Source: a virus. Taken from it: a stretch of DNA of 64,000 nucleotides. The DNA is taken from positions 1 through 64,000 of IMG/VR virus record IMGVR_UViG_3300022752_002834. One strand, given 5' to 3'. The notes below the pieces were generated by a model. The model was not told where the DNA came from and did not search any database. It saw nothing but the letters and a program-made list of their open reading frames with translations. A program made the translations under genes and the position numbers. Numbering within the stretch: position 1 is the stretch's first letter; every line of letters begins with the position of its first letter. This document shows positions 1 through 64,000 of this stretch, one piece after another.

Positions 1-1
1 G

Positions 2-1255
2 GGAGGGGGAGATCCTCCCGGTGGTGGCGGTGAAGGAGGTGGCGGTGGTGGAGGAGGTGGTGGAGGTGGTGGAGGAGGTGGCGGTGGAGGTGGCGGTGGA
101 GGTGGCGGTGGAGGTGGTGGTGGAGGAGGTGGCGGTGGAGGAGGTGGAGGCGGCGGAAGACCACCATGCCCATCAATCAGAGAAACAATACAAGCTCCCG
201 GAGGAGTAACAATAGATGATCTTGTCGCTGCTGGTAAAAATCCATTAATAGCTAATAACTGTAGCTTACTGTGGAGAGCGGCTGACAGTATACTAAGAGA
301 CAAGTGCAGAGACTCATGGAATAATAATCCATTTATAGATGCTCAAGGTGTTAGAATATATAAAAATACAGTTACAGAGGCTCAATTCCAAAATATTATA
401 AGACCATTCTTCCCCGCTCTAAATGATGATGTTAACGTGGAGTCTATGTTTGATTGTTTTGAACCAAACTGTCAGAAAAAAATAAATCGTAATAGAGGCA
501 GGGTTTGTAATGGTCAATGCTACTATGACTTTACTTATGAGCCAAAGCCAAAATTAAAACTTGGTGCGGATTGTAGAAAAACCGGACTATGCTGCTTATC
601 TACTGGAGGATGCGCCGCAAATATATCACAGTTAGAATGCTCACTATTAGCGCAAGATGAAAATGCTGATAATTGGACTTGGTATGCATATACCGATGAA
701 GATCCCGTACCAGAAGGCAAAGTGGCCGATGGAACTGATTGTAACGACGATACTGCTCCTTGTGGTGCTTGTGCAGATTATTGCTTCGATGATTGTACTA
801 TTAATGGTGCTGGATATGAAGAATTAGAAAACCATCTAAATAACTTCTACCAACACACTAGAGTAGCAAATTTGACAAACTTTGGCCCATATGGCATGGC
901 AGGTTTTGGTATAAGGTATAAAGACGGCGCGTTTGAGGAATTTGATGGATGTTCTTACTTTTTCTGGTCAGATGCTGCAAATAATTGGGTACTAACTCAA
1001 AGTGGACAACCTTGCAGAGTTGGCAAAAGTAGAATTCGTGTTTTTCAAATCAATTGTTCTACTTTTGAATTACAAGATATTACTCAGCAAATTATCGAAC
1101 CAATACCGGGATTCGGAATTTGGCAAGAAGATTTAACACAAGAATATTGTGATTTTCCTTTATTATTTCCAACAGATTGTGAAAGCAATGGTGGCTGTAC
1201 GGCAGAAGTACCAAGTTTTCTACCAGATCCAACAATATCCTGTACGGGGCCATAA
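2..1255 (+). CDS. 5'-truncated poly-Gly, Cys-rich protein (probable virion/fibre protein)
   Basis: The frame from base 2 (GGGDPPGGGGE-G41-RPPCPSIRET...) is open and in frame with track ORF 437..1255, so the gene starts upstream of the window. Cys-rich segments such as GLCCLSTGGC and GTDCNDDTAPCGAC. Confidence 0.85.
   Translation, partial: GGGDPPGGGGEGGGGGGGGGGGGGGGGGGGGGGGGGGGGGGGGGGGGGGGGGRPPCPSIRETIQAPGGVTIDDLVAAGKNPLIANNCSLLWRAADSILRDKCRDSWNNNPFIDAQGVRIYKNTVTEAQFQNIIRPFFPALNDDVNVESMFDCFEPNCQKKINRNRGRVCNGQCYYDFTYEPKPKLKLGADCRKTGLCCLSTGGCAANISQLECSLLAQDENADNWTWYAYTDEDPVPEGKVADGTDCNDDTAPCGACADYCFDDCTINGAGYEELENHLNNFYQHTRVANLTNFGPYGMAGFGIRYKDGAFEEFDGCSYFFWSDAANNWVLTQSGQPCRVGKSRIRVFQINCSTFELQDITQQIIEPIPGFGIWQEDLTQEYCDFPLLFPTDCESNGGCTAEVPSFLPDPTISCTGP
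35..157 (+). repeat. GGN trinucleotide tract encoding 41 consecutive glycines
   Basis: Uninterrupted GGA/GGT/GGC codons in frame 2. Confidence 0.95.
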
Positions 1256-1264
1256 TGAACTTAA

Positions 1265-1271
1265 GTGTATA
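1265..1271 (+). promoter_or_regulatory. Putative late promoter motif GTGTATA
   Basis: Intergenic, about 37 nt upstream of ATG 1308. The same motif occurs in other gaps (6157, 38930, 56711). Confidence 0.55.
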
Positions 1272-1307
1272 AATACATAGATAATTATTCAAAAACGAGG
1301 AAAAACT

Positions 1308-1826
1308 ATGCCTTGGCAAACAACACTACCAATAATGGTTAGATATTTAATTAGTGACGTAGATAGTTCTAATTACAAGTATTCTAATAGTAGAATAGAA
1401 AAGACCATTTTAGTTGGAGCGCAATTTGTTAGTTTAGAGCTAGATTTTCCAAATGTCTACACTATAGACATAGCCAATGATATTATATCTCCAGACCCAA
1501 CCGACCCTGCGACAAAAGATAATTCATTTATCAATCTACTAGCACTTAAAACTGCTTGTATTATAGTTGGTAGTGAAATGAAAACAGAAGCCGCAAACGC
1601 TATATCTATAAAAGACGGTCCATCTGCTATAGATTTAAGAGGTGTGGCTTCCACCCTTTCTGTGTTATATAAAGACCTTTGTGACAAATATAATGCTATG
1701 GCAGATGATTACAAATTTACTGGAGAAACTGGTCAAGCTATTCTTGGGCCATATAGCCCCGGTGCGGATTTTATATCTCGCACACATAACGACTACGATT
1801 TTAGAGGCAACTACTTTAGGTACTAA
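1308..1826 (+). CDS. Putative head-tail adaptor/connector protein
   Basis: 172 aa, GAGG RBS. Helical N-terminus (VRYLISD...YSNSRI) and position ahead of the neck/tail genes resemble gp15/gp6-type adaptors. Confidence 0.5.
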   Translation: MPWQTTLPIMVRYLISDVDSSNYKYSNSRIEKTILVGAQFVSLELDFPNVYTIDIANDIISPDPTDPATKDNSFINLLALKTACIIVGSEMKTEAANAISIKDGPSAIDLRGVASTLSVLYKDLCDKYNAMADDYKFTGETGQAILGPYSPGADFISRTHNDYDFRGNYFRY

Positions 1827-1838
1827 TGGAGGATTTTC

Positions 1839-2756
1839 ATGGCTATTTTATCAAAAGATCAAATCAAGACCAATGTACAGAGTGAACTAGCGGATAATAA
1901 CGCTGGTTTAATTTCTGCTTATGATGTTCGCCATAATATGGAGGATATTGTTGATTCTATAAATCAAATAGTTGCTAGCGGCGACTTTGAATCAACCAAT
2001 CCATTCGTAAACAATGTAAAATTTTTAAGAAACATCATCGCGCAGTCCGGTATTCAATTTAGTGATACAACTATACAATATACCGCTTATCCCGGCCCCG
2101 GAAGCGTTCAGCACAATTCTCTTGCTGGATTAACAACCGGAGATGTTCATACTCAATACTTGCCACTTGGGGGTGTTAGAGTTATGACAAACAATCTTGG
2201 TCTTGGTAGCAACTGGATTAATTCTAGCGGAAATTCTCAAATCAGTAGCAGTAATAATAGGGGCATTAGATTTCAATACGCATCTTCTACTCAAGAAAAT
2301 GTAATTATTGGTAACAAGTCTACTGTTGTATTTGAAACAGATAGCTCAAAAATGAATACCGCTAAAGGTGTTGCTAAAGCTTGGATTAGCTTTGATGCCA
2401 GTGGTGTTTCGCACGTTCCAGCAGTGCGAGACTCATATAACATAACCCGGTTAGAAAAGATAGAAGTAGGTAAGTTTAGAATAGTATTTACATCCGGTAC
2501 TCTTAAAAATAACGATTACGTCGCTATCGGCACAAGTAATTCAAGAACAACAGCCGCAAGCAAAGAAGACTTCGACATCAATACCGTTGGCATTGTTGCT
2601 AGATCTGGCGACGATACATCATTATTAAGAAGTTTAACTTTCTGCATACTTAATGATGCTGGTAATTATGTTGATGCACAGATCAATGATCTTGTTGTCT
2701 ATGGTCTTGGCGTTGGCGAATCTAGCGGAGTGCCACCAACAGTAGTAGTACTATAA
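1839..2756 (+). CDS. Fibre/collar-like virion protein
   Basis: HNSLAGLTTGDVHTQY motif and a C-terminal AKAWISFD...SYNITRLEK..VGKFRIVF domain, both typical of phage fibre proteins. Confidence 0.6.
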   Translation: MAILSKDQIKTNVQSELADNNAGLISAYDVRHNMEDIVDSINQIVASGDFESTNPFVNNVKFLRNIIAQSGIQFSDTTIQYTAYPGPGSVQHNSLAGLTTGDVHTQYLPLGGVRVMTNNLGLGSNWINSSGNSQISSSNNRGIRFQYASSTQENVIIGNKSTVVFETDSSKMNTAKGVAKAWISFDASGVSHVPAVRDSYNITRLEKIEVGKFRIVFTSGTLKNNDYVAIGTSNSRTTAASKEDFDINTVGIVARSGDDTSLLRSLTFCILNDAGNYVDAQINDLVVYGLGVGESSGVPPTVVVL

Positions 2757-2768
2757 TTGGAGTAAAAA

Positions 2769-4055
2769 ATGCTAAATATCTACGATAGAATAAAAGAAAC
2801 AAGTTATACTATTGGAACTGGCAACATTGTCCTCAATGGGGCTGTTGCTAGCTTTAGCACATTTGACTCCGTATATGACAATGGCGATAATTTATTTTAT
2901 GCAGTCACTGATGGTGTTTTCTATGAAGTTGGATCTGGCGTTTTTGCTACTGGTATAGAAGACTCTATTAAAAGATTTCCATTTAGAAGCAGTAATAGCA
3001 ATGCTGTGGTGAATTTTGGCGAAGGCTTAAAAGAAGTATTTGCCACATACCCCGCAACACATTCTGTATTTAATGGATCTGGATTACATACATATTCTGT
3101 CCCACAAGAAAGCGGAGTTGCATTTTGGGCTTCTGATCACATTATAAACTATGATAGTAGTCTCTTATGGGATAGATACAATAAAAGATTGGGCATATTA
3201 AAAAATCCTCCTCAGTACGCAATAGACATCGGCGGTAGAGCCACTCAGTCTATTATAAGATCATCTGGTATACTAACTGGATCATCTGGTATATTTTTTC
3301 CATCTGGAAACAATGGAGACTCTTCTTATTTAGGAGGAAGACAATTAGCTCATTATGAACCAAATGTTCTTAACTCTACAACCGGTAGCAATCAAGTGTT
3401 AGAACTAAGCGGAGTAGCTAAGAATAATATACTCTTTAAAAAGCAAAATGCTGGATTAGTATTTGCTGGCCCAGCTAGTGGATGCACACCACCTTGTTCT
3501 CCAGACTATCCATCATTTAGACCACTATTAATTGAAGATATTCAAGATGTAGATATTTCAGTAGTCAATAACGGCAGTGGCTTAGTTTTCGATCAAAAGT
3601 TAGGCGTAAATACATCTCGCTTAGATGGAAATTTATCATCTTACACCAATCAATTTAACCCACTAACAAGTGGAAATTGGCTTAAAGCATCATATTTAGC
3701 ATCTGGTTTATATGGAGGCGCTGTAACACTCATAGATACAGTTGCTACTAATAACTCTGGTAGATTTGGCTATTCATTATTCACAACATCTTCTGGAACA
3801 AATTTTAACATCGGTGTTAGCAATATCAATGGAACAGTTTCTAATGCATTGGTAGTAAATACAAAATTTAATCCATCTAGCGTTTCTGGTTCTGCTTTAG
3901 AATTTTATGGAAATACCATGAGGGTCACATATCCTAGAACACCAGCTTCTGGAAACGCTGCTGGTAATCAAGGTGATATCTGTTGGGATAGTGGTTATTT
4001 ATATGTATGCATCAGTACGAATTCTTGGAAAAGATCTGCTTTATCTTCTTGGTAA
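2769..4055 (+). CDS. Fibre-like virion protein
   Basis: N-terminal DRIKETSYTIGTGNIVLNGAV..F..F and C-terminal TPASGNAAGNQGDICWDSGYLYVC...NSWKR..LSSW, both recurrent phage fibre modules. Ser/Gly/Asn-rich. Confidence 0.65.
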   Translation: MLNIYDRIKETSYTIGTGNIVLNGAVASFSTFDSVYDNGDNLFYAVTDGVFYEVGSGVFATGIEDSIKRFPFRSSNSNAVVNFGEGLKEVFATYPATHSVFNGSGLHTYSVPQESGVAFWASDHIINYDSSLLWDRYNKRLGILKNPPQYAIDIGGRATQSIIRSSGILTGSSGIFFPSGNNGDSSYLGGRQLAHYEPNVLNSTTGSNQVLELSGVAKNNILFKKQNAGLVFAGPASGCTPPCSPDYPSFRPLLIEDIQDVDISVVNNGSGLVFDQKLGVNTSRLDGNLSSYTNQFNPLTSGNWLKASYLASGLYGGAVTLIDTVATNNSGRFGYSLFTTSSGTNFNIGVSNINGTVSNALVVNTKFNPSSVSGSALEFYGNTMRVTYPRTPASGNAAGNQGDICWDSGYLYVCISTNSWKRSALSSW

Positions 4056-4066
4056 TAAGGTGATTT

Positions 4067-4549
4067 ATGCCAGTATATGTTCCAGAAAGTGTATTCGACA
4101 AATATTATGATGTTATAGACTCCACCTTTGATATTTTTGGTGTTACTTGCCAATTAGTATCAATAAACAAAGTGGAAGAAATTGTCTATAATCCAAACAA
4201 TAACGTTATAGAAAAAAACTCTATCAACGCTCACCGTGTTCGTGGCGGTGATTATGAACGTAGCAATAAAGTTATAAAAGAAGTAGAAGTGTTAACAGAC
4301 ATAAAGTTAAAAGTCTATTGGGATCAAAAAAACTGGGTTGGGGTTGGTGGAAATATAGTTCTACCAGACGGCGCAATACAGACTATAGGATTTATGACAG
4401 ATTTGCCAAAAGTTTTAAACGCCAAAGCTTTGATAGTGCATAAAAGCATCAAAGACTATAAAGAATTAAGGTTCGAAAGGGTTGGCGAGCATATTCCAAT
4501 GGGCCTTAGACAAAATAGATATTTTGGATGCATGTGGAGAAGAGTATAA
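4067..4549 (+). CDS. Putative head-closure (stopper) protein
   Basis: 160 aa, beta-rich, located in the neck module. AAGGTG RBS. Confidence 0.45.
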   Translation: MPVYVPESVFDKYYDVIDSTFDIFGVTCQLVSINKVEEIVYNPNNNVIEKNSINAHRVRGGDYERSNKVIKEVEVLTDIKLKVYWDQKNWVGVGGNIVLPDGAIQTIGFMTDLPKVLNAKALIVHKSIKDYKELRFERVGEHIPMGLRQNRYFGCMWRRV

Positions 4550-5181
4550 TGACTCTCTCTATTAATATAGTAGACACCGAAAAACAAATAGAACAAAATA
4601 TTAATGCGGCCATAGCGGATGCTATTAACGATATAATATCAAGAAATTTAAAGAGTATAGAAACTTCAGTAAAATCTTTGATACCTTCTTGGATATTATC
4701 ACAACCAGAAATGGTATCACTACAATCGACAGACCCATCATCTTTAGCTGGACAATTCGGTATTCAAGGATCGGTTAGCTTAATAGTAAATAATATAGTT
4801 CAAGCTGTTGCAAATGCTACAAATATAAATTTCGTTAAGTATACTAAGAAACTAAAGGGCGGATTAGAATTACAATTTCAACCAACAGATTTTAATAACC
4901 TATTATCTTTACCAGATGGTCATACTAGATATCGCGGTGGAGACTTGCACTGGTTAGATTGGTTACTTAAAAGAGGCGATAACATTATTGTGGTTAATTA
5001 TCAGTATAATCCAAAAACCGGATTAGGTAGATCTGGTTTAGGAAATATGATAGGGGGTGGATCATTTAGAGTGCCACCACAATTTTCTGGCACAGAATCT
5101 GATAACTTTATTACAAGAGCGTTTATAGGATCAAATCAAGAGCAGCAAATATCTGATTTAATACAAAGGGCGCTTACATGA
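4549..5181 (+). CDS. Putative neck/tail-completion protein
   Basis: Likely start is ATG 4549, overlapping the upstream TAA (track start 4528). LHWLDWLL and NFITRA motifs; lies between stopper and terminator. Confidence 0.45.
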   Translation: MTLSINIVDTEKQIEQNINAAIADAINDIISRNLKSIETSVKSLIPSWILSQPEMVSLQSTDPSSLAGQFGIQGSVSLIVNNIVQAVANATNINFVKYTKKLKGGLELQFQPTDFNNLLSLPDGHTRYRGGDLHWLDWLLKRGDNIIVVNYQYNPKTGLGRSGLGNMIGGGSFRVPPQFSGTESDNFITRAFIGSNQEQQISDLIQRALT

Positions 5182-6152
5182 CAGATTATCTAAATTTAAA
5201 AGGTTTTGATAGCATATCCGACAATACTCTCGGAAACGAGATACAAGATAATCTAGTCGAATTTTTAGATTGGGCCTTACTACAAAAGGGCAACTATCAA
5301 AATGTTACATTAGATGAATTAGCCCCAAATGGTCAAGATTATAGCAAACTAAGACCATCATCCAATCCGCACTACCCTAGCGGTTTAGCTTGGGAAGGAT
5401 TTAGAAAAAATTGGGTTTGGCAAAGTGGTGTATCGTATAATCCAGCCCCGATGGTCGGCACAAATCCAGCTATTCCCGGAATATCTGGTATTTATGTAAA
5501 TGATGTATTTTATGCGTCTAGTACGTCTGGCACGTATGCCCATAAAGTAGACTACTATAATGGACGGGTCATATTTAATAGCCCAGTGTCCAGTGGAAAT
5601 ACCGTTCAAGCAGAATATAGCTATAAATATATTAATATTATATACGCCAATAGCTTACCGTGGCTAAGAGAAATACAGTATAGGACTCTAGATTTTCCAA
5701 CATCGTTTAATATCGATGGTAAAGGCGATTTTAATCTTCCAGCAGAAAATAGGATACAATTACCAGCAATAGCCATAGAAGTTGTACCAAAACGAAGTCT
5801 TAGAGGATATCAACTTGGTGGTGGTCAGTTTGTTGATACAGACATACTTTTTCATTGTTTAGCAGAAGATGAGTTTACCAGAAACAAATTAGTAGATATT
5901 ATATCTCTACAAAATGAGAAAACCATCTATATGTTCAACAGTAATTCTATAGCAAATAGTGGCGATTTTCCGCTAGACTACAAAGGTATTCCGGTTTCTG
6001 GAGCATTAAGATATCCAGATTTAGTGCTAAAACATTTTAGAGGTAAAGTACGGTTAAAAAATTCGATTGTCCAAGGTATGGACCTAGTTAATACCAACTT
6101 TTATGCTGGTATAGTTAGAATGACAGTCGAAACTATAGAAGAAAACATATAA
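5178..6152 (+). CDS. Putative tail terminator/neck protein
   Basis: QLPAIAIE...GYQLGGG motif, immediately upstream of the tail tube gene. Confidence 0.5.
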   Translation: MTDYLNLKGFDSISDNTLGNEIQDNLVEFLDWALLQKGNYQNVTLDELAPNGQDYSKLRPSSNPHYPSGLAWEGFRKNWVWQSGVSYNPAPMVGTNPAIPGISGIYVNDVFYASSTSGTYAHKVDYYNGRVIFNSPVSSGNTVQAEYSYKYINIIYANSLPWLREIQYRTLDFPTSFNIDGKGDFNLPAENRIQLPAIAIEVVPKRSLRGYQLGGGQFVDTDILFHCLAEDEFTRNKLVDIISLQNEKTIYMFNSNSIANSGDFPLDYKGIPVSGALRYPDLVLKHFRGKVRLKNSIVQGMDLVNTNFYAGIVRMTVETIEENI

Positions 6153-6164
6153 TTTCGTGTATAT
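6149..6164 (+). promoter_or_regulatory. Putative late promoter ATAATTTCGTGTATAT
   Basis: 16-nt exact match to 38922..38937. Both precede genes with a strong AAGGAG RBS. Confidence 0.65.
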
Positions 6165-6200
6165 CTTATTAGAATTCCACACTCTTAAAGGAGAGACTAA

Positions 6201-7280
6201 ATGGCCGCTAATAATAGAATTTTTTATGCTTGCCAAGCAGTAGCTATAGGTAGATACCAAGTTGGCGGATCTGCGCCGGGAGCTACACCAGCTGAACTGC
6301 TAAAATCGGTTCACGGCGTTCAAAGCGTTGGTATCAATACAAGTTTTAATCTTGAACAAGCTTTCGAATTAGGTCAGATTTCTATTTATGAAAATATTGA
6401 AGGCTTACCAGACATTGAAGTAACAATAGAAAAAGTATTAGACGGCTATCCATTAATATACCACATGGCAACCAGTGGTGTAATAGAAGTCACCCCATCA
6501 ACAAATAGCTTGGTCGCAAGAGCAAAGCAAAGATGCAATGTTGCTCTTGGTATTTTTAGCGATGAAAAAGAAACAGTAAGTGGCGTTGCTCCAGTAGAAG
6601 TCTTAATGAGTGGTATGTATGTTAGCTCATTAAGTTACACCTTACCAGTTGATGGAAATGCTAAAGAATCAGTAACATTAGTTGGAAATTCTAAAGGCTG
6701 GTTTACAAGCGCCGGAGCTATCACAAATTCTTGGACTAATAACGTCGCGCTAGCACAAGCTCTAAACTTTAATAATGACTCTCCTATAGCAGTTGGTGGT
6801 ATTCAAAGACGAGAAGACGTTATGATGGCGAATTCTATATTACCCATATCAATTTATGGCGTTACACAATCAGAAACTGCTGGAAATAATTGGGATAATG
6901 TTAAACTAAGACCAAAAGCTCATATTCAAAATATTACTATAAGTACTGATCTTGGTCGTGAAGATATTTTAGAATTAGGACATAAAGAGCCATATTATAG
7001 AAGTGCTACATTCCCAGTAGAAGTAACTAGTGAGTTTGAGGTTATCGCTGTTTCTGGTGACTTTATAAACGCCTATGCTAATGGTGATAATACATCAACT
7101 CAAAAAATCCTAATTGAATTAAGAGATGGTACTACTTTTGATCTTGGTGATGAAAATAGATTATCATCTGTTAACTATACTGGCGGTGATGCTGGCGGTG
7201 GAAATGTTAGTATAACATATAGTTTTTCAACTTATAACGACTTAACAATACTGCCCCCATCTAACTTTGTTACACCATAG
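6201..7280 (+). CDS. Major tail tube protein
   Basis: VHGVQSVGINTSFNLEQAFELGQ and an internal repeat IQNITISTDLGREDILELG (duplicated tube fold). Own promoter motif and strong RBS; upstream of chaperones and TMP. Confidence 0.7.
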   Translation: MAANNRIFYACQAVAIGRYQVGGSAPGATPAELLKSVHGVQSVGINTSFNLEQAFELGQISIYENIEGLPDIEVTIEKVLDGYPLIYHMATSGVIEVTPSTNSLVARAKQRCNVALGIFSDEKETVSGVAPVEVLMSGMYVSSLSYTLPVDGNAKESVTLVGNSKGWFTSAGAITNSWTNNVALAQALNFNNDSPIAVGGIQRREDVMMANSILPISIYGVTQSETAGNNWDNVKLRPKAHIQNITISTDLGREDILELGHKEPYYRSATFPVEVTSEFEVIAVSGDFINAYANGDNTSTQKILIELRDGTTFDLGDENRLSSVNYTGGDAGGGNVSITYSFSTYNDLTILPPSNFVTP

Positions 7281-7328
7281 TTAATTCTATAAATTCGATT
7301 AGGACTTTAAAAGGACATAAATAATACT

Positions 7329-7378
7329 AGACTCCCGCAAATGAGGTTTTTATGAAACACCATGAGCGGGAGTTTTTT
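7329..7378 (+). terminator. Hairpin plus U-tract overlapping the RBS and start codon of the next gene
   Basis: ACTCCCGC (7331-7338) pairs with GCGGGAGT (7366-7373), enclosing GAGG and ATG 7352. A T run follows. Confidence 0.6.
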
Positions 7379-8404
7379 ATTTCTATGATAAGGTTCGGCG
7401 GATTATACATTGAAAAAGATAATCTTACATTATTGGTAAAACCGCTTACGATAGAACAGAGTTATAAAGCATCTTTAATATACAATAAAGCTTACGAACA
7501 AGCTATTATTGATGAAATAATGAGCGAAGACGAAATAAATGAATGGATGTTACAAAATGGATTATGGTCAAAGACTCATGAAGACAAAACAGAAGGTTTC
7601 AAAAAAGATCTAGAAAAATTGAAAATAGAAATTTATAATAACAGAAATGACTCCAAGCTACGCGAGCGTATACGATTATATATTCGCACTGGCGAAAAAC
7701 AAATGTCAGAACACTTACGAGAAAAATCCATATACTATCAAAATTCTAGAGAAGGATACGCACTATCTGAAAAAATAGCTTGGATAATAAAAAACTCAAC
7801 ATATTGCGATAATCAACTATATGACTTTAAAGATATATCAGTCTCTTATGTTGTTGATGAGTGGCAAAGCTCGGTTTTATCTGAAGGCATTATAAGAGAA
7901 TTAGCAAGAGAAGAACCTTGGAAATCTTTGTGGTCGATTAAAAGCAATGGAATCAAAAAACTATTCTATAATGAGGACAACCAAGAGCTAACACTAAACC
8001 AGAAAAATCTTGTTATTTGGTCACAGATATACGACAACATACAAGAGTCTATGGATTGTCCAAATGATGATGTTATAAAAGATGATGATCTACTAGATGG
8101 CTGGTTTTTAATTCAAGCTAAGAAACGCGAAAAGGAAAAATTAGAAAAGGAATTTGAGAGTGGAACAAAAAATGACAAAATTAAGAATGCTGGTGAAGTA
8201 TATGTGATGGTTGATCCTAATGATAAAGATAGTATTGACAAAGTAGATTCGATGAATGATTCTATATCTCAATTGATCAAAAAACAAAGATTCGAAGTTA
8301 TCAAACAAAAGAACGGCGCTTATCAACATGATTTTGCTGACGAAAAACAAAAAATGCAAATGCAAATTACAAACCAAATGAGGAACAACATAAGAGGAGG
8401 ATGA
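7352..8404 (+). CDS. Hypothetical protein, possible tail assembly chaperone
   Basis: 350 aa, charged and helical, between tube and TMP. DDVIKDDDLLDGW motif. Confidence 0.5.
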   Translation: MKHHEREFFISMIRFGGLYIEKDNLTLLVKPLTIEQSYKASLIYNKAYEQAIIDEIMSEDEINEWMLQNGLWSKTHEDKTEGFKKDLEKLKIEIYNNRNDSKLRERIRLYIRTGEKQMSEHLREKSIYYQNSREGYALSEKIAWIIKNSTYCDNQLYDFKDISVSYVVDEWQSSVLSEGIIRELAREEPWKSLWSIKSNGIKKLFYNEDNQELTLNQKNLVIWSQIYDNIQESMDCPNDDVIKDDDLLDGWFLIQAKKREKEKLEKEFESGTKNDKIKNAGEVYVMVDPNDKDSIDKVDSMNDSISQLIKKQRFEVIKQKNGAYQHDFADEKQKMQMQITNQMRNNIRGG

Positions 8405-8736
8405 TGATGGACCAACCAGAATATAAAAAGATAAGAGAACAAAAGTACAAAGTTGAATCTAAAGAAAGATTGTCAAAGATTCTCAAGAAGAAAATTCAAA
8501 CCACAATGATCGGTGCTTTAAGTAGCATAGAAGAAAATTTTGGTTTTCTATGGGATGACTCAAAACCCGCACTGACTAAAGAAGCTATGAAAGATCTATA
8601 CAATAAAGTAAGATCAGAAATACTAGATAGAGGAAATAATCAAGCTCGCAACATTGATGCTGAATTGTCACAGTACGAAGTTGAGTGGCTAAGATATTCA
8701 ATTAAAATTCCTGTTGTTCAAAAACCACAAAATTAA
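8401..8736 (+). CDS. Hypothetical protein (tail assembly region)
   Basis: 111 aa, GAGGAGG RBS, overlaps the upstream stop. Confidence 0.6.
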   Translation: MMMDQPEYKKIREQKYKVESKERLSKILKKKIQTTMIGALSSIEENFGFLWDDSKPALTKEAMKDLYNKVRSEILDRGNNQARNIDAELSQYEVEWLRYSIKIPVVQKPQN

Positions 8737-8747
8737 AGGAGGAAAAA

Positions 8748-9593
8748 ATGAGCAAGGATAAAGAAAAAGTCGTAGAAGCAGACGTTAATGGTAACAAAAT
8801 AAAAGTCGTTGTTAAAAAGCCAAATAATGTCACCATTTCACAGGCACAAAGAGTCGGAGCCAAGGCTTGGACAGACTGTGTTAGAGATGGAATTATGACC
8901 AAAAAAGAACTAGAAAAGTTTATGAAAGAGCAAGGCATTTGGGACGATGGCAAAGATAAGGAGCAGAAGACCCTTGTTGAAGAAATCGCCTCGCTAGAAA
9001 AACAGCTATATGTAGGCTCACAAGGCCATACAAAGCTAAAAGCTTCAGAAGGCAAAGATATTGCGATTAAAATGAGAATGAAAAGAGCAGAATTACGAGA
9101 CTTGATTGCGGATCGTATTTCTCTAGAGCAAAATACTGCTGAATCTATTTCGGATAATGCTCGTTTTGACTACCTTGTAGCAAATTGTGCATTTTATGAA
9201 AATGGACAGAAAGTGTATAACTCCTTAGAGGAATATCAGTCTAGGGCAGACGCTGAACCAGCATTTACCGTGGCCTCTACGCTCGCGGGAATGCTATATT
9301 CTGTGGACAGAGATTTCGAAGCCAAATTGCCAGAAAATAAGTTCCTTAAGATGTTTAATTACGTCAATGAGGATCTTAGTCTAGTAAATCAGTCTGGCGA
9401 AACGGTAGATTTAGAAGGTCGCAGAATAGACAAAAATGGTTACTATCTAAACAGCGAAGGTAAGCGTGTAGATAAAGATGGCAACCTCCTAGATGAATTC
9501 GGTAATTATGTTCCCACTGTGGAATATATTACAGAAGATGATTCTGATGAAGAGAAGAAAGATAAACGTAAGAAGAAAACAACGGATAGCTGA
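8748..9593 (+). CDS. Putative tail assembly chaperone
   Basis: AGGAGG RBS; charged protein directly upstream of TMP. Shares a M.++G+W..+ coiled segment with 7352..8404. C-terminal D/N-x-x-G heptad repeats. Confidence 0.5.
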   Translation: MSKDKEKVVEADVNGNKIKVVVKKPNNVTISQAQRVGAKAWTDCVRDGIMTKKELEKFMKEQGIWDDGKDKEQKTLVEEIASLEKQLYVGSQGHTKLKASEGKDIAIKMRMKRAELRDLIADRISLEQNTAESISDNARFDYLVANCAFYENGQKVYNSLEEYQSRADAEPAFTVASTLAGMLYSVDRDFEAKLPENKFLKMFNYVNEDLSLVNQSGETVDLEGRRIDKNGYYLNSEGKRVDKDGNLLDEFGNYVPTVEYITEDDSDEEKKDKRKKKTTDS

Positions 9594-9628
9594 TAGATAG
9601 TGTTGTGTGGCTTTAACAAGGGTACATT

Positions 9629-12600
9629 ATGTCAAGATTTGTACTAACCGCACAACTACAACTTCAAGCACCAAACAATGTAGCTCAAGTCGTTCGCCAA
9701 ATACAGAGCCAGCTAAATAACGTAAACGTTAATGTGCAGGTTCAAGGATCGGCCCAAGCTCAACGTCAACTGCAACAAGTCACGGCCCAAACGCAAGCAG
9801 CAACAACCGCTGCTGATCGTATGGGTCGTGCTTTTGCTGTTTCTATTCGTAGGTTTGCTGCTTTCTCTATTGCCACCAGAGCGGTCGGTCTTTTTACATC
9901 AACATTATCTGATGCTATAAAGTCAGCTATTGATTTTGAAAGAGAGATGGTGCGTGTTAGTCAGGTTACTGGTCAAAGTATAGGGAATTTAAAATTTCTT
10001 ACCAAGGCTATTACTGATTTGTCAACAGGTCTTGGCGTTTCTTCTAAAGATTTACTAAATACTGGACAGTTATTATTACAAGCTGGTATTAGTGCAAAAG
10101 ATACTGAAGTTGCGTTAAAAACACTAGCCAAAGCAGCACTTGCTCCTAACTTTGATAGTTTAAGCGAAACAACAGAAGGTGCTATTGCTATTCTTGCTCA
10201 GTTCCAAGAAGGCGTTGGAGCTTTAGAAAAGCAACTTGGTGCTATTAATGCTGTTGCTGGTGCGTTTGCGGTAGAAGCTGGTGACTTAATTGACGTTATT
10301 CGTCGCGCTGGTGGTGTGTTTAAATCATCGGGTGGCGATCTTAATGAACTTATTGCGTTGTTTACGAGTGTGCGAGCCACAACGCGCGAAAGTGCTGAAA
10401 GTATTGGTACTGGCTTGCGTACTATTTTTACTCGTATTCAGCGCCCTAAAACAATCGAATTCTTAAAACAGTTTGGTGTGGAACTTGTTGACTTAGAGGG
10501 TAAATTCGTTGGTCCATTCGAAGCAGTTAAAAGATTGAGTGCTGCTTTATCTGGATTGGGTGAAGGCGATATTACGTTTATCAGAATTGCTGAAGAACTT
10601 GGTGGGTTCCGACAAATTGGTAAAGTATTACCATTGCTACAACAGTTTAGCACAGCACAAGCCGCACTTAATGTTGCTAATAAGGCTGGTAATAGTCTAA
10701 CTCAAGATGCTGCTACCGCACAGCAAGCACTTGCTATTAGAATTCTTAAAGTAAAAGAAGAATTCTTAGCCTTAGTAAGAAGTATGACTGAAACTAGCAC
10801 TTTCCAAATAATGGCAAATACTGCTTTATCATTAGCTTCTGCATTAATTAAGATTGGTGAAGCTATTAAACCACTACTTCCATTATTGGCCGCAGTCGCA
10901 GCGGTCAATTTTGCTAAAGGTATTTCTGGTTTTGCTGGCGGATTAATGAGAGGTATGCAGTCAGGACGCACATACAGTACCGGTGGTAAGGTTCATCACT
11001 TTGCAAGAGGTGGTATGGTTCCCGGTACTGGTAATCGTGATACTGTTCCTGCGATGTTGCAACCCGGTGAGTTTGTTATCAAAAAGAGTAGTGTTAATAA
11101 ACTTGGTGCTAGTAATTTGGCGGCTATGAATGAGAATCGCTTTGCGCTAGGAGGTCAAGCAAGAAAATTCGGTATCGCTTCATTATTACCTATGGATAAT
11201 CCGCCAAAAGAAGAAAAAGCAACAATACCAATATCAAATATAAGACAATTTTTATCTAAAAAAGCTGGTGGTAAAAATATTGTCAAGAAAGGTAATTTAG
11301 AAAATGTTGATACTACAATTAGAGGAATACTTGGTCTTAAAGGTCAACAGTCGGTAAAAACTTCCGCAATAGCAGAAACAATGTCTAGGCAAGACGTTGC
11401 ATCAAAAATTGAAAAAAGAGTAGAATTATCTATTCAAAAGCTTATAGATAACTCAGCTTCTGCATTAGGTAAATCCTTATCTATTAATGTGGAACGCAAA
11501 GCCGATAATTCTATAGTTAAATCAGTTGGTTCTGCTTCTACAATAGGCTCTGTTTTTGAAGGTGCGCTCGCTATGTTGGGCGCTCCTATGGATACCGGAA
11601 AAGGCGAACAAGATCCGATTGATTTTCCAAGAGGATTGGGACCAAATTTTGCTAGTGCATTTCAGTCTTTGGTTGGTATACCAGTTGACGCAAAAAGAAC
11701 TGCTTCTAAAAAAATATTAAAAGACACAGCCAATAGAAAAGCCGCAGCATATTTAGCAAACGCAGTTTATAGTGATCCTAGATGGCAAGCTTTATCAAAT
11801 TCTTCTACACAAAATCTTGATCCAAATAAATCATATACTTTACAACAACTAGGACTTAGTGCCAAAGACGCTAAAAGTAGAGGATATAGAGGGGTAGGCG
11901 GATTATACAAATTAGAATCCCAAAATAAAAATCTGGGTGGAATTATACAAAAATTTGCCAAAGGCGGTATGGCCCAAGCTCCTCTTATTGATGATATTGT
12001 AAACGCCACTGGAACAATGATGCCTCGCCCAAGTTCAGCAATTGCAGCATTGATAAGTGCTGGTGGTGGAGCAATTGACATAGATAGAACTATTAAACGT
12101 ACTATAGGTGATAAAGCTTATGGTATGGCTAAAACTTCGGGCCAACAATCAGCAGCATTAGATAAATATTTCCGCGATCCACAAGCAAGATTGCGTGATG
12201 TAACATCGGCGCCACTAACAACACTTGGAAGAGAATTGCAAGCAGCAATAAAATCTGGACAATTACAACCCGGTAAACTTTCTATTATAAGCAAATCTCA
12301 AAGAGTTCCGGGGGTTGCGGAGTATCTTAACAGATTATTTGGTATTCCTTTAGCGAATATGATTTTCACTGGCGGCGGTAGCAAACAGCCCGCAATGGAT
12401 GCTTTAAGAAATAAAGGTCCAAGAGCTAGTAGAGTCGCCAAATTTGCTGCTGGTGGCGGGGTTGGAACTGATACTGTTCCTGCGTTATTAACTCCCGGTG
12501 AGTTTGTTATTAATAGATCTTCTGCTCAAAGTATCGGTTATGGTAATCTTAATCGCATGAATAAGGTTGGTAGATATGCTAAAGGTGGGGTTGTTCAGCG

Positions 12601-15600
12601 TTTTGCTAAAGGTACATCTGGAACAGGAGCTAAACCAAAAGGGGATATTTTTCTTGAACAGGCATCATCTAATTTGAGTGGCCTTGATAAGTTTGCTCTT
12701 AGGTTAGACAAATTAGCGGGTGGGTCTTTGTCTAAATTGGGTTCATCTATTGAGTCGCTTGTTTCTAAAATGCGCGGCACAGAATCTGGATATCAACGAT
12801 TACAAAGAGAAACAACGTTTTTGAATAGCATTTTACCAAATTTTGGTAGTACTATCGAAGCCAATAATAAAGCAAATAAACGAACTCTGGGTGCGCAAGT
12901 ATATGTCACTGGAGGACTATACGATTATTTCAAGAGTTTGAAAGATAGCGGAGCTTCTCAGCAAAAGATTTTATCAGAAGCCCATAAGTATATAAATGGA
13001 ATTAATCAGAATACAGCAGCTTTGCAGCAAGGTACTACGTTACAAAATCTTGCTAATAATTCTTTGAAAGCCAATACGTCAGCAGCAACTTCTTCTGCAA
13101 ATCCAGCAACAAGACAAACTCAAGCTCAAAAAATGGGTATGTCTACTGCTAATGTTTTAACTGCTGCTAGAACTCAAGCGGGTTCAGCAGCTTCAACGAC
13201 TTCATCACCAATTAGCGGATCATTAAATGCTTGGAACGCTGCTACAACCGGAGTTAAGAACAATACAGCGGCCACAGTCGCTAATACAAATGCTAATAAA
13301 GGTGCTGCCAAGAGCGCGATGGATGTTGTCAATAACAACAAAATGTTTGCTGCTAGTATGGCTACTAGCTTGATTGCTGGCTTCTTACCGGCAGTTGATG
13401 AAAATAGCGGAGCAATGCTTAGACTTACACACTCACTACTTGGATTAGTGACAACTATTACTAGTGTTGGATTTGCTCTTGAGGCTTTTGGATTAAAGCT
13501 AAACAAGAGTCAAATAATGGACTTTTTAAGTGGAAAAGGCAAAGGGATATCTGGTAGTATTGTTAATAAAACTTCTGCATATGCTAGAGCAGGAACATCG
13601 GCTTTGGGTAGAGGTCTTTCTTCTGTTCAAATACCCGGTATGCCAACCTTTTCTAAAGGCTTACAATCTTTAGGTGGACAATTAACAAAACTAGCTCCGT
13701 CTGTTGGCAAAGCAGCAGGATCTTTCATGTCTTTATTAGGTCCGCTAGTTGCTATTGCTGGTAGCGCATTTGTCGCCACTAAAGCTTTTGAAGCCGCTAT
13801 AGAAGCTGTGTACAATTTTGAAGGAAGATTGAAAATGGCAGTAGAAGCTGGAAATATAGACAAAGCAAAAGCAGTGGCTGGAGAAAGAGCAAGCTTCCAA
13901 GGCGCTAATGTTGTACGAGGCGGTGGAGCTACCGCCGGTGCTGTCTTGGGTTTTATTCTTGGTGGACCAATAGGCGCAGCCATTGGTGCTGGTCTTGGGG
14001 CAGCTGTGGGAACTTTAGCTGCTAATTTATTGCCAGAAGGTGTGCTTGATTCATTAAATGTTATGTTTGGTGGAGATACTAGGGCTAGCGCAATTGCTTT
14101 AGCAGCAGCACAGGCTGGCGCTGTCAAAACACAAAAAGAACTTGAAAAAGCACAAAAAACTGCTACTAATGCAATGCAAGATTTTGAAAACGGAAGTATA
14201 AATGCTTCTGAAGCTTTATCTCGCATTAGAACAGCCACTGCGGAAGCTACAAAACAAGAAAAACGAGCTAGCGACTTTGCAATATCTAATTTAGAAAATA
14301 GAGCTAGTGACGGATTTACTGGAAGAAATATAGCATCAACATTAACTTTTGGAATGGTTGAGTCTTCTTCTGCTAGAAATCAAAGATTAGGACAACAAAG
14401 CGCAGAACAAATTCGCCAAAGTGCTAGATTCCAGAATGAAGCTTTTCAAATGGAGTCTGGCGCAAGAGCAGCTACAATTAGATCCGGTTTTGCTAGAGGT
14501 AGATCAAGATCAGAAATAGAAGCAGAAGCAACAGGAAACCTAAGAAATAGAAGAACAGAATTACTACAAAATGCTCAAAAGGCTTTACGTGCTGGAGATG
14601 AGCAATCTGCAAATGCGTTCAACGAAGCCGCAGAACAACTGCGAGGTCAAATAGAACAAGTAGAAAGAGAAATGGCAAACCTTGAAAAAGAGGTTCTTAG
14701 AGCTAAAGCCGCTTTTGATGCTATGAATCTTGGATTACGCGGACCAACAGCAACCGCTACAGCCATGAGTGCCAGTATGGATAGATTTGTTGCTGGCCTT
14801 GAGGTTGGTGGCAGCACATTTGTTGCTAACACAGAATTTTTATCCGCAGCTATGGGCAGTGCTGCTCAAGCTATGGATCCTGCTGAAATAAAACAAGCGA
14901 TTGATGATGTTGCAAACAATTTAAGTGATATGGGTGCTAATCCTGCAAAATTTAGAGCAAATACGGAAGCATTTATACAAGCGCAACAAAACTATAATAA
15001 AGCCTTTGAAAAGATTAGATCAAATATTCAAGCTAGAAGAGAAAGAGGACAATCACCCGGTGATACACCAGATGAAATTAAAAAAGCATTTGCTTCTGAA
15101 TTAACAGCTGGACTTGGTGACGAAGCCAAGAAAAACTTAACAGCGATAATAGAAAACATACCACTAAGTCCAGAAGAAGTAGATAAGCTACTTGCCGGTG
15201 ACTTATCAGTATTTGGTGACAAACTTAGCGAAGCTGGCAAGAAACAGTTTGAAGAAATAATGAAGATCGCTCAAGAGCGACAAAAAGCTGAACAGGTAGT
15301 TATTAGTTTAATTCACAAGAGAGCAGACGCTGAAAGAAATCTTGCAAGCGCACAAAAAGAAGCGGTCGATCTTTATATTGAAGGTCGAGACGTTCAAGCT
15401 AAATATGGTGGAGTTGCTGTTACATCTGGAGAAAAACGAGCCGCCATAGTAGCAAAAGCAAACGCTGGTGCTGGTAATGCTGGATTACAAGCAATGAGAA
15501 CAGGGAGCGTTGCTGAAATCAGAGCAAGAAATGCACAAATTGCTGGAGGAATATTTGGAATAGAGGCCAGAAGAAGAACTGATGGTGGTATGCAAGGAAG

Positions 15601-16759
15601 ATCTGGAGCAGAAGCTGACATAACTCAACAAAATCTACAGCAAGCCCAAAAAGACCAAATAGATACTATTCGTTCACTAATCAAACTAGAAGAAGAAGAA
15701 CTAAAGATTATTCAAGAGAAAAATAAGATGGAAAAAGATTCATTGGAATCTTTGATTAGTGGCGATATTGACAAGTTCTTTGAACAGCAAGCAGCAGTTG
15801 GCGCTCAAGCAGCAATTGCAACTGGTGATATGACTCTAGCAAACCAATTTGGTAGCAAAGCAATTGGAGATGCATTCAAAGATATTCAACGTCAACAAGA
15901 AGCTGGTGTTCAAAGTTTATATGGTAGGCAGCTTTCTGGTCCCGGAGGATTAACAGAACAAGCGGCTGGTGCAGCATTAGCATCTAGAGGAGTCATGGAT
16001 CCAAGAATGGCCCAAACTCTTGCTGGAACAACTCCAGAAGAAGCAGCGGCTCAAAGAAGATTACAAGAACTTGGTGGTGTTCTTGGCGAAACAGGAGCAT
16101 GGCAACAAGCAACAGCAGAAATGCAAGTACAAACAGCTAGCATCAATGTAAGTAATGCAGAAGTTAAATTAGCACAAATAGAAGAACGCGGTAGACAAGC
16201 CGCAGAAGGATTTGCTAGAGGTGGCGTTGTATATGCAAATCGCGGAATGTTTGTTCCAAGAGGAACCGATACTGTTCCTGCAATGTTAACACCCGGAGAG
16301 TTTGTTGTCAGAAGAGAAGCCGTAAATAGAGGCAATAATCTACAGCTATTACACGCAATAAATGATAACTCTGGATCTCAAGGTTTTGCAAGAGGTGGAA
16401 AAGTTGGCTATTATAATAACGGTGGAAGAGTTCAGTACAAAGCTGGCGGTGGATTACTTGGTAGTATTGGTGGCGCTCTTGGCATAGATCCGCAATTAGT
16501 TACTAATCTAGGCAATATATTCAATACTTTCGTTAGCGGGTTTAATGAGAGTATAAAAAATCTTCAAAATACAAAGTTACAAGTCAAACTAGATAGTGTG
16601 AATGTTAATGTGAATTTGAATGGCACAAGCATGTTAACTCAGATATCTGATCAGACAAGACAAGAAATAATGAAACAAGTTGTTCAAAAGATTCAGAACG
16701 AATATAGCGTTGGTCCCGGTGGAAAATTAACAGAAAATAGAAGTAATTTACCAAGGTAA
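9629..16759 (+). CDS. Tail tape measure protein with TP901-type core and inserted domains
   Basis: 2376 aa, Ala/Gly/Gln-rich. AIDFEREMVRVSQVTG...TRESAESIGTGLRTIFTRI core, glycine-zipper hydrophobic segment, three DTVPA(M/L)LxPGEFV motifs. Confidence 0.9.
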   Translation: MSRFVLTAQLQLQAPNNVAQVVRQIQSQLNNVNVNVQVQGSAQAQRQLQQVTAQTQAATTAADRMGRAFAVSIRRFAAFSIATRAVGLFTSTLSDAIKSAIDFEREMVRVSQVTGQSIGNLKFLTKAITDLSTGLGVSSKDLLNTGQLLLQAGISAKDTEVALKTLAKAALAPNFDSLSETTEGAIAILAQFQEGVGALEKQLGAINAVAGAFAVEAGDLIDVIRRAGGVFKSSGGDLNELIALFTSVRATTRESAESIGTGLRTIFTRIQRPKTIEFLKQFGVELVDLEGKFVGPFEAVKRLSAALSGLGEGDITFIRIAEELGGFRQIGKVLPLLQQFSTAQAALNVANKAGNSLTQDAATAQQALAIRILKVKEEFLALVRSMTETSTFQIMANTALSLASALIKIGEAIKPLLPLLAAVAAVNFAKGISGFAGGLMRGMQSGRTYSTGGKVHHFARGGMVPGTGNRDTVPAMLQPGEFVIKKSSVNKLGASNLAAMNENRFALGGQARKFGIASLLPMDNPPKEEKATIPISNIRQFLSKKAGGKNIVKKGNLENVDTTIRGILGLKGQQSVKTSAIAETMSRQDVASKIEKRVELSIQKLIDNSASALGKSLSINVERKADNSIVKSVGSASTIGSVFEGALAMLGAPMDTGKGEQDPIDFPRGLGPNFASAFQSLVGIPVDAKRTASKKILKDTANRKAAAYLANAVYSDPRWQALSNSSTQNLDPNKSYTLQQLGLSAKDAKSRGYRGVGGLYKLESQNKNLGGIIQKFAKGGMAQAPLIDDIVNATGTMMPRPSSAIAALISAGGGAIDIDRTIKRTIGDKAYGMAKTSGQQSAALDKYFRDPQARLRDVTSAPLTTLGRELQAAIKSGQLQPGKLSIISKSQRVPGVAEYLNRLFGIPLANMIFTGGGSKQPAMDALRNKGPRASRVAKFAAGGGVGTDTVPALLTPGEFVINRSSAQSIGYGNLNRMNKVGRYAKGGVVQRFAKGTSGTGAKPKGDIFLEQASSNLSGLDKFALRLDKLAGGSLSKLGSSIESLVSKMRGTESGYQRLQRETTFLNSILPNFGSTIEANNKANKRTLGAQVYVTGGLYDYFKSLKDSGASQQKILSEAHKYINGINQNTAALQQGTTLQNLANNSLKANTSAATSSANPATRQTQAQKMGMSTANVLTAARTQAGSAASTTSSPISGSLNAWNAATTGVKNNTAATVANTNANKGAAKSAMDVVNNNKMFAASMATSLIAGFLPAVDENSGAMLRLTHSLLGLVTTITSVGFALEAFGLKLNKSQIMDFLSGKGKGISGSIVNKTSAYARAGTSALGRGLSSVQIPGMPTFSKGLQSLGGQLTKLAPSVGKAAGSFMSLLGPLVAIAGSAFVATKAFEAAIEAVYNFEGRLKMAVEAGNIDKAKAVAGERASFQGANVVRGGGATAGAVLGFILGGPIGAAIGAGLGAAVGTLAANLLPEGVLDSLNVMFGGDTRASAIALAAAQAGAVKTQKELEKAQKTATNAMQDFENGSINASEALSRIRTATAEATKQEKRASDFAISNLENRASDGFTGRNIASTLTFGMVESSSARNQRLGQQSAEQIRQSARFQNEAFQMESGARAATIRSGFARGRSRSEIEAEATGNLRNRRTELLQNAQKALRAGDEQSANAFNEAAEQLRGQIEQVEREMANLEKEVLRAKAAFDAMNLGLRGPTATATAMSASMDRFVAGLEVGGSTFVANTEFLSAAMGSAAQAMDPAEIKQAIDDVANNLSDMGANPAKFRANTEAFIQAQQNYNKAFEKIRSNIQARRERGQSPGDTPDEIKKAFASELTAGLGDEAKKNLTAIIENIPLSPEEVDKLLAGDLSVFGDKLSEAGKKQFEEIMKIAQERQKAEQVVISLIHKRADAERNLASAQKEAVDLYIEGRDVQAKYGGVAVTSGEKRAAIVAKANAGAGNAGLQAMRTGSVAEIRARNAQIAGGIFGIEARRRTDGGMQGRSGAEADITQQNLQQAQKDQIDTIRSLIKLEEEELKIIQEKNKMEKDSLESLISGDIDKFFEQQAAVGAQAAIATGDMTLANQFGSKAIGDAFKDIQRQQEAGVQSLYGRQLSGPGGLTEQAAGAALASRGVMDPRMAQTLAGTTPEEAAAQRRLQELGGVLGETGAWQQATAEMQVQTASINVSNAEVKLAQIEERGRQAAEGFARGGVVYANRGMFVPRGTDTVPAMLTPGEFVVRREAVNRGNNLQLLHAINDNSGSQGFARGGKVGYYNNGGRVQYKAGGGLLGSIGGALGIDPQLVTNLGNIFNTFVSGFNESIKNLQNTKLQVKLDSVNVNVNLNGTSMLTQISDQTRQEIMKQVVQKIQNEYSVGPGGKLTENRSNLPR
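11039..11079 (+). repeat. TMP internal repeat copy 1 (GATACTGTTCCTGC...CCCGGWGAGTTTGTT)
   Basis: Near-identical 41-nt copies at 12470 and 16268. Confidence 0.85.
12470..12510 (+). repeat. TMP internal repeat copy 2
   Basis: gatactgttcctgcgttattaactcccggtgagtttgttat. Confidence 0.85.
16268..16308 (+). repeat. TMP internal repeat copy 3
   Basis: gatactgttcctgcaatgttaacacccggagagtttgttgt. Confidence 0.85.
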
Positions 16760-16763
16760 AAAT

Positions 16764-19700
16764 ATGTCAGATTGTTTTATTTGTGTAAATAATCATTCAT
16801 TAAAAGTAGATGGAAGTTCTAAAATAAGAGCCAATGCTACTCTTAGTAATGTTTTGTCAGGTAGACTTGGTGGAGTTGCCAAGATCAACCCAAACAAGAT
16901 TCAACAACCAGCACTATTAAAAGGTAAATTTTCTGGTTCTGGTAAAATATTGGGCAAGCCCAAGCTATCTCATAATTTAAGAGCCTTGGGTGCTGTAGAA
17001 ATAGTTGATATAAAAGCTCACTTAGTTGTTAATGGAGTAGCAAGATCAAGATTATCTTCCTCTATTAATATCAATGATCTATATGCTGATAAGTTTGGTG
17101 GCAATATTGATGGGCTAAATGATATAGATAACTTTGCCTCAGTACAAAAATTATATCCAATAAGAGACATAACAACCAGCCTAAACAATAGTTACTTTGT
17201 TAATAAGAATTTATCATCTGGCAATTTATATCAAAGTATTGATGAGGGGATATTTACTGGAAACTATAATCAAAATCTAAAACAGAGCAATAGAATATCA
17301 GACGATAATCTATCTTTTATACAACCATCGTCAGTTTTTACAAGTGGCACATTTAGATATAAATGCGAAGTTAATAAACCGTATCATCATCCAAAAAATA
17401 GCTTCCTATTCATACGTGCCTCTGCCCCATTATCAAATTATGGATCGAACATTGCTCCAGAGTATCGCATACATAACATTAAATTAGAAGATCCATCTGG
17501 TAATCTTATAATCAAATATAAAGAAGTATTCTTACGTGGTGATGCTGATTATACCAATAACTATATAAATTATTCCACGTACATTTCGGAACCGCTAATT
17601 AATAATGCTAATCTACACTCTTGGGATGAAAATTATCCAATATTAGGCGCGGCTAGTGGCTACACTCTTAGTATGGATTTTGATGTTATTTGCTTAGACG
17701 ATCCATTCGCTGAAGGTTTCGATAAAGGTTACGAAGAGTTAGTTTGTTCAGTAGACTTTCTTAATACATCCAACAACGATTATCTATCTATAGATGGATC
17801 ACCAATGTCGGCCCAATCTCAGGGCTACATACTCAATCCAACAAATTCCCTAAGAATATCTGCAATCGAAATTGGAAATAGTGGCGAACTATGTTCATCT
17901 TGCAGTCCAAGCGGAACCAAATATGAATCTAAACTTGGTTTTTATGTAGAGGTAAATTCTATTGGACAAAGATTATCAAGAAATATATTGCCAAGCCAAG
18001 TATTAGTTAATACATATGACGCTGGAATATATCCAGAAGGTTATAGTTTGTGGAGATCTTCTCCAGACTCATTTGCTAATACAGCAGACAATACTAGCAC
18101 AAGTGGATCTATTGTTCTACTAAATAAATTACAAAATACATCAATTTCAGATTATATAACATTAATAAATAGCGACCCAGTTTCTGATAGCGGAAGACTT
18201 ACACTAAAATTTAGTCATACACCACCAAGATATGCATCAACGTTAACGGAGGGTGCTTTTGGTTTTGGTAATAACAACTTTGATTCAGCAGAATTGCAAA
18301 GTATAGCAGAGACTGACAGTTTCTTTAAGATTGATAGTATAGAACTAAAAGTTATCGCCAAAAAAGCTATAGGGTCCGACGATTATGTTCTTGATATTCT
18401 TGGGTATAGCGATGATAGATTATTAAATATAACACCAAAGATTGGTGCATTTTTACAAAACGCAGAAAGTGGCGTTGGGTTAATACCATCGGTGTCTGGC
18501 TTTAGAGGAGTAGATGATCTCGCTCTATCGGCAGAAAGCATATCAGACAAGGCTTCTTACTACGAAAATCCAATTACAAGTGTTAGTGCTGGTGACCATT
18601 ATCTACTATCATCTCTACCTGTAATTAGCGGCACAACATTCCAAGAGTATACTATCCCACTTAATATTTATCTAGATAGTAACCAACTAGGAAATGCCAC
18701 GGATTATTCTCTTAGTTCGTATTTTGAAAATCTATATCTAGATTTATATCCAATACCAACTGGGGCGAGCATATCAACAGTTCAATTAATAATCTACTAC
18801 AAGCCATCCAACGGTTTGATGTTGCATACCCTTGGTACACCAAGCTCAAAAGAACTCGGTCTAAAAGATATCAAACTATTACCACTAGGTAGAGAATCAT
18901 CAGATGATATTTTGATTAACAGCGATGTTGGTGATGAAAGACTATCGTATATCAGCGGAATTCCGCACGGCTATGGCGAACAAACAACACTAAAAACAAA
19001 TTACTCCAGAAGATGGAGAGGCGTTGATGGAAACGTTGTTAATGGCCCATATTATCCAGCCGCATTTGATTTCTCATTCTATAACCCGGAAGCAAACAAC
19101 CCGTTCTTAGATGGTTATTATGATCTGACAAATATCAGTGGTGATTTTATAGTATCAGACGATTATGCTCACAGCGGTTACTACAATGGGTCAGCAACTG
19201 TTCTAAAGAATATAGGGTGGAGATTTAAAAATACTCAACTCTTCCCACACAATACAGATTATACAACAATAGATTGGACTCAATCTGGAGATCCTCTTTA
19301 TGGTAAAATTTGTGACGCTTTTGATTCAGCATTAAGAGTATCTGGCGAATTTGGAAATATTAATTTTGGAAATGTACCAACTAATAGTGGATTCTCACTA
19401 TATATTAGATTTACTCCAGATTATAATATGAGCGGTGTTAACTATAACCTTTTCAACTCTGGCGTTATAGCATCCAAATATGATAGCGGTCAAGAATTGG
19501 AATTTTGGTTTGGATTTGAGAACGAAAGATTAACTCTCAAAGCAAAAGATATAAATACCAATGGTTCTCCATTGGTATCTATTTCCGATTCTAAGACTTA
19601 TGATCAATATCAATATCCATTATCAACATTGATATACTATACCCCCGGAGCAATGGCAATATTGGCCTATAATGAAATTGATGATAATGCTGGATCAGCA

Positions 19701-22700
19701 TATGGAGTTACCTCAACCAATATTATTATCGATAGTGGCAATAGCAATTTGGTAATTGGTCATTGTGACGCAAGTGGTATTGGAACAAATATATTTGTAC
19801 ATGAGATTGGATTATCTATACCACCAAGCATAAATGGTGAAGCAAATAGATCACTAAAGCGCACAACTTTTAAATCTTTCTTTGATAGTCATGGTCACAC
19901 ATTCTTACACAATACAGCCTTAAACACAAAGCTTAATTTACCAGAATTCGTAAATAAAGATACCTCGTCTTGGAAGCTTGGTGATTTTAAGATTTGCTCG
20001 TTTTCACCAGACTTTGATAGTTTCACCAAGAGAGTTGGTCAAGATTATATTATTCATAGACTAAAGCATGATGGTCTTGGTTATGGAAATACCACTAATT
20101 TTCCACTACCATCAAGCCTGTACGCATCTGGTTTAGCTTATCATACACAAATCGAAAACGATTTCTTAAGATTTAACCTTCAAAATATTCCAGATGTTAA
20201 TCCAGAATTCTATACTACTCAGCAAAGAATATGCAAAACACTACCAAGGGGATATGACTTTAAAGAAGGATCATTGGTTGTAGAAAGCATAATAGAACAT
20301 GAAACTTTCAATAATTTGGTTTGGTCTGACAGCAAGATTGGTCCAAAACTAATAGTTAGTTTGTATAGTAAAAATCAAGATCCAGTTAATAGACCAAGTA
20401 AAGTCAACTGGGGTCTTGTTAATAGATCGATTCATTATCTTAAGCCTTCTGGATGTTGGCAGAAACTTAGAAGCACATTTAATTATGATGATTTAGTAGA
20501 TACATCAGAACCTTGGGCAAATTTTGATCTAGATAATATTAGATCAGAGTTTGATCATAAATACTATTCTACAGATATCAATGATATGTTCTTGCAATAT
20601 GATTTGGCGTATCCATCTGGATCACCATTTGACTCATCCATCAAGATACATAGCGTCACAGTTAAGCTAGAAGACGCATTAACATACTTTGCCGACTCAA
20701 ACAATTCAGTAAATCTATTTGCTAGCGGAGAAAAAGTCTCTAGATCAGATGTTAATCTTTATACATATGGTTTAGATTATGAGTTTAATGGAGTAAACCT
20801 ATACGTAAGCGGTCAAGCTTGGCCCACAACTTCTTCAAATATCAATCTTGCTTTATTTGGAGTCAAAGGTATTGAATACAACGACCTATACTTATTCACA
20901 AAAAATAGTGGTATTATTATAGACTCTATTCCAATTTATGTGTCTGGTGGCAATCCAAGACAAGAAACTAGTATTAGTCTTGTAATGTCCGATAACACTC
21001 TTGATCAAACCAGATATTCTTCAGTTCAACTTTACGTAAAGAATAGAGGGATTGAAGAATCAAAGAACTCTCTGTTCTTAGTACAGCCAGAAACTTTCTC
21101 AACATTTAGTCCATTTAACTCTGGATTAATGAGTTTAGTTACATTTAATGAACAAGTAATTACATATAGTACAAGTGAAAACTTTAGCCTATATATTAAT
21201 ACTGATCCATTGTATTCAGCATTATCTGGCTCGCTAAGTTTATTTACAATCAATTATCCAGCCTTCAATCAACAATTTAATCAGCAAGCCTCTATTACTT
21301 GGAATGAAAATAATATTGGCAAAAGTATTTCTGCGTCCGACAACGATAAGGCATTTCTAAGTGCAGATGATGAGATTAGAGGCGTTGACCTACTCTGCTA
21401 TGGAGTGTGTGATACAGAAAACGCTTGCAAAGAAAAACCAATTTATCTACACGATGAATACTGGTATAACGAAAATAGCTGCATACAGGGCGGCATACTT
21501 AGAGTTAAAGATACATATACAAATCTAAATGTTAGTGGGTTTAATAGTCCTATAGGATATAGCGGTCATTTCTATGGTATAAGAAAGTATGATGGTTTAA
21601 TACCAAACGCTCCATACAATGTAACAGTTACAACAAAAACTGGCAACAATCAATCTATACCATTACCAAGAGAATTTGTAGAACTTGACTATGGCTCTAA
21701 CGAGTACGTAAATTACTCTGGTATCAAGTTAACTGCCGATAATGAACGGCAATCTGGAAATAAATATGGCAAATCAGTAGCAGCTAAATACGATCTAATG
21801 GCTATTGGAGCGCCATTCCAAACTGTTCCATATTCTGAATATGATTCTTCTGGTAATCTTTCCACGATAAATCTACAAGAAGCCGGATCGGTATTTATTT
21901 ATAGAAGAGAAGCAAGACCATCTGGTAGCACTTGGTCCAACGATAAACATAAATCGCCTTGGGCTTTAGAAACACAATTAACATTACCGTCTGGTCTTCT
22001 AAAAGATTATCCAACAAATATCTATAGATCAACAATAAATGGCATAGAATTGCCATATCCAATAACAGAAAGATTTTGGAATGTTGGTCAAGAAGGAAGA
22101 CAGTTTGGGCATTCATTAGATATCGCTGTTAATAACAGTCTAACTTCTTTCCAAGAATCTAAGAAAGAGGTTATTGTTGTTGGTGGCCCATCAGCAAAAT
22201 GGAATAGAGACTTTGAAGATTTAGCCACATCTGGAGTTTCAATAGGTCTGATTATATTTACTGATGAATTTACTCCAAGCCTACCAGATCCATCAAACCC
22301 AAGAAAAAATATATCATATACTAAGATATTAGAGACTATTCAAAACAAAGATCTAATATTCCAATATTTCTCTAATCCACCCGTTAGATTTGATGTAAAA
22401 TTATTAATTTGTGAACCAATCGCTGGTGACTCTACAATAACAACATTAGATTTTCCAGAACCAAAACCATCGTTCATTACAAAGAAAAGAATTCCACGCA
22501 ATGAAGGAATAGTTACAGAAGAGGATACATTAGCTGTTTTTAGTGGAATCAAATTAGCTTTTGAAGAAGCCTTCCCATACGACAACGCTAAAATCCATAA
22601 CAATATTCCTGTTATGCTGGGAGTTTACGTTGATAATTCAAGATCACTAGGACGATCCGCTGTAAATCCAGCATTAGATAGATTCCTTCAATATTATCAA

Positions 22701-25700
22701 AATTATAGTTTCGCCAGCGGTCTACAAGATTTCTATGGAATCGCATCTTCTGGCTCTGTTTATGAATACGTTCCAGAGTCTGTTGGATCAGAAGATTGGA
22801 TTTCAATGTCTAATCTAATACTAAATCAATTATTGGATACTGGACGTTTAGTTACAGATAATCAAGTAAGATTTATTACATCTGGGGTTGGTCCAGAGTC
22901 TTTCAATACCAACCTAACGCAGTTCAACCATCCTCCCGCTAGCGGTGGAAGCGTCTATGTTTTTGAAAAAGAAAGTGGGGTATGGAATCTCATTCAAGAG
23001 ATTAAATCTCCAGAAGTTTCTTATACCAGCTATGACAGATTCGGACACGCTGTAGCAATTAGTGAAGATACAAATATTATAGCCGTAGGATCTCCATATA
23101 TTAATGATGCTTGCAAAGTATACCAGTATCGTGAATCAGAAAAAGAAAGACTATTTAACTCACTATATTCTTGGATAACGCATAAGAATTCGCTTGCTGG
23201 TGGATTAGATCAAAGATACTCAAACCTTGTTGATGACTATGCATCGTGGCTAGAAACATACGGATTTAGTTATAGCAATCAAATCCTATACTCAAAACTT
23301 ACCGCAACCGAAAAGTTCGAAGCAAGAGACTATCTAGAAATCGAAGAGTACGAGAATATTTTCACATATCACTATAAAGATATTCCATATGTTGGTACTT
23401 GGGAATTTATTCCACAAACATTTGCTCCAACATCAAGACTTGGCTATAGTGTTGCGGTGAATGACGATGGTAGTACTATTGCAATAGGCGCTCCAACAGA
23501 TAGCTTTAATGCTTTTGATGATTTTAATGTATATTACAAGAATGATGGATATCTTGACCCACTAAATATAGACAATATAAATGGCTTTATTAGACCAAGC
23601 TGGAAATCAAATGTAAATGCTGGCGCTGTTAGACTGCTTGAATCAAGAGATTATTATCCGCACACCAAAGCGGTAGAGTTTGGTAAGTTTGGTAACTTGC
23701 AAGAAAATCTAAATGACCCACTAGATTCTGGTCATTTCAATTATTTATCGACTATATTTCGAGACAAAGACTTTGTTAAAACGCCATTTGATCAAGTATC
23801 AATTCCATCCGACGCTGGATTAGCTTTTGTTATCACGCCACAAATAGATGCTGTGAGCGATGAAGTAATGAACAACATTATTTCTTGGTTGGCACTTGGA
23901 GATAGGAATCTTGTTTTGGTAGGTAATGATCCTATTTGGGAGAGTAGTGGCGTATATCAAACATCCAATGCTATTATTAACAAAATTCTACAAAGACTTA
24001 ATTCTAGAATGAGATTGTATCCGGCTAAGAATCAATATCAGTCTTTGCCATCTGGTAATTCTTTAATCATTCCATCATATATTCCTAAAAATTCAACTGG
24101 ATCATATATTAATCCACTAGAATTAGATACAGGATATGGTGTCGCGGATATCAGAATACATTTACCCGGATATAGCAAATTTATGCCATGTGCTGAAAAT
24201 GGTATAAATGATCAGTGTGCATTACCATTGATTGATAAGGGTGACTTAAGAGCAGAGTGGAAAGCCTCTTGCGTCACAGAATCTTGTGGTTCTCGCACAC
24301 TAGAGTATGCTGTAAATTGGCCTTTTATATTCAAAACATTTACGCCACAATGCTGCGAAGTAGAGTTAGAAACTATAAATGCTGATAGATTTGATCTATC
24401 AAATTTAGAACCAGTACCATTATTAGCAGCTGGTGAAATAGGTACTAGATCTAGAATAATTCCAGCTGTTCCAGAAACTTATATAGATGTACCGATTCTT
24501 GAAGATAGAATAGCATCCACCGCTATTACCTCATACATCTTCGATGAAGATAATATTCAGCCAAGTGCATCTTTTATATATTCTGCTTCTATAAGTGGTT
24601 ATTCTTCATACACACAAAATATAGATGGTGTATCTGATCCATTCTATAGACCATCCGTAATTGAAGATAGGCAATCATTACTACAAGCAAGAGCATTCCC
24701 AATAACAGATACATTGTTTGGTAGACAGTTAGTTTCATCGGTTGGTAGATTTTGCGTTGAACAAACTTTTGGATCCTCAAAGATCATCGCTATAGCAAAT
24801 ATAACATCAGAATCAAAAGACTCATTATTATCTGGACTTGGAGATAATGCCATAAATCTTTATTCTAATCTTGTTGCTAAGAATTCTAGCGGTTCAGCTA
24901 TTATAGCACAGCTTGGTGGATGGACAGGAAGAACTAGCTTTATAGACGCATATACTGAATCTATACTAAATGATGTATTTAGAAATTGTGGAAACGATGT
25001 TAAGCTTAATGTACTTAACTTATCAGCATCTGATGATGTTTGCTGGATTGCTAATCCTATTGGACTCCCATCAGAAGAACAAGTTTTAGATATTAAGGCT
25101 TGGCTTAACACTGGTAATAAAAAGTTAGTTATAACTCATGATAGCACAATTCAACAAATTATCAAGGTAAATAACATACTAAGTCTTCTTGACTCAAATA
25201 TACAATCGCTATACTTACCAGTAAAAGAAGAATACGCTTCTGCAATAGGGTTGGGTTTTGTAAATCAAAATCATCCAGTTGGTCAAGGGTTTGGGCTTTA
25301 TCCGATATCCGAGTTCTTTATAAGAGATAATTTTGTGCCATTTGACACTGGCATAAATATTGTTGATATATGCTCAACTGCTTTACCAATATATGATACA
25401 AAAATAATTTCTGACGGATACTGGAAGATAGATTCTGGTATAGATCATATAGTATTTCCAGCAGTTGCTGGATCTGGCTATAGGATGTTTATAGATATTA
25501 TTTCAGAAAATCAATACGAAACACAGCCATTGACACTATATGTTAAAAATGGCGTTGAACGACCAAAAACACCATTCCCAGATCAATCGCTACTAAGAAC
25601 AGTGTCCATAAAAGAAACATTGTTATCTGATATAGGACCGATAAAAGATCTACAAACAAATATTCAAAATACTGTTAGAACACTCTCTTTTGATGTTCAA

Positions 25701-28037
25701 GTTAAAGAGAGCGCAAACACGCTAGAGCTATACATCAATAGTATAGTGCCTAGAATAAATCAAACAGATTATATTCCAAAAACCATTAGATTACTATCTG
25801 TTTCTGGCGTTGCTATGCCAGTTAAACAAGTCACTATACAAAATAATAGACCATACAAAGAATTAATAGGATACACTGGACAAAAGACAGCCGACGCTCA
25901 ACCAGAAATTACAATCATTGAACCGATAATATCACAGATATCATCTTTAAATGACAGATATTGCTATGATCAAGATTGTTTAGAGTTGGGCCTCGGTAAC
26001 AAGTATATAGCCGATGGGCCAGTTGTTGTAGCGCAAGAGGTAGAATCAATATCATCATTTAATGCTGGTGTGGCTAGATCAAGAATAACTGTTATCAGTG
26101 ATTCTAGTTTAGTTCAAGGAAGATTTATGTCTGATGAATTTGGTAGAATGTCGGCAAATACTGTGGCATTCTTATCAAGTTTATATCCAGAAACACAGTT
26201 CCCATCAGATATTAGTGGCAAACAATACATTAACTTTACAAAGATAGTTGGCCCAGAAAGAGGAAGTCCACAAAAATATCTATCGTTACGTTCTAATGTT
26301 GGATCAAGATATAGATTTAACAATAACGGATCTGCTGCTAGCATATCTTCTTTTGATAGCAAAGAATCAATGTATGATCCAAGATATGTTCTAAGAACAG
26401 AACTTCCTTGGACAGAAGACACACCAGAAATATTAAAAGAACAACTCCGAAATTTTGAAATACAAGAATTCGCATCCGATCTGCTTAATTATGGAGCGAC
26501 TACAAAATTTAGTGGTGTAATAAACTCTCAAACATACATGGATACAGGTATTGCTGGTGGAATTCCAGATATTATGAAAGACACTGGAAGTGACTATCTT
26601 GATTTTGATGTATTTACATCCGGCTTCCCCGGAGACTTGTTTGGGTTTGCGGTTTCACTTCATAAGAATAAGTTGGTTATTGGTGCTCCATTTACAGCGT
26701 TCTCAGACGAAGAAATTCATAACTGGCAATACTATCTGGATACTAATGGTCAATCTGGAATAGAATTGTCTTACAATGGTGGCGCTGGCGCGGTGTACGT
26801 TTACGAGAAAACATTCAATGGTAGTGGCATTAGAAATACAAAAACTCCTTGGGAGTTGATACAGAAGATTAGACCTTCCTCCATCAATATTGGTCAAGAT
26901 CTTTCTAATAGTGGAAATTCTCAATCCTACTTATCGCTTGGCCCAAATAGTTATACATCTAACTATTTAAATCAATTTAGCACTGTAACCGACCAGTTCG
27001 GGTACGACGTTAGTATAGATTCTGATATTATAGTTGTCGGCGCTCCCGGTCATGATTTTGATAAGTATTCATATGATACTTATAATTCTGGATCTTATAT
27101 ACGTAAAGCTTTCAATTCAGAATTTAATATTCCTTTAAGGACGTTATTAGAGCTTGGTAACTCTGGGGTTAGAAACACTATTGGTAGTGGTAATTCTGTA
27201 CTCAATAATGGAGCCATATTTACTTTTGAAAATAAGGTTATTGATTGGCCCTCTAGAACAACAAAGTGGGTTTTTGTTGAGAAAATTCTTCAGCAAGGAT
27301 CAAAAGCAAGAGAACGATATTCGATATCGGCTTCTGGAACAGAAAATGAAAATTTTGGTCGATCAGTTTATGTTCATAGATCAAATCGTTCAGACTCTGA
27401 TTATATAGTTGTTGGCGGGGCTGAGAAACATATTTATTCATCTAGCGGAAATGCTCCATTAGCAAATGCTGGCGCTGCTTATTCTAATGATATTATGTTA
27501 AGAGACTCTTATCCGGCCATAGCAAATCCAAATACATACATAGATGCTAAAGTGTTTGGAGAGCGTGACGCAAGTAACAATCCAACTGTGCTGATAGTTA
27601 CTACTAATTCTATTAGTAATCAATTGTATTATGCTTCTGGAATAGTATATTCCGACGAGAACGGGGCAATATTCCTAGAGGCTTCTGGTCAAGATCCAGC
27701 ATCGCGTGGTTTTATACAGCATAGGCCATTCGTAGTTTCAGTAGACGGTCTTTATAGATACGGCACATCAAACAGTGGAAATATACCATTATTTATAGAT
27801 TCTACTGCTATAAACAACGAAAATATGAATCTTTTCATTGGTTCTACAACTGGAAACGTGTATAATAACATAGGATTGTACAATAGCGCGATTGCGAACT
27901 TTGGATCTGGCATCGTAAATTTCTATACCGATTGTCCAGATCCTACGCAAATAATTGAATCTGGTTTACCATTGTTTACCGCTAGTGGGATAGGACTTAG
28001 CACTGATACATTAAATATGCGCGTCAGAGGAAAATAA
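16764..28037 (+). CDS. Giant tail/adhesin-like protein with a LamG-like domain and FG-GAP repeats
   Basis: 3757 aa. NINFGN...GFSLYIRFTP...IASKYD is ConA/LamG-like. Seven (F/Y/L)GxxV...GAP/GSP/GGP-type blades with AGAVYV-type partners. Confidence 0.75.
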   Translation: MSDCFICVNNHSLKVDGSSKIRANATLSNVLSGRLGGVAKINPNKIQQPALLKGKFSGSGKILGKPKLSHNLRALGAVEIVDIKAHLVVNGVARSRLSSSININDLYADKFGGNIDGLNDIDNFASVQKLYPIRDITTSLNNSYFVNKNLSSGNLYQSIDEGIFTGNYNQNLKQSNRISDDNLSFIQPSSVFTSGTFRYKCEVNKPYHHPKNSFLFIRASAPLSNYGSNIAPEYRIHNIKLEDPSGNLIIKYKEVFLRGDADYTNNYINYSTYISEPLINNANLHSWDENYPILGAASGYTLSMDFDVICLDDPFAEGFDKGYEELVCSVDFLNTSNNDYLSIDGSPMSAQSQGYILNPTNSLRISAIEIGNSGELCSSCSPSGTKYESKLGFYVEVNSIGQRLSRNILPSQVLVNTYDAGIYPEGYSLWRSSPDSFANTADNTSTSGSIVLLNKLQNTSISDYITLINSDPVSDSGRLTLKFSHTPPRYASTLTEGAFGFGNNNFDSAELQSIAETDSFFKIDSIELKVIAKKAIGSDDYVLDILGYSDDRLLNITPKIGAFLQNAESGVGLIPSVSGFRGVDDLALSAESISDKASYYENPITSVSAGDHYLLSSLPVISGTTFQEYTIPLNIYLDSNQLGNATDYSLSSYFENLYLDLYPIPTGASISTVQLIIYYKPSNGLMLHTLGTPSSKELGLKDIKLLPLGRESSDDILINSDVGDERLSYISGIPHGYGEQTTLKTNYSRRWRGVDGNVVNGPYYPAAFDFSFYNPEANNPFLDGYYDLTNISGDFIVSDDYAHSGYYNGSATVLKNIGWRFKNTQLFPHNTDYTTIDWTQSGDPLYGKICDAFDSALRVSGEFGNINFGNVPTNSGFSLYIRFTPDYNMSGVNYNLFNSGVIASKYDSGQELEFWFGFENERLTLKAKDINTNGSPLVSISDSKTYDQYQYPLSTLIYYTPGAMAILAYNEIDDNAGSAYGVTSTNIIIDSGNSNLVIGHCDASGIGTNIFVHEIGLSIPPSINGEANRSLKRTTFKSFFDSHGHTFLHNTALNTKLNLPEFVNKDTSSWKLGDFKICSFSPDFDSFTKRVGQDYIIHRLKHDGLGYGNTTNFPLPSSLYASGLAYHTQIENDFLRFNLQNIPDVNPEFYTTQQRICKTLPRGYDFKEGSLVVESIIEHETFNNLVWSDSKIGPKLIVSLYSKNQDPVNRPSKVNWGLVNRSIHYLKPSGCWQKLRSTFNYDDLVDTSEPWANFDLDNIRSEFDHKYYSTDINDMFLQYDLAYPSGSPFDSSIKIHSVTVKLEDALTYFADSNNSVNLFASGEKVSRSDVNLYTYGLDYEFNGVNLYVSGQAWPTTSSNINLALFGVKGIEYNDLYLFTKNSGIIIDSIPIYVSGGNPRQETSISLVMSDNTLDQTRYSSVQLYVKNRGIEESKNSLFLVQPETFSTFSPFNSGLMSLVTFNEQVITYSTSENFSLYINTDPLYSALSGSLSLFTINYPAFNQQFNQQASITWNENNIGKSISASDNDKAFLSADDEIRGVDLLCYGVCDTENACKEKPIYLHDEYWYNENSCIQGGILRVKDTYTNLNVSGFNSPIGYSGHFYGIRKYDGLIPNAPYNVTVTTKTGNNQSIPLPREFVELDYGSNEYVNYSGIKLTADNERQSGNKYGKSVAAKYDLMAIGAPFQTVPYSEYDSSGNLSTINLQEAGSVFIYRREARPSGSTWSNDKHKSPWALETQLTLPSGLLKDYPTNIYRSTINGIELPYPITERFWNVGQEGRQFGHSLDIAVNNSLTSFQESKKEVIVVGGPSAKWNRDFEDLATSGVSIGLIIFTDEFTPSLPDPSNPRKNISYTKILETIQNKDLIFQYFSNPPVRFDVKLLICEPIAGDSTITTLDFPEPKPSFITKKRIPRNEGIVTEEDTLAVFSGIKLAFEEAFPYDNAKIHNNIPVMLGVYVDNSRSLGRSAVNPALDRFLQYYQNYSFASGLQDFYGIASSGSVYEYVPESVGSEDWISMSNLILNQLLDTGRLVTDNQVRFITSGVGPESFNTNLTQFNHPPASGGSVYVFEKESGVWNLIQEIKSPEVSYTSYDRFGHAVAISEDTNIIAVGSPYINDACKVYQYRESEKERLFNSLYSWITHKNSLAGGLDQRYSNLVDDYASWLETYGFSYSNQILYSKLTATEKFEARDYLEIEEYENIFTYHYKDIPYVGTWEFIPQTFAPTSRLGYSVAVNDDGSTIAIGAPTDSFNAFDDFNVYYKNDGYLDPLNIDNINGFIRPSWKSNVNAGAVRLLESRDYYPHTKAVEFGKFGNLQENLNDPLDSGHFNYLSTIFRDKDFVKTPFDQVSIPSDAGLAFVITPQIDAVSDEVMNNIISWLALGDRNLVLVGNDPIWESSGVYQTSNAIINKILQRLNSRMRLYPAKNQYQSLPSGNSLIIPSYIPKNSTGSYINPLELDTGYGVADIRIHLPGYSKFMPCAENGINDQCALPLIDKGDLRAEWKASCVTESCGSRTLEYAVNWPFIFKTFTPQCCEVELETINADRFDLSNLEPVPLLAAGEIGTRSRIIPAVPETYIDVPILEDRIASTAITSYIFDEDNIQPSASFIYSASISGYSSYTQNIDGVSDPFYRPSVIEDRQSLLQARAFPITDTLFGRQLVSSVGRFCVEQTFGSSKIIAIANITSESKDSLLSGLGDNAINLYSNLVAKNSSGSAIIAQLGGWTGRTSFIDAYTESILNDVFRNCGNDVKLNVLNLSASDDVCWIANPIGLPSEEQVLDIKAWLNTGNKKLVITHDSTIQQIIKVNNILSLLDSNIQSLYLPVKEEYASAIGLGFVNQNHPVGQGFGLYPISEFFIRDNFVPFDTGINIVDICSTALPIYDTKIISDGYWKIDSGIDHIVFPAVAGSGYRMFIDIISENQYETQPLTLYVKNGVERPKTPFPDQSLLRTVSIKETLLSDIGPIKDLQTNIQNTVRTLSFDVQVKESANTLELYINSIVPRINQTDYIPKTIRLLSVSGVAMPVKQVTIQNNRPYKELIGYTGQKTADAQPEITIIEPIISQISSLNDRYCYDQDCLELGLGNKYIADGPVVVAQEVESISSFNAGVARSRITVISDSSLVQGRFMSDEFGRMSANTVAFLSSLYPETQFPSDISGKQYINFTKIVGPERGSPQKYLSLRSNVGSRYRFNNNGSAASISSFDSKESMYDPRYVLRTELPWTEDTPEILKEQLRNFEIQEFASDLLNYGATTKFSGVINSQTYMDTGIAGGIPDIMKDTGSDYLDFDVFTSGFPGDLFGFAVSLHKNKLVIGAPFTAFSDEEIHNWQYYLDTNGQSGIELSYNGGAGAVYVYEKTFNGSGIRNTKTPWELIQKIRPSSINIGQDLSNSGNSQSYLSLGPNSYTSNYLNQFSTVTDQFGYDVSIDSDIIVVGAPGHDFDKYSYDTYNSGSYIRKAFNSEFNIPLRTLLELGNSGVRNTIGSGNSVLNNGAIFTFENKVIDWPSRTTKWVFVEKILQQGSKARERYSISASGTENENFGRSVYVHRSNRSDSDYIVVGGAEKHIYSSSGNAPLANAGAAYSNDIMLRDSYPAIANPNTYIDAKVFGERDASNNPTVLIVTTNSISNQLYYASGIVYSDENGAIFLEASGQDPASRGFIQHRPFVVSVDGLYRYGTSNSGNIPLFIDSTAINNENMNLFIGSTTGNVYNNIGLYNSAIANFGSGIVNFYTDCPDPTQIIESGLPLFTASGIGLSTDTLNMRVRGK

Positions 28038-28038
28038 T

Positions 28039-29790
28039 ATGATTATTATTTATGATAAGAATCAAATCGCTAGATTTATTAGACCTTGCCCACTTATTAA
28101 TATTACTTGGAATGGTAATTTTAATGAAACTGGTCCAGCTGGCGGCAGTTATGAAATTACTTTAACCGGTTCATTATTAGACAATGTTGGAAGCCCAATA
28201 TTTTCTTATAATAGTAGAGCTAATCCAGATTACGGCGTAACTTGGGCAAATGCTTATGATCCCAGACCCGGACAACAATTTGTTGCAGATAGCGGTGAAC
28301 TTGGTGCTTTGTTATCTAAACAAGTTGCCATTAGAGAGTTATTTGATAATAAAGGCTTGAAGATTGAGGTTTGTTCTATTGAAGGTGATGAACCAGTAAT
28401 TACCTTTTTCCCGCAGATAACATCTATAAACTTTTCAGAAGGTATTTGGGTTAATAAGTGCGACTATACAATTAGTATGACAGCGCCTTTTCTACTAGAT
28501 AAACAAGAAAAAATTATTGGTTCAGATAGTTATGGTAATGAGGGCTATGGTCCCGGAAGTCCCGGATGGAACGACGGAATACCTAATACTAGATTAACTG
28601 TTCCAGAACTTATGGATAAAGTCGGTGGATTTATTCAAGATTTTCAAGAAAGTTGGTCTTTAGAATCTGAAGATGGAAACGGTAACACGTTTGATCCATA
28701 TACAACCGAAAGTATAACTAGAATATATAGGTTAACAAGAAATATTAGCGCCAAAGGTAAAGATATAACTCCATATACTTCTTTTGATGCATCAGTATCT
28801 AATACAAATAATAGAAATAATAGAGCATATGAACAAGCTAGAAGATATGTAATAAATTATATCCGTGCGAGTGGATCCGCTGCGAATCACTGCGACGATT
28901 ATCCATCCCTAAGATCTTTGCCACCATCTAATGTATTTGGTAGTGGCGCATTTAATCTTAGCTCTTTGATGTATAGTGGTTTTAATCACTCTAGAGTAGA
29001 AAATATAGACGTAACAGCTGGCACATATTCTCTTCAAGATACTTGGATACTTTCAAGTGGAAATGCTTATGAAAACTATTCACTATCTTTATCTAACAAT
29101 ATAACAGACTCACGAAATAAAGTTTCAATAGAAGGCACTATAAAAGGTTTAACAAGCATACCAGCCAGTGGAGTTATTTTTGGTGGAAATGCAAATGTCC
29201 CATTAAATACTCCGTATGAAAATGCTATAAACAAATATAGACAAATAACAAACGATGGAGCTTTTGGAATTAGCGCTTGGGTTTTTAAAAGGGCGCAGAA
29301 TGCTGCTGGAGCTTTTAGATTAAACCATATTCCATTGTCTGTTGCTGTTGGTACGAACGAGTTTACTGGAGAAATTACATACTCCATAGAATACGATGAC
29401 CGACCTTTAAATATTATTGATGGCGTTATATCAGAAAACATAAATATAACAGACACATATCCCGGTGACGTTTTTGCTGTTATTCCAGTTATAGGCAGAT
29501 CAACTGGACCAGTACTACAATATATCGGAGGAAGAACTGAATATCAAAGAGCTTTGTCTATAGATATAGTGATTCCACCACCAAGCGGAAACGCAAGAGA
29601 CGTTTTATTACAAAAACCATCACTAAGAAGCCCAACAAGAGAAGGTATTGTAGGAGTTATTAGAAATTGTAATCCGGGGAAAGAGCCGGGGATAAGAAAA
29701 TACTTTTGTTCACCACCTCAAGAAACTTGGGATCCAAAAGAAGGTAGATACTCTTTCAATGTTACTTGGACATACGAACTTAATTATTAA
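28039..29790 (+). CDS. Putative distal tail/baseplate protein
   Basis: 583 aa, beta-rich (ESWSLE, GEITYSIEYD, YSFNVTWTYE), downstream of TMP. Confidence 0.45.
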   Translation: MIIIYDKNQIARFIRPCPLINITWNGNFNETGPAGGSYEITLTGSLLDNVGSPIFSYNSRANPDYGVTWANAYDPRPGQQFVADSGELGALLSKQVAIRELFDNKGLKIEVCSIEGDEPVITFFPQITSINFSEGIWVNKCDYTISMTAPFLLDKQEKIIGSDSYGNEGYGPGSPGWNDGIPNTRLTVPELMDKVGGFIQDFQESWSLESEDGNGNTFDPYTTESITRIYRLTRNISAKGKDITPYTSFDASVSNTNNRNNRAYEQARRYVINYIRASGSAANHCDDYPSLRSLPPSNVFGSGAFNLSSLMYSGFNHSRVENIDVTAGTYSLQDTWILSSGNAYENYSLSLSNNITDSRNKVSIEGTIKGLTSIPASGVIFGGNANVPLNTPYENAINKYRQITNDGAFGISAWVFKRAQNAAGAFRLNHIPLSVAVGTNEFTGEITYSIEYDDRPLNIIDGVISENINITDTYPGDVFAVIPVIGRSTGPVLQYIGGRTEYQRALSIDIVIPPPSGNARDVLLQKPSLRSPTREGIVGVIRNCNPGKEPGIRKYFCSPPQETWDPKEGRYSFNVTWTYELNY

Positions 29791-29795
29791 ACATC

Positions 29796-30176
29796 ATGCC
29801 ACAGCCAAGTTATTACGTTAACAAAGACAACAACAATCCATCCAAAGAAATTTGGGCAAATAGTGGTATATATGATCAAAAAAGTTATGGACCATCGCAA
29901 TACGCTCAAGATATTACAAACGCAATAATTCCTAATACTGGAATATCGCTTCGGACTACTCCACCACCATCAATACCACCATTATTACCAACAGATAGCT
30001 CTTTACTATCCGCACCAGCTAATACATTTTCTAGTGGAAATTACTTTATTGATAATATGGATTTATTTAATCCATTTAGGCATCATAGTATATCAACAAT
30101 GATTTTTGACCCACAAGATTTTTTGGTGGAGACAGTGAATGTATTTAATGTATATAGTAGAAGGTATAGAGCATGA
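29796..30176 (+). CDS. Hypothetical protein sharing the N-terminal NNNPSKEI motif with the next gene
   Basis: 126 aa, fills the gap, ATGA overlap with 30173. Confidence 0.6.
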   Translation: MPQPSYYVNKDNNNPSKEIWANSGIYDQKSYGPSQYAQDITNAIIPNTGISLRTTPPPSIPPLLPTDSSLLSAPANTFSSGNYFIDNMDLFNPFRHHSISTMIFDPQDFLVETVNVFNVYSRRYRA

Positions 30177-33100
30177 GTGGTGCATCCCAAAATAATAATC
30201 CATCAAAGGAAATACTTTCTAAGAATGGCACTTTTTTAAGCAAAGAAAATGTTTCAGACGGGCCAAATACACCAAGTCAGTTAATAAATCAACAGACTAA
30301 CACAACAACTACATTAAATCCAAATCAACACTCTATTATTCCAGCAAGTGGATACTGGCCTAATTTACCAATAGCATTGCAGAGCGGAGCTATACCAGAA
30401 TCATTATCTTCTGCAAAGTGGTCTGCTAATGCTCAAGGATTTCCACAGCAAACATTCTTAGGGGCAAGTATACGAAGTTTCAATATGACCGGAGGATTTG
30501 GTGATAATAGCTCATCACTAACAGTAGATTTGGTAGTAGACGAATATAATAGTTCTGATAATACCCTTGCTGGTTTTGGTGATGATGTTTATCATAGCGG
30601 AGCACTAACGGTAACAGAAAGAGGTGTTAACAAAACTGTTGGAGATAATTTTGTTCCACCAATACCGGGGTCGCCAGTATTCTTTAAGTTTGGTCCAAAT
30701 TTTGCCACAGTAGAAGAAGCATTTAAAAAAACATTTGATGATTTATACCAATATCAAACTGTAGATATGACTCCACCACAAAGTGCTGGGGGAGTGACGA
30801 TGAATGATATTATTGATAGAGGTATTGTTAATTCTGCTCCACCCGTATCTTATGTTGATCTTGATTTAATGGATGCTGTTGACGGCGGATCAATAAAATT
30901 AGCAACGGCAAGTAGGCCGGTGCTATCCTATAGTCACAGAACCGGTCCATCTAAAGGTAGAGATCATATAGTTTTTGGTGGAATATTGCAATCATATACT
31001 CAAAATAGAACTCCAAACGGAAATCCATTATATACTGTGAACGTTGTTGATCCTAGAGAAATATTGTCTAACGTAACTTTGATACTAAATAATTATGCTG
31101 GATCAACATACGCTCAAAAAAATGTGCTTAATCTATACGGATTTTTAGAGTATAATCCCACACCGGCCACAATAAGTGAAATAAAGGGTACTTGTCCAAA
31201 TGAATATCCATTACAAAAAATTGTTGACAATACTGGAAATTTTAATTTGATCGGAGATGATAAGTACTATGGACAACTCCCATCGGAAGCTGCTATAGAA
31301 AATGTAAAGTATAATATAAAACAAATTGAGAATGATATTGAATTAGCCAGAATACAAATAGCAAACTTTAAAAGAAATGGACAGTTTGCAGCTGTTCAAT
31401 ACCAGCTTATACAAATTACTAATTTACAAACTCAATTAAATACTCAGCGTAATATTTTACGCCAGTTAAAAACTGCATCCTTGCCAATGTTTCCAATGAC
31501 AGGAACGGGGTTTTCAAGAAGAAGTTCTCAGGGCATTCCTTATTATAGAGTACAGGATGCTCTTAATGGTGTTTTAGAGTACTATACTCCGCTTCCATTA
31601 GAATATAAAGAACAAGGATTCGCTGGGAAAATAAACTTTAGAGGATATAACTATGTGATTGATTTTGGATCATTACCAGAGTTACCAAAAACATACTTTT
31701 TAGATTTTGATCAAATCAATATATTGGAACTAGCATTAGAAATATGTGACATAACAAATAGAGATTTATTTGTTAGCTTACTTCCTGTTATAAATCATCC
31801 AGCATGTGCCTCATTATATAGTAGGAATTCATCTGCTTCATCACAAGACATAATAGCTGGAATAATCAGACTAGACGCTATTGATAGATCTTCTCAGCCA
31901 CAATATGGTGCTGTTAAGGAATATATCGACGCTTTGGCTGTTAATAAAATTTATGTTGAAAATCAAGATCTTGGGTATGAATTAAGCAATATAGTTACAG
32001 ATAAGTTCGTGGTTGGCGCTCAAGAAGTAGAGATGTACTATTTTTCTACCAATGCGGATAGAGACACATTAGCATTTAAAAAAACCAATACAAATGGATC
32101 ATTTCCAAATAAACCAGCTGGCTATGAGTGGACTTTAGAAGCATCATTAGAACAACAAGTTCTTCCGTATTATGGAAAATTGGGTAATCATGCTATTACT
32201 ATTCCTAAAGGATTTGGAGCTTATCAACAAATACTATTGGATGCTAGCACTTTAAACGCTGCTGGAGTTGGTAGTTATTATGTAGCCACAGAAATGGAAT
32301 TAAGGTGTGCGCTAATATCTTTTGATAGATGGAAAGAATTTTTGAAGCTATACAATGATACTTACATGGATTCTATAGAAAAAGATGATGGTTATGATGC
32401 TGCTATAGCTGGATTGACCGGAGCGCCACAAGGAGCAATAAACCCGCCAGTTCTCGCGGTATCTAATACTTATGCTGTTAGCGTTCCAAGGTCCGTATTT
32501 AACACATACGCCACAAGAACCTATGGAGATGATGGTTTACCTTTTAGCCCATGTAATCCTCCTTATGGCTATCCACTATATTATAAACGAATGACCAAAA
32601 TAGGAATACCAGAAGCTGGACTAACAGATTTGTATAGTAGATGGGTAACACTGCAAACAAATTTTGCAGAATTAAGATCAGCAGATAGACTAAATGCTCA
32701 AGGAATTATTAACTCTCAATACAATAGATTACGCCAGTTGAGCGAACAGCAACCATTATCAGCATTTGAGCAACAGTACCTTACAGAACTAGAAAAATTA
32801 TTAAAAACACCACAACAAAATGTTGTATCAACAATACAAACGTCTGTTGGTCTTTTAGAAGCAAATTCTAGAAATAGAAACAATGTTTTTGCTATACTTC
32901 CAAGCATTGCAAAGAAAAATAATCAAAATGCTATGAAGGTATATGAATTTGTTAAATCTGTAGCAGAAGAGTGTTTGGGTAAAAAATTTCTTGTTAAGAT
33001 TCCAAAAGAAGTTAATCTATTTTATGATAACCAAATACTTTGTCCAAATCTAGCAACTGGAGAATATACGCGAGGTCCATTTGGATTTAAACCAAGAACT

Positions 33101-35308
33101 ACCAAAACGATGGTCGGGACTAATATATTTCCTGCATATGAATTTAGTAGTCAATTTAAACAAGAAGTAGCTGCCGCTGCTCAACCAACACCACCAGCTA
33201 TAAATATGATGCAAAGTTTTTTGAGTCCAGCCGTAAATCCTAATCCAACAAGGTTTGGTGGCGCTTTGTCTATAAACTTTAATCCACTCACTGAAAAATA
33301 TGAATCAAATTATAAACCGATGAGTATTGGTGGATATTTTAACTTTGATCTTTATGCTAATACTCTTGGTGTTAGCAATATTAATGCCATAAGTCAAGCA
33401 AATTGGAATAATCTTCCTAGTGGTGTTAAACAAATGCTAGTACCACAAGACTTAACAAATTTCTTAAATGAAGACGGAAGAGTAAGTGCTTATGTTAGAT
33501 TTGATCACAGTCAATTTTTAACTCTTGAAGGTTTAAACAGTTCTGATTATACCCAGCAAATTATAACAGCAAATGGATTTATAACAGATATTTCTGATGC
33601 TCTGGACAATACTGGCCCATATCAATTCCATAGTTTTCCGAATACGGCATCTAATCAAAATAACGGTGGTCAACCGGCTCCGGGACAGGTGGTTTTCCTA
33701 AAGTGTTCTGTTGATGAAAACCTTTATATGCCACCAAAAACTTTAGTTGTAAGAATTCCAGTTCATGGTCAACAAGTAAAAGATATTGGTATTAAGTCAT
33801 CGCCCAAGAAAATATACATTCCATGTTCTGGTATAGAGAATGGGGCATTTGTTACCGGTAGTGGAGTTTATATAGACAGCTTATCGTTTTATAAGGCTAA
33901 CTTTGTTCCACTTCCGATACCGGGTTCAAACGCTGAAGTACTTGATTTTCAAACTTACAATTCTAGTTTCAGTTATCCCGGAGGGGCTATAGCGTTTGAT
34001 TCTGTTTATATCGATACCGAATTGGCTAATTTAAACAAAGATCATGTTTACGCTTTAATAACTTTACCAAATAGAATACTCCCAAACAAAGACTCAAGAC
34101 ATCGTGACGGTCATTTCCAAACAATGTCAGCGGAAAGATTCAAACATCTTATGACTATGGATGTTGTTAGAGGATTACCGGGATTTCAATTACCAATAAA
34201 TCCGCCACAAACACCACCGTGGAATTCTGTTAGACAACTTGGACAAAATACACCAAGCGATGCTAGAGTTCATGCTTGGTTAGCGATGAAAAAAGTGCAT
34301 AGCGCTATGTCATTTGGTTTTCCTCAAGCACTTAATATGACCATGCCATCGCCCGTTTATCCAGATCTTGTTGCTTTACCTTTAATGTCAACTGATAGAT
34401 GCTATGGACCTTGGGTTTCGTCCAACTTAGATGGTCAGGGATATTTGTTACAAAATATAGGCGGAAGGGTAGATTTTATAAAAGATGAGAATCTTTCTCC
34501 TTGGAATTATGGTGGATATGATTTATTAAATGAAGCAGGAAGGCTACAAGCAGAATTCTCTAATAGCCTTATGTTATTTAGTGAGCGGGGTTCGTTTACT
34601 ATCCCCACAATACCACTAGGTAATTCACTATGTAAAGCTTTAATAGACGGCGGTCCACTAGTTACTAGTATAAACGTGGATGTTTCTACTGGTGGAGCTA
34701 GAACAACCTATCAAATGGATCTTTATACTGCTAGTTTTGGTAAATTACAAAAACAAAAAGCTGATGAAATTTCAAAAATTAGTAGAGAAAGAAAGAAGCT
34801 TAATAGTGAGCGTAATGCTCTTATTAGAAAAGGTCTTGGCAAAAATCAAAATAACAGAAACTTCCTTAGTGAATATAATTCATTTATGAGAGGCAATGTT
34901 CCGGGATTAGATCAATTAGGATTAGGTTTAGCAAATGCTAGCACTAGAATAGTAGCATCTGTAAGTCCGTCTACTAACAAGAATTGGTCAAGCTCAGTAG
35001 CTTCAAGTAACACTGCTCCAATACAGAATACAGAATATAATACATATGGATCAATGCAAAATAGTTCGTTGGTCGGTCAGACTGCGCAAAATTTTATCGA
35101 TCAATTTCAATTGGCAGAAAGTTATCAAAATTCTGCATCATCGGAATTAGTAGGTGACGATGGATTATTTACTCCAGCCTCTCACGGGTATCATGCAAAT
35201 ATGTCTAGTAGACCAAATTCTTCGCTAGATGCTTATAATGAGCTTTATTTTATTGACGATGAGGATGACTCTCAAAGAAACGTAATGATATATGGAGATA
35301 GAGCATAA
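30173..35308 (+). CDS. Putative tail hub/tip protein
   Basis: 1711 aa. N-terminal TFLGASIRSF..GFG.NSSSLTVDLV and FGGILQSY...YTVNVVDPREIL; C-terminal GGPLVTSINVDVSTGGARTTYQM resembles hub (gp27/gp44-like) termini. Confidence 0.5.
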   Translation: MSGASQNNNPSKEILSKNGTFLSKENVSDGPNTPSQLINQQTNTTTTLNPNQHSIIPASGYWPNLPIALQSGAIPESLSSAKWSANAQGFPQQTFLGASIRSFNMTGGFGDNSSSLTVDLVVDEYNSSDNTLAGFGDDVYHSGALTVTERGVNKTVGDNFVPPIPGSPVFFKFGPNFATVEEAFKKTFDDLYQYQTVDMTPPQSAGGVTMNDIIDRGIVNSAPPVSYVDLDLMDAVDGGSIKLATASRPVLSYSHRTGPSKGRDHIVFGGILQSYTQNRTPNGNPLYTVNVVDPREILSNVTLILNNYAGSTYAQKNVLNLYGFLEYNPTPATISEIKGTCPNEYPLQKIVDNTGNFNLIGDDKYYGQLPSEAAIENVKYNIKQIENDIELARIQIANFKRNGQFAAVQYQLIQITNLQTQLNTQRNILRQLKTASLPMFPMTGTGFSRRSSQGIPYYRVQDALNGVLEYYTPLPLEYKEQGFAGKINFRGYNYVIDFGSLPELPKTYFLDFDQINILELALEICDITNRDLFVSLLPVINHPACASLYSRNSSASSQDIIAGIIRLDAIDRSSQPQYGAVKEYIDALAVNKIYVENQDLGYELSNIVTDKFVVGAQEVEMYYFSTNADRDTLAFKKTNTNGSFPNKPAGYEWTLEASLEQQVLPYYGKLGNHAITIPKGFGAYQQILLDASTLNAAGVGSYYVATEMELRCALISFDRWKEFLKLYNDTYMDSIEKDDGYDAAIAGLTGAPQGAINPPVLAVSNTYAVSVPRSVFNTYATRTYGDDGLPFSPCNPPYGYPLYYKRMTKIGIPEAGLTDLYSRWVTLQTNFAELRSADRLNAQGIINSQYNRLRQLSEQQPLSAFEQQYLTELEKLLKTPQQNVVSTIQTSVGLLEANSRNRNNVFAILPSIAKKNNQNAMKVYEFVKSVAEECLGKKFLVKIPKEVNLFYDNQILCPNLATGEYTRGPFGFKPRTTKTMVGTNIFPAYEFSSQFKQEVAAAAQPTPPAINMMQSFLSPAVNPNPTRFGGALSINFNPLTEKYESNYKPMSIGGYFNFDLYANTLGVSNINAISQANWNNLPSGVKQMLVPQDLTNFLNEDGRVSAYVRFDHSQFLTLEGLNSSDYTQQIITANGFITDISDALDNTGPYQFHSFPNTASNQNNGGQPAPGQVVFLKCSVDENLYMPPKTLVVRIPVHGQQVKDIGIKSSPKKIYIPCSGIENGAFVTGSGVYIDSLSFYKANFVPLPIPGSNAEVLDFQTYNSSFSYPGGAIAFDSVYIDTELANLNKDHVYALITLPNRILPNKDSRHRDGHFQTMSAERFKHLMTMDVVRGLPGFQLPINPPQTPPWNSVRQLGQNTPSDARVHAWLAMKKVHSAMSFGFPQALNMTMPSPVYPDLVALPLMSTDRCYGPWVSSNLDGQGYLLQNIGGRVDFIKDENLSPWNYGGYDLLNEAGRLQAEFSNSLMLFSERGSFTIPTIPLGNSLCKALIDGGPLVTSINVDVSTGGARTTYQMDLYTASFGKLQKQKADEISKISRERKKLNSERNALIRKGLGKNQNNRNFLSEYNSFMRGNVPGLDQLGLGLANASTRIVASVSPSTNKNWSSSVASSNTAPIQNTEYNTYGSMQNSSLVGQTAQNFIDQFQLAESYQNSASSELVGDDGLFTPASHGYHANMSSRPNSSLDAYNELYFIDDEDDSQRNVMIYGDRA

Positions 35309-38300
35309 TGTTTGATATCAATTTTTATTCTAAAGCAACGGACTTCCATAGATATTCTACAGAAGATCTAGCTTTGCTATCTATAGGACTCGGAAATTAC
35401 ACAAAATCTAGCGTTTTAGAATTTTTTAATCCGACTAGACCAAATCCAGATGCAGCAGAATTCTTTTCTAATGACCTGTCTGTAAGAGACAAGATAAGAG
35501 GGTTGGGGTTAGAGGGAAGTATGCAAATATTAGATTTTGATATAGTAGATAAAACCTATAAGATAAAAACGGGATTATCAGAGATTGTTAAATTAAATCC
35601 ACAAAAATATCCGGTTACAAAATATCAACCAGTTACAGCCGGTTCTATCGATATATTTTTAGATAATTGGAATAAAGTACAGATCGGTGATCCAAGTATA
35701 CCACAACTACAAGCAAATACATATAGAGCTATTGTTGATAGAATTCATAATAGTGTGTCTGGATGCTTATCATTTAAAGCAACATTTACTGTTCTTGGAG
35801 GATCAAGGACCGCAGATATTATGCTTGTGCCAACATATTCTAGAGACAACCAGTCATCTAGGACTATATCTTTTAGAGGCTCTCCGTTGATTTCTGCTGT
35901 TCCGCAAACCGCAGAAGGTTTACGATACAGCTTAAATCAAACAAATCAACTTGGAATTGGTCAATACTCTGGCCCTCTTGAGGGTGGTGATAATAATCCT
36001 AAGAATACTGCTGCTGGACACCTGAGATTAGCATATGATCCCACAACTGGAGAGTTTGAATCTGGAACACAACAAATATTAGTAAGACTAGTTGATGATA
36101 TTGAACCAGCAGAAATGTCTGATATTAGTGGAGAAGCTCTTTTAAGCGCAACCGCTCAAGATTGTTATGACTCTCCAGATTCTGACTTATATATGGGTAA
36201 CTTCAAAAAAGGGCGCGGTATTCCACTAAGTATGGAAAATGGAAATCCACATATGTATGGACCCAATTTTAAAGGTGGATGTGCTAGTTCTTCTACTAAG
36301 TCTGTAATAACAGTCGTAAATAGAGCCGCCCAAGGTTTTAAAAGTGGTCAACTTGTAATGTGTAGTAGAATCAATGGTGAATGGGTAATTTTGCCAACCG
36401 GCGAACAAATACTAACGAAAAAGATTACATTTGGCAATTTCGAATATCAACAATACATTATACCAGCAGACTCTTACTTTGCCTACACAGATCTTTCTAG
36501 TCCAAATTCAGAAAAAATATTGCCAGATGATTTTGCTAGAAAAATGAGAAACTCTTATTATATAGACCTAGCATCTAACAGTGATCAAAGAATTATTGAT
36601 ACGTCTATGAATAGTGTAAGCATAATTATGTTATTGAACATTTTCGCATCTACGATACCAACCGACATTGATGATCCAATACAATATATAAAAGATAACT
36701 ATACTCCACAAGAAGCTGCTTTATTATTAAATGAAGCTGACCAAGAAAAAAGACGTGATGAAAACAATTCTCTTTTAAGCTATATTGCTCAAAGTAGTCG
36801 ATCATTTTTATTTTATCCAGATATATATTTTGATGAAATATATTATTCTTTACCAAAAAATGTCCTTTTAAAAACAGCAAGAAAGTTTTCGATTGATGGA
36901 GCAACCGACATATCTTCTTCTTTAAATGACCCTACATATGGAGACGAGGTTCCGTTTTGGGGTATGCTATTTCCAGATGGCTATAAAACAAATGGCACGG
37001 CGTCAGTCATAGCAGAGAATAGAGATTTTATTATAAATAATCCGTTGTTTGCTAATGATAAAAATCTTAAAGAATTATCAGTATTGTCTAGCCTATCTTA
37101 TCCATATATAAAGGATCAAGTAATAAATCTTGGTTTCATAAAAAAAATTGATTCAACTCAACAGACAGACCCATTCAAATATATAAAAAAAACAACCGGT
37201 ATATTTGTAGATAAATTACAGTATGAAAGTTTGGACCTTAAATATATCGGTATATCTAATAGTTATATCGTAAAATTTTATGATGCTGTTTCTTTAAATA
37301 ATCCTGTTGGCGGTGGATCAACTTCCCAATTGTATAGCACACACGGTAGATTATTCCCAAATAGTGTGTATGGACTAGAACCAACAAAACCAAATAGAAT
37401 TCAGTTTTCGTCTATGTCTATAGAACAGCTGTATAGTAAATCGCTATTAGATAATGAAGTCATGTTGATCTATCATCCATACGATTTATTAGGAGCTAGT
37501 GTATCTTATTATCGCAATCTATTTTTCAAAAACAGCGTTGGGCCTACGAGTGGTTGGCAAAGCTTAAAATTTGGAGACGTTATTCACAATTGGTGGAGAA
37601 GTGATAGTAGAAATGCAAGATATGAGACTGTAACTTCTGATGTAGATTATGGGAATAAATATAATATTCTAAGTTTATTAACATCTAAGTTTACACAACC
37701 TGTGGCAAATCGACATCCGTCGCCATTAGGTACTGTTTATCAAATAGTACCAGAAGTACGCGGATATAGAAGATCTATGGCGATACCTGTTCTTACTTGT
37801 AAGAGCAAAATGAAGACTTCGGCAGATTCTTTGGTCTTTGAAACATCACAACTTTTTGGTATGCCAAAACGAACTGTTGTTAGCCCAGCAGATATTAATG
37901 AGCCAATTATTTTACCAATTGGAGCAGGAATAGCATGGAATCAGCCAGATGCTCCAATTTCTGTTAATTCTTTTCCACAATGGGGAGACAGAGCGCGAAC
38001 TGATGATGTTGATAGTATGGGTACAACTGCGTTACATGTTAGAGTATTTGAGGGTTGGCCTATTCATCAAACACTTTATTTTGGTCATTATTTTACACCA
38101 CTACATTTTAATCCATCTGCTCCAGATGTGGAGAAAATAATCGATTACTCCGCTCCCAGCGGTTTGCCAGTATTAATAAATCGTCTAGATGATTCTGGGC
38201 AACCAATTCCCGGTCGGTCTGAAGTTGATTTTAAAATTCCAACAGCTTACGCCACAGAAAATGTTGGCGGATCTCCACTTGGGATTGGAGTGTCCATAAT

Positions 38301-38925
38301 ACCACCAACAGATACTAGTCCGGGTAACTTAGCTCCATATAGTTTATGGAAGCATAACACAATTAGAAGAGCTAAATTATTAACAAATGGCGGTTTTGTT
38401 TATATGATAAGATATATCGGAATTGTAAAAAGCACCGTATCTATTAAAACTAATGGAACTGGATATGCAGAAGGTGATACTTTTGTTTACCCAGACGGAA
38501 CAACAATAGAAGTAAAGAGTGTGGGTGGCAATGGAACAATAGGGTCCGTTGAAGTTACAGAAGGAGAGAACGGAATGACTTCTGTCACAGCAAATCTTCA
38601 ACCACAATATCTAGGATCTTCTGGAAAAGATGCCGTTTGGAATAATGTGCAATTTATTGTAAAAGAAAAATATGGATATGACCCAGCGCCAAAAGAAGTG
38701 GTTCCAATCACAAGGTTGACCAAACCCAGCAATAATGGTGAAGAATTAATAGAAGGGAATTTATCTACTTCTGTGTCTCTTGACAATGATTCTGGAAAAT
38801 CAAAAGAATATGATATTTTCTATTTTTACCACAACGATCCTACTCATTATAGTATGAACAGAGGATTAGCATTTAACGCCGGTTGGGCGCAATATGCTAT
38901 AGTAGAAGTAAATCCCGGCGCATAA
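35308..38925 (+). CDS. Large tail-tip/virion protein, function unknown
   Basis: 1205 aa, TAATG-coupled to the upstream gene. Contains a NGTGYAEGD...V beta-repeat seen in phage structural proteins. Confidence 0.5.
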   Translation: MFDINFYSKATDFHRYSTEDLALLSIGLGNYTKSSVLEFFNPTRPNPDAAEFFSNDLSVRDKIRGLGLEGSMQILDFDIVDKTYKIKTGLSEIVKLNPQKYPVTKYQPVTAGSIDIFLDNWNKVQIGDPSIPQLQANTYRAIVDRIHNSVSGCLSFKATFTVLGGSRTADIMLVPTYSRDNQSSRTISFRGSPLISAVPQTAEGLRYSLNQTNQLGIGQYSGPLEGGDNNPKNTAAGHLRLAYDPTTGEFESGTQQILVRLVDDIEPAEMSDISGEALLSATAQDCYDSPDSDLYMGNFKKGRGIPLSMENGNPHMYGPNFKGGCASSSTKSVITVVNRAAQGFKSGQLVMCSRINGEWVILPTGEQILTKKITFGNFEYQQYIIPADSYFAYTDLSSPNSEKILPDDFARKMRNSYYIDLASNSDQRIIDTSMNSVSIIMLLNIFASTIPTDIDDPIQYIKDNYTPQEAALLLNEADQEKRRDENNSLLSYIAQSSRSFLFYPDIYFDEIYYSLPKNVLLKTARKFSIDGATDISSSLNDPTYGDEVPFWGMLFPDGYKTNGTASVIAENRDFIINNPLFANDKNLKELSVLSSLSYPYIKDQVINLGFIKKIDSTQQTDPFKYIKKTTGIFVDKLQYESLDLKYIGISNSYIVKFYDAVSLNNPVGGGSTSQLYSTHGRLFPNSVYGLEPTKPNRIQFSSMSIEQLYSKSLLDNEVMLIYHPYDLLGASVSYYRNLFFKNSVGPTSGWQSLKFGDVIHNWWRSDSRNARYETVTSDVDYGNKYNILSLLTSKFTQPVANRHPSPLGTVYQIVPEVRGYRRSMAIPVLTCKSKMKTSADSLVFETSQLFGMPKRTVVSPADINEPIILPIGAGIAWNQPDAPISVNSFPQWGDRARTDDVDSMGTTALHVRVFEGWPIHQTLYFGHYFTPLHFNPSAPDVEKIIDYSAPSGLPVLINRLDDSGQPIPGRSEVDFKIPTAYATENVGGSPLGIGVSIIPPTDTSPGNLAPYSLWKHNTIRRAKLLTNGGFVYMIRYIGIVKSTVSIKTNGTGYAEGDTFVYPDGTTIEVKSVGGNGTIGSVEVTEGENGMTSVTANLQPQYLGSSGKDAVWNNVQFIVKEKYGYDPAPKEVVPITRLTKPSNNGEELIEGNLSTSVSLDNDSGKSKEYDIFYFYHNDPTHYSMNRGLAFNAGWAQYAIVEVNPGA

Positions 38926-38937
38926 TTTCGTGTATAT
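38922..38937 (+). promoter_or_regulatory. Putative late promoter ATAATTTCGTGTATAT
   Basis: Exact 16-nt match to 6149..6164. Confidence 0.65.
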
Positions 38938-38970
38938 TACTATGTAACAGTGTTTTAAAAGGAGATTTTT

Positions 38971-39690
38971 ATGGCTGAAATTACGTTTTTTGCTAATATT
39001 AATGGTCAGGGCGCTGGCTCAAACGGCCAGTTAATAAACCATGCTGCTGGCTCTGGCGTTGGTTTTTATGGCAGTAATTTTGGTGTTTCTGTACCAATCG
39101 GCACTAGACAATCCACAACGTTCGTTACAGACTCATTGGGTGTTAATCAAGGCTCTCAGTTAAATAATACCACAATGATGACCAGTGGAGATTCTGTGAC
39201 TGCTGGAACAGTTAGCATAAACGGGGCTAGTTCTATTAATTTAGACAGATTACCAAACTACCTATGCCCACTTAATATAAGGTTCACGCATAGCGAAGCC
39301 GTAAGAGTTCAGAACTGCAAATTACGTATATTTGATAGAAATAACATAATCAACCATGCTAGCGGTGTTGTTACTTATGTTTATGAGAGCCGACATCCAT
39401 CAAGCCTTCAATCAGTCTCCAATTTAAGCCACAGAGGCAGAGAAGCAAATAGCTGGTATGAATTTGATTCACTAGACGCAATGACCGATATGACTTTTAC
39501 AGCCTCTCCCGGTATGAGCGGTCTAAATACCAATGTTCAAGATACAAATCCCGCTCTTGGATATTCTTCTCAGAATGGTAGTTTGCATGAAGCTACCAGA
39601 CATGATTGGTATGTGGCTCTTAGTTCAGAGCCTGTCACCGTTGGTAGTAAAACTCAATACGGCTTATATTTTAGCGTAGAATATCTATAA
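38971..39690 (+). CDS. Probable abundant virion protein
   Basis: 239 aa, AAGGAG RBS, own promoter motif, followed by a terminator. Gly/Ser/Asn-rich beta protein. Confidence 0.55.
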   Translation: MAEITFFANINGQGAGSNGQLINHAAGSGVGFYGSNFGVSVPIGTRQSTTFVTDSLGVNQGSQLNNTTMMTSGDSVTAGTVSINGASSINLDRLPNYLCPLNIRFTHSEAVRVQNCKLRIFDRNNIINHASGVVTYVYESRHPSSLQSVSNLSHRGREANSWYEFDSLDAMTDMTFTASPGMSGLNTNVQDTNPALGYSSQNGSLHEATRHDWYVALSSEPVTVGSKTQYGLYFSVEYL

Positions 39691-39691
39691 T

Positions 39692-39733
39692 AAAAAGATT
39701 CGGGGGTAGTTTTTGGCTACCCCCTTTTCTTTA
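39692..39733. terminator. Rho-independent, probably bidirectional terminator between the convergent arms
   Basis: GGGGGTAG (39702-39709) / CTACCCCC (39717-39724) stem, TTTTCTTT after and AAAAAG before. Confidence 0.85.
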
Positions 39734-39789
39734 CTTCTAAGCGATAAATCTATTTTGAATATAGATTATTGCAAATAACAACAGATACT

Positions 39790-40125
39790 TCATTCCGCTT
39801 GCTCGCTCTTGGGATTCCACTTTACCCAGCCATTATCTGGAAGCCACTTTCCATCGTTGTCCTTTCGCTTTGGAAATAAACCGCCGCCCTTCTTGTTAAC
39901 GCCAAACGCTAGTCTAGCACCACAATCTAAACAGCGTAGTTCATAATATTGATTATCATCAACATTTCTTACTACGAATCTTAGATTTTCAGAGCCGCAC
40001 TTTCCACATACAGACTCGTCAAATACCTCTTGAAACTTGCTTAGTGATTCAAAAAGATCCTTTTGCGATTCTCCATCAATTTCTACCTTGATTCTGCCGT
40101 TCTTTGTAGTATATGTAATCTTCAT
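39790..40125 (-). CDS. Zinc-ribbon protein
   Basis: CGKCGS...CLDCGA. Confidence 0.7.
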   Translation of the reverse strand: MKITYTTKNGRIKVEIDGESQKDLFESLSKFQEVFDESVCGKCGSENLRFVVRNVDDNQYYELRCLDCGARLAFGVNKKGGGLFPKRKDNDGKWLPDNGWVKWNPKSEQAE

Positions 40126-40892
40126 TGGTCACGCCACTCCTGTTGATAGCCTAATAAATCTTCTGGAATAGAACTCTTGTCGCGTTGATAATCATTGAGC
40201 CTATCAATAATATCACTAGCAACTTTCTTTGATACCTTACGTCCACTATCTACCTTAAACTCTGCAAATAGCTTCTTTCCATTAACATTAAGTTGCTTGC
40301 ACTTAACATCAATAAAATTGTACTGAGCGTCACTCATTCTACTTTGATCGTCATACTCACCTTCGCTAGCTGACTTAGTAGTAGAAATATCACGAACAAT
40401 CTTAGCAGTATCCTTCTTGGTTAACTCTTCTGCTGCAACACCCTTAATCTTAAGAGCCTTGCGTAATGCTCTAGCCTCTGCTCTTGTGCTTGCTATCGCA
40501 ACAGCAAATGCACAAAACATATCATCGGTATTGCCTTCCCAAGAATCTGCAACCTCTGCATATCTCATACCATTAGCAAACTCTACTGTAAATACTACGG
40601 TTGCACGACCATGATGATCTTCTCGCTGTACCGGAAAGACCTGCGTTGGTCCACTAAAAACAATTGGACCCAGCACAACCTCTGCTACACGCCTCAAACC
40701 AGCAACCAGAGGATGACCATCAATCATCTCCGATTCATGGAACAGCCCCATAGCATAATCATGCCATTCTGCTGATAGCATAGATGGAATATCTGATTGA
40801 ATAACGTCCTTGGTCTTTGTGTTTGTATTGCTTGGAGTAGCTAATTCAACTTCATCAAACAAGCCATTAACGTCTTCTACATAGGTTTTCAT
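40122..40892 (-). CDS. Putative single-strand annealing protein (Rad52/Erf-like)
   Basis: AIASTRAEARALRKAL helix followed by AAEE, resembling SSAP core motifs; C-terminal MSDAQ..FI helical domain. Confidence 0.45.
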   Translation of the reverse strand: MKTYVEDVNGLFDEVELATPSNTNTKTKDVIQSDIPSMLSAEWHDYAMGLFHESEMIDGHPLVAGLRRVAEVVLGPIVFSGPTQVFPVQREDHHGRATVVFTVEFANGMRYAEVADSWEGNTDDMFCAFAVAIASTRAEARALRKALKIKGVAAEELTKKDTAKIVRDISTTKSASEGEYDDQSRMSDAQYNFIDVKCKQLNVNGKKLFAEFKVDSGRKVSKKVASDIIDRLNDYQRDKSSIPEDLLGYQQEWRDQ

Positions 40893-41656
40893 ATCTCTAT
40901 CTCAATGTACCTTTCTGACTTTGGTGGAAACGATTTTTCGATTATACTCAAACGATCTAGGATGTCAAGTCTCAATTTTTCTCTGTCTGCTAAACAAACA
41001 GAATCAGCCAAATTTTTGATCCTAATAATTATGTAGCCTTTACTAAGAATTAATCCAGTTTTATTTACATCGGCCTTGATTTGTTTTCTTAGCTTTTCTT
41101 CTCCCCATATCGGTAAGAAGTGAGATGGACCGTCTACCTCTATTATAGTCTTGAGGCTAGGGATGTACATATCGATTTCTAGGTACTCATTTTGAATTAG
41201 ATATTTTTTATGAAATTCTACTGGATAACCGCCATTCATAATCTCTTCATAAAGAAATCTTTCTAGTTTTGATCCTTCTTTACCAGCCACCTGTATTGCT
41301 TTTATGGCAGATTCTAGCATAAGTGTTTTTTCTTGTTCGCTCATCAATTGCCATCGCTTCTTTGACTTGTCTACTTTTTCTTTGTATGTTTTATCATCCA
41401 TCTCTGACCAGTATTTCTTTATACCAGAACTAATCTTTATTTTTTCTTCTTGTGACCTAACCTTGCCCTTAGTTGGATGAATAGCCTTGCCATGTTCTAT
41501 AGCATTTTTCTGTGCTTCGCTTTTGTCTTTTAGCTCGACTCCATTTTTAATTAAAACGCGTCTAATTTTGTTTGGATATGTCTCAAAGTGTTCAGCTATC
41601 TCGTATGTACTTTTATTTTGATTAGTATACATATCAACAATCTTTTTAGCATCCAT
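40889..41656 (-). CDS. Putative homing endonuclease (HTH + NUMOD3-like + Vsr/DUF559-like nuclease)
   Basis: STYEIAEHF HTH; KGKVRSQEEKIKIS (NUMOD3-like); SKLE...IDMYIP...IEVDGPSH...GYIIIRI. Confidence 0.7.
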   Translation of the reverse strand: MDAKKIVDMYTNQNKSTYEIAEHFETYPNKIRRVLIKNGVELKDKSEAQKNAIEHGKAIHPTKGKVRSQEEKIKISSGIKKYWSEMDDKTYKEKVDKSKKRWQLMSEQEKTLMLESAIKAIQVAGKEGSKLERFLYEEIMNGGYPVEFHKKYLIQNEYLEIDMYIPSLKTIIEVDGPSHFLPIWGEEKLRKQIKADVNKTGLILSKGYIIIRIKNLADSVCLADREKLRLDILDRLSIIEKSFPPKSERYIEIEI

Positions 41657-41659
41657 ATA

Positions 41660-42100
41660 TCACCTTATTTTGTTTACTATCGACATAAAATCAACACATA
41701 GTTCTGGTTTAACGCCAGTTTTTCTGTGCATGTCTAATTGGTTAGTTTCTGTTTTGGCTACTGGGATTACGCCTTTGGACAAAAGACTCATAAGCGACAA
41801 AGTGTTTACTTTATTTTCCCAGCCATAGTAATAGTAGATTTCTATGTTATTTACTATTTTCAGTGCGCTTATTGTTGACTGAAAAGATGTTGTAATTAGT
41901 TTACCACTGAAGTTCCATATATCAGTAGAATTAAAAATACCGCATTGTATTTTGAATGGATTGAAAGCGATGTTGTCAAAAAATATGCTACAATCATCGA
42001 TTAATTTTTTATTCATACACTCATTGACCGTATCACTAATAGCTTTTAGCTGTTGAGTGTCAGCTAAATTATTGATATAGATACCCAGATTCATATTCAT
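41660..42100 (-). CDS. Hypothetical protein, last gene of the glycan operon (possible GT-fold fragment)
   Basis: Likely start 42100 with an AAGGA RBS (track start 42136). Confidence 0.55.
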   Translation of the reverse strand: MNMNLGIYINNLADTQQLKAISDTVNECMNKKLIDDCSIFFDNIAFNPFKIQCGIFNSTDIWNFSGKLITTSFQSTISALKIVNNIEIYYYYGWENKVNTLSLMSLLSKGVIPVAKTETNQLDMHRKTGVKPELCVDFMSIVNKIR

Positions 42101-42105
42101 AATCC

Positions 42106-42858
42106 TTATATATAAATGTTTTCGTAACCTAAACATTGGGAAACATAAAAGTAAAATCTTTCTAATCCATGTTCTACTTCCCCATCTGTTCTATATACGC
42201 CATGATTAAAAAATTGCTCATATACACACCCATGAGACTTCTCTACTACACCTCTTCTAATTAAAAATATATTGCCAGCAGAAAATGTAGGACATTTAAA
42301 ATCTTTGTTTCCAATATCGTATTTTGATAACAGTATTTTCTCTAATTCGTGCAACCATATCAACGTGTGCATACTTTGAACAATTTCTTTTCTATATTCA
42401 TATGAATAGGATGCATAAGTGGATAGCAATTCTTCAAATGAGGGCTGTTGTCTTTTATATTTTTCAGAACTAATGATACCACTATTATGTTGGGTAAGTA
42501 TATCCTCGCTCATATCCTTATAGACTGAAAGCATTTGCTGTAACCATCCACGCTTGTTGGGGTGTTTGTCATGACAATAAAAAATCCACGGGGTTTTCTC
42601 AAAATCATATTTAAAGCTATTGTAAAAACCGTACTGATCAGTACCACAATTGTTTACATATACGACGCGGATATCTTCAAAATTTTCTTTTGCAATGTTT
42701 AGCAAAAAATCATTGTTTGGATTATTCTCTACTAGAGAAAGATATAGTGAGCCATTGTAAAACTTAGACACTGTATCTAAAACATACTCTCCTGTTTCTC
42801 CATAATATAGGAACATATGGGCAGATACGAGATTGGGGTTCATCATAGTTTCGACCAA
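42106..42858 (-). CDS. RgpF-like (rhamnan synthesis F family) glycosyltransferase
   Basis: HMFLYY, CHDK, FSAGNIFLIR and DGEVEHGLER match the RgpF pattern (HxYY, HxK, FxAGxMFWxR, DGxxxHAxER). Confidence 0.7.
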   Translation of the reverse strand: MVETMMNPNLVSAHMFLYYGETGEYVLDTVSKFYNGSLYLSLVENNPNNDFLLNIAKENFEDIRVVYVNNCGTDQYGFYNSFKYDFEKTPWIFYCHDKHPNKRGWLQQMLSVYKDMSEDILTQHNSGIISSEKYKRQQPSFEELLSTYASYSYEYRKEIVQSMHTLIWLHELEKILLSKYDIGNKDFKCPTFSAGNIFLIRRGVVEKSHGCVYEQFFNHGVYRTDGEVEHGLERFYFYVSQCLGYENIYI

Positions 42859-43484
42859 TAATGACCAAGTTTCATTGGAACCTTTGTTGTTACGCTCGTT
42901 CCCTCGTAATGAAAGTTATCTTCAAATATTATTCTAAAGTCAACGCTAACCCTGCTTAATCCTGTTTCATTTTGCTTATTACCATGATAAAGATTAGCAC
43001 CATTCCATATGTAAAACTCACCAATCTCTGCGTTCATAGGTGAGTAATCACCCTTGTCTTCTTCACTTTCGGCCCATATGGTGTTTGAATCGAACGCTCT
43101 CGTTAACGGTAGGAATATATTGATTTCATTAGTAGAATGATTGTATGCTTTATCTTTATGCCATTTTGCAACAGCTATATTATTTGGCGCTTGAACTCTA
43201 AATGTTGGTTTAGTTTGGTATATAATATCTGATTCCGAAAAATAATTATTTGCTATATGAGCAACAAATTGTTTATATACCTCTAAAAACTCTGACGGTT
43301 CTTCCTCGTATACTTTATAGAAAATTTTATGAAATGTTGTTTGCTGGTCTTGACTTGGATCTGTGGGCATTTCTAGCTGCTTATCTAATATAGTATGAAC
43401 CAGTGATAAATCTTCTATATTAAATGCTCTTTTTACTATACTAACAAAATCAAATTGCTGTATATTGTATGAATACTTATTCAT
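42843..43484 (-). CDS. StrG-like 2OG-Fe(II) oxygenase-fold protein
   Basis: YQTKPTFRV, WHKD (HxD), INIFLPLT, LYHGN, SRVSVDFR. Confidence 0.7.
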   Translation of the reverse strand: MNKYSYNIQQFDFVSIVKRAFNIEDLSLVHTILDKQLEMPTDPSQDQQTTFHKIFYKVYEEEPSEFLEVYKQFVAHIANNYFSESDIIYQTKPTFRVQAPNNIAVAKWHKDKAYNHSTNEINIFLPLTRAFDSNTIWAESEEDKGDYSPMNAEIGEFYIWNGANLYHGNKQNETGLSRVSVDFRIIFEDNFHYEGTSVTTKVPMKLGHYWSKL

Positions 43485-44170
43485 TTTTTCTCCAATAAAC
43501 TCATCGCTGCTTTGTTAAAGTTTCCATGAAAACCAAAGGATTTATATGTATTTATATCAAATCTATTATATTGCTTTAATGGTGATGGATGTTCTACAGC
43601 AAACTGAAACGCTAAAGACAAATCTGCGAACTTTACACCCATAGCAATCATCTCTTTATACGAATAACAGCAAGCAAACCAATCCTCTGGTGTTACAAGA
43701 TCACCAGCTGGTATGTGTGGTTGAAATTGTATCCTACTATTATACTCCAGTGTCTTAGCCGAACACAAAAATTTTTTACTTCTTAACGAGAATCCACCAT
43801 TACCAACATTATTTACTACTTCGAATATCCAAGGCGCACCGATATAGTCATATTCTAAAAATTCATTTAACCATAAATCATGATCAATTACAAATCCATC
43901 GCCTTGAAATGTTAAACAATATTCTGTATCTATGTATTGTGGAAGCTGATATAAGCAAAACTTACAGTATCCTTCTTGATCTAGCTGTGGTATTTTAATT
44001 ACTTCAATATCGTGCAAGTTCATATCAATATTGGATAAAATTTTTACTTTGCCAAAGTCAATATTCTTCATGCAATATCTTGCTGCTTGTATGATTCCAA
44101 CAAGAAATTTTGCATTTCCACAAACTGAAACCAACGTTACGTCTGGTAAACTTAGTTTCCCCATACACAC
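43481..44170 (-). CDS. DUF5672-like GT-A glycosyltransferase
   Basis: FQGDGF, YDYIGAPW, VGNGGFSLRS, PEDWF and FGFH motifs. Confidence 0.8.
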   Translation of the reverse strand: MCMGKLSLPDVTLVSVCGNAKFLVGIIQAARYCMKNIDFGKVKILSNIDMNLHDIEVIKIPQLDQEGYCKFCLYQLPQYIDTEYCLTFQGDGFVIDHDLWLNEFLEYDYIGAPWIFEVVNNVGNGGFSLRSKKFLCSAKTLEYNSRIQFQPHIPAGDLVTPEDWFACCYSYKEMIAMGVKFADLSLAFQFAVEHPSPLKQYNRFDINTYKSFGFHGNFNKAAMSLLEKK

Positions 44171-44871
44171 TCCATTTTAGAAAAAACATTGTCTCCAATA
44201 TAATAAAATCTTTCAAATCCCGCTGATTTGAGATATGGATTGAGTGTTGATCCTATATCTAAATATGTATTGTTTGGTTCATACTCAGTTAGCTCATGAC
44301 ATAGAATATTACCAAAAGGTCCACAACAAAATAAGAAAATCATATTCCTTAAATCACAGGTTTTTATTAGCCATTTTGCTTCTTCTATAGTTGACCAATT
44401 ATATTGCCAAGCGTTATTAGAAACACGTATTGTTGCGAATGGCTTGAACGGAAGGTTTTCTACTTGACCATTTTCATTACAGAATAACACAACATTACGT
44501 TCTGAAAATAATGGCAATATATTTTTCACATAATACTTGTAATTACCGTTTACCCATAAATTTGCCCATGTTAATTTATTATCTTCTTGCTCGCTGAATT
44601 CCTTCATTGCTTTAAAAGTTTCCATTCCCTGACAGCATGGACACGATATACCAACATAATATCTGTCGTTTTTATACTTGAAAGACTCTATCAATTTATT
44701 TCTTTTGATTGCATCTAGTTCATTTTCTGGGTCAAACCAAAACTCTTTGTTGTCTATTTTGTGATTTTGCATGACGGCCCACTCGCCATCTGCATACTTT
44801 GAAAAACTAAAGTGGTCGTTTCTTTCTATTTTATCTTTGAAGATCTTGATATCTTTTTTGAAAGTTTTCAT
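44152..44871 (-). CDS. GT-D-fold (DUF1792-like) glycosyltransferase
   Basis: FSFSKYADGE (cf. SxxRxGDGE), LFCCGP and YLDIGS (cf. DIGH). Confidence 0.6.
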   Translation of the reverse strand: MKTFKKDIKIFKDKIERNDHFSFSKYADGEWAVMQNHKIDNKEFWFDPENELDAIKRNKLIESFKYKNDRYYVGISCPCCQGMETFKAMKEFSEQEDNKLTWANLWVNGNYKYYVKNILPLFSERNVVLFCNENGQVENLPFKPFATIRVSNNAWQYNWSTIEEAKWLIKTCDLRNMIFLFCCGPFGNILCHELTEYEPNNTYLDIGSTLNPYLKSAGFERFYYIGDNVFSKMECVWGN

Positions 44872-45857
44872 AGTATCGACTCCAAAATTTTTAATATTTT
44901 ATCGCTTGACGTTCCATCGCCATATGGACAAGCATAATCGACAAGTTCAATTTTTGTTTTATTAAATATGTCTTTTAGATGATCCGGTGAATAACACAAT
45001 TGTGAGAAAATATGCTCACCCTCTGTCCTTTCTGTTGTCTGTCTACAAACTATGCAATGTTTTTTTAAAAACGCGGACTCTTCTTGTATTCCACCACTAT
45101 CCGTTATCACCATAGAACATCTAGCCAAATAATCGACGCACTCTTCATGCGACAATGGATGTACTACTTTCACAATGTTAAAGATATTTCTATATTTTTG
45201 GATTTCTGGATTTGGATGCATAGGGAAAATAAAGTCAAGATGCCTATTCTCTTGTGCTAATTGCTCTATAGCATTGAACCACGATGAAATGTTATCTATA
45301 TTTTCTCTTCTATGCAATGTTACAAGAACAAAATTTTCTAGCGTTGGAACTTTGCTAACTAAAGAATCTAAAACTGTATTACCAACAACATATTTCTCAC
45401 CATCGTTCATTCTTATATTATGCTTATTTTCTTCTGTTGGACATAGATGAATAGATGTTAGGTTGCTTATAGCACATCTATTGAATTCTTCTGGATACGG
45501 ATTATCTATATCCCACGATCTTAAGCCAGCTTCTAAATGTATTACTGGTATTTTTCTATGAAATGAAGCTAAAGCAATAGCAAATGCTGATGTTGTGTCG
45601 CCCTGTACCATTGTATACTTAATATCTTTGAAGATATCTTCACAATGTTCTAGTATAGAAATTATGATAGAATCTAATCTATTTTTGCCATTATTTATAG
45701 ACATGAACTGTACTGGATAATCATTTATAGATTTATCTAACAAATTACTATGTTGACCCGTACACACCAATCTATATGGAATTTTTCCGTCTATCTTATC
45801 AAGAATCGGTTTTATTTTTATCCATTCTGGACGAGTTCCAAATGTTATTAATAGCAT
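44868..45857 (-). CDS. wecB: UDP-N-acetylglucosamine 2-epimerase (non-hydrolysing)
   Basis: GTRPE, TGQH, VQGDT, HLEAGLRS, PEEFNR, VGNT, TLHRREN, TDSGGIQEE, TERTE and PYGDG motifs. Confidence 0.95.
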   Translation of the reverse strand: MLLITFGTRPEWIKIKPILDKIDGKIPYRLVCTGQHSNLLDKSINDYPVQFMSINNGKNRLDSIIISILEHCEDIFKDIKYTMVQGDTTSAFAIALASFHRKIPVIHLEAGLRSWDIDNPYPEEFNRCAISNLTSIHLCPTEENKHNIRMNDGEKYVVGNTVLDSLVSKVPTLENFVLVTLHRRENIDNISSWFNAIEQLAQENRHLDFIFPMHPNPEIQKYRNIFNIVKVVHPLSHEECVDYLARCSMVITDSGGIQEESAFLKKHCIVCRQTTERTEGEHIFSQLCYSPDHLKDIFNKTKIELVDYACPYGDGTSSDKILKILESIL

Positions 45858-46597
45858 TATTGATCTTTCACCAATTTATAACCTTGTGATAAAATATGAT
45901 TCCAATATGCATTTGCTTGAATAAACCCATCTCTTGTTCTTGATGTCGCCGCCATGTCCTCACCATACTTAGAAGGATTTATAGATCCCCACATTTCTTT
46001 ATCGTCTTTTGGCTGTGGTGGAACATATGTTTTAAGTCCAAAATGTTTCTGTATAGCAAATGAAAAATGCATATCTTCTCCACCAAATGGAGGTATTTGA
46101 TATGGCATTTCTGCCCAATATGCTCTAAGCCATTCTTTTTCAAAAAACCAACAATGCCCCATAATATCGACTTGTTCAATATTCTCATTTCCACAAATAC
46201 TTTCATATTTACACGCCGGATATTGGCTATAATCGTCGCCAATCATTCTTACGCCACGACAACCAAGTAAGCCTCTGTGCGTTTGCATTGTATTTAAACA
46301 GTTTTCTATCCATTTGCTACCAAAAATAGTATCATCATCTACTATGCATACATACTTACTGTTGGCATTTAGAGCATAAGCAAATCTAGCCCATACGCCT
46401 AGATTTATATTAGAAAATGCACACGGAACACTATGAATAAAGTCGGTTGGGTAATTTTCTCGTCTAGATCCTTCATCAAAGTTAAACCAGCACATTATAG
46501 AAATATCTTTTATTGTTTGATTTTTGATAGCATCGTACTGCTCACTAATTGTGTGCGGCCTTTTGTATGAATTCATTACTACTGTGACTAAACTCAT
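45857..46597 (-). CDS. GT2-like glycosyltransferase
   Basis: VTVVMNSYKR, VDDD (DxD), VDIMGHCWF, GEDMHFS. Confidence 0.8.
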   Translation of the reverse strand: MSLVTVVMNSYKRPHTISEQYDAIKNQTIKDISIMCWFNFDEGSRRENYPTDFIHSVPCAFSNINLGVWARFAYALNANSKYVCIVDDDTIFGSKWIENCLNTMQTHRGLLGCRGVRMIGDDYSQYPACKYESICGNENIEQVDIMGHCWFFEKEWLRAYWAEMPYQIPPFGGEDMHFSFAIQKHFGLKTYVPPQPKDDKEMWGSINPSKYGEDMAATSRTRDGFIQANAYWNHILSQGYKLVKDQ

Positions 46598-47448
46598 TTT
46601 AGTTGTTCCTCTATAATTGCTTGTAGTTTATCAGTATAAACTTTGCATGGTAGTTGAGATAATAAAGATTTTGCTCTGTGTAGACAGGTATGTTTTTGCT
46701 TTATTCTTTGAGAAACACATCCAGTATCTTGATCTACACATAGACCAGATTCACCAAACAATTTCTGTAGATGAATGTCTAGGACAGATCTATCCTCTAT
46801 ATCATAGTAGACAGTCCTGCCATAGTACGCTGCATCAAAAAACGCTTGTGGTAATATGTTATTAAAGTACTTAAAAATGATTCTATTGTAGCTTGGGTAA
46901 AACTGAGTCAACTTGTGGTTTGGCATAACAATATCAGCAATATCTTCCATCTTCTGAGAATTGGATAAATAGTGATATGTTTCTCCAATCGGTTTAAGAT
47001 TTTCTGACTTGTCTACAAAGATTCCACAGTCTATATCAAACATCTTGTTGATATTGCCAAACAGCACATCAGCACCGTGCAATACAACATTGATATTTGT
47101 TTTAGAAGCTTTTAGCTGATGATCGTAGTTGTTTACAAAGAAAAATAATGGCTTTATACCATTCTCATATAGGGTGGACTCTAGTTGATTTAGGCTATCT
47201 TGCTTAAGATTAGTTACATTCACAATAATATCAATATCTTTGCATTCCTTTAAATAAGCTACAACGTCTTTTGATATTTTTGAGAAATGCGTGATAAATA
47301 AATTTGGTTGTGTAATATCAAAGGTGTCAAACATACTCATATTTGGTGGACACAAAACAGATGTACATCCGATAGAATTGAATATGGTATTTAGATATAG
47401 AGGTTCTGTTGTATGTTCAGATGAATAGTCAGATATCAAAATTTTCAT
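46594..47448 (-). CDS. Hypothetical, degenerate GT-B/CgeB-like protein
   Basis: Lies within the operon. C-terminal KHTCLHRAKSLL resembles the CgeB/GT1_2 HTYxxR motif. Confidence 0.45.
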   Translation of the reverse strand: MKILISDYSSEHTTEPLYLNTIFNSIGCTSVLCPPNMSMFDTFDITQPNLFITHFSKISKDVVAYLKECKDIDIIVNVTNLKQDSLNQLESTLYENGIKPLFFFVNNYDHQLKASKTNINVVLHGADVLFGNINKMFDIDCGIFVDKSENLKPIGETYHYLSNSQKMEDIADIVMPNHKLTQFYPSYNRIIFKYFNNILPQAFFDAAYYGRTVYYDIEDRSVLDIHLQKLFGESGLCVDQDTGCVSQRIKQKHTCLHRAKSLLSQLPCKVYTDKLQAIIEEQLK

Positions 47449-48197
47449 ACATTGTTCCCCTTAATAGAATGATACATCTTTATGTTGTTTATTTTTATCA
47501 CTTTGTTCTTATTCAACATTGATTTGACTTCGTATTTCATTTTTATTAACTCGTTGATTGACTCAAATACGAACCGTGTTTTACTGTCATATTTTGTAAC
47601 TATTTTTCTCAATGATTCTATGATTTCTAAACCATTTAGAAAGAATATTTCTGACCAAGTATTATTCGCCCCATACGACAAATGCTGTACAATTTTTTTT
47701 TCATCTATATTTAGTCCAATCTCTAGGTTTTCACATGGATCTTCTTCTATTAGAACGCATGAACAATCTGTGTCTATGTTTCTCAGGCATTCTTCGTTTA
47801 AAATTAAATTCCCATCACATACAACCACTTTGTTATTAGTGGTGTTATTTAATGATAATCGTAAACTTTCACAAGAGTTGGATACATTATGTAATTGATT
47901 CTCAACTATTCTTATTCTTTTGTCGCCATGTTCTGATCTAATATATTTACATATTTTCTCAGCATCAAATCCCACACACAATATTATCTCAAAGTTTTCA
48001 AATACATTTTGAATACATTGAATCTGTAGATCTATTAACTTTACGTCATTTATTGCGACCAAAGAAACTGGACCGTAGGACTTCATTCTATACCCAGAGC
48101 TATCGCATAGCAAAATTACAGTAATAAGATCTGGGGTGGTCTTTTCTTTTTTATCTTTTACCTTCTTTTTAGCTGATACTATGCATTTTGTTTTCAT
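47445..48197 (-). CDS. Sugar/choline-phosphate nucleotidyltransferase-like protein (LicC/NTP_transf fold, divergent)
   Basis: ILLCDSSGYRMKSYGPVSL (cf. ILAAGxGxRM...PKxL), IILCVGF, VEN..H..SNSCESLRL. Confidence 0.65.
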   Translation of the reverse strand: MKTKCIVSAKKKVKDKKEKTTPDLITVILLCDSSGYRMKSYGPVSLVAINDVKLIDLQIQCIQNVFENFEIILCVGFDAEKICKYIRSEHGDKRIRIVENQLHNVSNSCESLRLSLNNTTNNKVVVCDGNLILNEECLRNIDTDCSCVLIEEDPCENLEIGLNIDEKKIVQHLSYGANNTWSEIFFLNGLEIIESLRKIVTKYDSKTRFVFESINELIKMKYEVKSMLNKNKVIKINNIKMYHSIKGNNV

Positions 48198-48198
48198 A

Positions 48199-48936
48199 TC
48201 AAATTTCTATATATAACTTGTGTTCCTTGGATTCTTTGATAATTGTATTGACATTAGCATTATAATCATTTGTGGTGACCTTCATATTTTGAAGCTTATA
48301 AGCAACATTACTTATGCACAAATGGTTTCCATGAGATATTACTAAGAACTTACCCAAATCATCATTAACAAAGCTATTTATTTTTAACAGAATATTTTTA
48401 GATATCTCGCTCGCATCTTTCACAATCATGTGACATAGATTCTTTGTTTTTAGAACATAGTCATTTAAAAATTCATCCATATCTTGATAAACAGATATAC
48501 CGATCTGCGCTTTACACGATCTAGCTATATATTCAACGTGGCTCTTAACGGCTTCTTTTTTATCATATTTATGTGCTAGTATTATGTTAACCTTGTTTTT
48601 AAAGTACAAATACGTAGCTAAAAAGTCTAAGACGCTATCTCTATTCTGTTCAGATAAATCATTACAATCAACTATTAAATCAAATGATATTGAGGATTGG
48701 GCCACTACCTTGTTCTTGTCATCTGCCGTATATCCCTTTTCCTTATCTCTATAGTAGCAACACAGGGTATCGATGACATAAAATTCTTTATTCTCATCAT
48801 AAGCTGGTATAGCCTTTTCTCCAAATTTTGCTACTCTATCAAACTCGCACGATACCTGAGTATTGTTATCATAGATTGCAAAAGCACAATCCTTACAGTT
48901 AGTTTTGATTGATAATTCTTGTTGCTGAGATTTCAT
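48199..48936 (-). CDS. Hypothetical protein with an N-terminal Cys cluster (possibly GT-associated)
   Basis: CKDCAF...C...CCYYR; located in the glycan operon. Confidence 0.5.
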   Translation of the reverse strand: MKSQQQELSIKTNCKDCAFAIYDNNTQVSCEFDRVAKFGEKAIPAYDENKEFYVIDTLCCYYRDKEKGYTADDKNKVVAQSSISFDLIVDCNDLSEQNRDSVLDFLATYLYFKNKVNIILAHKYDKKEAVKSHVEYIARSCKAQIGISVYQDMDEFLNDYVLKTKNLCHMIVKDASEISKNILLKINSFVNDDLGKFLVISHGNHLCISNVAYKLQNMKVTTNDYNANVNTIIKESKEHKLYIEI

Positions 48937-49327
48937 AATTATTTCCTCTAAAAGTAACGGAATTTATTGTTAGGTTTTGTGACTGTATTAAATCACAAAT
49001 GTACCGTGAAGAATATACTCCCAGCTTTCCTGTAATACTCTTATTATAGTCTTCTATATCTATTTTACCGCTAATAAGGTCTTTACTTAAGGCGTATGCA
49101 TCCAATCCGCCAAGATGAATTACTGCATTGATCCTCATTTTACTTGCCATGCCACGAATAAAATCTGCTATATTTTCTTGCTTTATGCTATCTAAAGCAT
49201 CTATCGCTACTATAACTGACGCTCCATTGTTTGGAACGCTGCCCAAGTCTACAGAACCATAAACTATCGGAATAGTATTAAAGCCCTCTATAATCTTATC
49301 TAAATGTTCTGATATGTAAACTTTCAT
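48899..49327 (-). CDS. Small methyltransferase-fold-like protein (divergent)
   Basis: VIVAIDALDSI...KMRINAVIHL resembles the post-motif II/III region of class I SAM MTases. No clear GxGxG. Confidence 0.35.
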   Translation of the reverse strand: MKVYISEHLDKIIEGFNTIPIVYGSVDLGSVPNNGASVIVAIDALDSIKQENIADFIRGMASKMRINAVIHLGGLDAYALSKDLISGKIDIEDYNKSITGKLGVYSSRYICDLIQSQNLTINSVTFRGNNYEISATRIINQN

Positions 49328-50322
49328 AATTTTGATATCCCATATGTTTTGTGGAATATATTATTCCACTTATTAGTAAAAGCCTGTTCTGGAAATTTTG
49401 TTTCTATTGTTTTTCTAGCATTATTTCCAATTTGTTCCCTTAATTCAGAGTTTGATAATAAAGTAGTCAAGTATTCCTTGAGTTTATTTTCGTCATTGGA
49501 TATAAAACCATTGACCCCGTTTTGTATAATTTCTGGTATCATACATGTTGCCGTAGACACTACAGCGCACCCACAACTCATGGCTTCTAATAAAGAAGTT
49601 GGAATGGGGCTTAGTGTGGAACTATTAAAGTATACAGCACAGGTATTATATTCTAATACTAGCTCCTCTGTAGAAGATGCTGGCTTAGATAAACCCTTTG
49701 TATCTCCCACTAGTCTTGTCTTTAATCCGTCTGTTACACGCTTCCAGCCATTATAATTTAAGCAATAATCTCTATTAACAAAATCATTAGCGACCGTGAG
49801 TATATGATCTTCTTTTGTAAGGTTTAAGTTTGTGAATTGATTAGTGTCTATACCGTGATGAATGATAGCAGTATTGTTATCAATTCCCCAAGACAAAGCA
49901 GAATACTCAGATATAAACACATTCACATCGCCAACCATTGACTGCATTTGTGATAATTGCTGTCTAGAAATAGTCTGAGGCGTTGGAATAGTATGCTCTA
50001 GTGATATTATGGGAACATTTATAATTTGCTGTATTTGTTTGGCTACTTGGAATTGCCAAAACTTACTCTGTGATAATATAAAATCATAACCAATATATGG
50101 ACATACGTCGCTTTCTGGCAATGTATGATAATTTTCTGGAATGCCTACTTGAGAAGTATTCCACTTCTTTGAATCTGGTAAATGAAATGAATAGAAGTTA
50201 TGGCCGGTCTTGCAAAGCTGTGTCTCATATCTTTCATGTGTAGGAAAGGTTAAAATATTGTATTTTTCTGGAGCTTCTTTGTTGCAAGCGTCGATTATAC
50301 TTTTTGATGAGAACTTAACCAT
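49324..50322 (-). CDS. GT4 glycosyltransferase
   Basis: IHHGIDT, PIPTSLLEAMSCGCAVVST, PEIIQNGVNGF. Confidence 0.9.
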   Translation of the reverse strand: MVKFSSKSIIDACNKEAPEKYNILTFPTHERYETQLCKTGHNFYSFHLPDSKKWNTSQVGIPENYHTLPESDVCPYIGYDFILSQSKFWQFQVAKQIQQIINVPIISLEHTIPTPQTISRQQLSQMQSMVGDVNVFISEYSALSWGIDNNTAIIHHGIDTNQFTNLNLTKEDHILTVANDFVNRDYCLNYNGWKRVTDGLKTRLVGDTKGLSKPASSTEELVLEYNTCAVYFNSSTLSPIPTSLLEAMSCGCAVVSTATCMIPEIIQNGVNGFISNDENKLKEYLTTLLSNSELREQIGNNARKTIETKFPEQAFTNKWNNIFHKTYGISKL

Positions 50323-51433
50323 TTAATTCTTCCTTTATAAGTTGTCCAACTTTTTGATAAGAGAATTGTTCGCCCCTCTTTAAGCCATCTTTATTTTTTG
50401 ATTTCCTGTTTTCGTAATAAAATCTCATCGCTTTTTTAATTTCAAGCTCATTCGGAATGAACCAATTATCATGTCCAGTAAATAGATCTTGGAAAGCTGG
50501 ATTTCTGTGATTACAAATGCCCTTTATTCCATCGATCAACCATCCAGTATTTTTGTTATTTGGATCTATAAACTCTTTTGGACCACCTTCATTGCTACAA
50601 ATAGGGGTATTGCCAAAGCACATAGCGTCAAAAGCCGGAATAGACCAGCCCTCTCCGTGCGTAGGACCAACGTAACAATCACAAGACAAATGCAGTATGT
50701 TCATTTGTTCATCAGTAAAGTCCTCTGTGATGAGTATCTCTGTGTTGTAACCGTCTAAATTTTTGTGTAATCTCAATTCATTTTTTACTCTGTCACAAAT
50801 TTTCCCCATTTCAGACCTTAAAAGGTCTTTGTCAACGCCATTCTTTTTTATCTTCAAAACTAAAAGAACAGGCTCATTAGAATTAAATTCTGAATGAAAA
50901 CATCTAATGATCGATTCAATATTCTTCCTGTCATCGATTTCACAAACAAAATAAAATTTGAATGTGTGATTTTTCCCATGAAAACTAAGCCTATTTTTAG
51001 TATCTATATACTTGGTTAAATCAAAAGCGTGTGGTATCACTCTTATAGACTTCTTATCAAATCCATCATTAATGAGATTATTTTTTGAATCTTGATTTGG
51101 AACCCATATCTCATCTAATAAAGATAGACTATTGCTCCAATTATGGAGTCCTACAGAATCTGTTTCCGATACAAAATATCCAATATTTTTCTTAAATTTT
51201 TGAGTCCCTACCATATGATGAGGTAAAATGTGTTGGATACAATAATCGATATCTTGTAAATTTTTCTTCTCTAATTCTAATATGTCTTTTGTTAGTTCTG
51301 GTTGTACCTCTGTTAACTTTATGTCTCTACAAACAACATCTATATCTGTAGTTTGTATAGCCTTAATTAATCCGACAGCCGCTCTTGACCATCCGCTATT
51401 TTCTTTATAGTGTCCTATGTACAAAAGTTTCAT
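50315..51433 (-). CDS. GT4 glycosyltransferase
   Basis: DEIWVP, RKNI, DCYVGPTHGEGWSIPAFDAMCFG. Confidence 0.9.
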   Translation of the reverse strand: MKLLYIGHYKENSGWSRAAVGLIKAIQTTDIDVVCRDIKLTEVQPELTKDILELEKKNLQDIDYCIQHILPHHMVGTQKFKKNIGYFVSETDSVGLHNWSNSLSLLDEIWVPNQDSKNNLINDGFDKKSIRVIPHAFDLTKYIDTKNRLSFHGKNHTFKFYFVCEIDDRKNIESIIRCFHSEFNSNEPVLLVLKIKKNGVDKDLLRSEMGKICDRVKNELRLHKNLDGYNTEILITEDFTDEQMNILHLSCDCYVGPTHGEGWSIPAFDAMCFGNTPICSNEGGPKEFIDPNNKNTGWLIDGIKGICNHRNPAFQDLFTGHDNWFIPNELEIKKAMRFYYENRKSKNKDGLKRGEQFSYQKVGQLIKEELNG

Positions 51434-53088
51434 TTTATATCAAAAGCCTCCGCTCTTTTTTGTTCCCAAAAGTTTCTTCTATTACATAGAGCCAACATAG
51501 AATTATACGCCGCGTTAAAATCGAATGGATTTCGTGCCATTTGTCCATCAAACGCTGCTGAACTTTCATTAAAATACATGCCACCAGTAACCGATGTGGT
51601 AGTTTTATACATCAAGTCTCTTATTAGTCTTGCTTCAAGATAAGAATTTAATCTTTCTGGTTCGCACAATACATTGGTGATTAACCACTTGGCTAACTTA
51701 TCGTGTTCTATGTTTGGTGGTAAATTATCTGGTTTTTGTTCTGGTCTTCGTATTCTTGGTGGAGATTTCCAAGTAAATTCTTCTGGCACAATCTCTACGC
51801 TATCAAAATAATCTTCCCAAGCCTTACCGCTTTTATTCCACTGGTAGTGCTTTTCAAAAGCTTCTCTTGTGGTTCTACCATAAGCTTGTCTTTCTTCTTC
51901 AGATAACTTAAAGAAATTTACCATTAAATCAGAAGCAAGGTCATTGTCTGGAACTGCTCTTAAACAGCCCGTTTCTAATTCTTTGTACAAAGCTTTTGGC
52001 TTAACTGGAATTCCTCCAAGGTTTCTAACAACGCTTTCCATTGCGGAATAATCGGTTGCCATTACAGGCACACCACACGCTGCTGCTTCGACTTGTGGTA
52101 ATCCAAACCCTTCACAGTTTGCATATTGAACATAAAGATCAAACATATTCATGATCTTAGAAAGATCTTCATATTCTGCACCATTCTTTACGTTTGATAG
52201 TGTAGCACCATATTTATTTGTATATGGAGACTGCGTGACTGCCCCTCTAAATAAGGATACGAATGGCTTACCGGTCTGTCCACAAATATATGTAAAATAT
52301 ACCTTAGATGACAACCCGTGTTGTTGTAATAATTCTGGTATATCCCAACCCAAATCGGGATAACTTGTATGGCAATATAAGAAATACTTGTGTGGGTTAT
52401 CTACTTTGGATAGAAGCAACTTGAATGCTTCAAATAAATCTGGGTATAATTTTCTTCTTTGATTTCTCATGACTGTTCCTACTATGAAACAATCTTCATC
52501 TAAACCCATAGATACTCTTAGTTCTTTTTTGTTTTGTGGTTTATAAGCCGCATGTGCTGACGGTGGAGATATTCCCAAATAATTTATTTTGCCGCCAGAC
52601 TGAGACTGAAGAACATCACCCGCCCATTCAGAATATGTAAGACAAGCATCTGCTGATTGATAAGTTGCTACCCACTGTCTAGCCTGTGGTCTAGCATCTA
52701 CCGTTGGCATAATGCACCACTTATAGAATGGCCTAAATGGAGAACGTTCTTCAAAGTCCAACATCCAAAAGTCTCTGATATCGCAAACAACATCTGGTTT
52801 AAAATCTAAGCACACAGGCTCAAACATTAGTTCACCAAATGCAGCAATGGGATGTGATTGATACTGCTTCTTTTCTTCTTCCGAAGATTGCTGATTAGGA
52901 ACAACGCCATAAAACTTCCAAGGAATATTTTCTGCTCTTGGATCGTTTTTTTCGCCATAACAAGCTAATTCAGCCAACTCATATTTACCAGTACTGTATA
53001 AATAATTGAGTATTTCTCTAGTATAGGTTGCGTAGCCAGTATTTAAAAATGTGGCTTCGCTACAGAACAGTATTCTTTTTTTTCTCAT
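51430..53088 (-). CDS. GT4 glycosyltransferase
   Basis: TGYA, RNQRRK, DLYVQYANCEGFGLPQVEAAACGVPV. Confidence 0.9.
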   Translation of the reverse strand: MRKKRILFCSEATFLNTGYATYTREILNYLYSTGKYELAELACYGEKNDPRAENIPWKFYGVVPNQQSSEEEKKQYQSHPIAAFGELMFEPVCLDFKPDVVCDIRDFWMLDFEERSPFRPFYKWCIMPTVDARPQARQWVATYQSADACLTYSEWAGDVLQSQSGGKINYLGISPPSAHAAYKPQNKKELRVSMGLDEDCFIVGTVMRNQRRKLYPDLFEAFKLLLSKVDNPHKYFLYCHTSYPDLGWDIPELLQQHGLSSKVYFTYICGQTGKPFVSLFRGAVTQSPYTNKYGATLSNVKNGAEYEDLSKIMNMFDLYVQYANCEGFGLPQVEAAACGVPVMATDYSAMESVVRNLGGIPVKPKALYKELETGCLRAVPDNDLASDLMVNFFKLSEEERQAYGRTTREAFEKHYQWNKSGKAWEDYFDSVEIVPEEFTWKSPPRIRRPEQKPDNLPPNIEHDKLAKWLITNVLCEPERLNSYLEARLIRDLMYKTTTSVTGGMYFNESSAAFDGQMARNPFDFNAAYNSMLALCNRRNFWEQKRAEAFDIK

Positions 53089-53091
53089 TTT

Positions 53092-53403
53092 TTAATCTTC
53101 AAAGTCTTGGTTACAGAAATCGAACTCATTAATTCTAAAAACTATTTGATCATCTTCTTTTGAGATATTTTTTGCAGAGGCGTGAACTACTAATTTCGTT
53201 CCTTTGGTGGCATATTTTTCAAGGGTTTCTGCCCCAGTGTGCCAAGCCTCGCAATGTATGTATGTGGGAATTCTATTCTTTTCGCCAGTTTTGGTTTTTC
53301 TATATGTATAGACAACCATTAAAAAATCAGCTTTTACTATGTCACCAGACATAGATATTCTTGGGTTTTCTACAAGATACCCAGTAAACGAACAAATATT
53401 CAT
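53092..53403 (-). CDS. ssb: Single-stranded DNA-binding protein (short OB fold)
   Basis: MNICSFTGYLVENP...YIHCEAW..GAE...KGTKL, acidic C-terminal tail, AGGAG RBS. Confidence 0.8.
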   Translation of the reverse strand: MNICSFTGYLVENPRISMSGDIVKADFLMVVYTYRKTKTGEKNRIPTYIHCEAWHTGAETLEKYATKGTKLVVHASAKNISKEDDQIVFRINEFDFCNQDFED

Positions 53404-53458
53404 CTCAAAAATTCTCCTATCTTAGTATTTTAGATGTAACAAGCTAAAAAAAACACTG

Positions 53459-55036
53459 TCAAGTTTCATGAATTTGTTCAATGATAAAAGACGAGTCATT
53501 ATTATTGACGTATCCACAAAAAATTAGATTATTCCCTTCATAAAGAATGTACTTGTATTTCTCTTTAATTTTGGGGAAAATTATAACACTATCTAAGGTT
53601 GCTGTTTCGTCCTCTATTGTTAAAAAGGACATCATTTGTCCCTTAGATTCACCCTTCTTTATTTTGTAATCCGCAACACGCTGCACGTTTGCTACTATGC
53701 ACAAATTCTTTCCCTTCTTACCGTTCACAACATCTTTGCATGTTGTATTAGCGGCAGATGTATCAGATGTTTCAACTTTTGTCATACTAACTGGACAACC
53801 CAAAAACTTTACTTCTTGATCTATTAACCAAGATGGATCATCTTTCAAGTCATATGGTGGACTATTAAGCAACTGAATTTCATTAAGAATAACTTGTTTT
53901 CTGTCAGCTTTGCTTGTGCCTCCACCCTCTTTTTTTGTTGGTGCTAAGTCGGTTAGAGCCTCTACCAGACTACTCCACTGTTTTTGCTTGTAATTATTTA
54001 CTAACCAAGTATGTTCTGATTTTGTTAAAGATTTGAAGATCTCATAATCATACAAGGCTTTATTTCTTGAAATGCTATCTTTGAATCCACGGAAAAACCC
54101 TATAGATGCTAAAGCTTTAAATGATGCAGAATTTACGCTTGGACTTAGAAATAATAGTATTTCTACCCAAGTCAACTCTTTTGTTTTTTTATTCAAATCC
54201 TTCTTGACTATTTCAAGGCTCTCCACAAAGCTATCACCGGTTTTACCAGTTAATGATTTGATATCTTTTATACCAAAGTAAATTGTATCATTTTTGATAT
54301 TGAATTTATCGTGATAATTTACTATGCTTGGGGTTTTGACCTTAATATCAAATAGCTTTGCTTCTGATATTAGTTCATAAATTTCTTGGTGTGGATCTTG
54401 CTTCTCGTTTGCATAATACAAATAAGACAAGAAGAATTCTTTAGTATTATGAGCTTTATAATATGCACTCCAGTATGAACATACAGCATACGACACGCTG
54501 TGAGACTTATTGAATGCATATCTAGATGACTTTTCTATCCATCCGAATATCTGTTCCGCTTCTTCTTTAGATACTGTTCCAACGCGTTCAGCACCCGCTA
54601 TAAATGATTTCTTGACCTCGTTCATGAGATCAGCCTTTTTCTTTCCAATGGCCTTACGAAGAACGTCAGCCTCTTGTAGATTGAAACCAGCGATCTTTTG
54701 GGCAATACGCATGGACTGTTCTTGATACACAAGAACGCCATAGGTTGACTTCAATATTTCTTCTAATGCTGGATGTAAATAAGTAACTTCTTCCCGACCA
54801 TGTTTTCTATCAACATAGTGCTGTGTCATGCTTTTGCCGTCAACATATGCCTTCAATGTTCCCGGCCTAATGATAGCAATAAGAGCAGACAATTCTTCTA
54901 TGTTTGTTGGTGCTAATTTCTTAGCCCAAGATTTGCCTAGATTACTTTCAAGCTGAAAGATGCCCTTGGTTTTTCCTTCTGCAAATAATTGCCAAGTTAA
55001 CTTATCATTATAGTTCATCATTTTGTAAATACTCAA
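53459..55036 (-). CDS. dnaE: DNA polymerase III alpha, C-terminal half (fingers/HhH/OB)
   Basis: GIFQLES, IRPG, TYGVLVYQEQ, ADVLRKAIGKK, YAFNKSHS and an OB fold (MSFLTIED). Likely ATG at 55021 or 55018. Confidence 0.92.
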   Translation of the reverse strand: MSIYKMMNYNDKLTWQLFAEGKTKGIFQLESNLGKSWAKKLAPTNIEELSALIAIIRPGTLKAYVDGKSMTQHYVDRKHGREEVTYLHPALEEILKSTYGVLVYQEQSMRIAQKIAGFNLQEADVLRKAIGKKKADLMNEVKKSFIAGAERVGTVSKEEAEQIFGWIEKSSRYAFNKSHSVSYAVCSYWSAYYKAHNTKEFFLSYLYYANEKQDPHQEIYELISEAKLFDIKVKTPSIVNYHDKFNIKNDTIYFGIKDIKSLTGKTGDSFVESLEIVKKDLNKKTKELTWVEILLFLSPSVNSASFKALASIGFFRGFKDSISRNKALYDYEIFKSLTKSEHTWLVNNYKQKQWSSLVEALTDLAPTKKEGGGTSKADRKQVILNEIQLLNSPPYDLKDDPSWLIDQEVKFLGCPVSMTKVETSDTSAANTTCKDVVNGKKGKNLCIVANVQRVADYKIKKGESKGQMMSFLTIEDETATLDSVIIFPKIKEKYKYILYEGNNLIFCGYVNNNDSSFIIEQIHET

Positions 55037-55382
55037 TAGCCTTCTGCAATATTACTCTATTGTCCTTAAACGCACCTATTCCCATGTTGCAATTGTGGCA
55101 CAACCATCCTCTGAATTTATTAGTATCATGATTATGATCTAATACCCATCTTGTGCTTTTATTACCTCCACCAGATGATATTTGTTCTTCATTCCTATTA
55201 CATATGGGACACTTATAATTTTCTGGTGGATTACCGTGTTCTTTTCGTAGTTCTTTTCTTTGTTTGCTCAATAAATTGTTGCATCTTTTGCACTCTGGTC
55301 TGAGATAATTACTAGCACTATGTTTACTAAACTCAGAAATTGGCAAATCTTGTTTACATTTATTGCACTTTTTATTTGACAT
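55008..55382 (-). CDS. Endonuclease VII-family (His-Me) endonuclease, probably homing
   Basis: CNKC...CKRC zinc finger; CPIC...LDHNH...RGWLCHNCNMGIG. Likely start 55382 (track start 55412). Confidence 0.85.
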   Translation of the reverse strand: MSNKKCNKCKQDLPISEFSKHSASNYLRPECKRCNNLLSKQRKELRKEHGNPPENYKCPICNRNEEQISSGGGNKSTRWVLDHNHDTNKFRGWLCHNCNMGIGAFKDNRVILQKAIEYLQNDEL

Positions 55383-56052
55383 ACAAGCCGCCGTTAGCAA
55401 AAGCTTTATCAAAATTCATGTTTTGGTAGATAGCTCTATGAGTTTTCATGAGCTTAATGAATATGTTAGCTTCGTCTTTTACGTCTTGCAATGCGTCGTG
55501 AGCATTTTCTTTACTAAGTCCCATTCTTTCCCTTAATGCATCCATGCTTATAGATTTTACAGATGGATCGCTTTCTGTCCAAGCAAAAATATTATCCATT
55601 ATATCGAACTTATAAACTTTACTGAATAGTTTTTGCTGCCGACGATCCTTATCCCAAGGACCAAATTGTTCACATAGTCTGTTTATAATTATCATATCGA
55701 ATGATATAATGTTAAAACCAACTGGGATCGGATTAAAAAATGCATCGCCCTTCCAATTATACTGTAAAACAAATTTAGAAAATTTATCCCACACAGACTT
55801 TAGTGCCGGTGCTTTTTCAAGAGATTCTCTAGTTTTGTTGGTGATCTTTAATGCTTCGTCCTCTACTGGATCTAAACCAGCGGCTATAGCCTTTTCTTCA
55901 TCAAAGATTGGCTGTATCTCACTGTTAAATTGACCCTTGACAGAAAAGTTTCTTCCATCTAATGCCAATGCTGCGATCTGCGTTGGTTGAGTCTTGTGTG
56001 GATTGCGTGATCCCGTTTCAAAATCGAACACGACAAAATCTCTTGTAGCCAT
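55372..56052 (-). CDS. DEDDh 3'-5' exonuclease (DnaQ/epsilon-like)
   Basis: VFDFETG, GFNIISFD and AHDALQDV motifs. Confidence 0.9.
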   Translation of the reverse strand: MATRDFVVFDFETGSRNPHKTQPTQIAALALDGRNFSVKGQFNSEIQPIFDEEKAIAAGLDPVEDEALKITNKTRESLEKAPALKSVWDKFSKFVLQYNWKGDAFFNPIPVGFNIISFDMIIINRLCEQFGPWDKDRRQQKLFSKVYKFDIMDNIFAWTESDPSVKSISMDALRERMGLSKENAHDALQDVKDEANIFIKLMKTHRAIYQNMNFDKAFANGGLYVK

Positions 56053-56057
56053 ATTGT

Positions 56058-56675
56058 TTATCCTATCTTTCTATCCAAATGTGTTAATGTTTGATATATA
56101 TCTGATTTTTGATTTTGCAATACAATGGCCTCGCAAAAATCTAAAAACTCTCTCTCGCCCATATTTCCCTTCATAATATTAACTCTTTTATGCACCCATT
56201 GAACATTTCCCTCTATATAAGGTAGCGACGGATCAATTCTGTCTAGCGATGCGTTAGCCTGTCCCATTCTATGTTCTAGATTGTTTCTTGAGAAGAACAA
56301 AAGTAATCCTGTGTATTTACATTTTCTATCTTGACTTAAAAATAATTCCCATATATATTCATTGGTTACATGGTAATCAATTTTCCTTTTTCTTGCTCCA
56401 GCCTTAATAGAAGATAAAAAAGCCCCCTGCATCTCTTTGTGTCCCGTATATTTAGGATTTTCTTCCCCACTAAGATAACATTTCTTTTTTCTAAATTTTA
56501 CGCCATTAGATTTTAATATCTTCTGAATTTTCTTTGGGTATGAATTCAACTCTATTGCTATCGCTCTTGGGCTTTTACCATTCTTATATTGTTCTATTAT
56601 ATATGTATGGTCTAAGTCTTGTGCAAATTTTTTATCCGGTAAGAATCTTCCCTTATCGTTTCTTTTTAGTGTCAT
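56058..56675 (-). CDS. HNH-like (His-Me) endonuclease with N-terminal HTH, probably homing
   Basis: CKYTG...ASLDRIDP...YIEGNVQWVHKRVNIMK. ATG 56675 has an AAGGAG RBS; the track's GTG start at 56717 coincides with the GTGTATA motif. Confidence 0.8.
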   Translation of the reverse strand: MTLKRNDKGRFLPDKKFAQDLDHTYIIEQYKNGKSPRAIAIELNSYPKKIQKILKSNGVKFRKKKCYLSGEENPKYTGHKEMQGAFLSSIKAGARKRKIDYHVTNEYIWELFLSQDRKCKYTGLLLFFSRNNLEHRMGQANASLDRIDPSLPYIEGNVQWVHKRVNIMKGNMGEREFLDFCEAIVLQNQKSDIYQTLTHLDRKIG

Positions 56676-56710
56676 TTTATTCTCCTTGTTTAAGACCTGT
56701 CTCAATGTCT

Positions 56711-56723
56711 TATACACGGAAAT
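56711..56723 (-). promoter_or_regulatory. Putative late promoter ATTTCCGTGTATA
   Basis: Resembles ATTTCGTGTATA at 6152 and 38925; lies between the dnaE-N stop and the HNH RBS. Confidence 0.55.
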
Positions 56724-56726
56724 ATT

Positions 56727-58355
56727 TTAAAACTGGTTAATATGTTGTTTATCTTTGATATACATAATTTTATCAAGCAAATTGATTCCTAGAATATCAA
56801 ATTTCACATGACCAAGAGCCTCTAAATCTGACATTTCTAATCCGGCTATCTTTTCGCCCGATCCCCTTTGATTCACCATTGGACATACATTACTTAATTT
56901 ATTTGCTGAAATAACAATACCAGCAGCGTGTTTTCCTTGGGTTTTAAAAGTACCCTCTATATCTATTGCTTGTTGAAAGTATTCAGCATACTCACCATCT
57001 AGTCTTCCATCGTCATTAATATAACAAAAATCTCTTAACTCATCAGCATTGTTGATTAACGCCCAGCGTATGATAGATCTTTCGTCATCTTCCATGTCTG
57101 CCAACTGGTCAGAAATTTCTGCTTCATTAGGTATTGATTTAGTTATAGCATTCATTTCTGCAAAAGAACAGGCTTCATGTATTCTCAATACTTCCTTGAT
57201 AGCACTTCTTCCTTGCAATCTACCAAATGTGATCATTTGACTAACATGATCTTTTCCATACTTATTTTTTAAATAGGCTATAACTTCATCCCTTTTGTTA
57301 CCCGGAACGTCCATATCTATATCTGGTAGCGATATATGATCTTGTGTATTTCTTCCAGCGTTGTAGAATCTTGCAAATAGTAAATCATATTCTAGAGGAT
57401 CTATCTTAGTAACACCAATAAGATATGAGATTAGACATCCCGCAGCACTTCCTCTTCCCGGTCCAGACAACCAACCCATATCATTTACATATTTGATAAT
57501 GTCTTGAACTATCAAGAAATATCCGAATAGATTAGCACTCTTAATAATATCAAACTCTTCTTTGAATCTATCTAGGTATTTTTGCTTATCTTCTTCTGTC
57601 GATACTTTATCCTGCGATATTAAGAGTGTTCTCCATCCTTCTCTGCATAGTTCTTTTAGATATTCTTCTTCTGACTGATTGTTAGGACATTGAAACTTTG
57701 GAAGAATCGGTTTACTCAAGATATTATAGTCTTCGCATTGGTTATATATTGATTCTAGTTCTGCTGTATTTAAGTTCTTAGACTCGTCTTTGTTTAAAAC
57801 ATAAAAGTTATCTTGCATAAAGTACACAAGCTTATCCATATGTTCTTGAGGATATTTTGAATCTACGCTTACACCGCCAAGACGATCTGGTTTTATTGTT
57901 TTTTGAATCTTAGTTAGCGTTGTCTTCATGTCTGAACACAATAAAATTCTATGCAGTTTAGCGTCTTTCTTTTCTGCATAATAACTGTGTGGAATATCTT
58001 TTGATGATGAAGAACTAAGTTTGATCAAATTATTTCTAGACAAGGTTTTATCCAAAAAATCTTTTGCAAGTTCTCCATTTTCATCCAAAGACGAAACTAA
58101 AGAAATTAGATCGTTCCAACCACTCTTATTCTTTGCAAAAAGAGTAAAATTATCAAATGAGCATCCTATGATTGGCTTGATGCCAACCTTTTTACATGCT
58201 TGATAAAACGATACAGCTCCAGATATTGTCTTATAATCGCAAATACCACAAGCTACATATCCGTTGTCCTTGCACTTAGCAGCAAGCTCTTCTGGCTTAG
58301 AAAAACCACGCAATAGACTATAATGTGTAAAATTTTTCAATGGAAACCAAGACAT
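56727..58355 (-). CDS. dnaE: DNA polymerase III alpha, N-terminal half (degenerate PHP + palm/thumb)
   Basis: THYSLL, IKPIIG, GPGRGSAAG, FARF, PDIDMD, GKHAAG and KFDILG, then a stop. Likely start 58355 with a GAGG RBS. Confidence 0.92.
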   Translation of the reverse strand: MSWFPLKNFTHYSLLRGFSKPEELAAKCKDNGYVACGICDYKTISGAVSFYQACKKVGIKPIIGCSFDNFTLFAKNKSGWNDLISLVSSLDENGELAKDFLDKTLSRNNLIKLSSSSSKDIPHSYYAEKKDAKLHRILLCSDMKTTLTKIQKTIKPDRLGGVSVDSKYPQEHMDKLVYFMQDNFYVLNKDESKNLNTAELESIYNQCEDYNILSKPILPKFQCPNNQSEEEYLKELCREGWRTLLISQDKVSTEEDKQKYLDRFKEEFDIIKSANLFGYFLIVQDIIKYVNDMGWLSGPGRGSAAGCLISYLIGVTKIDPLEYDLLFARFYNAGRNTQDHISLPDIDMDVPGNKRDEVIAYLKNKYGKDHVSQMITFGRLQGRSAIKEVLRIHEACSFAEMNAITKSIPNEAEISDQLADMEDDERSIIRWALINNADELRDFCYINDDGRLDGEYAEYFQQAIDIEGTFKTQGKHAAGIVISANKLSNVCPMVNQRGSGEKIAGLEMSDLEALGHVKFDILGINLLDKIMYIKDKQHINQF

Positions 58356-58388
58356 ATATTTTCCTCGCAACTAGAACTCAATCAATCT

Positions 58389-58417
58389 ATTATATCAACG
58401 TTAAGCCAAGAAAACAA
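58389..58417 (-). promoter_or_regulatory. Sigma70-like promoter for dnaE-N (TTGTTT-17-TATAAT, extended -10 TG)
   Basis: Minus strand reads ttgttt tcttggcttaacgttga tataat, about 34 nt upstream of ATG 58355. Confidence 0.6.
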
Positions 58418-58444
58418 TGGTGGGCAGTGTCACCCACCAGTGTT
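58409..58444 (-). terminator. Rho-independent terminator ending the 61152-58455 gene run
   Basis: TGGTGGG (58418-58424) / CCCACCA (58433-58439) stem, followed on the minus strand by TTGTTTTCTT. Confidence 0.7.
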
Positions 58445-58454
58445 CTCTATACTA

Positions 58455-58748
58455 TCAACCATTTAATCCAAGTTGTTCTTTACTAGCCTTTGGTAAAGCG
58501 GCAACAAACTCTGGACCCTTGCTTTTGCACTTGTTATAAAGCTTTTTTAGAAATGCTTCGTAACTCATATTGCCTTTCATGCGTCCAAAATTACTAATAG
58601 CATCTTTTACATCTTGTGGAGTTACTATGGGAAATGATCTATCTTCTGGAAAAAGAAAATCACTATCCTTTAGTTCATTGCGTTTCTTACCTTTGTAAGT
58701 TTTTTGATAGGCGTATAAATCTTCTACATCTTGATTAATTTTATTCAT
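58455..58748 (-). CDS. Small conserved phage-module protein (DUF6582-like)
   Basis: RNELKDSDFLFPEDRSFPI...DVKDAI..FGR motif, which recurs in phage head/internal proteins. Confidence 0.6.
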   Translation of the reverse strand: MNKINQDVEDLYAYQKTYKGKKRNELKDSDFLFPEDRSFPIVTPQDVKDAISNFGRMKGNMSYEAFLKKLYNKCKSKGPEFVAALPKASKEQLGLNG

Positions 58749-59181
58749 TATTAGTCTCCGTGTCAGTTAATGGACCGCCAGTTATCCAAGCATCACAAGT
58801 TCTTGATCCAGCACATTTGAAATCAAATAATTCACAATATCCAAGATTTGCTTCACTAACAATTTCTTTAGATATTATCTCTTCATCTATTAATGTGGAT
58901 GCTATTCCCTTTTCTATACATTCTATCATTTTTTCTTTGATTACAAATGCGGCGCAGTTTGAACACCGCATTGTTTTAGCTTCTTCTAACGAAGTTTTAA
59001 ACAAGTCTGCTTTCGCTTGCCAAAAATCATCATTAGATAAATCTGGATTTGCTGGTCCATAGTTTGCCTTATCTACACAAATTTTTCTATTAGCTAGATT
59101 TAGACTAATATCTTGTGTTGCTTGTGGACACTCTATGCGAGCTTTAACTTGTTCAAATAATTCTTTTGTTCTGTCTACCAT
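58741..59181 (-). CDS. Cys-containing conserved phage protein
   Basis: CPQATQD..LNLANR...YGPANP...CSNCAAF...GYC..FDFKCAGSRTCDAW..GGP. Confidence 0.65.
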   Translation of the reverse strand: MVDRTKELFEQVKARIECPQATQDISLNLANRKICVDKANYGPANPDLSNDDFWQAKADLFKTSLEEAKTMRCSNCAAFVIKEKMIECIEKGIASTLIDEEIISKEIVSEANLGYCELFDFKCAGSRTCDAWITGGPLTDTETNNE

Positions 59182-59182
59182 A

Positions 59183-59254
59183 TTACACCTGTAATGATAA
59201 AAAGTTGTCTAGACCCATTTGTTCAATTAGTTTATTCATTGATTTATGTAACAT
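59183..59254 (-). CDS. Small ORF MLHKSMNKLIEQMGLDNFLSLQV (23 aa), absent from the ORF track
   Basis: GGAG RBS 6 nt upstream. Fills the gap, with its stop 1 nt before the next ATG. Confidence 0.45.
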   Translation of the reverse strand: MLHKSMNKLIEQMGLDNFLSLQV

Positions 59255-59276
59255 TGTTTTCTCCATTAAAAGTAAT

Positions 59277-60290
59277 TTACCAAGATTTACAAGCCCAATA
59301 ACGAGCCTTCCATTTTGGGCCGGGATTATCGCAGTTGTGTCTAGCCCTAAAGCTCTTTCTTCTTTCTGGAATGTTCTTTTTGATTTTCATATTTGGGTCA
59401 CCAAATCTTACTATAACAACATTGCCACTCTCATTCTTAACATATACGGCGAACTTCTTAGGACCATCAGAAGTTCTAAATGGTTTATTGAGCGTTACCT
59501 TACGTCCTTGATATTCAGAAGCTTCACCAACATATGTTAATCGCCTACCATCTTTTTCGTAAATTCCTTGACGTTTATAATTATATACTTCTCCAGTTTT
59601 TGGATCTTCGTATTTGAAGCCAGCATCAGACTCAGGCTCTTCTATCTCTAATTCTGATGGCTCTTCAACTTCTTCTGGAGTATATTCGTCTTCATACTTA
59701 CCGGGTTCGTAGTACTTTACAAAGTCATAAACATTCTGAATGTATATTTCGGCTTTAGAAATCATGTCCTTTGTCCAATCTTGGAATTCTACAGACAAAG
59801 ACATTCCCTTTAATCTCATTATGATTTCCATCAACTGATCATGCATTTTTTGGATTTGTTCTAATGCCATTTCATCGCCATCATCAGACTGAGCTTTTTT
59901 CCAAGCTTCTTTACTTGGTCTGTCTGGATCTCCCGGCTTGGCTGGCTTATAATTCTTACCTTCGCGTTCTCTTTTCTTTCTAATATTATCCCATAGTCCC
60001 GGCTTCTCACCAGCAACGTCCCACTCTTCTGTTTCTTCGCCAAAATCCTCGTACTCTGCTTCAGAAGGAACATAAAAATTGTCTTCTGTTAGTTCTTCGG
60101 CGTAGCCAGCTTCCATTTGTAATTCAAAATCAGCAGATTCTACACAATCACAATCTGCCGTGGCTTGACCAATACATATAGCAACTCTTTGCTTTTGATC
60201 TGGATAATCCTTTTTCATTGTTTCATTACCCATGCAGCGGGATACGAAAGCGTCCTTTTGTTCATCTTTTCGTCTATTAGGAATTGGCAT
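59277..60290 (-). CDS. Multi-module acidic/basic protein, possible head-internal protein
   Basis: Modules MPIP...FVSRCM..YPDQKQRVAIC, GLWDNIRKKR and EYQGRKVTLNKP...VRFGDPNM...RRKSFRARHNC...RYWAC, joined by Glu-rich linkers. Confidence 0.65.
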   Translation of the reverse strand: MPIPNRRKDEQKDAFVSRCMGNETMKKDYPDQKQRVAICIGQATADCDCVESADFELQMEAGYAEELTEDNFYVPSEAEYEDFGEETEEWDVAGEKPGLWDNIRKKREREGKNYKPAKPGDPDRPSKEAWKKAQSDDGDEMALEQIQKMHDQLMEIIMRLKGMSLSVEFQDWTKDMISKAEIYIQNVYDFVKYYEPGKYEDEYTPEEVEEPSELEIEEPESDAGFKYEDPKTGEVYNYKRQGIYEKDGRRLTYVGEASEYQGRKVTLNKPFRTSDGPKKFAVYVKNESGNVVIVRFGDPNMKIKKNIPERRKSFRARHNCDNPGPKWKARYWACKSW

Positions 60291-61152
60291 GATGTTCTCC
60301 ACTGTTAAAGATTAATGTCTTAGCTTCTTCGAATATATTGTTCATACTCCATTCTGGAATTCTACTTTGAAAATGATTCTTTATATCTTGTATCATTTGG
60401 TGATTTGGATCTTGTGTTATTTCCATCCACCCAATAAAATAGTTCCAGATTCTATCTTCTAATACTAGTCGATACTTTACGCCATTTGGGCGACTAAATC
60501 TATGATTCCATTTCAATTGTGGCAAGCATATATTTTTACCACCCCATTGTCTAAATTTTTCTGCTATATAGCCCTCTTCTCCACCGAATCCTTTAAAATT
60601 TGTATTTATGCCCTTCCAAGCAGATTTTTTAAAAGATAACAAACCCATTCCCTGCATTGGAATTTCAAAAGGCTTACATGCATTGTAAGATTGGGCGTCT
60701 GTAGCCCATATTCCATACATATCTCCACGCCAAACTGGATCAAAGTGCGTAGAATAATGCTTTAAATCATCATACCACAATGGACCTTGAACTAAGTCTT
60801 TGCACGGGTAATGATGCTCAAAATAGGATAAGAGATTATTGATACCATTATCTTGAATAAGAACATGGCAATCTATTATAAGTACATACTCCCCGTCAGA
60901 ATACTCCACAATATCATACTTATTGAAAGATGACTGTCTCTTTTTATATGGTATGTATTTTCCACGTACAGCATTTTCTACAAACTTTTTGCACTCTTTA
61001 CCATGTTGTCCATCTGGATTGCTATCTAATACTATAAACTCAACAGCATCTTTATCCGCACATATTGGGTGATACATTCTCAATGATTGTATGGAGAAAA
61101 ATACTCCATCATAATCATCATAAGTCGCCATGCCTATTGTCAATTTTTTCAT
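60277..61152 (-). CDS. GT-A glycosyltransferase with DxH and GGEE motifs (polypeptide HexNAc-transferase-like)
   Basis: LTIGMATY, LIIDCHVL, PFEIPMQGMGL, GFGGEEGYI, WNHRF. Confidence 0.75.
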   Translation of the reverse strand: MKKLTIGMATYDDYDGVFFSIQSLRMYHPICADKDAVEFIVLDSNPDGQHGKECKKFVENAVRGKYIPYKKRQSSFNKYDIVEYSDGEYVLIIDCHVLIQDNGINNLLSYFEHHYPCKDLVQGPLWYDDLKHYSTHFDPVWRGDMYGIWATDAQSYNACKPFEIPMQGMGLLSFKKSAWKGINTNFKGFGGEEGYIAEKFRQWGGKNICLPQLKWNHRFSRPNGVKYRLVLEDRIWNYFIGWMEITQDPNHQMIQDIKNHFQSRIPEWSMNNIFEEAKTLIFNSGEHHANS

Positions 61153-61154
61153 GT

Positions 61155-62174
61155 TTAACCCGGTGCAGAATAAAAGCCTATATCAAATCCGGGTTTGGTG
61201 CATTGTTTTATAGCTTCATCCATACCCTTGGTTTTAAGTACGTTCTCTATATGTATACACATATTGGTGTCTGTTCCCGGCCAGTTATTCTTGCAATAAT
61301 GGCACAATTTAGTGCATTTCCAGCCCTGTCTATCTTCTGATATTGGTTTTGGAGTATTATTTTTCTGTATGTCTTTGAACCTCTCTTTTAGCATATTTAG
61401 GAATCTAGACTCATCTGCTTTGTCAAAACACATAGAAAATGGTCCACCATCCTTAATAAAGAAAATGCTCATTATAGACTGTTTGTATTCTGGAAATAAT
61501 TTTGATATTGCATAGTTGTATAGCAAAAGCTGTGGATCTGAACATAACTTTTCATATGTTTTTTCCTCGCCCGTAGCCCAATCAAGCCTTCTGCCAGTTT
61601 TCCAATCGATTACTTCTATAATACCATCAGAAGACTCTGTAACTAAGTCTATAGTACCCTTGATTGCTAACTGACCTTTAATCATCTTACCATTTACTTC
61701 ATATTCATAAAACGCCCAATCTTCATCTATCGGTATATCGAAATGTGGCTCTGCTGCAACTATCTTTCTATACCTTGGATCAAACTGACCATCATTATAT
61801 GATAGAGTGTCCCAAACGAGTTTCAAACAATCATTTTGATCAGCTTTGGAGAAACTGTTTTTTGATTCGGATGTATAAAAATTGTAACTTTTCTGCAAAA
61901 GCTCGTCTATGAACTTAGCTGTATACAGTTCTGATTTTTTGATATTAATCTCACCAACAGCCTCGTCTTGAATACATAGTTTTAGTTTTTTAGGATTATC
62001 TTGTGCGAACTTCTTTAGTTTTGCTAAGACTTCCATCACTTTATGGACTATGGTTCCAAGCTCTGCCTTTTTACCACTATCTGATTGATGACCAAGTACG
62101 TATGTAATAAAGTACTGCATTTGGCAGTATGCATAATTATTATAACTAGATGATCTTATGTATGTTACTAGCAT
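61155..62174 (-). CDS. Cas4/AddB-like PD-(D/E)xK exonuclease with Fe-S cysteines
   Basis: SS..YAYC, GTIVH, E...GTIDLV, IDWKTG, QLLLY and C-terminal CTKLCHYC. Confidence 0.85.
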   Translation of the reverse strand: MLVTYIRSSSYNNYAYCQMQYFITYVLGHQSDSGKKAELGTIVHKVMEVLAKLKKFAQDNPKKLKLCIQDEAVGEINIKKSELYTAKFIDELLQKSYNFYTSESKNSFSKADQNDCLKLVWDTLSYNDGQFDPRYRKIVAAEPHFDIPIDEDWAFYEYEVNGKMIKGQLAIKGTIDLVTESSDGIIEVIDWKTGRRLDWATGEEKTYEKLCSDPQLLLYNYAISKLFPEYKQSIMSIFFIKDGGPFSMCFDKADESRFLNMLKERFKDIQKNNTPKPISEDRQGWKCTKLCHYCKNNWPGTDTNMCIHIENVLKTKGMDEAIKQCTKPGFDIGFYSAPG

Positions 62175-62175
62175 A

Positions 62176-62913
62176 TTAGCTCCAAAGATGAGAATATATT
62201 TTTAATGTTTCGAACAACTGATTGAGATCCAGATTAGAATTATCTATAACGAGATCGAAGTTGTTCCAATCATAATTCTTTTTATCTAGAGCAGATTCTG
62301 CTTCAAAATCACTATTGAATATATCTCTTGTTAATCTTATGACTTTTCCACCGGCTTTCTTTATTGCGTCTACTTCATTGGGAAATCTAACATCTGGTAT
62401 GATCGCTATTTCAGAATTATCGGATAATATATTTTTAAGTGTGTATTCTGCCCAAGCGTCAGATTTTATTTTTCGAATAATCGATGTTCCAAAATACTCT
62501 AAAAATTCTCGTATAGTTAGGTTTTCTTCGCTGGCATTTCCACCGGGAAGATCAGACCAAATAAAAGGTGTCTTCTGATTCTTATCATCATTGGATCCAT
62601 ATACCAGCTTTGAATCTAGACCAAATAGATTTATAGCCAAATCCTTTAGTGGGTCTGCAAAGTGATAAACTTTTATGTAGGGCCATAGTTCTTTTTCAGC
62701 ATACTCTACAAATACTTGATCTTTTCTGGTAACGTCAAATATACCATAGCCAACTTTGCCAGAATTATCTTTTGTTGATACAGCCAAAGATCCATCTTGC
62801 TCAATAAAAAAGTCTGATATCATTCCCCTATTTGCAAGAACCACACCATTTATGTAGTTAGCAACAGTATTTTTACCAGCCTGTTTTCTACCAGATATGC
62901 CTACGATCTTCAT
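62176..62913 (-). CDS. Deoxynucleoside monophosphate kinase
   Basis: GISGRKQAGKNT P-loop, FADPLK, REFLEYFGT, IPDVRFPNE. Confidence 0.88.
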   Translation of the reverse strand: MKIVGISGRKQAGKNTVANYINGVVLANRGMISDFFIEQDGSLAVSTKDNSGKVGYGIFDVTRKDQVFVEYAEKELWPYIKVYHFADPLKDLAINLFGLDSKLVYGSNDDKNQKTPFIWSDLPGGNASEENLTIREFLEYFGTSIIRKIKSDAWAEYTLKNILSDNSEIAIIPDVRFPNEVDAIKKAGGKVIRLTRDIFNSDFEAESALDKKNYDWNNFDLVIDNSNLDLNQLFETLKIYSHLWS

Positions 62914-62914
62914 A

Positions 62915-63934
62915 TTAACCCCTTATTTGTGATAATACATTCTTCTTGATTTGCTCAATAGACATTTCGCCAATGTCTTTATGATTTAATTTTGGGAAAC
63001 TAAGCTTATAGAATCTTCCCAATTGTCTTTGTAGCTGTATCTTGGATTCTCGTCCAGCTTGATCGTTGTCCGTTAAAATAATTATATGAGTCAGAGGCAG
63101 TTGTTGCAACTTGGATTGTTGCTCTTTGGTTAAAGTCTTACCAAATATTCCAACCGCGTTATATATTCCAGCCTCATACAATTTCCATAAATCTCCCTGT
63201 CCTTCTACTATAAAAACAGAATTGGACTGATGTATGTATGGTAATGCTCTATGTATGTTGTAAAAATGGAATCGTTTGTCGAACCCTTTGGGATAAATAA
63301 GAAACTTGGGTATCTTATACTCTTTTATTGATCTACCAATGTATCCTATGATCTGTCCACACTCACTATGAATAGGGATAACCGACCTGTCATATAGCTT
63401 ACATGTCTTGTCTAAACAATCGCCAACGCCAAAATGTTCTAGAGTTTTTTTCTTGAATCCACGATTTAAGAAGTATTTTGATGGTATATCAAGAGATAAT
63501 TCTACATCAACGCTGTTTATTGTGGGTTTCGTTGCCGTTTCTTTCAAAAGATCTATAAGCTCCTCAAAATCGCTTTTTTCTTCTTGAGGCTCTATTGTCG
63601 TTGCGGCATTTTGCTCATCAATATTAAGATTGAACTCTTTTCTGATCCATCCCAAAACATCGCCAAAACCAACGTCTTCGCCTTTCTCGTTCGATAAAGC
63701 ACCAGATATTAGTCCAAATATATCATTCTTATGATTATTCTGACATTCTCTAGTCCAGCATTTCCATATGCCTCTATTCTTAGAAAATGAGAACGCTCTT
63801 GGATTATCACTTGATTCATGTACTGGGCAAGTGGAGTAGATGTTATCTCCAAAAACTTCATACTTGATACCAAGCTTTGAAAGAACATCTTCTATTCTAT
63901 TGTTCAGTACTTTTTTAATCTGTAACAAGTTCAT
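62915..63934 (-). CDS. dnaG: DNA primase (zinc-binding domain + TOPRIM)
   Basis: CPVH...WKCW..C zinc domain; IVEGQGD, DNDQAG and KDIGE TOPRIM motifs. Confidence 0.9.
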   Translation of the reverse strand: MNLLQIKKVLNNRIEDVLSKLGIKYEVFGDNIYSTCPVHESSDNPRAFSFSKNRGIWKCWTRECQNNHKNDIFGLISGALSNEKGEDVGFGDVLGWIRKEFNLNIDEQNAATTIEPQEEKSDFEELIDLLKETATKPTINSVDVELSLDIPSKYFLNRGFKKKTLEHFGVGDCLDKTCKLYDRSVIPIHSECGQIIGYIGRSIKEYKIPKFLIYPKGFDKRFHFYNIHRALPYIHQSNSVFIVEGQGDLWKLYEAGIYNAVGIFGKTLTKEQQSKLQQLPLTHIIILTDNDQAGRESKIQLQRQLGRFYKLSFPKLNHKDIGEMSIEQIKKNVLSQIRG

Positions 63935-63998
63935 TGTTTATTGCGTCTTGTATTCTTACCTTTACAATTCCTTCGTCATTAACCAATCCAGTATCACC
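63915..63998 (-). CDS. C-terminal end of an upstream gene (truncated by the window edge)
   Basis: Open frame ...GDTGLVNDEGIVKVRIQDAINNELVTD* overlapping the primase start. A helicase is plausible by synteny only. Confidence 0.45.
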   Translation of the reverse strand, partial: GDTGLVNDEGIVKVRIQDAINNELVTD

Positions 63999-64000
63999 CA

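Follow-up and report, generated by a model that had tools for sequence, protein, structure and literature searches.

A conserved sugar-gene island and Ser-Gly-rich fibre proteins in a lineage of uncultured aquatic phages: a possible system of virion glycosylation

The window analysed here (64 kb) opens a 118-kb fragment, with a completeness of about 74%, from a large tailed phage. The phage is a member of an aquatic lineage that is uncultured, very abundant and very widespread, whose complete genomes span 127-174 kb and whose replisome contains a split DnaE. The gene set (rIIA/B, own replisome, own RNR) is that of a lytic phage, and the encoded ThyX, dCMP deaminase and dUTPase point to an ordinary thymidine supply.

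Starting 3 bp past the SSB gene, the minus strand carries a sugar-gene island (41660-53088), situated within the replication module and co-oriented with it, while the late genes are oriented otherwise. Searches against Pfam and NCBIfam allowed us to divide its 14 ORFs (13 in the preliminary description) into two parts. The conserved core (46594..53088) encodes three GT4 glycosyltransferases, all matching Glycos_transf_1 above the Pfam cut-off (51430-53088, 552 aa; 50315-51433; 49324-50322), two proteins without assigned family (142 aa and 245 aa), a nucleotidyltransferase-like DUF6564 protein resembling the N-terminal part of GlmU (47445-48197; 25.0 bits, at the cut-off) and a 284-aa protein, also without assigned family (46594-47448). 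The variable outer cassette (41660..46597) comprises genes for a GT2 (45857-46597; E 1e-6), a non-hydrolysing WecB (44868-45857; 232 bits, cut-off 210), a 239-aa protein without assigned family, a DUF5672 protein (43481-44170; E 1.7e-19), a protein with a weak match to 2OG oxygenases of the carbohydrate-cluster type (42843-43484; 30.5 bits against a cut-off of 150), an RgpF-like protein (42106-42858; E 4.8e-8) and a conserved 158-aa protein without assigned family at the distal end of the island. Most of the gene families named in the preliminary description were thus recovered, the nucleotidyltransferase at threshold and the oxygenase weakly; the GT-D-like enzyme was not detected among the genes of the window even at E<=1. 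The distal border is formed by a gene for a 255-aa protein with a Vsr/DUF559-like nuclease domain (40889..41656, minus strand; PF04480, E 4.9e-4), which occupies the same place in relatives (40-71% identity).

The sugar island is a hallmark of the lineage. The GT4 family occurs in 20 of 20 large relatives, including all 8 that are at least 90% complete, and in each of the nine relatives whose island was read, SSB is followed in the same order by the 552-aa GT4, the second GT4, the DUF6564 gene and the 284-aa gene. Eight of these islands also carry the third GT4 at full length, while that of G007 has it shortened to 174 aa; core identity is 61-74% in eight of the relatives and 45% in G019. For the 552-aa GT4, metagenomes yield 3542 homologues at E<=1e-5. 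Its mediocre structural model (pLDDT 69) has a generic GT-B fold, for which Foldseek places B736L of chlorovirus NY-2A first (3oy2; E 5.8e-11), level with BshA (6.4e-11) and MshA; as modelled, this fold does not point to any particular acceptor. The outer cassette is mostly replaced by other genes in G010, G011, G013, G014, G017 and G019. The replacements encode NDP-sugar epimerase/dehydratases, DegT aminotransferases, FdtA, FkbM methyltransferases, a sulfotransferase, GT2, GT47-like and GT-D-like enzymes; the cassette thereby includes enzymes for deoxy-amino sugars, methylation and sulfation. None of the operon proteins of the window contains a hydrophobic 19-residue segment, and no flippase, polymerase or polyprenyl-phosphate transferase was found in the window. 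That the island encodes soluble proteins, supplies nucleotide-sugar enzymes of its own, contains five or more recognisable transferases and is conserved throughout the lineage supports the proposal that this phage can build a multi-sugar glycan unaided.

The second feature of the lineage concerns virion proteins. Ser-Gly (SG) had been described as over-represented in several presumed exterior virion proteins with the tape measure protein spared, and the excess turned out to be stronger than claimed. When each of 48 window proteins was compared with 1000 composition-preserving shuffles, four, all encoded on the plus strand, reached p<=0.01 (1839-2756, 2769-4055, 5178-6152 and 16764-28037). Together, these tail/neck proteins contain 104 SG pairs versus 41.5 expected (z=11.0), and SG ranks first among the 400 dipeptides. 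The excess therefore survives composition correction and is specific for the order Ser-Gly: in the same pool NG (25 vs 31.5), DG (16 vs 23.2), TG (18 vs 22.1), GS and PG are not enriched. Since the pairs use 14 different codon pairs, the signal lies at the amino-acid level and a DNA motif is excluded. There is no enrichment in the 2376-aa tape measure protein (9629..16759, plus strand; PF10145, E 3e-24; 22 vs 19.0, z 0.8), in the large distal tail proteins 28039-29790 (7 vs 4.8), 30173-35308 (7 vs 10.6) and 35308-38925 (10 vs 9.0), in the probable tail tube (4 vs 2.9) or in the capsid-like protein of the complete relative G003 (2 vs 2.0), so the full SG-keyed glycan shield envisaged earlier is unlikely.

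In the enriched set only, Ala or Pro is 2.4-fold enriched at position -1, charged residues are depleted (0.59 of background at -1 and 0.69 at +1), and Gly is followed by hydrophobic residues or Asn, with hydrophobic residues at +1 and +3. The preferred context is [A/P]-S-G-[V/I/L/N], in loops just ahead of beta-strands. Xylosylation of animal proteoglycans likewise has a Ser-Gly dipeptide as its acceptor; however, it needs acidic neighbours, often in the form SGxG, a pattern not seen around the phage pairs, and no xylosyltransferase-like enzyme was found in the phage. The analogy drawn with proteoglycan sites is thus not supported.

The first SG-enriched gene (1839..2756) encodes a 305-aa neck or collar fibre-like protein (SG 7 vs 3.0 expected, p=0.01), which matches PHROG 11355 (tail fibre) towards its C-terminus and whose first ~50 residues resemble the start of an SG-rich structural protein (1068 aa) in G003; in its 34 homologues the count is 300 vs 109.2 (O/E 2.75). 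The SG-richest small protein is a 428-aa fibre protein (2769..4055) matching PHROG 17312 (tail protein), with 16 pairs vs 6.0, a number reached by none of 1000 shuffles (29 homologues: 553 vs 216.2, O/E 2.56). The third (5178..6152; 7 vs 1.9) is a tail terminator, for which no homologue was found among 50,697 GenBank phage records. Its AlphaFold model (mean pLDDT 85) resembles T5 p142, the DT57C neck protein, T4 gp15 and lambda gpU in Foldseek (E 2e-4 to 5e-3), and five of its seven SG pairs fall in an inserted beta-rich domain (~residues 40-160). Among the 57 terminator homologues SG totals 283 vs 115.6; of 41 aligned sequences, 39 have SG at S83-G84 and 40 at S103-G104, while sites 117 and 139 carry Ser or Thr, then Gly. 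The fourth is a giant 3757-aa tail protein encoded directly 3' of the tape measure gene (16764..28037; 74 vs 30.4, z 9.1). It has FG-GAP repeats near its C-terminus and no internal repeats detectable by BLASTP, and observed SG equals or exceeds expectation in all 15 full 250-residue bins. In the 46%-identical orthologue of G003, 40 of 73 SG pairs (55%) are kept, compared with 21.9% of all dipeptides.

Pooled over 99 distinct homologues from up to 57 related contigs, the SG-rich families contain 941 pairs vs 362.5 expected, and no other dipeptide tested has as many conserved columns as SG; shared repeats or domains that might cause the excess were not found. The O/E is 1.25 in the other core families. 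A slight SG excess is common to structural proteins of phages at large, with an O/E of 1.41 in 25 such proteins from lambda, P7, Av-05 and Peetri and of 1.24 in 72 unrelated IMG/VR ORFs. The SG pairs are a real, lineage-specific and strongly conserved feature of a subset of fibre proteins. Each of the 20 large relatives has both traits, the GT4 core and the SG excess; with no island-less relative among them, this co-occurrence carries no weight for a link between the two.

What the pairs are for is a separate matter. They may be a structural idiom of the lineage, with no sequon involved: Ser plus a left-handed Gly forming tight turns and strand or helix caps in fibre-like proteins (e.g. a type-I turn with G1 bulge, [A/P]-S-G-strand), perhaps in place of the chemically labile Asn-Gly and Asp-Gly, the island then acting elsewhere or on other sites. 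We give this explanation somewhat better than even odds, and consider it at least as likely as SG serving as a glycan acceptor. In the terminator model six of seven SG sites lie in coil ahead of strands and S261-G262 caps the C-terminal end of helix 255-261; the flanking residues suit a turn; and the very high positional conservation, together with the strand-flanking context, would equally be expected of a structural turn element. Single proteins of phages without known glycosylation reach an O/E of 1.8-2.7 (lambda J, 12 vs 6.5; lambda E, 4 vs 1.5; P7 sheath, 8 vs 3.2). The SG-rich families show a mild shortage of NG and DG (O/E 0.85 and 0.81; 1.05-1.28 in controls), but on plain expectation their joint deficit (~90 pairs) makes up a minority of the SG surplus (~580). 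Other dipeptides that form turns (NG, DG, PG, TG) do not share the enrichment, further beta-rich proteins of this phage's tail show no SG excess, and there is no known reason for the choice of Ser alone. Moreover, in homologues of residues 184-428 of the 428-aa fibre protein from outside the lineage, SG is not enriched (2 vs 2.6), and none of the 10 SG positions is kept, most lacking Gly as well, which shows that SG is dispensable for the fold of this domain.

A 291-aa GT-A-like protein (60277..61152, minus strand) had been put forward as the initiating transferase. Its DxH (DCH, 94-96) and GGEE (190-193) motifs are present, as is the GTGTATA sequence ahead of its gene; however, the GT2 match (E 1.3e-4, 22.4 bits) falls below the Pfam cut-off of 23.3, and the heptamer, at a distance of 102 nt, is located within the gene before it and is not over-represented in the window (8 vs 9.3 expected). 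The protein weakly resembles TarP (PDB 6h1j, E 0.084), and its neighbours are replication and nucleotide genes (exonuclease, dNMP kinase, primase). A homologue occurs in 15 of 20 relatives and is missing from five, including the 100%-complete G013 and G019, and the SG excess persists in G013, the one of these two with fibre genes open to examination (locus L062; 11 vs 3.2 and 59 vs 26.9); the proposed role is therefore not supported.

Three acceptors for the product of the island can be considered. That it glycosylates the virion proteins is our best reading, with a probability of about 0.4. Counted in its favour are the lack of membrane parts, the absence of the known routes of DNA-base glycosylation and the SG statistics; counted against it are the location in the replication module, the slight SG excess of phage structural proteins at large and the way in which comparable islands of pelagimyophages have been read. 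The island could instead remodel a host surface polysaccharide during infection (e.g. undecaprenyl-linked O-units at the inner membrane face), the SG pairs being unrelated; this would block superinfection or keep progeny from sticking to debris. Pelagimyophages and cyanomyophages, also large aquatic lytic phages, carry GT-rich, hypervariable LPS-type sugar-gene islands ("host recognition clusters") beside their tail-fibre genes, for which the authors favour modification of the host O-chain, an interpretation given without experiments in the part of the account available (PMC7029224). These are T4-like myoviruses, unlike the present lineage with its split DnaE and a terminator that has no homologue among the GenBank phage records, and a Ser-Gly signature is not among the features described in that part (PMC7029224). 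The enzyme families (WecB, RgpF, GT2, GT4, DegT, FdtA, FkbM) are the ones that serve in making O-antigens, capsules and teichoic acids, the hypervariability of the island mirrors host O-antigen diversity, and its orientation is that of early and middle replication genes. We nevertheless regard the host surface as an improbable, if far from negligible, target: neither an enzyme that spans the membrane or acts on a lipid carrier nor a flippase or polymerase was found, the gene set is lytic, and a core conserved across presumably different hosts, joined to a variable outer part, would be easier to reconcile with an acceptor that the phage itself encodes and keeps constant than with host surfaces that vary. 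Glycosylation of phage DNA or nucleotide precursors for restriction evasion is very improbable. In its favour, the island directly follows DnaE and SSB and lies near the dNMP kinase gene, the border nuclease family weakly matches the AbaSI endonuclease domain (6-sequence profile, E 0.032), a further GT4 adjoins a nucleoside 2-deoxyribosyltransferase-like gene, and phage GTs related to LPS/teichoic-acid enzymes can place mono- to trisaccharides on 5hmC according to the available part of one study (bioRxiv 10.1101/2023.12.21.572611), but five genomes (four complete) lack a ThyA-family hydroxymethylase (control positive in 10/14 genomes), a C5 cytosine methyltransferase and a Tet/JBP oxygenase (a weak negative, its control being positive nowhere), the thymidine supply seems ordinary, and at least 10 sugar-tailoring genes exceed any known DNA glycan.

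If the virion proteins are the acceptor, the island would be a self-contained assembly line working in the cytoplasm. The phage would make or convert its own activated sugars (WecB giving UDP-ManNAc, with the conserved nucleotidyltransferase-like enzyme beside it), the conserved trio of soluble GT4s would lay down a core glycan, and the strain-variable cassette would extend and tailor it. The likeliest targets would be the phage's own appendages: the neck fibres, the outward domain of the terminator, the giant tail protein and, in relatives, head fibres. That the SG serines are themselves the attachment sites is possible but rather unlikely, any link between SG and the transferases being inferred; the pairs are nonetheless the best available candidates.

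Precedents exist for parts of such a scheme. Mycobacteriophages (Che8, Corndog, Myrna) reportedly O-glycosylate their virions, as Freeman and colleagues are said to have described in Cell Host Microbe in 2023; their soluble, phage-encoded GTs would likewise decorate structural proteins in the cytoplasm. There, however, capsid and tail-tube subunits are reportedly modified with few GT genes, whereas the putative system described here has 14 genes, its own sugar-nucleotide enzymes and a conserved core with a variable cassette, and no SG signature is seen in the capsid-like and tube proteins. Giant viruses also encode glycosylation gene clusters (for Megavirinae fibrils and chlorovirus capsid glycans) with their own nucleotide-sugar pathways, GTs, methyltransferases and bacterial-type rare sugars varying between clades; they are nevertheless unrelated viruses of eukaryotic hosts, and the B736L match is no better than that to BshA. 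A mechanistic parallel to the proposed scheme is the cytoplasmic, Ser-only hyperglycosylation of the beta-rich adhesins TibA and AIDA-I at many sites by TibC/AAH: in the part of the report available, TibC modifies Ser-313 of TibA in NSGG and spares threonines, while the second mapped site is T-S-A-A, so that even there SG is no strict sequon (PMC4358343). These enzymes transfer a single sugar from ADP-heptose and are not homologous to the phage system; no GT9 or BAHT-type enzyme was found among the 48 window proteins. If glycosylation of the virion is indeed the function of the island, phages of this abundant aquatic lineage would produce particles with a strain-variable sugar coat.

The dipeptide Ser-Gly (SG) is over-represented in a subset of the virion proteins encoded by this phage. 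When each of the 48 window proteins was shuffled 1000 times with its composition preserved, an excess of SG at p<=0.01 was observed in four of them, all encoded on the plus strand: 1839-2756 (7 SGs versus 3.0 expected), 2769-4055 (16 versus 6.0), 5178-6152 (7 versus 1.9) and 16764-28037 (74 versus 30.4, z=9.1). SG was flat in the tape measure protein (22 versus 19.0), in three other large tail proteins (7 versus 10.6, 10 versus 9.0 and 7 versus 4.8) and in the pooled set of 30 non-structural window proteins (25 versus 28.6). In the pool of the four enriched proteins SG ranked first among the 400 dipeptides (104 versus 41.5, z=11); the second-ranked dipeptide amounted to just 3 counts, NG, DG, TG, GG, KG and EG did not exceed expectation, and GS stood at 1.0. 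The preliminary description, which had noted SG over-representation in some virion proteins and not in the tape measure protein, was thus correct on this point, and the excess survives correction for composition.

The SGs are encoded by 14 codon pairs drawn from both serine codon boxes, which rules out a DNA motif as their origin and indicates that selection acts on the amino acids. A separate peculiarity of the plus-strand structural genes is that the serine codons TCA and TCG are almost unused before a glycine codon (for TCA, 1 codon of 120 in the SG-rich genes and 1 of 131 in the other genes), a pattern that suggests avoidance of A/G-GG over the codon junction. In the enriched set, A or P is 2.4-fold enriched at position -1, hydrophobic residues (1.4-fold) and Asn (1.7-fold) are favoured after the Gly, and charged residues occur at only 0.59 (position -1) and 0.69 (position +1) of their background frequency; the SGs of the remaining proteins have no such flank preferences. 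The xylosylation of Ser-Gly in proteoglycans, in contrast, wants acidic flanks or SGxG. Neither an acidic neighbourhood nor an SGxG pattern surrounds the phage SGs, and the analogy with the animal proteoglycan sequon drawn earlier is therefore not supported.

Two of the SG-rich proteins (1839-2756 and 2769-4055) match tail-fibre PHROGs and are encoded upstream of the neck genes. The predicted structure of the 324-aa protein 5178-6152 (mean pLDDT 85) has a tail terminator fold (Foldseek matches to T5 p142, T4 gp15 and lambda gpU at E 2e-4 to 5e-3), with an additional beta-rich domain (approximately residues 40-160) carrying five of the seven SGs. The fourth, a giant protein of 3757 aa (16764-28037), is encoded after the tape measure gene, has FG-GAP repeats at its end and gave no internal repeats in BLASTP. 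The tape measure protein itself (9629-16759) is very long (2376 aa), and the sizes of these two proteins imply that the tail would be unusually long and its tip structure very large. BLASTP among 17 large structural proteins yielded only a match over some 50 N-terminal residues and a second, weak one, which excludes repeats or a shared domain as the cause of the SG excess. In the complete relative G003, SG is abundant in a Gp80-like head-fibre protein (9 versus 2.6), a 1068-aa structural protein (33 versus 14.9), a 1193-aa fibre (39 versus 19.7) and a DUF285/LRR protein (11 versus 6.2); it is not enriched in the capsid-like protein (2 versus 2.0) or in the tape measure protein, nor in four others longer than 1000 aa (1039, 1051, 1087 and 1560 aa). 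These data demonstrate a special SG signature in a subset of proteins.

The source record is a single virus of 118,291 bp (CheckV completeness 74%). Gene annotation of the window (GC content about 35%, no tRNA genes) placed a neck and tail module on the plus strand (1-39690), and a sugar island and a replication module on the minus strand (39790-64000). The replication module encodes SSB, a split DnaE, homing-type endonucleases, a PD-(D/E)XK exonuclease, a dNMP kinase and a primase; DnaB, RecA/UvsX-like, RNR, dUTPase, dCMP deaminase, ThyX, rIIA/B, DNA ligase, UvdE and a fourth GT4 are encoded beyond the window. According to family matches, DnaE is divided into a PHP and NTPase half (56727-58370, minus strand) and a finger and HhH half (53459-55036, minus strand), separated by an RNase T-type exonuclease gene (55372-56052, minus strand). 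This arrangement is conserved in relatives; an HNH-type gene (56058-56717) and an endonuclease VII gene (55008-55412) are present in some relatives only, like mobile homing endonucleases. The UV-damage endonuclease UvdE and a DUF1501 protein (E 3e-101) are unusual cargo for a phage (DUF1501 and UvdE at 107335-108579 and 110407-111324 of the record, locus L003). The contig start cuts an ORF (2-1255, plus strand) whose product has a stretch of about 45 glycines ahead of a Cys-rich domain; it matches no family and lacks a homologue at the 58 related loci.

Neither megablast of 21 kb of DNA against GenBank phages nor tblastn of the conserved terminator protein against 50,697 GenBank phage records gave a match, and identity of the DnaE matches was 37% at best. 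The terminator protein was found at 58 IMG/VR loci (36-97% identity), and the 552-aa GT4 of the sugar island has 3542 metagenome homologues at E<=1e-5. The lineage, though it has no cultured member and no GenBank phage resembles this record, is therefore very common in metagenomes.

Within the lineage the SG signature is conserved. Observed/expected ratios (O/E) in the relatives' homologues were 2.75 for 1839-2756 (n=34), 2.56 for 2769-4055 (n=29) and 2.45 for 5178-6152 (n=57), and ranged from 0.65 to 1.6 in seven other core families; altogether, 99 distinct homologues contain 941 SGs (362.5 expected). Both highly conserved and lineage-specific alignment columns are more numerous for SG than for each of nine other dipeptides tested. 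Between the giant protein and its 46%-identical G003 orthologue, 40 of 73 SGs are retained; the retained fraction is 21.9% for all dipeptides, 6% for NG and 15% for GS. The signal is weaker in G019, the most divergent complete relative (19 versus 10.5 in the protein encoded after the tape measure gene and 5 versus 1.9 in the terminator). As a background, O/E was 1.24 in 72 unrelated IMG/VR ORFs and 1.41 in 25 structural proteins of lambda, P7, Av-05 and Peetri, single control proteins reaching about 1.8-2.7 on small counts. The enrichment (2.5-2.6 versus 1.24-1.41) thus extends beyond both composition and comparable proteins, as is to be expected of a sequon.

It is at least as likely, however, that SG represents a lineage-specific turn or cap idiom of fibre proteins as that it is linked to glycosyltransferases. 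All seven SG sites of the terminator model lie in coil adjoining strands or at a helix end, as such an idiom would have it. A general turn preference is ruled out as the full explanation, since NG, DG, TG, PG and GS are not enriched; in the SG-rich families NG (0.85) and DG (0.81) are mildly depleted, and their combined deficit accounts for a minority of the SG surplus. In homologues from outside the lineage (31-33% identity, E 1e-20), the segment aligned to residues 184-428 of the fibre 2769-4055 contains 2 SGs versus 2.6 expected and retains none of the ten SG positions, which rules out a requirement of the fold for SG in these C-terminal 245 residues. This fold-matched control points against a role of SG that would be purely structural. 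In a conserved C-terminal motif shared with eight further phages, 1 of 18 aligned SG positions is retained.

The sugar island runs on the minus strand from 53088 down to 41660, its first ORF starting 3 bp after SSB. The 13-gene sugar operon reported previously is largely confirmed in its content (GT4s, GT2, DUF5672, RgpF and WecB); it comprises 14 ORFs, and the GT-D-like gene assigned to it was not found in a family search to E<=1. The families recognised are three GT4, GT2, DUF5672, RgpF-like, non-hydrolysing WecB and DUF6564 (a gene resembling the N-terminal part of GlmU), and a carbohydrate-cluster 2OG oxygenase is weakly matched as well. Five ORFs matched no family at thresholds up to E<=1. 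The GT4 proteins exceed the 26.4-bit cut-off of Pfam PF00534 (Glycos_transf_1), with scores of 67.4 (49324-50322), 38.1 (50315-51433) and 47.6 bits (51430-53088), and the model of the 552-aa GT4 has a GT-B (two-Rossmann) fold and aligns to GT4 structures at E of about 1e-10. WecB scores 232.1 bits against TIGR00236 (equivalog cut-off 210.15) and 60.9 bits against the hydrolysing NeuC, TIGR03568 (cut-off 235.9), and is thus assigned to the non-hydrolysing UDP-GlcNAc 2-epimerases. None of the island proteins contains a membrane-like segment (19 residues with mean hydropathy >=1.6). A glycan-building capacity of the phage is evident from these predicted enzymes.

Comparison of the layout in nine relatives and one near-identical contig revealed that the island is composed of two parts. 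The inner half (46594-53088) is fixed: the 552-aa GT4, two further GT4s, two small unknowns, a nucleotidyltransferase-like gene and a 284-aa unknown. Identity of the 552-aa GT4 is 61-74% in eight relatives and 45% in G019, in which the nucleotidyltransferase-like gene and the 284-aa unknown are unrecognisable by BLAST; the third GT4 is shortened to 174 aa in the relative G007, and the two small unknowns are not always recognisable. The outer half (41660-46597) is swapped between relatives, in which it encodes NDP-sugar epimerase/dehydratases, DegT aminotransferases, FdtA, FkbM methyltransferases, a sulfotransferase, GT2, GT47-like and GT-D-like proteins. The GT4 family is present in all 20 large relatives, including 8/8 of those that are at least 90% complete.

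The acceptor could not be deduced from structure, because the 552-aa GT4 model (pLDDT 69) matches generic GT-B folds only (chlorovirus B736L as top match, on a par with BshA and MshA). In the PDB, sequence searches brought up no match for this protein and only generic ones for the 332-aa GT4, and profiles of the 284-aa core protein and of a 255-aa border protein reached E 0.03-0.04 at best. The ESM Atlas returned nothing but unnamed viral clusters. The border protein (40889-41656, minus strand), conserved in relatives, combines an N-terminal HTH-like part with a Vsr/DUF559-like nuclease domain, and its profile weakly matches the endonuclease domain of AbaSI (E 0.032), a restriction enzyme specific for modified cytosine. 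Outside the island, the fourth GT4 (354 aa; 86665-88663 of the record, L002 4665-6663) adjoins nucleoside 2-deoxyribosyltransferase-like and weakly deaminase-like genes, and a GT4 of about 355 aa is found outside the island in most of the 20 relatives. G003 carries a GDP-mannose 4,6-dehydratase gene close to its terminase gene and not within the island (L096 9966-11054).

Both the SG excess and the sugar-island observations are real, beyond chance; a link between SG and the transferases is doubtful. Co-occurrence is uninformative here, since all 20 relatives carry the GT4 core and offer no contrast. In contigs outside the lineage with moderately SG-rich fibres (L011, L012, L014, L016 and L020) no GT4 was seen, which says little because they are 9-56% complete. 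The 291-aa protein 60277-61152, proposed as the initiating transferase, contains DCH and GGEE motifs, a sub-threshold GT2 match and a weak TarP match. Homologues occur in 15 of the 20 relatives (4 of these with only divergent copies elsewhere in the genome) and are absent from five, including the complete genomes G013 and G019. The SG excess is undiminished in G013 (11 versus 3.2 and 59 versus 26.9) and persists in other relatives without the gene; the enzyme is therefore dispensable for whatever maintains SG, and cannot be the necessary initiator. The GTGTATA motif upstream of it sits within the preceding gene and is not enriched (8 versus 9.3 expected), and was rejected as a meaningful signal. 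A longer sequence, TTTCGTGTATA, does mark a few intergenic sites upstream of other genes: it or a one-mismatch variant occurs at 6153-6163 and 38926-38936 of the window and at 97703-97713 and 104515-104525 of the record, at a distance of 35-46 nt before the starts of three genes, the probable tail tube gene (6201-7280) among them, and may be a phage promoter element.

As to the acceptor of the island sugars, we tentatively favour the phage's own appendages, although the odds are somewhat below even. They are favoured because all island enzymes are soluble, because the constancy of the core over a wide lineage points to an acceptor that is likewise constant and encoded by the phage, and because a defined subset of exposed proteins bears a lineage-specific, conserved, Ser-specific signature. 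Conserved Ser-Gly turns in the fibres and the giant tail protein of the lineage would be O-glycosylated by the soluble GT4 core, and the strain-specific cassette would then extend the glycan laid by the core; we give this complete scheme a probability of roughly one in four. The island could instead remodel the surface polysaccharide of the host, as proposed for similar pelagimyophage islands (PMC7029224), for instance through peripheral GTs working on lipid-linked units of the host; the membrane-embedded parts of Gtr-type O-antigen modification are missing from the island (no membrane-embedded transferase, flippase or polyprenyl-phosphate GT family in Pfam, and no hydrophobic segment). Glycosylation of phage DNA by known chemistry (T-even or MT-5mYOX-GT type) is unlikely, since no enzyme for a hydroxymethylated base was found in five genomes (this record and four complete relatives), neither the ThyA-type hydroxymethylase PF00303 nor the C5 methyltransferase PF00145 nor Tet/JBP PF12851, the last being a weak point as its control matched no genome.

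O-glycosylation of the phage's appendages would resemble several known systems in part. Phage-encoded soluble GTs, as in virion O-glycosylation of the mycobacteriophage type, are predicted here as well. The bacterial autotransporter heptosyltransferase (BAHT) is a heptosyltransferase-like GT-B enzyme with an iron finger, and the 48 window proteins gave no GT9 match at E<=0.01. The TibC/AAH system modifies only Ser in bacteria, including the Ser of NSGG in TibA (PMC4358343); this Ser-only chemistry is like that proposed here, but no homologue of the enzyme occurs among the 48 window proteins. An Acinetobacter phage paper considered as a precedent for virion glycosylation was set aside, as it concerns host glycans instead (PMC8402811). 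The literature search yielded no description of a sequon for phage protein glycosylation among the matches listed.

The interpretation offered in the preliminary description is thus partly supported. Even if structural, the SG rule is a sizeable one (a 2.6-fold excess, with 55% of pairs retained at 46% sequence identity), and would represent an unusual lineage-specific rule for fibre proteins that calls for explanation. If SG is the acceptor, phage glycoproteins would become predictable from sequence, and the island would provide a compact cytoplasmic O-glycosylation toolkit. The GT4 core and cassette would then be a phage counterpart of LPS core and O-antigen, built on an acceptor motif that is defined by sequence, and the first case of sequon-like glycosylation in phages. 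If the sugars are carried on the particle, strain-variable glycan coats would be a trait of a very common group of aquatic phages, with effects on host recognition, sticking to particles and mucus, grazing and decay, and would introduce a second hypervariable layer into the arms races between phage and host.
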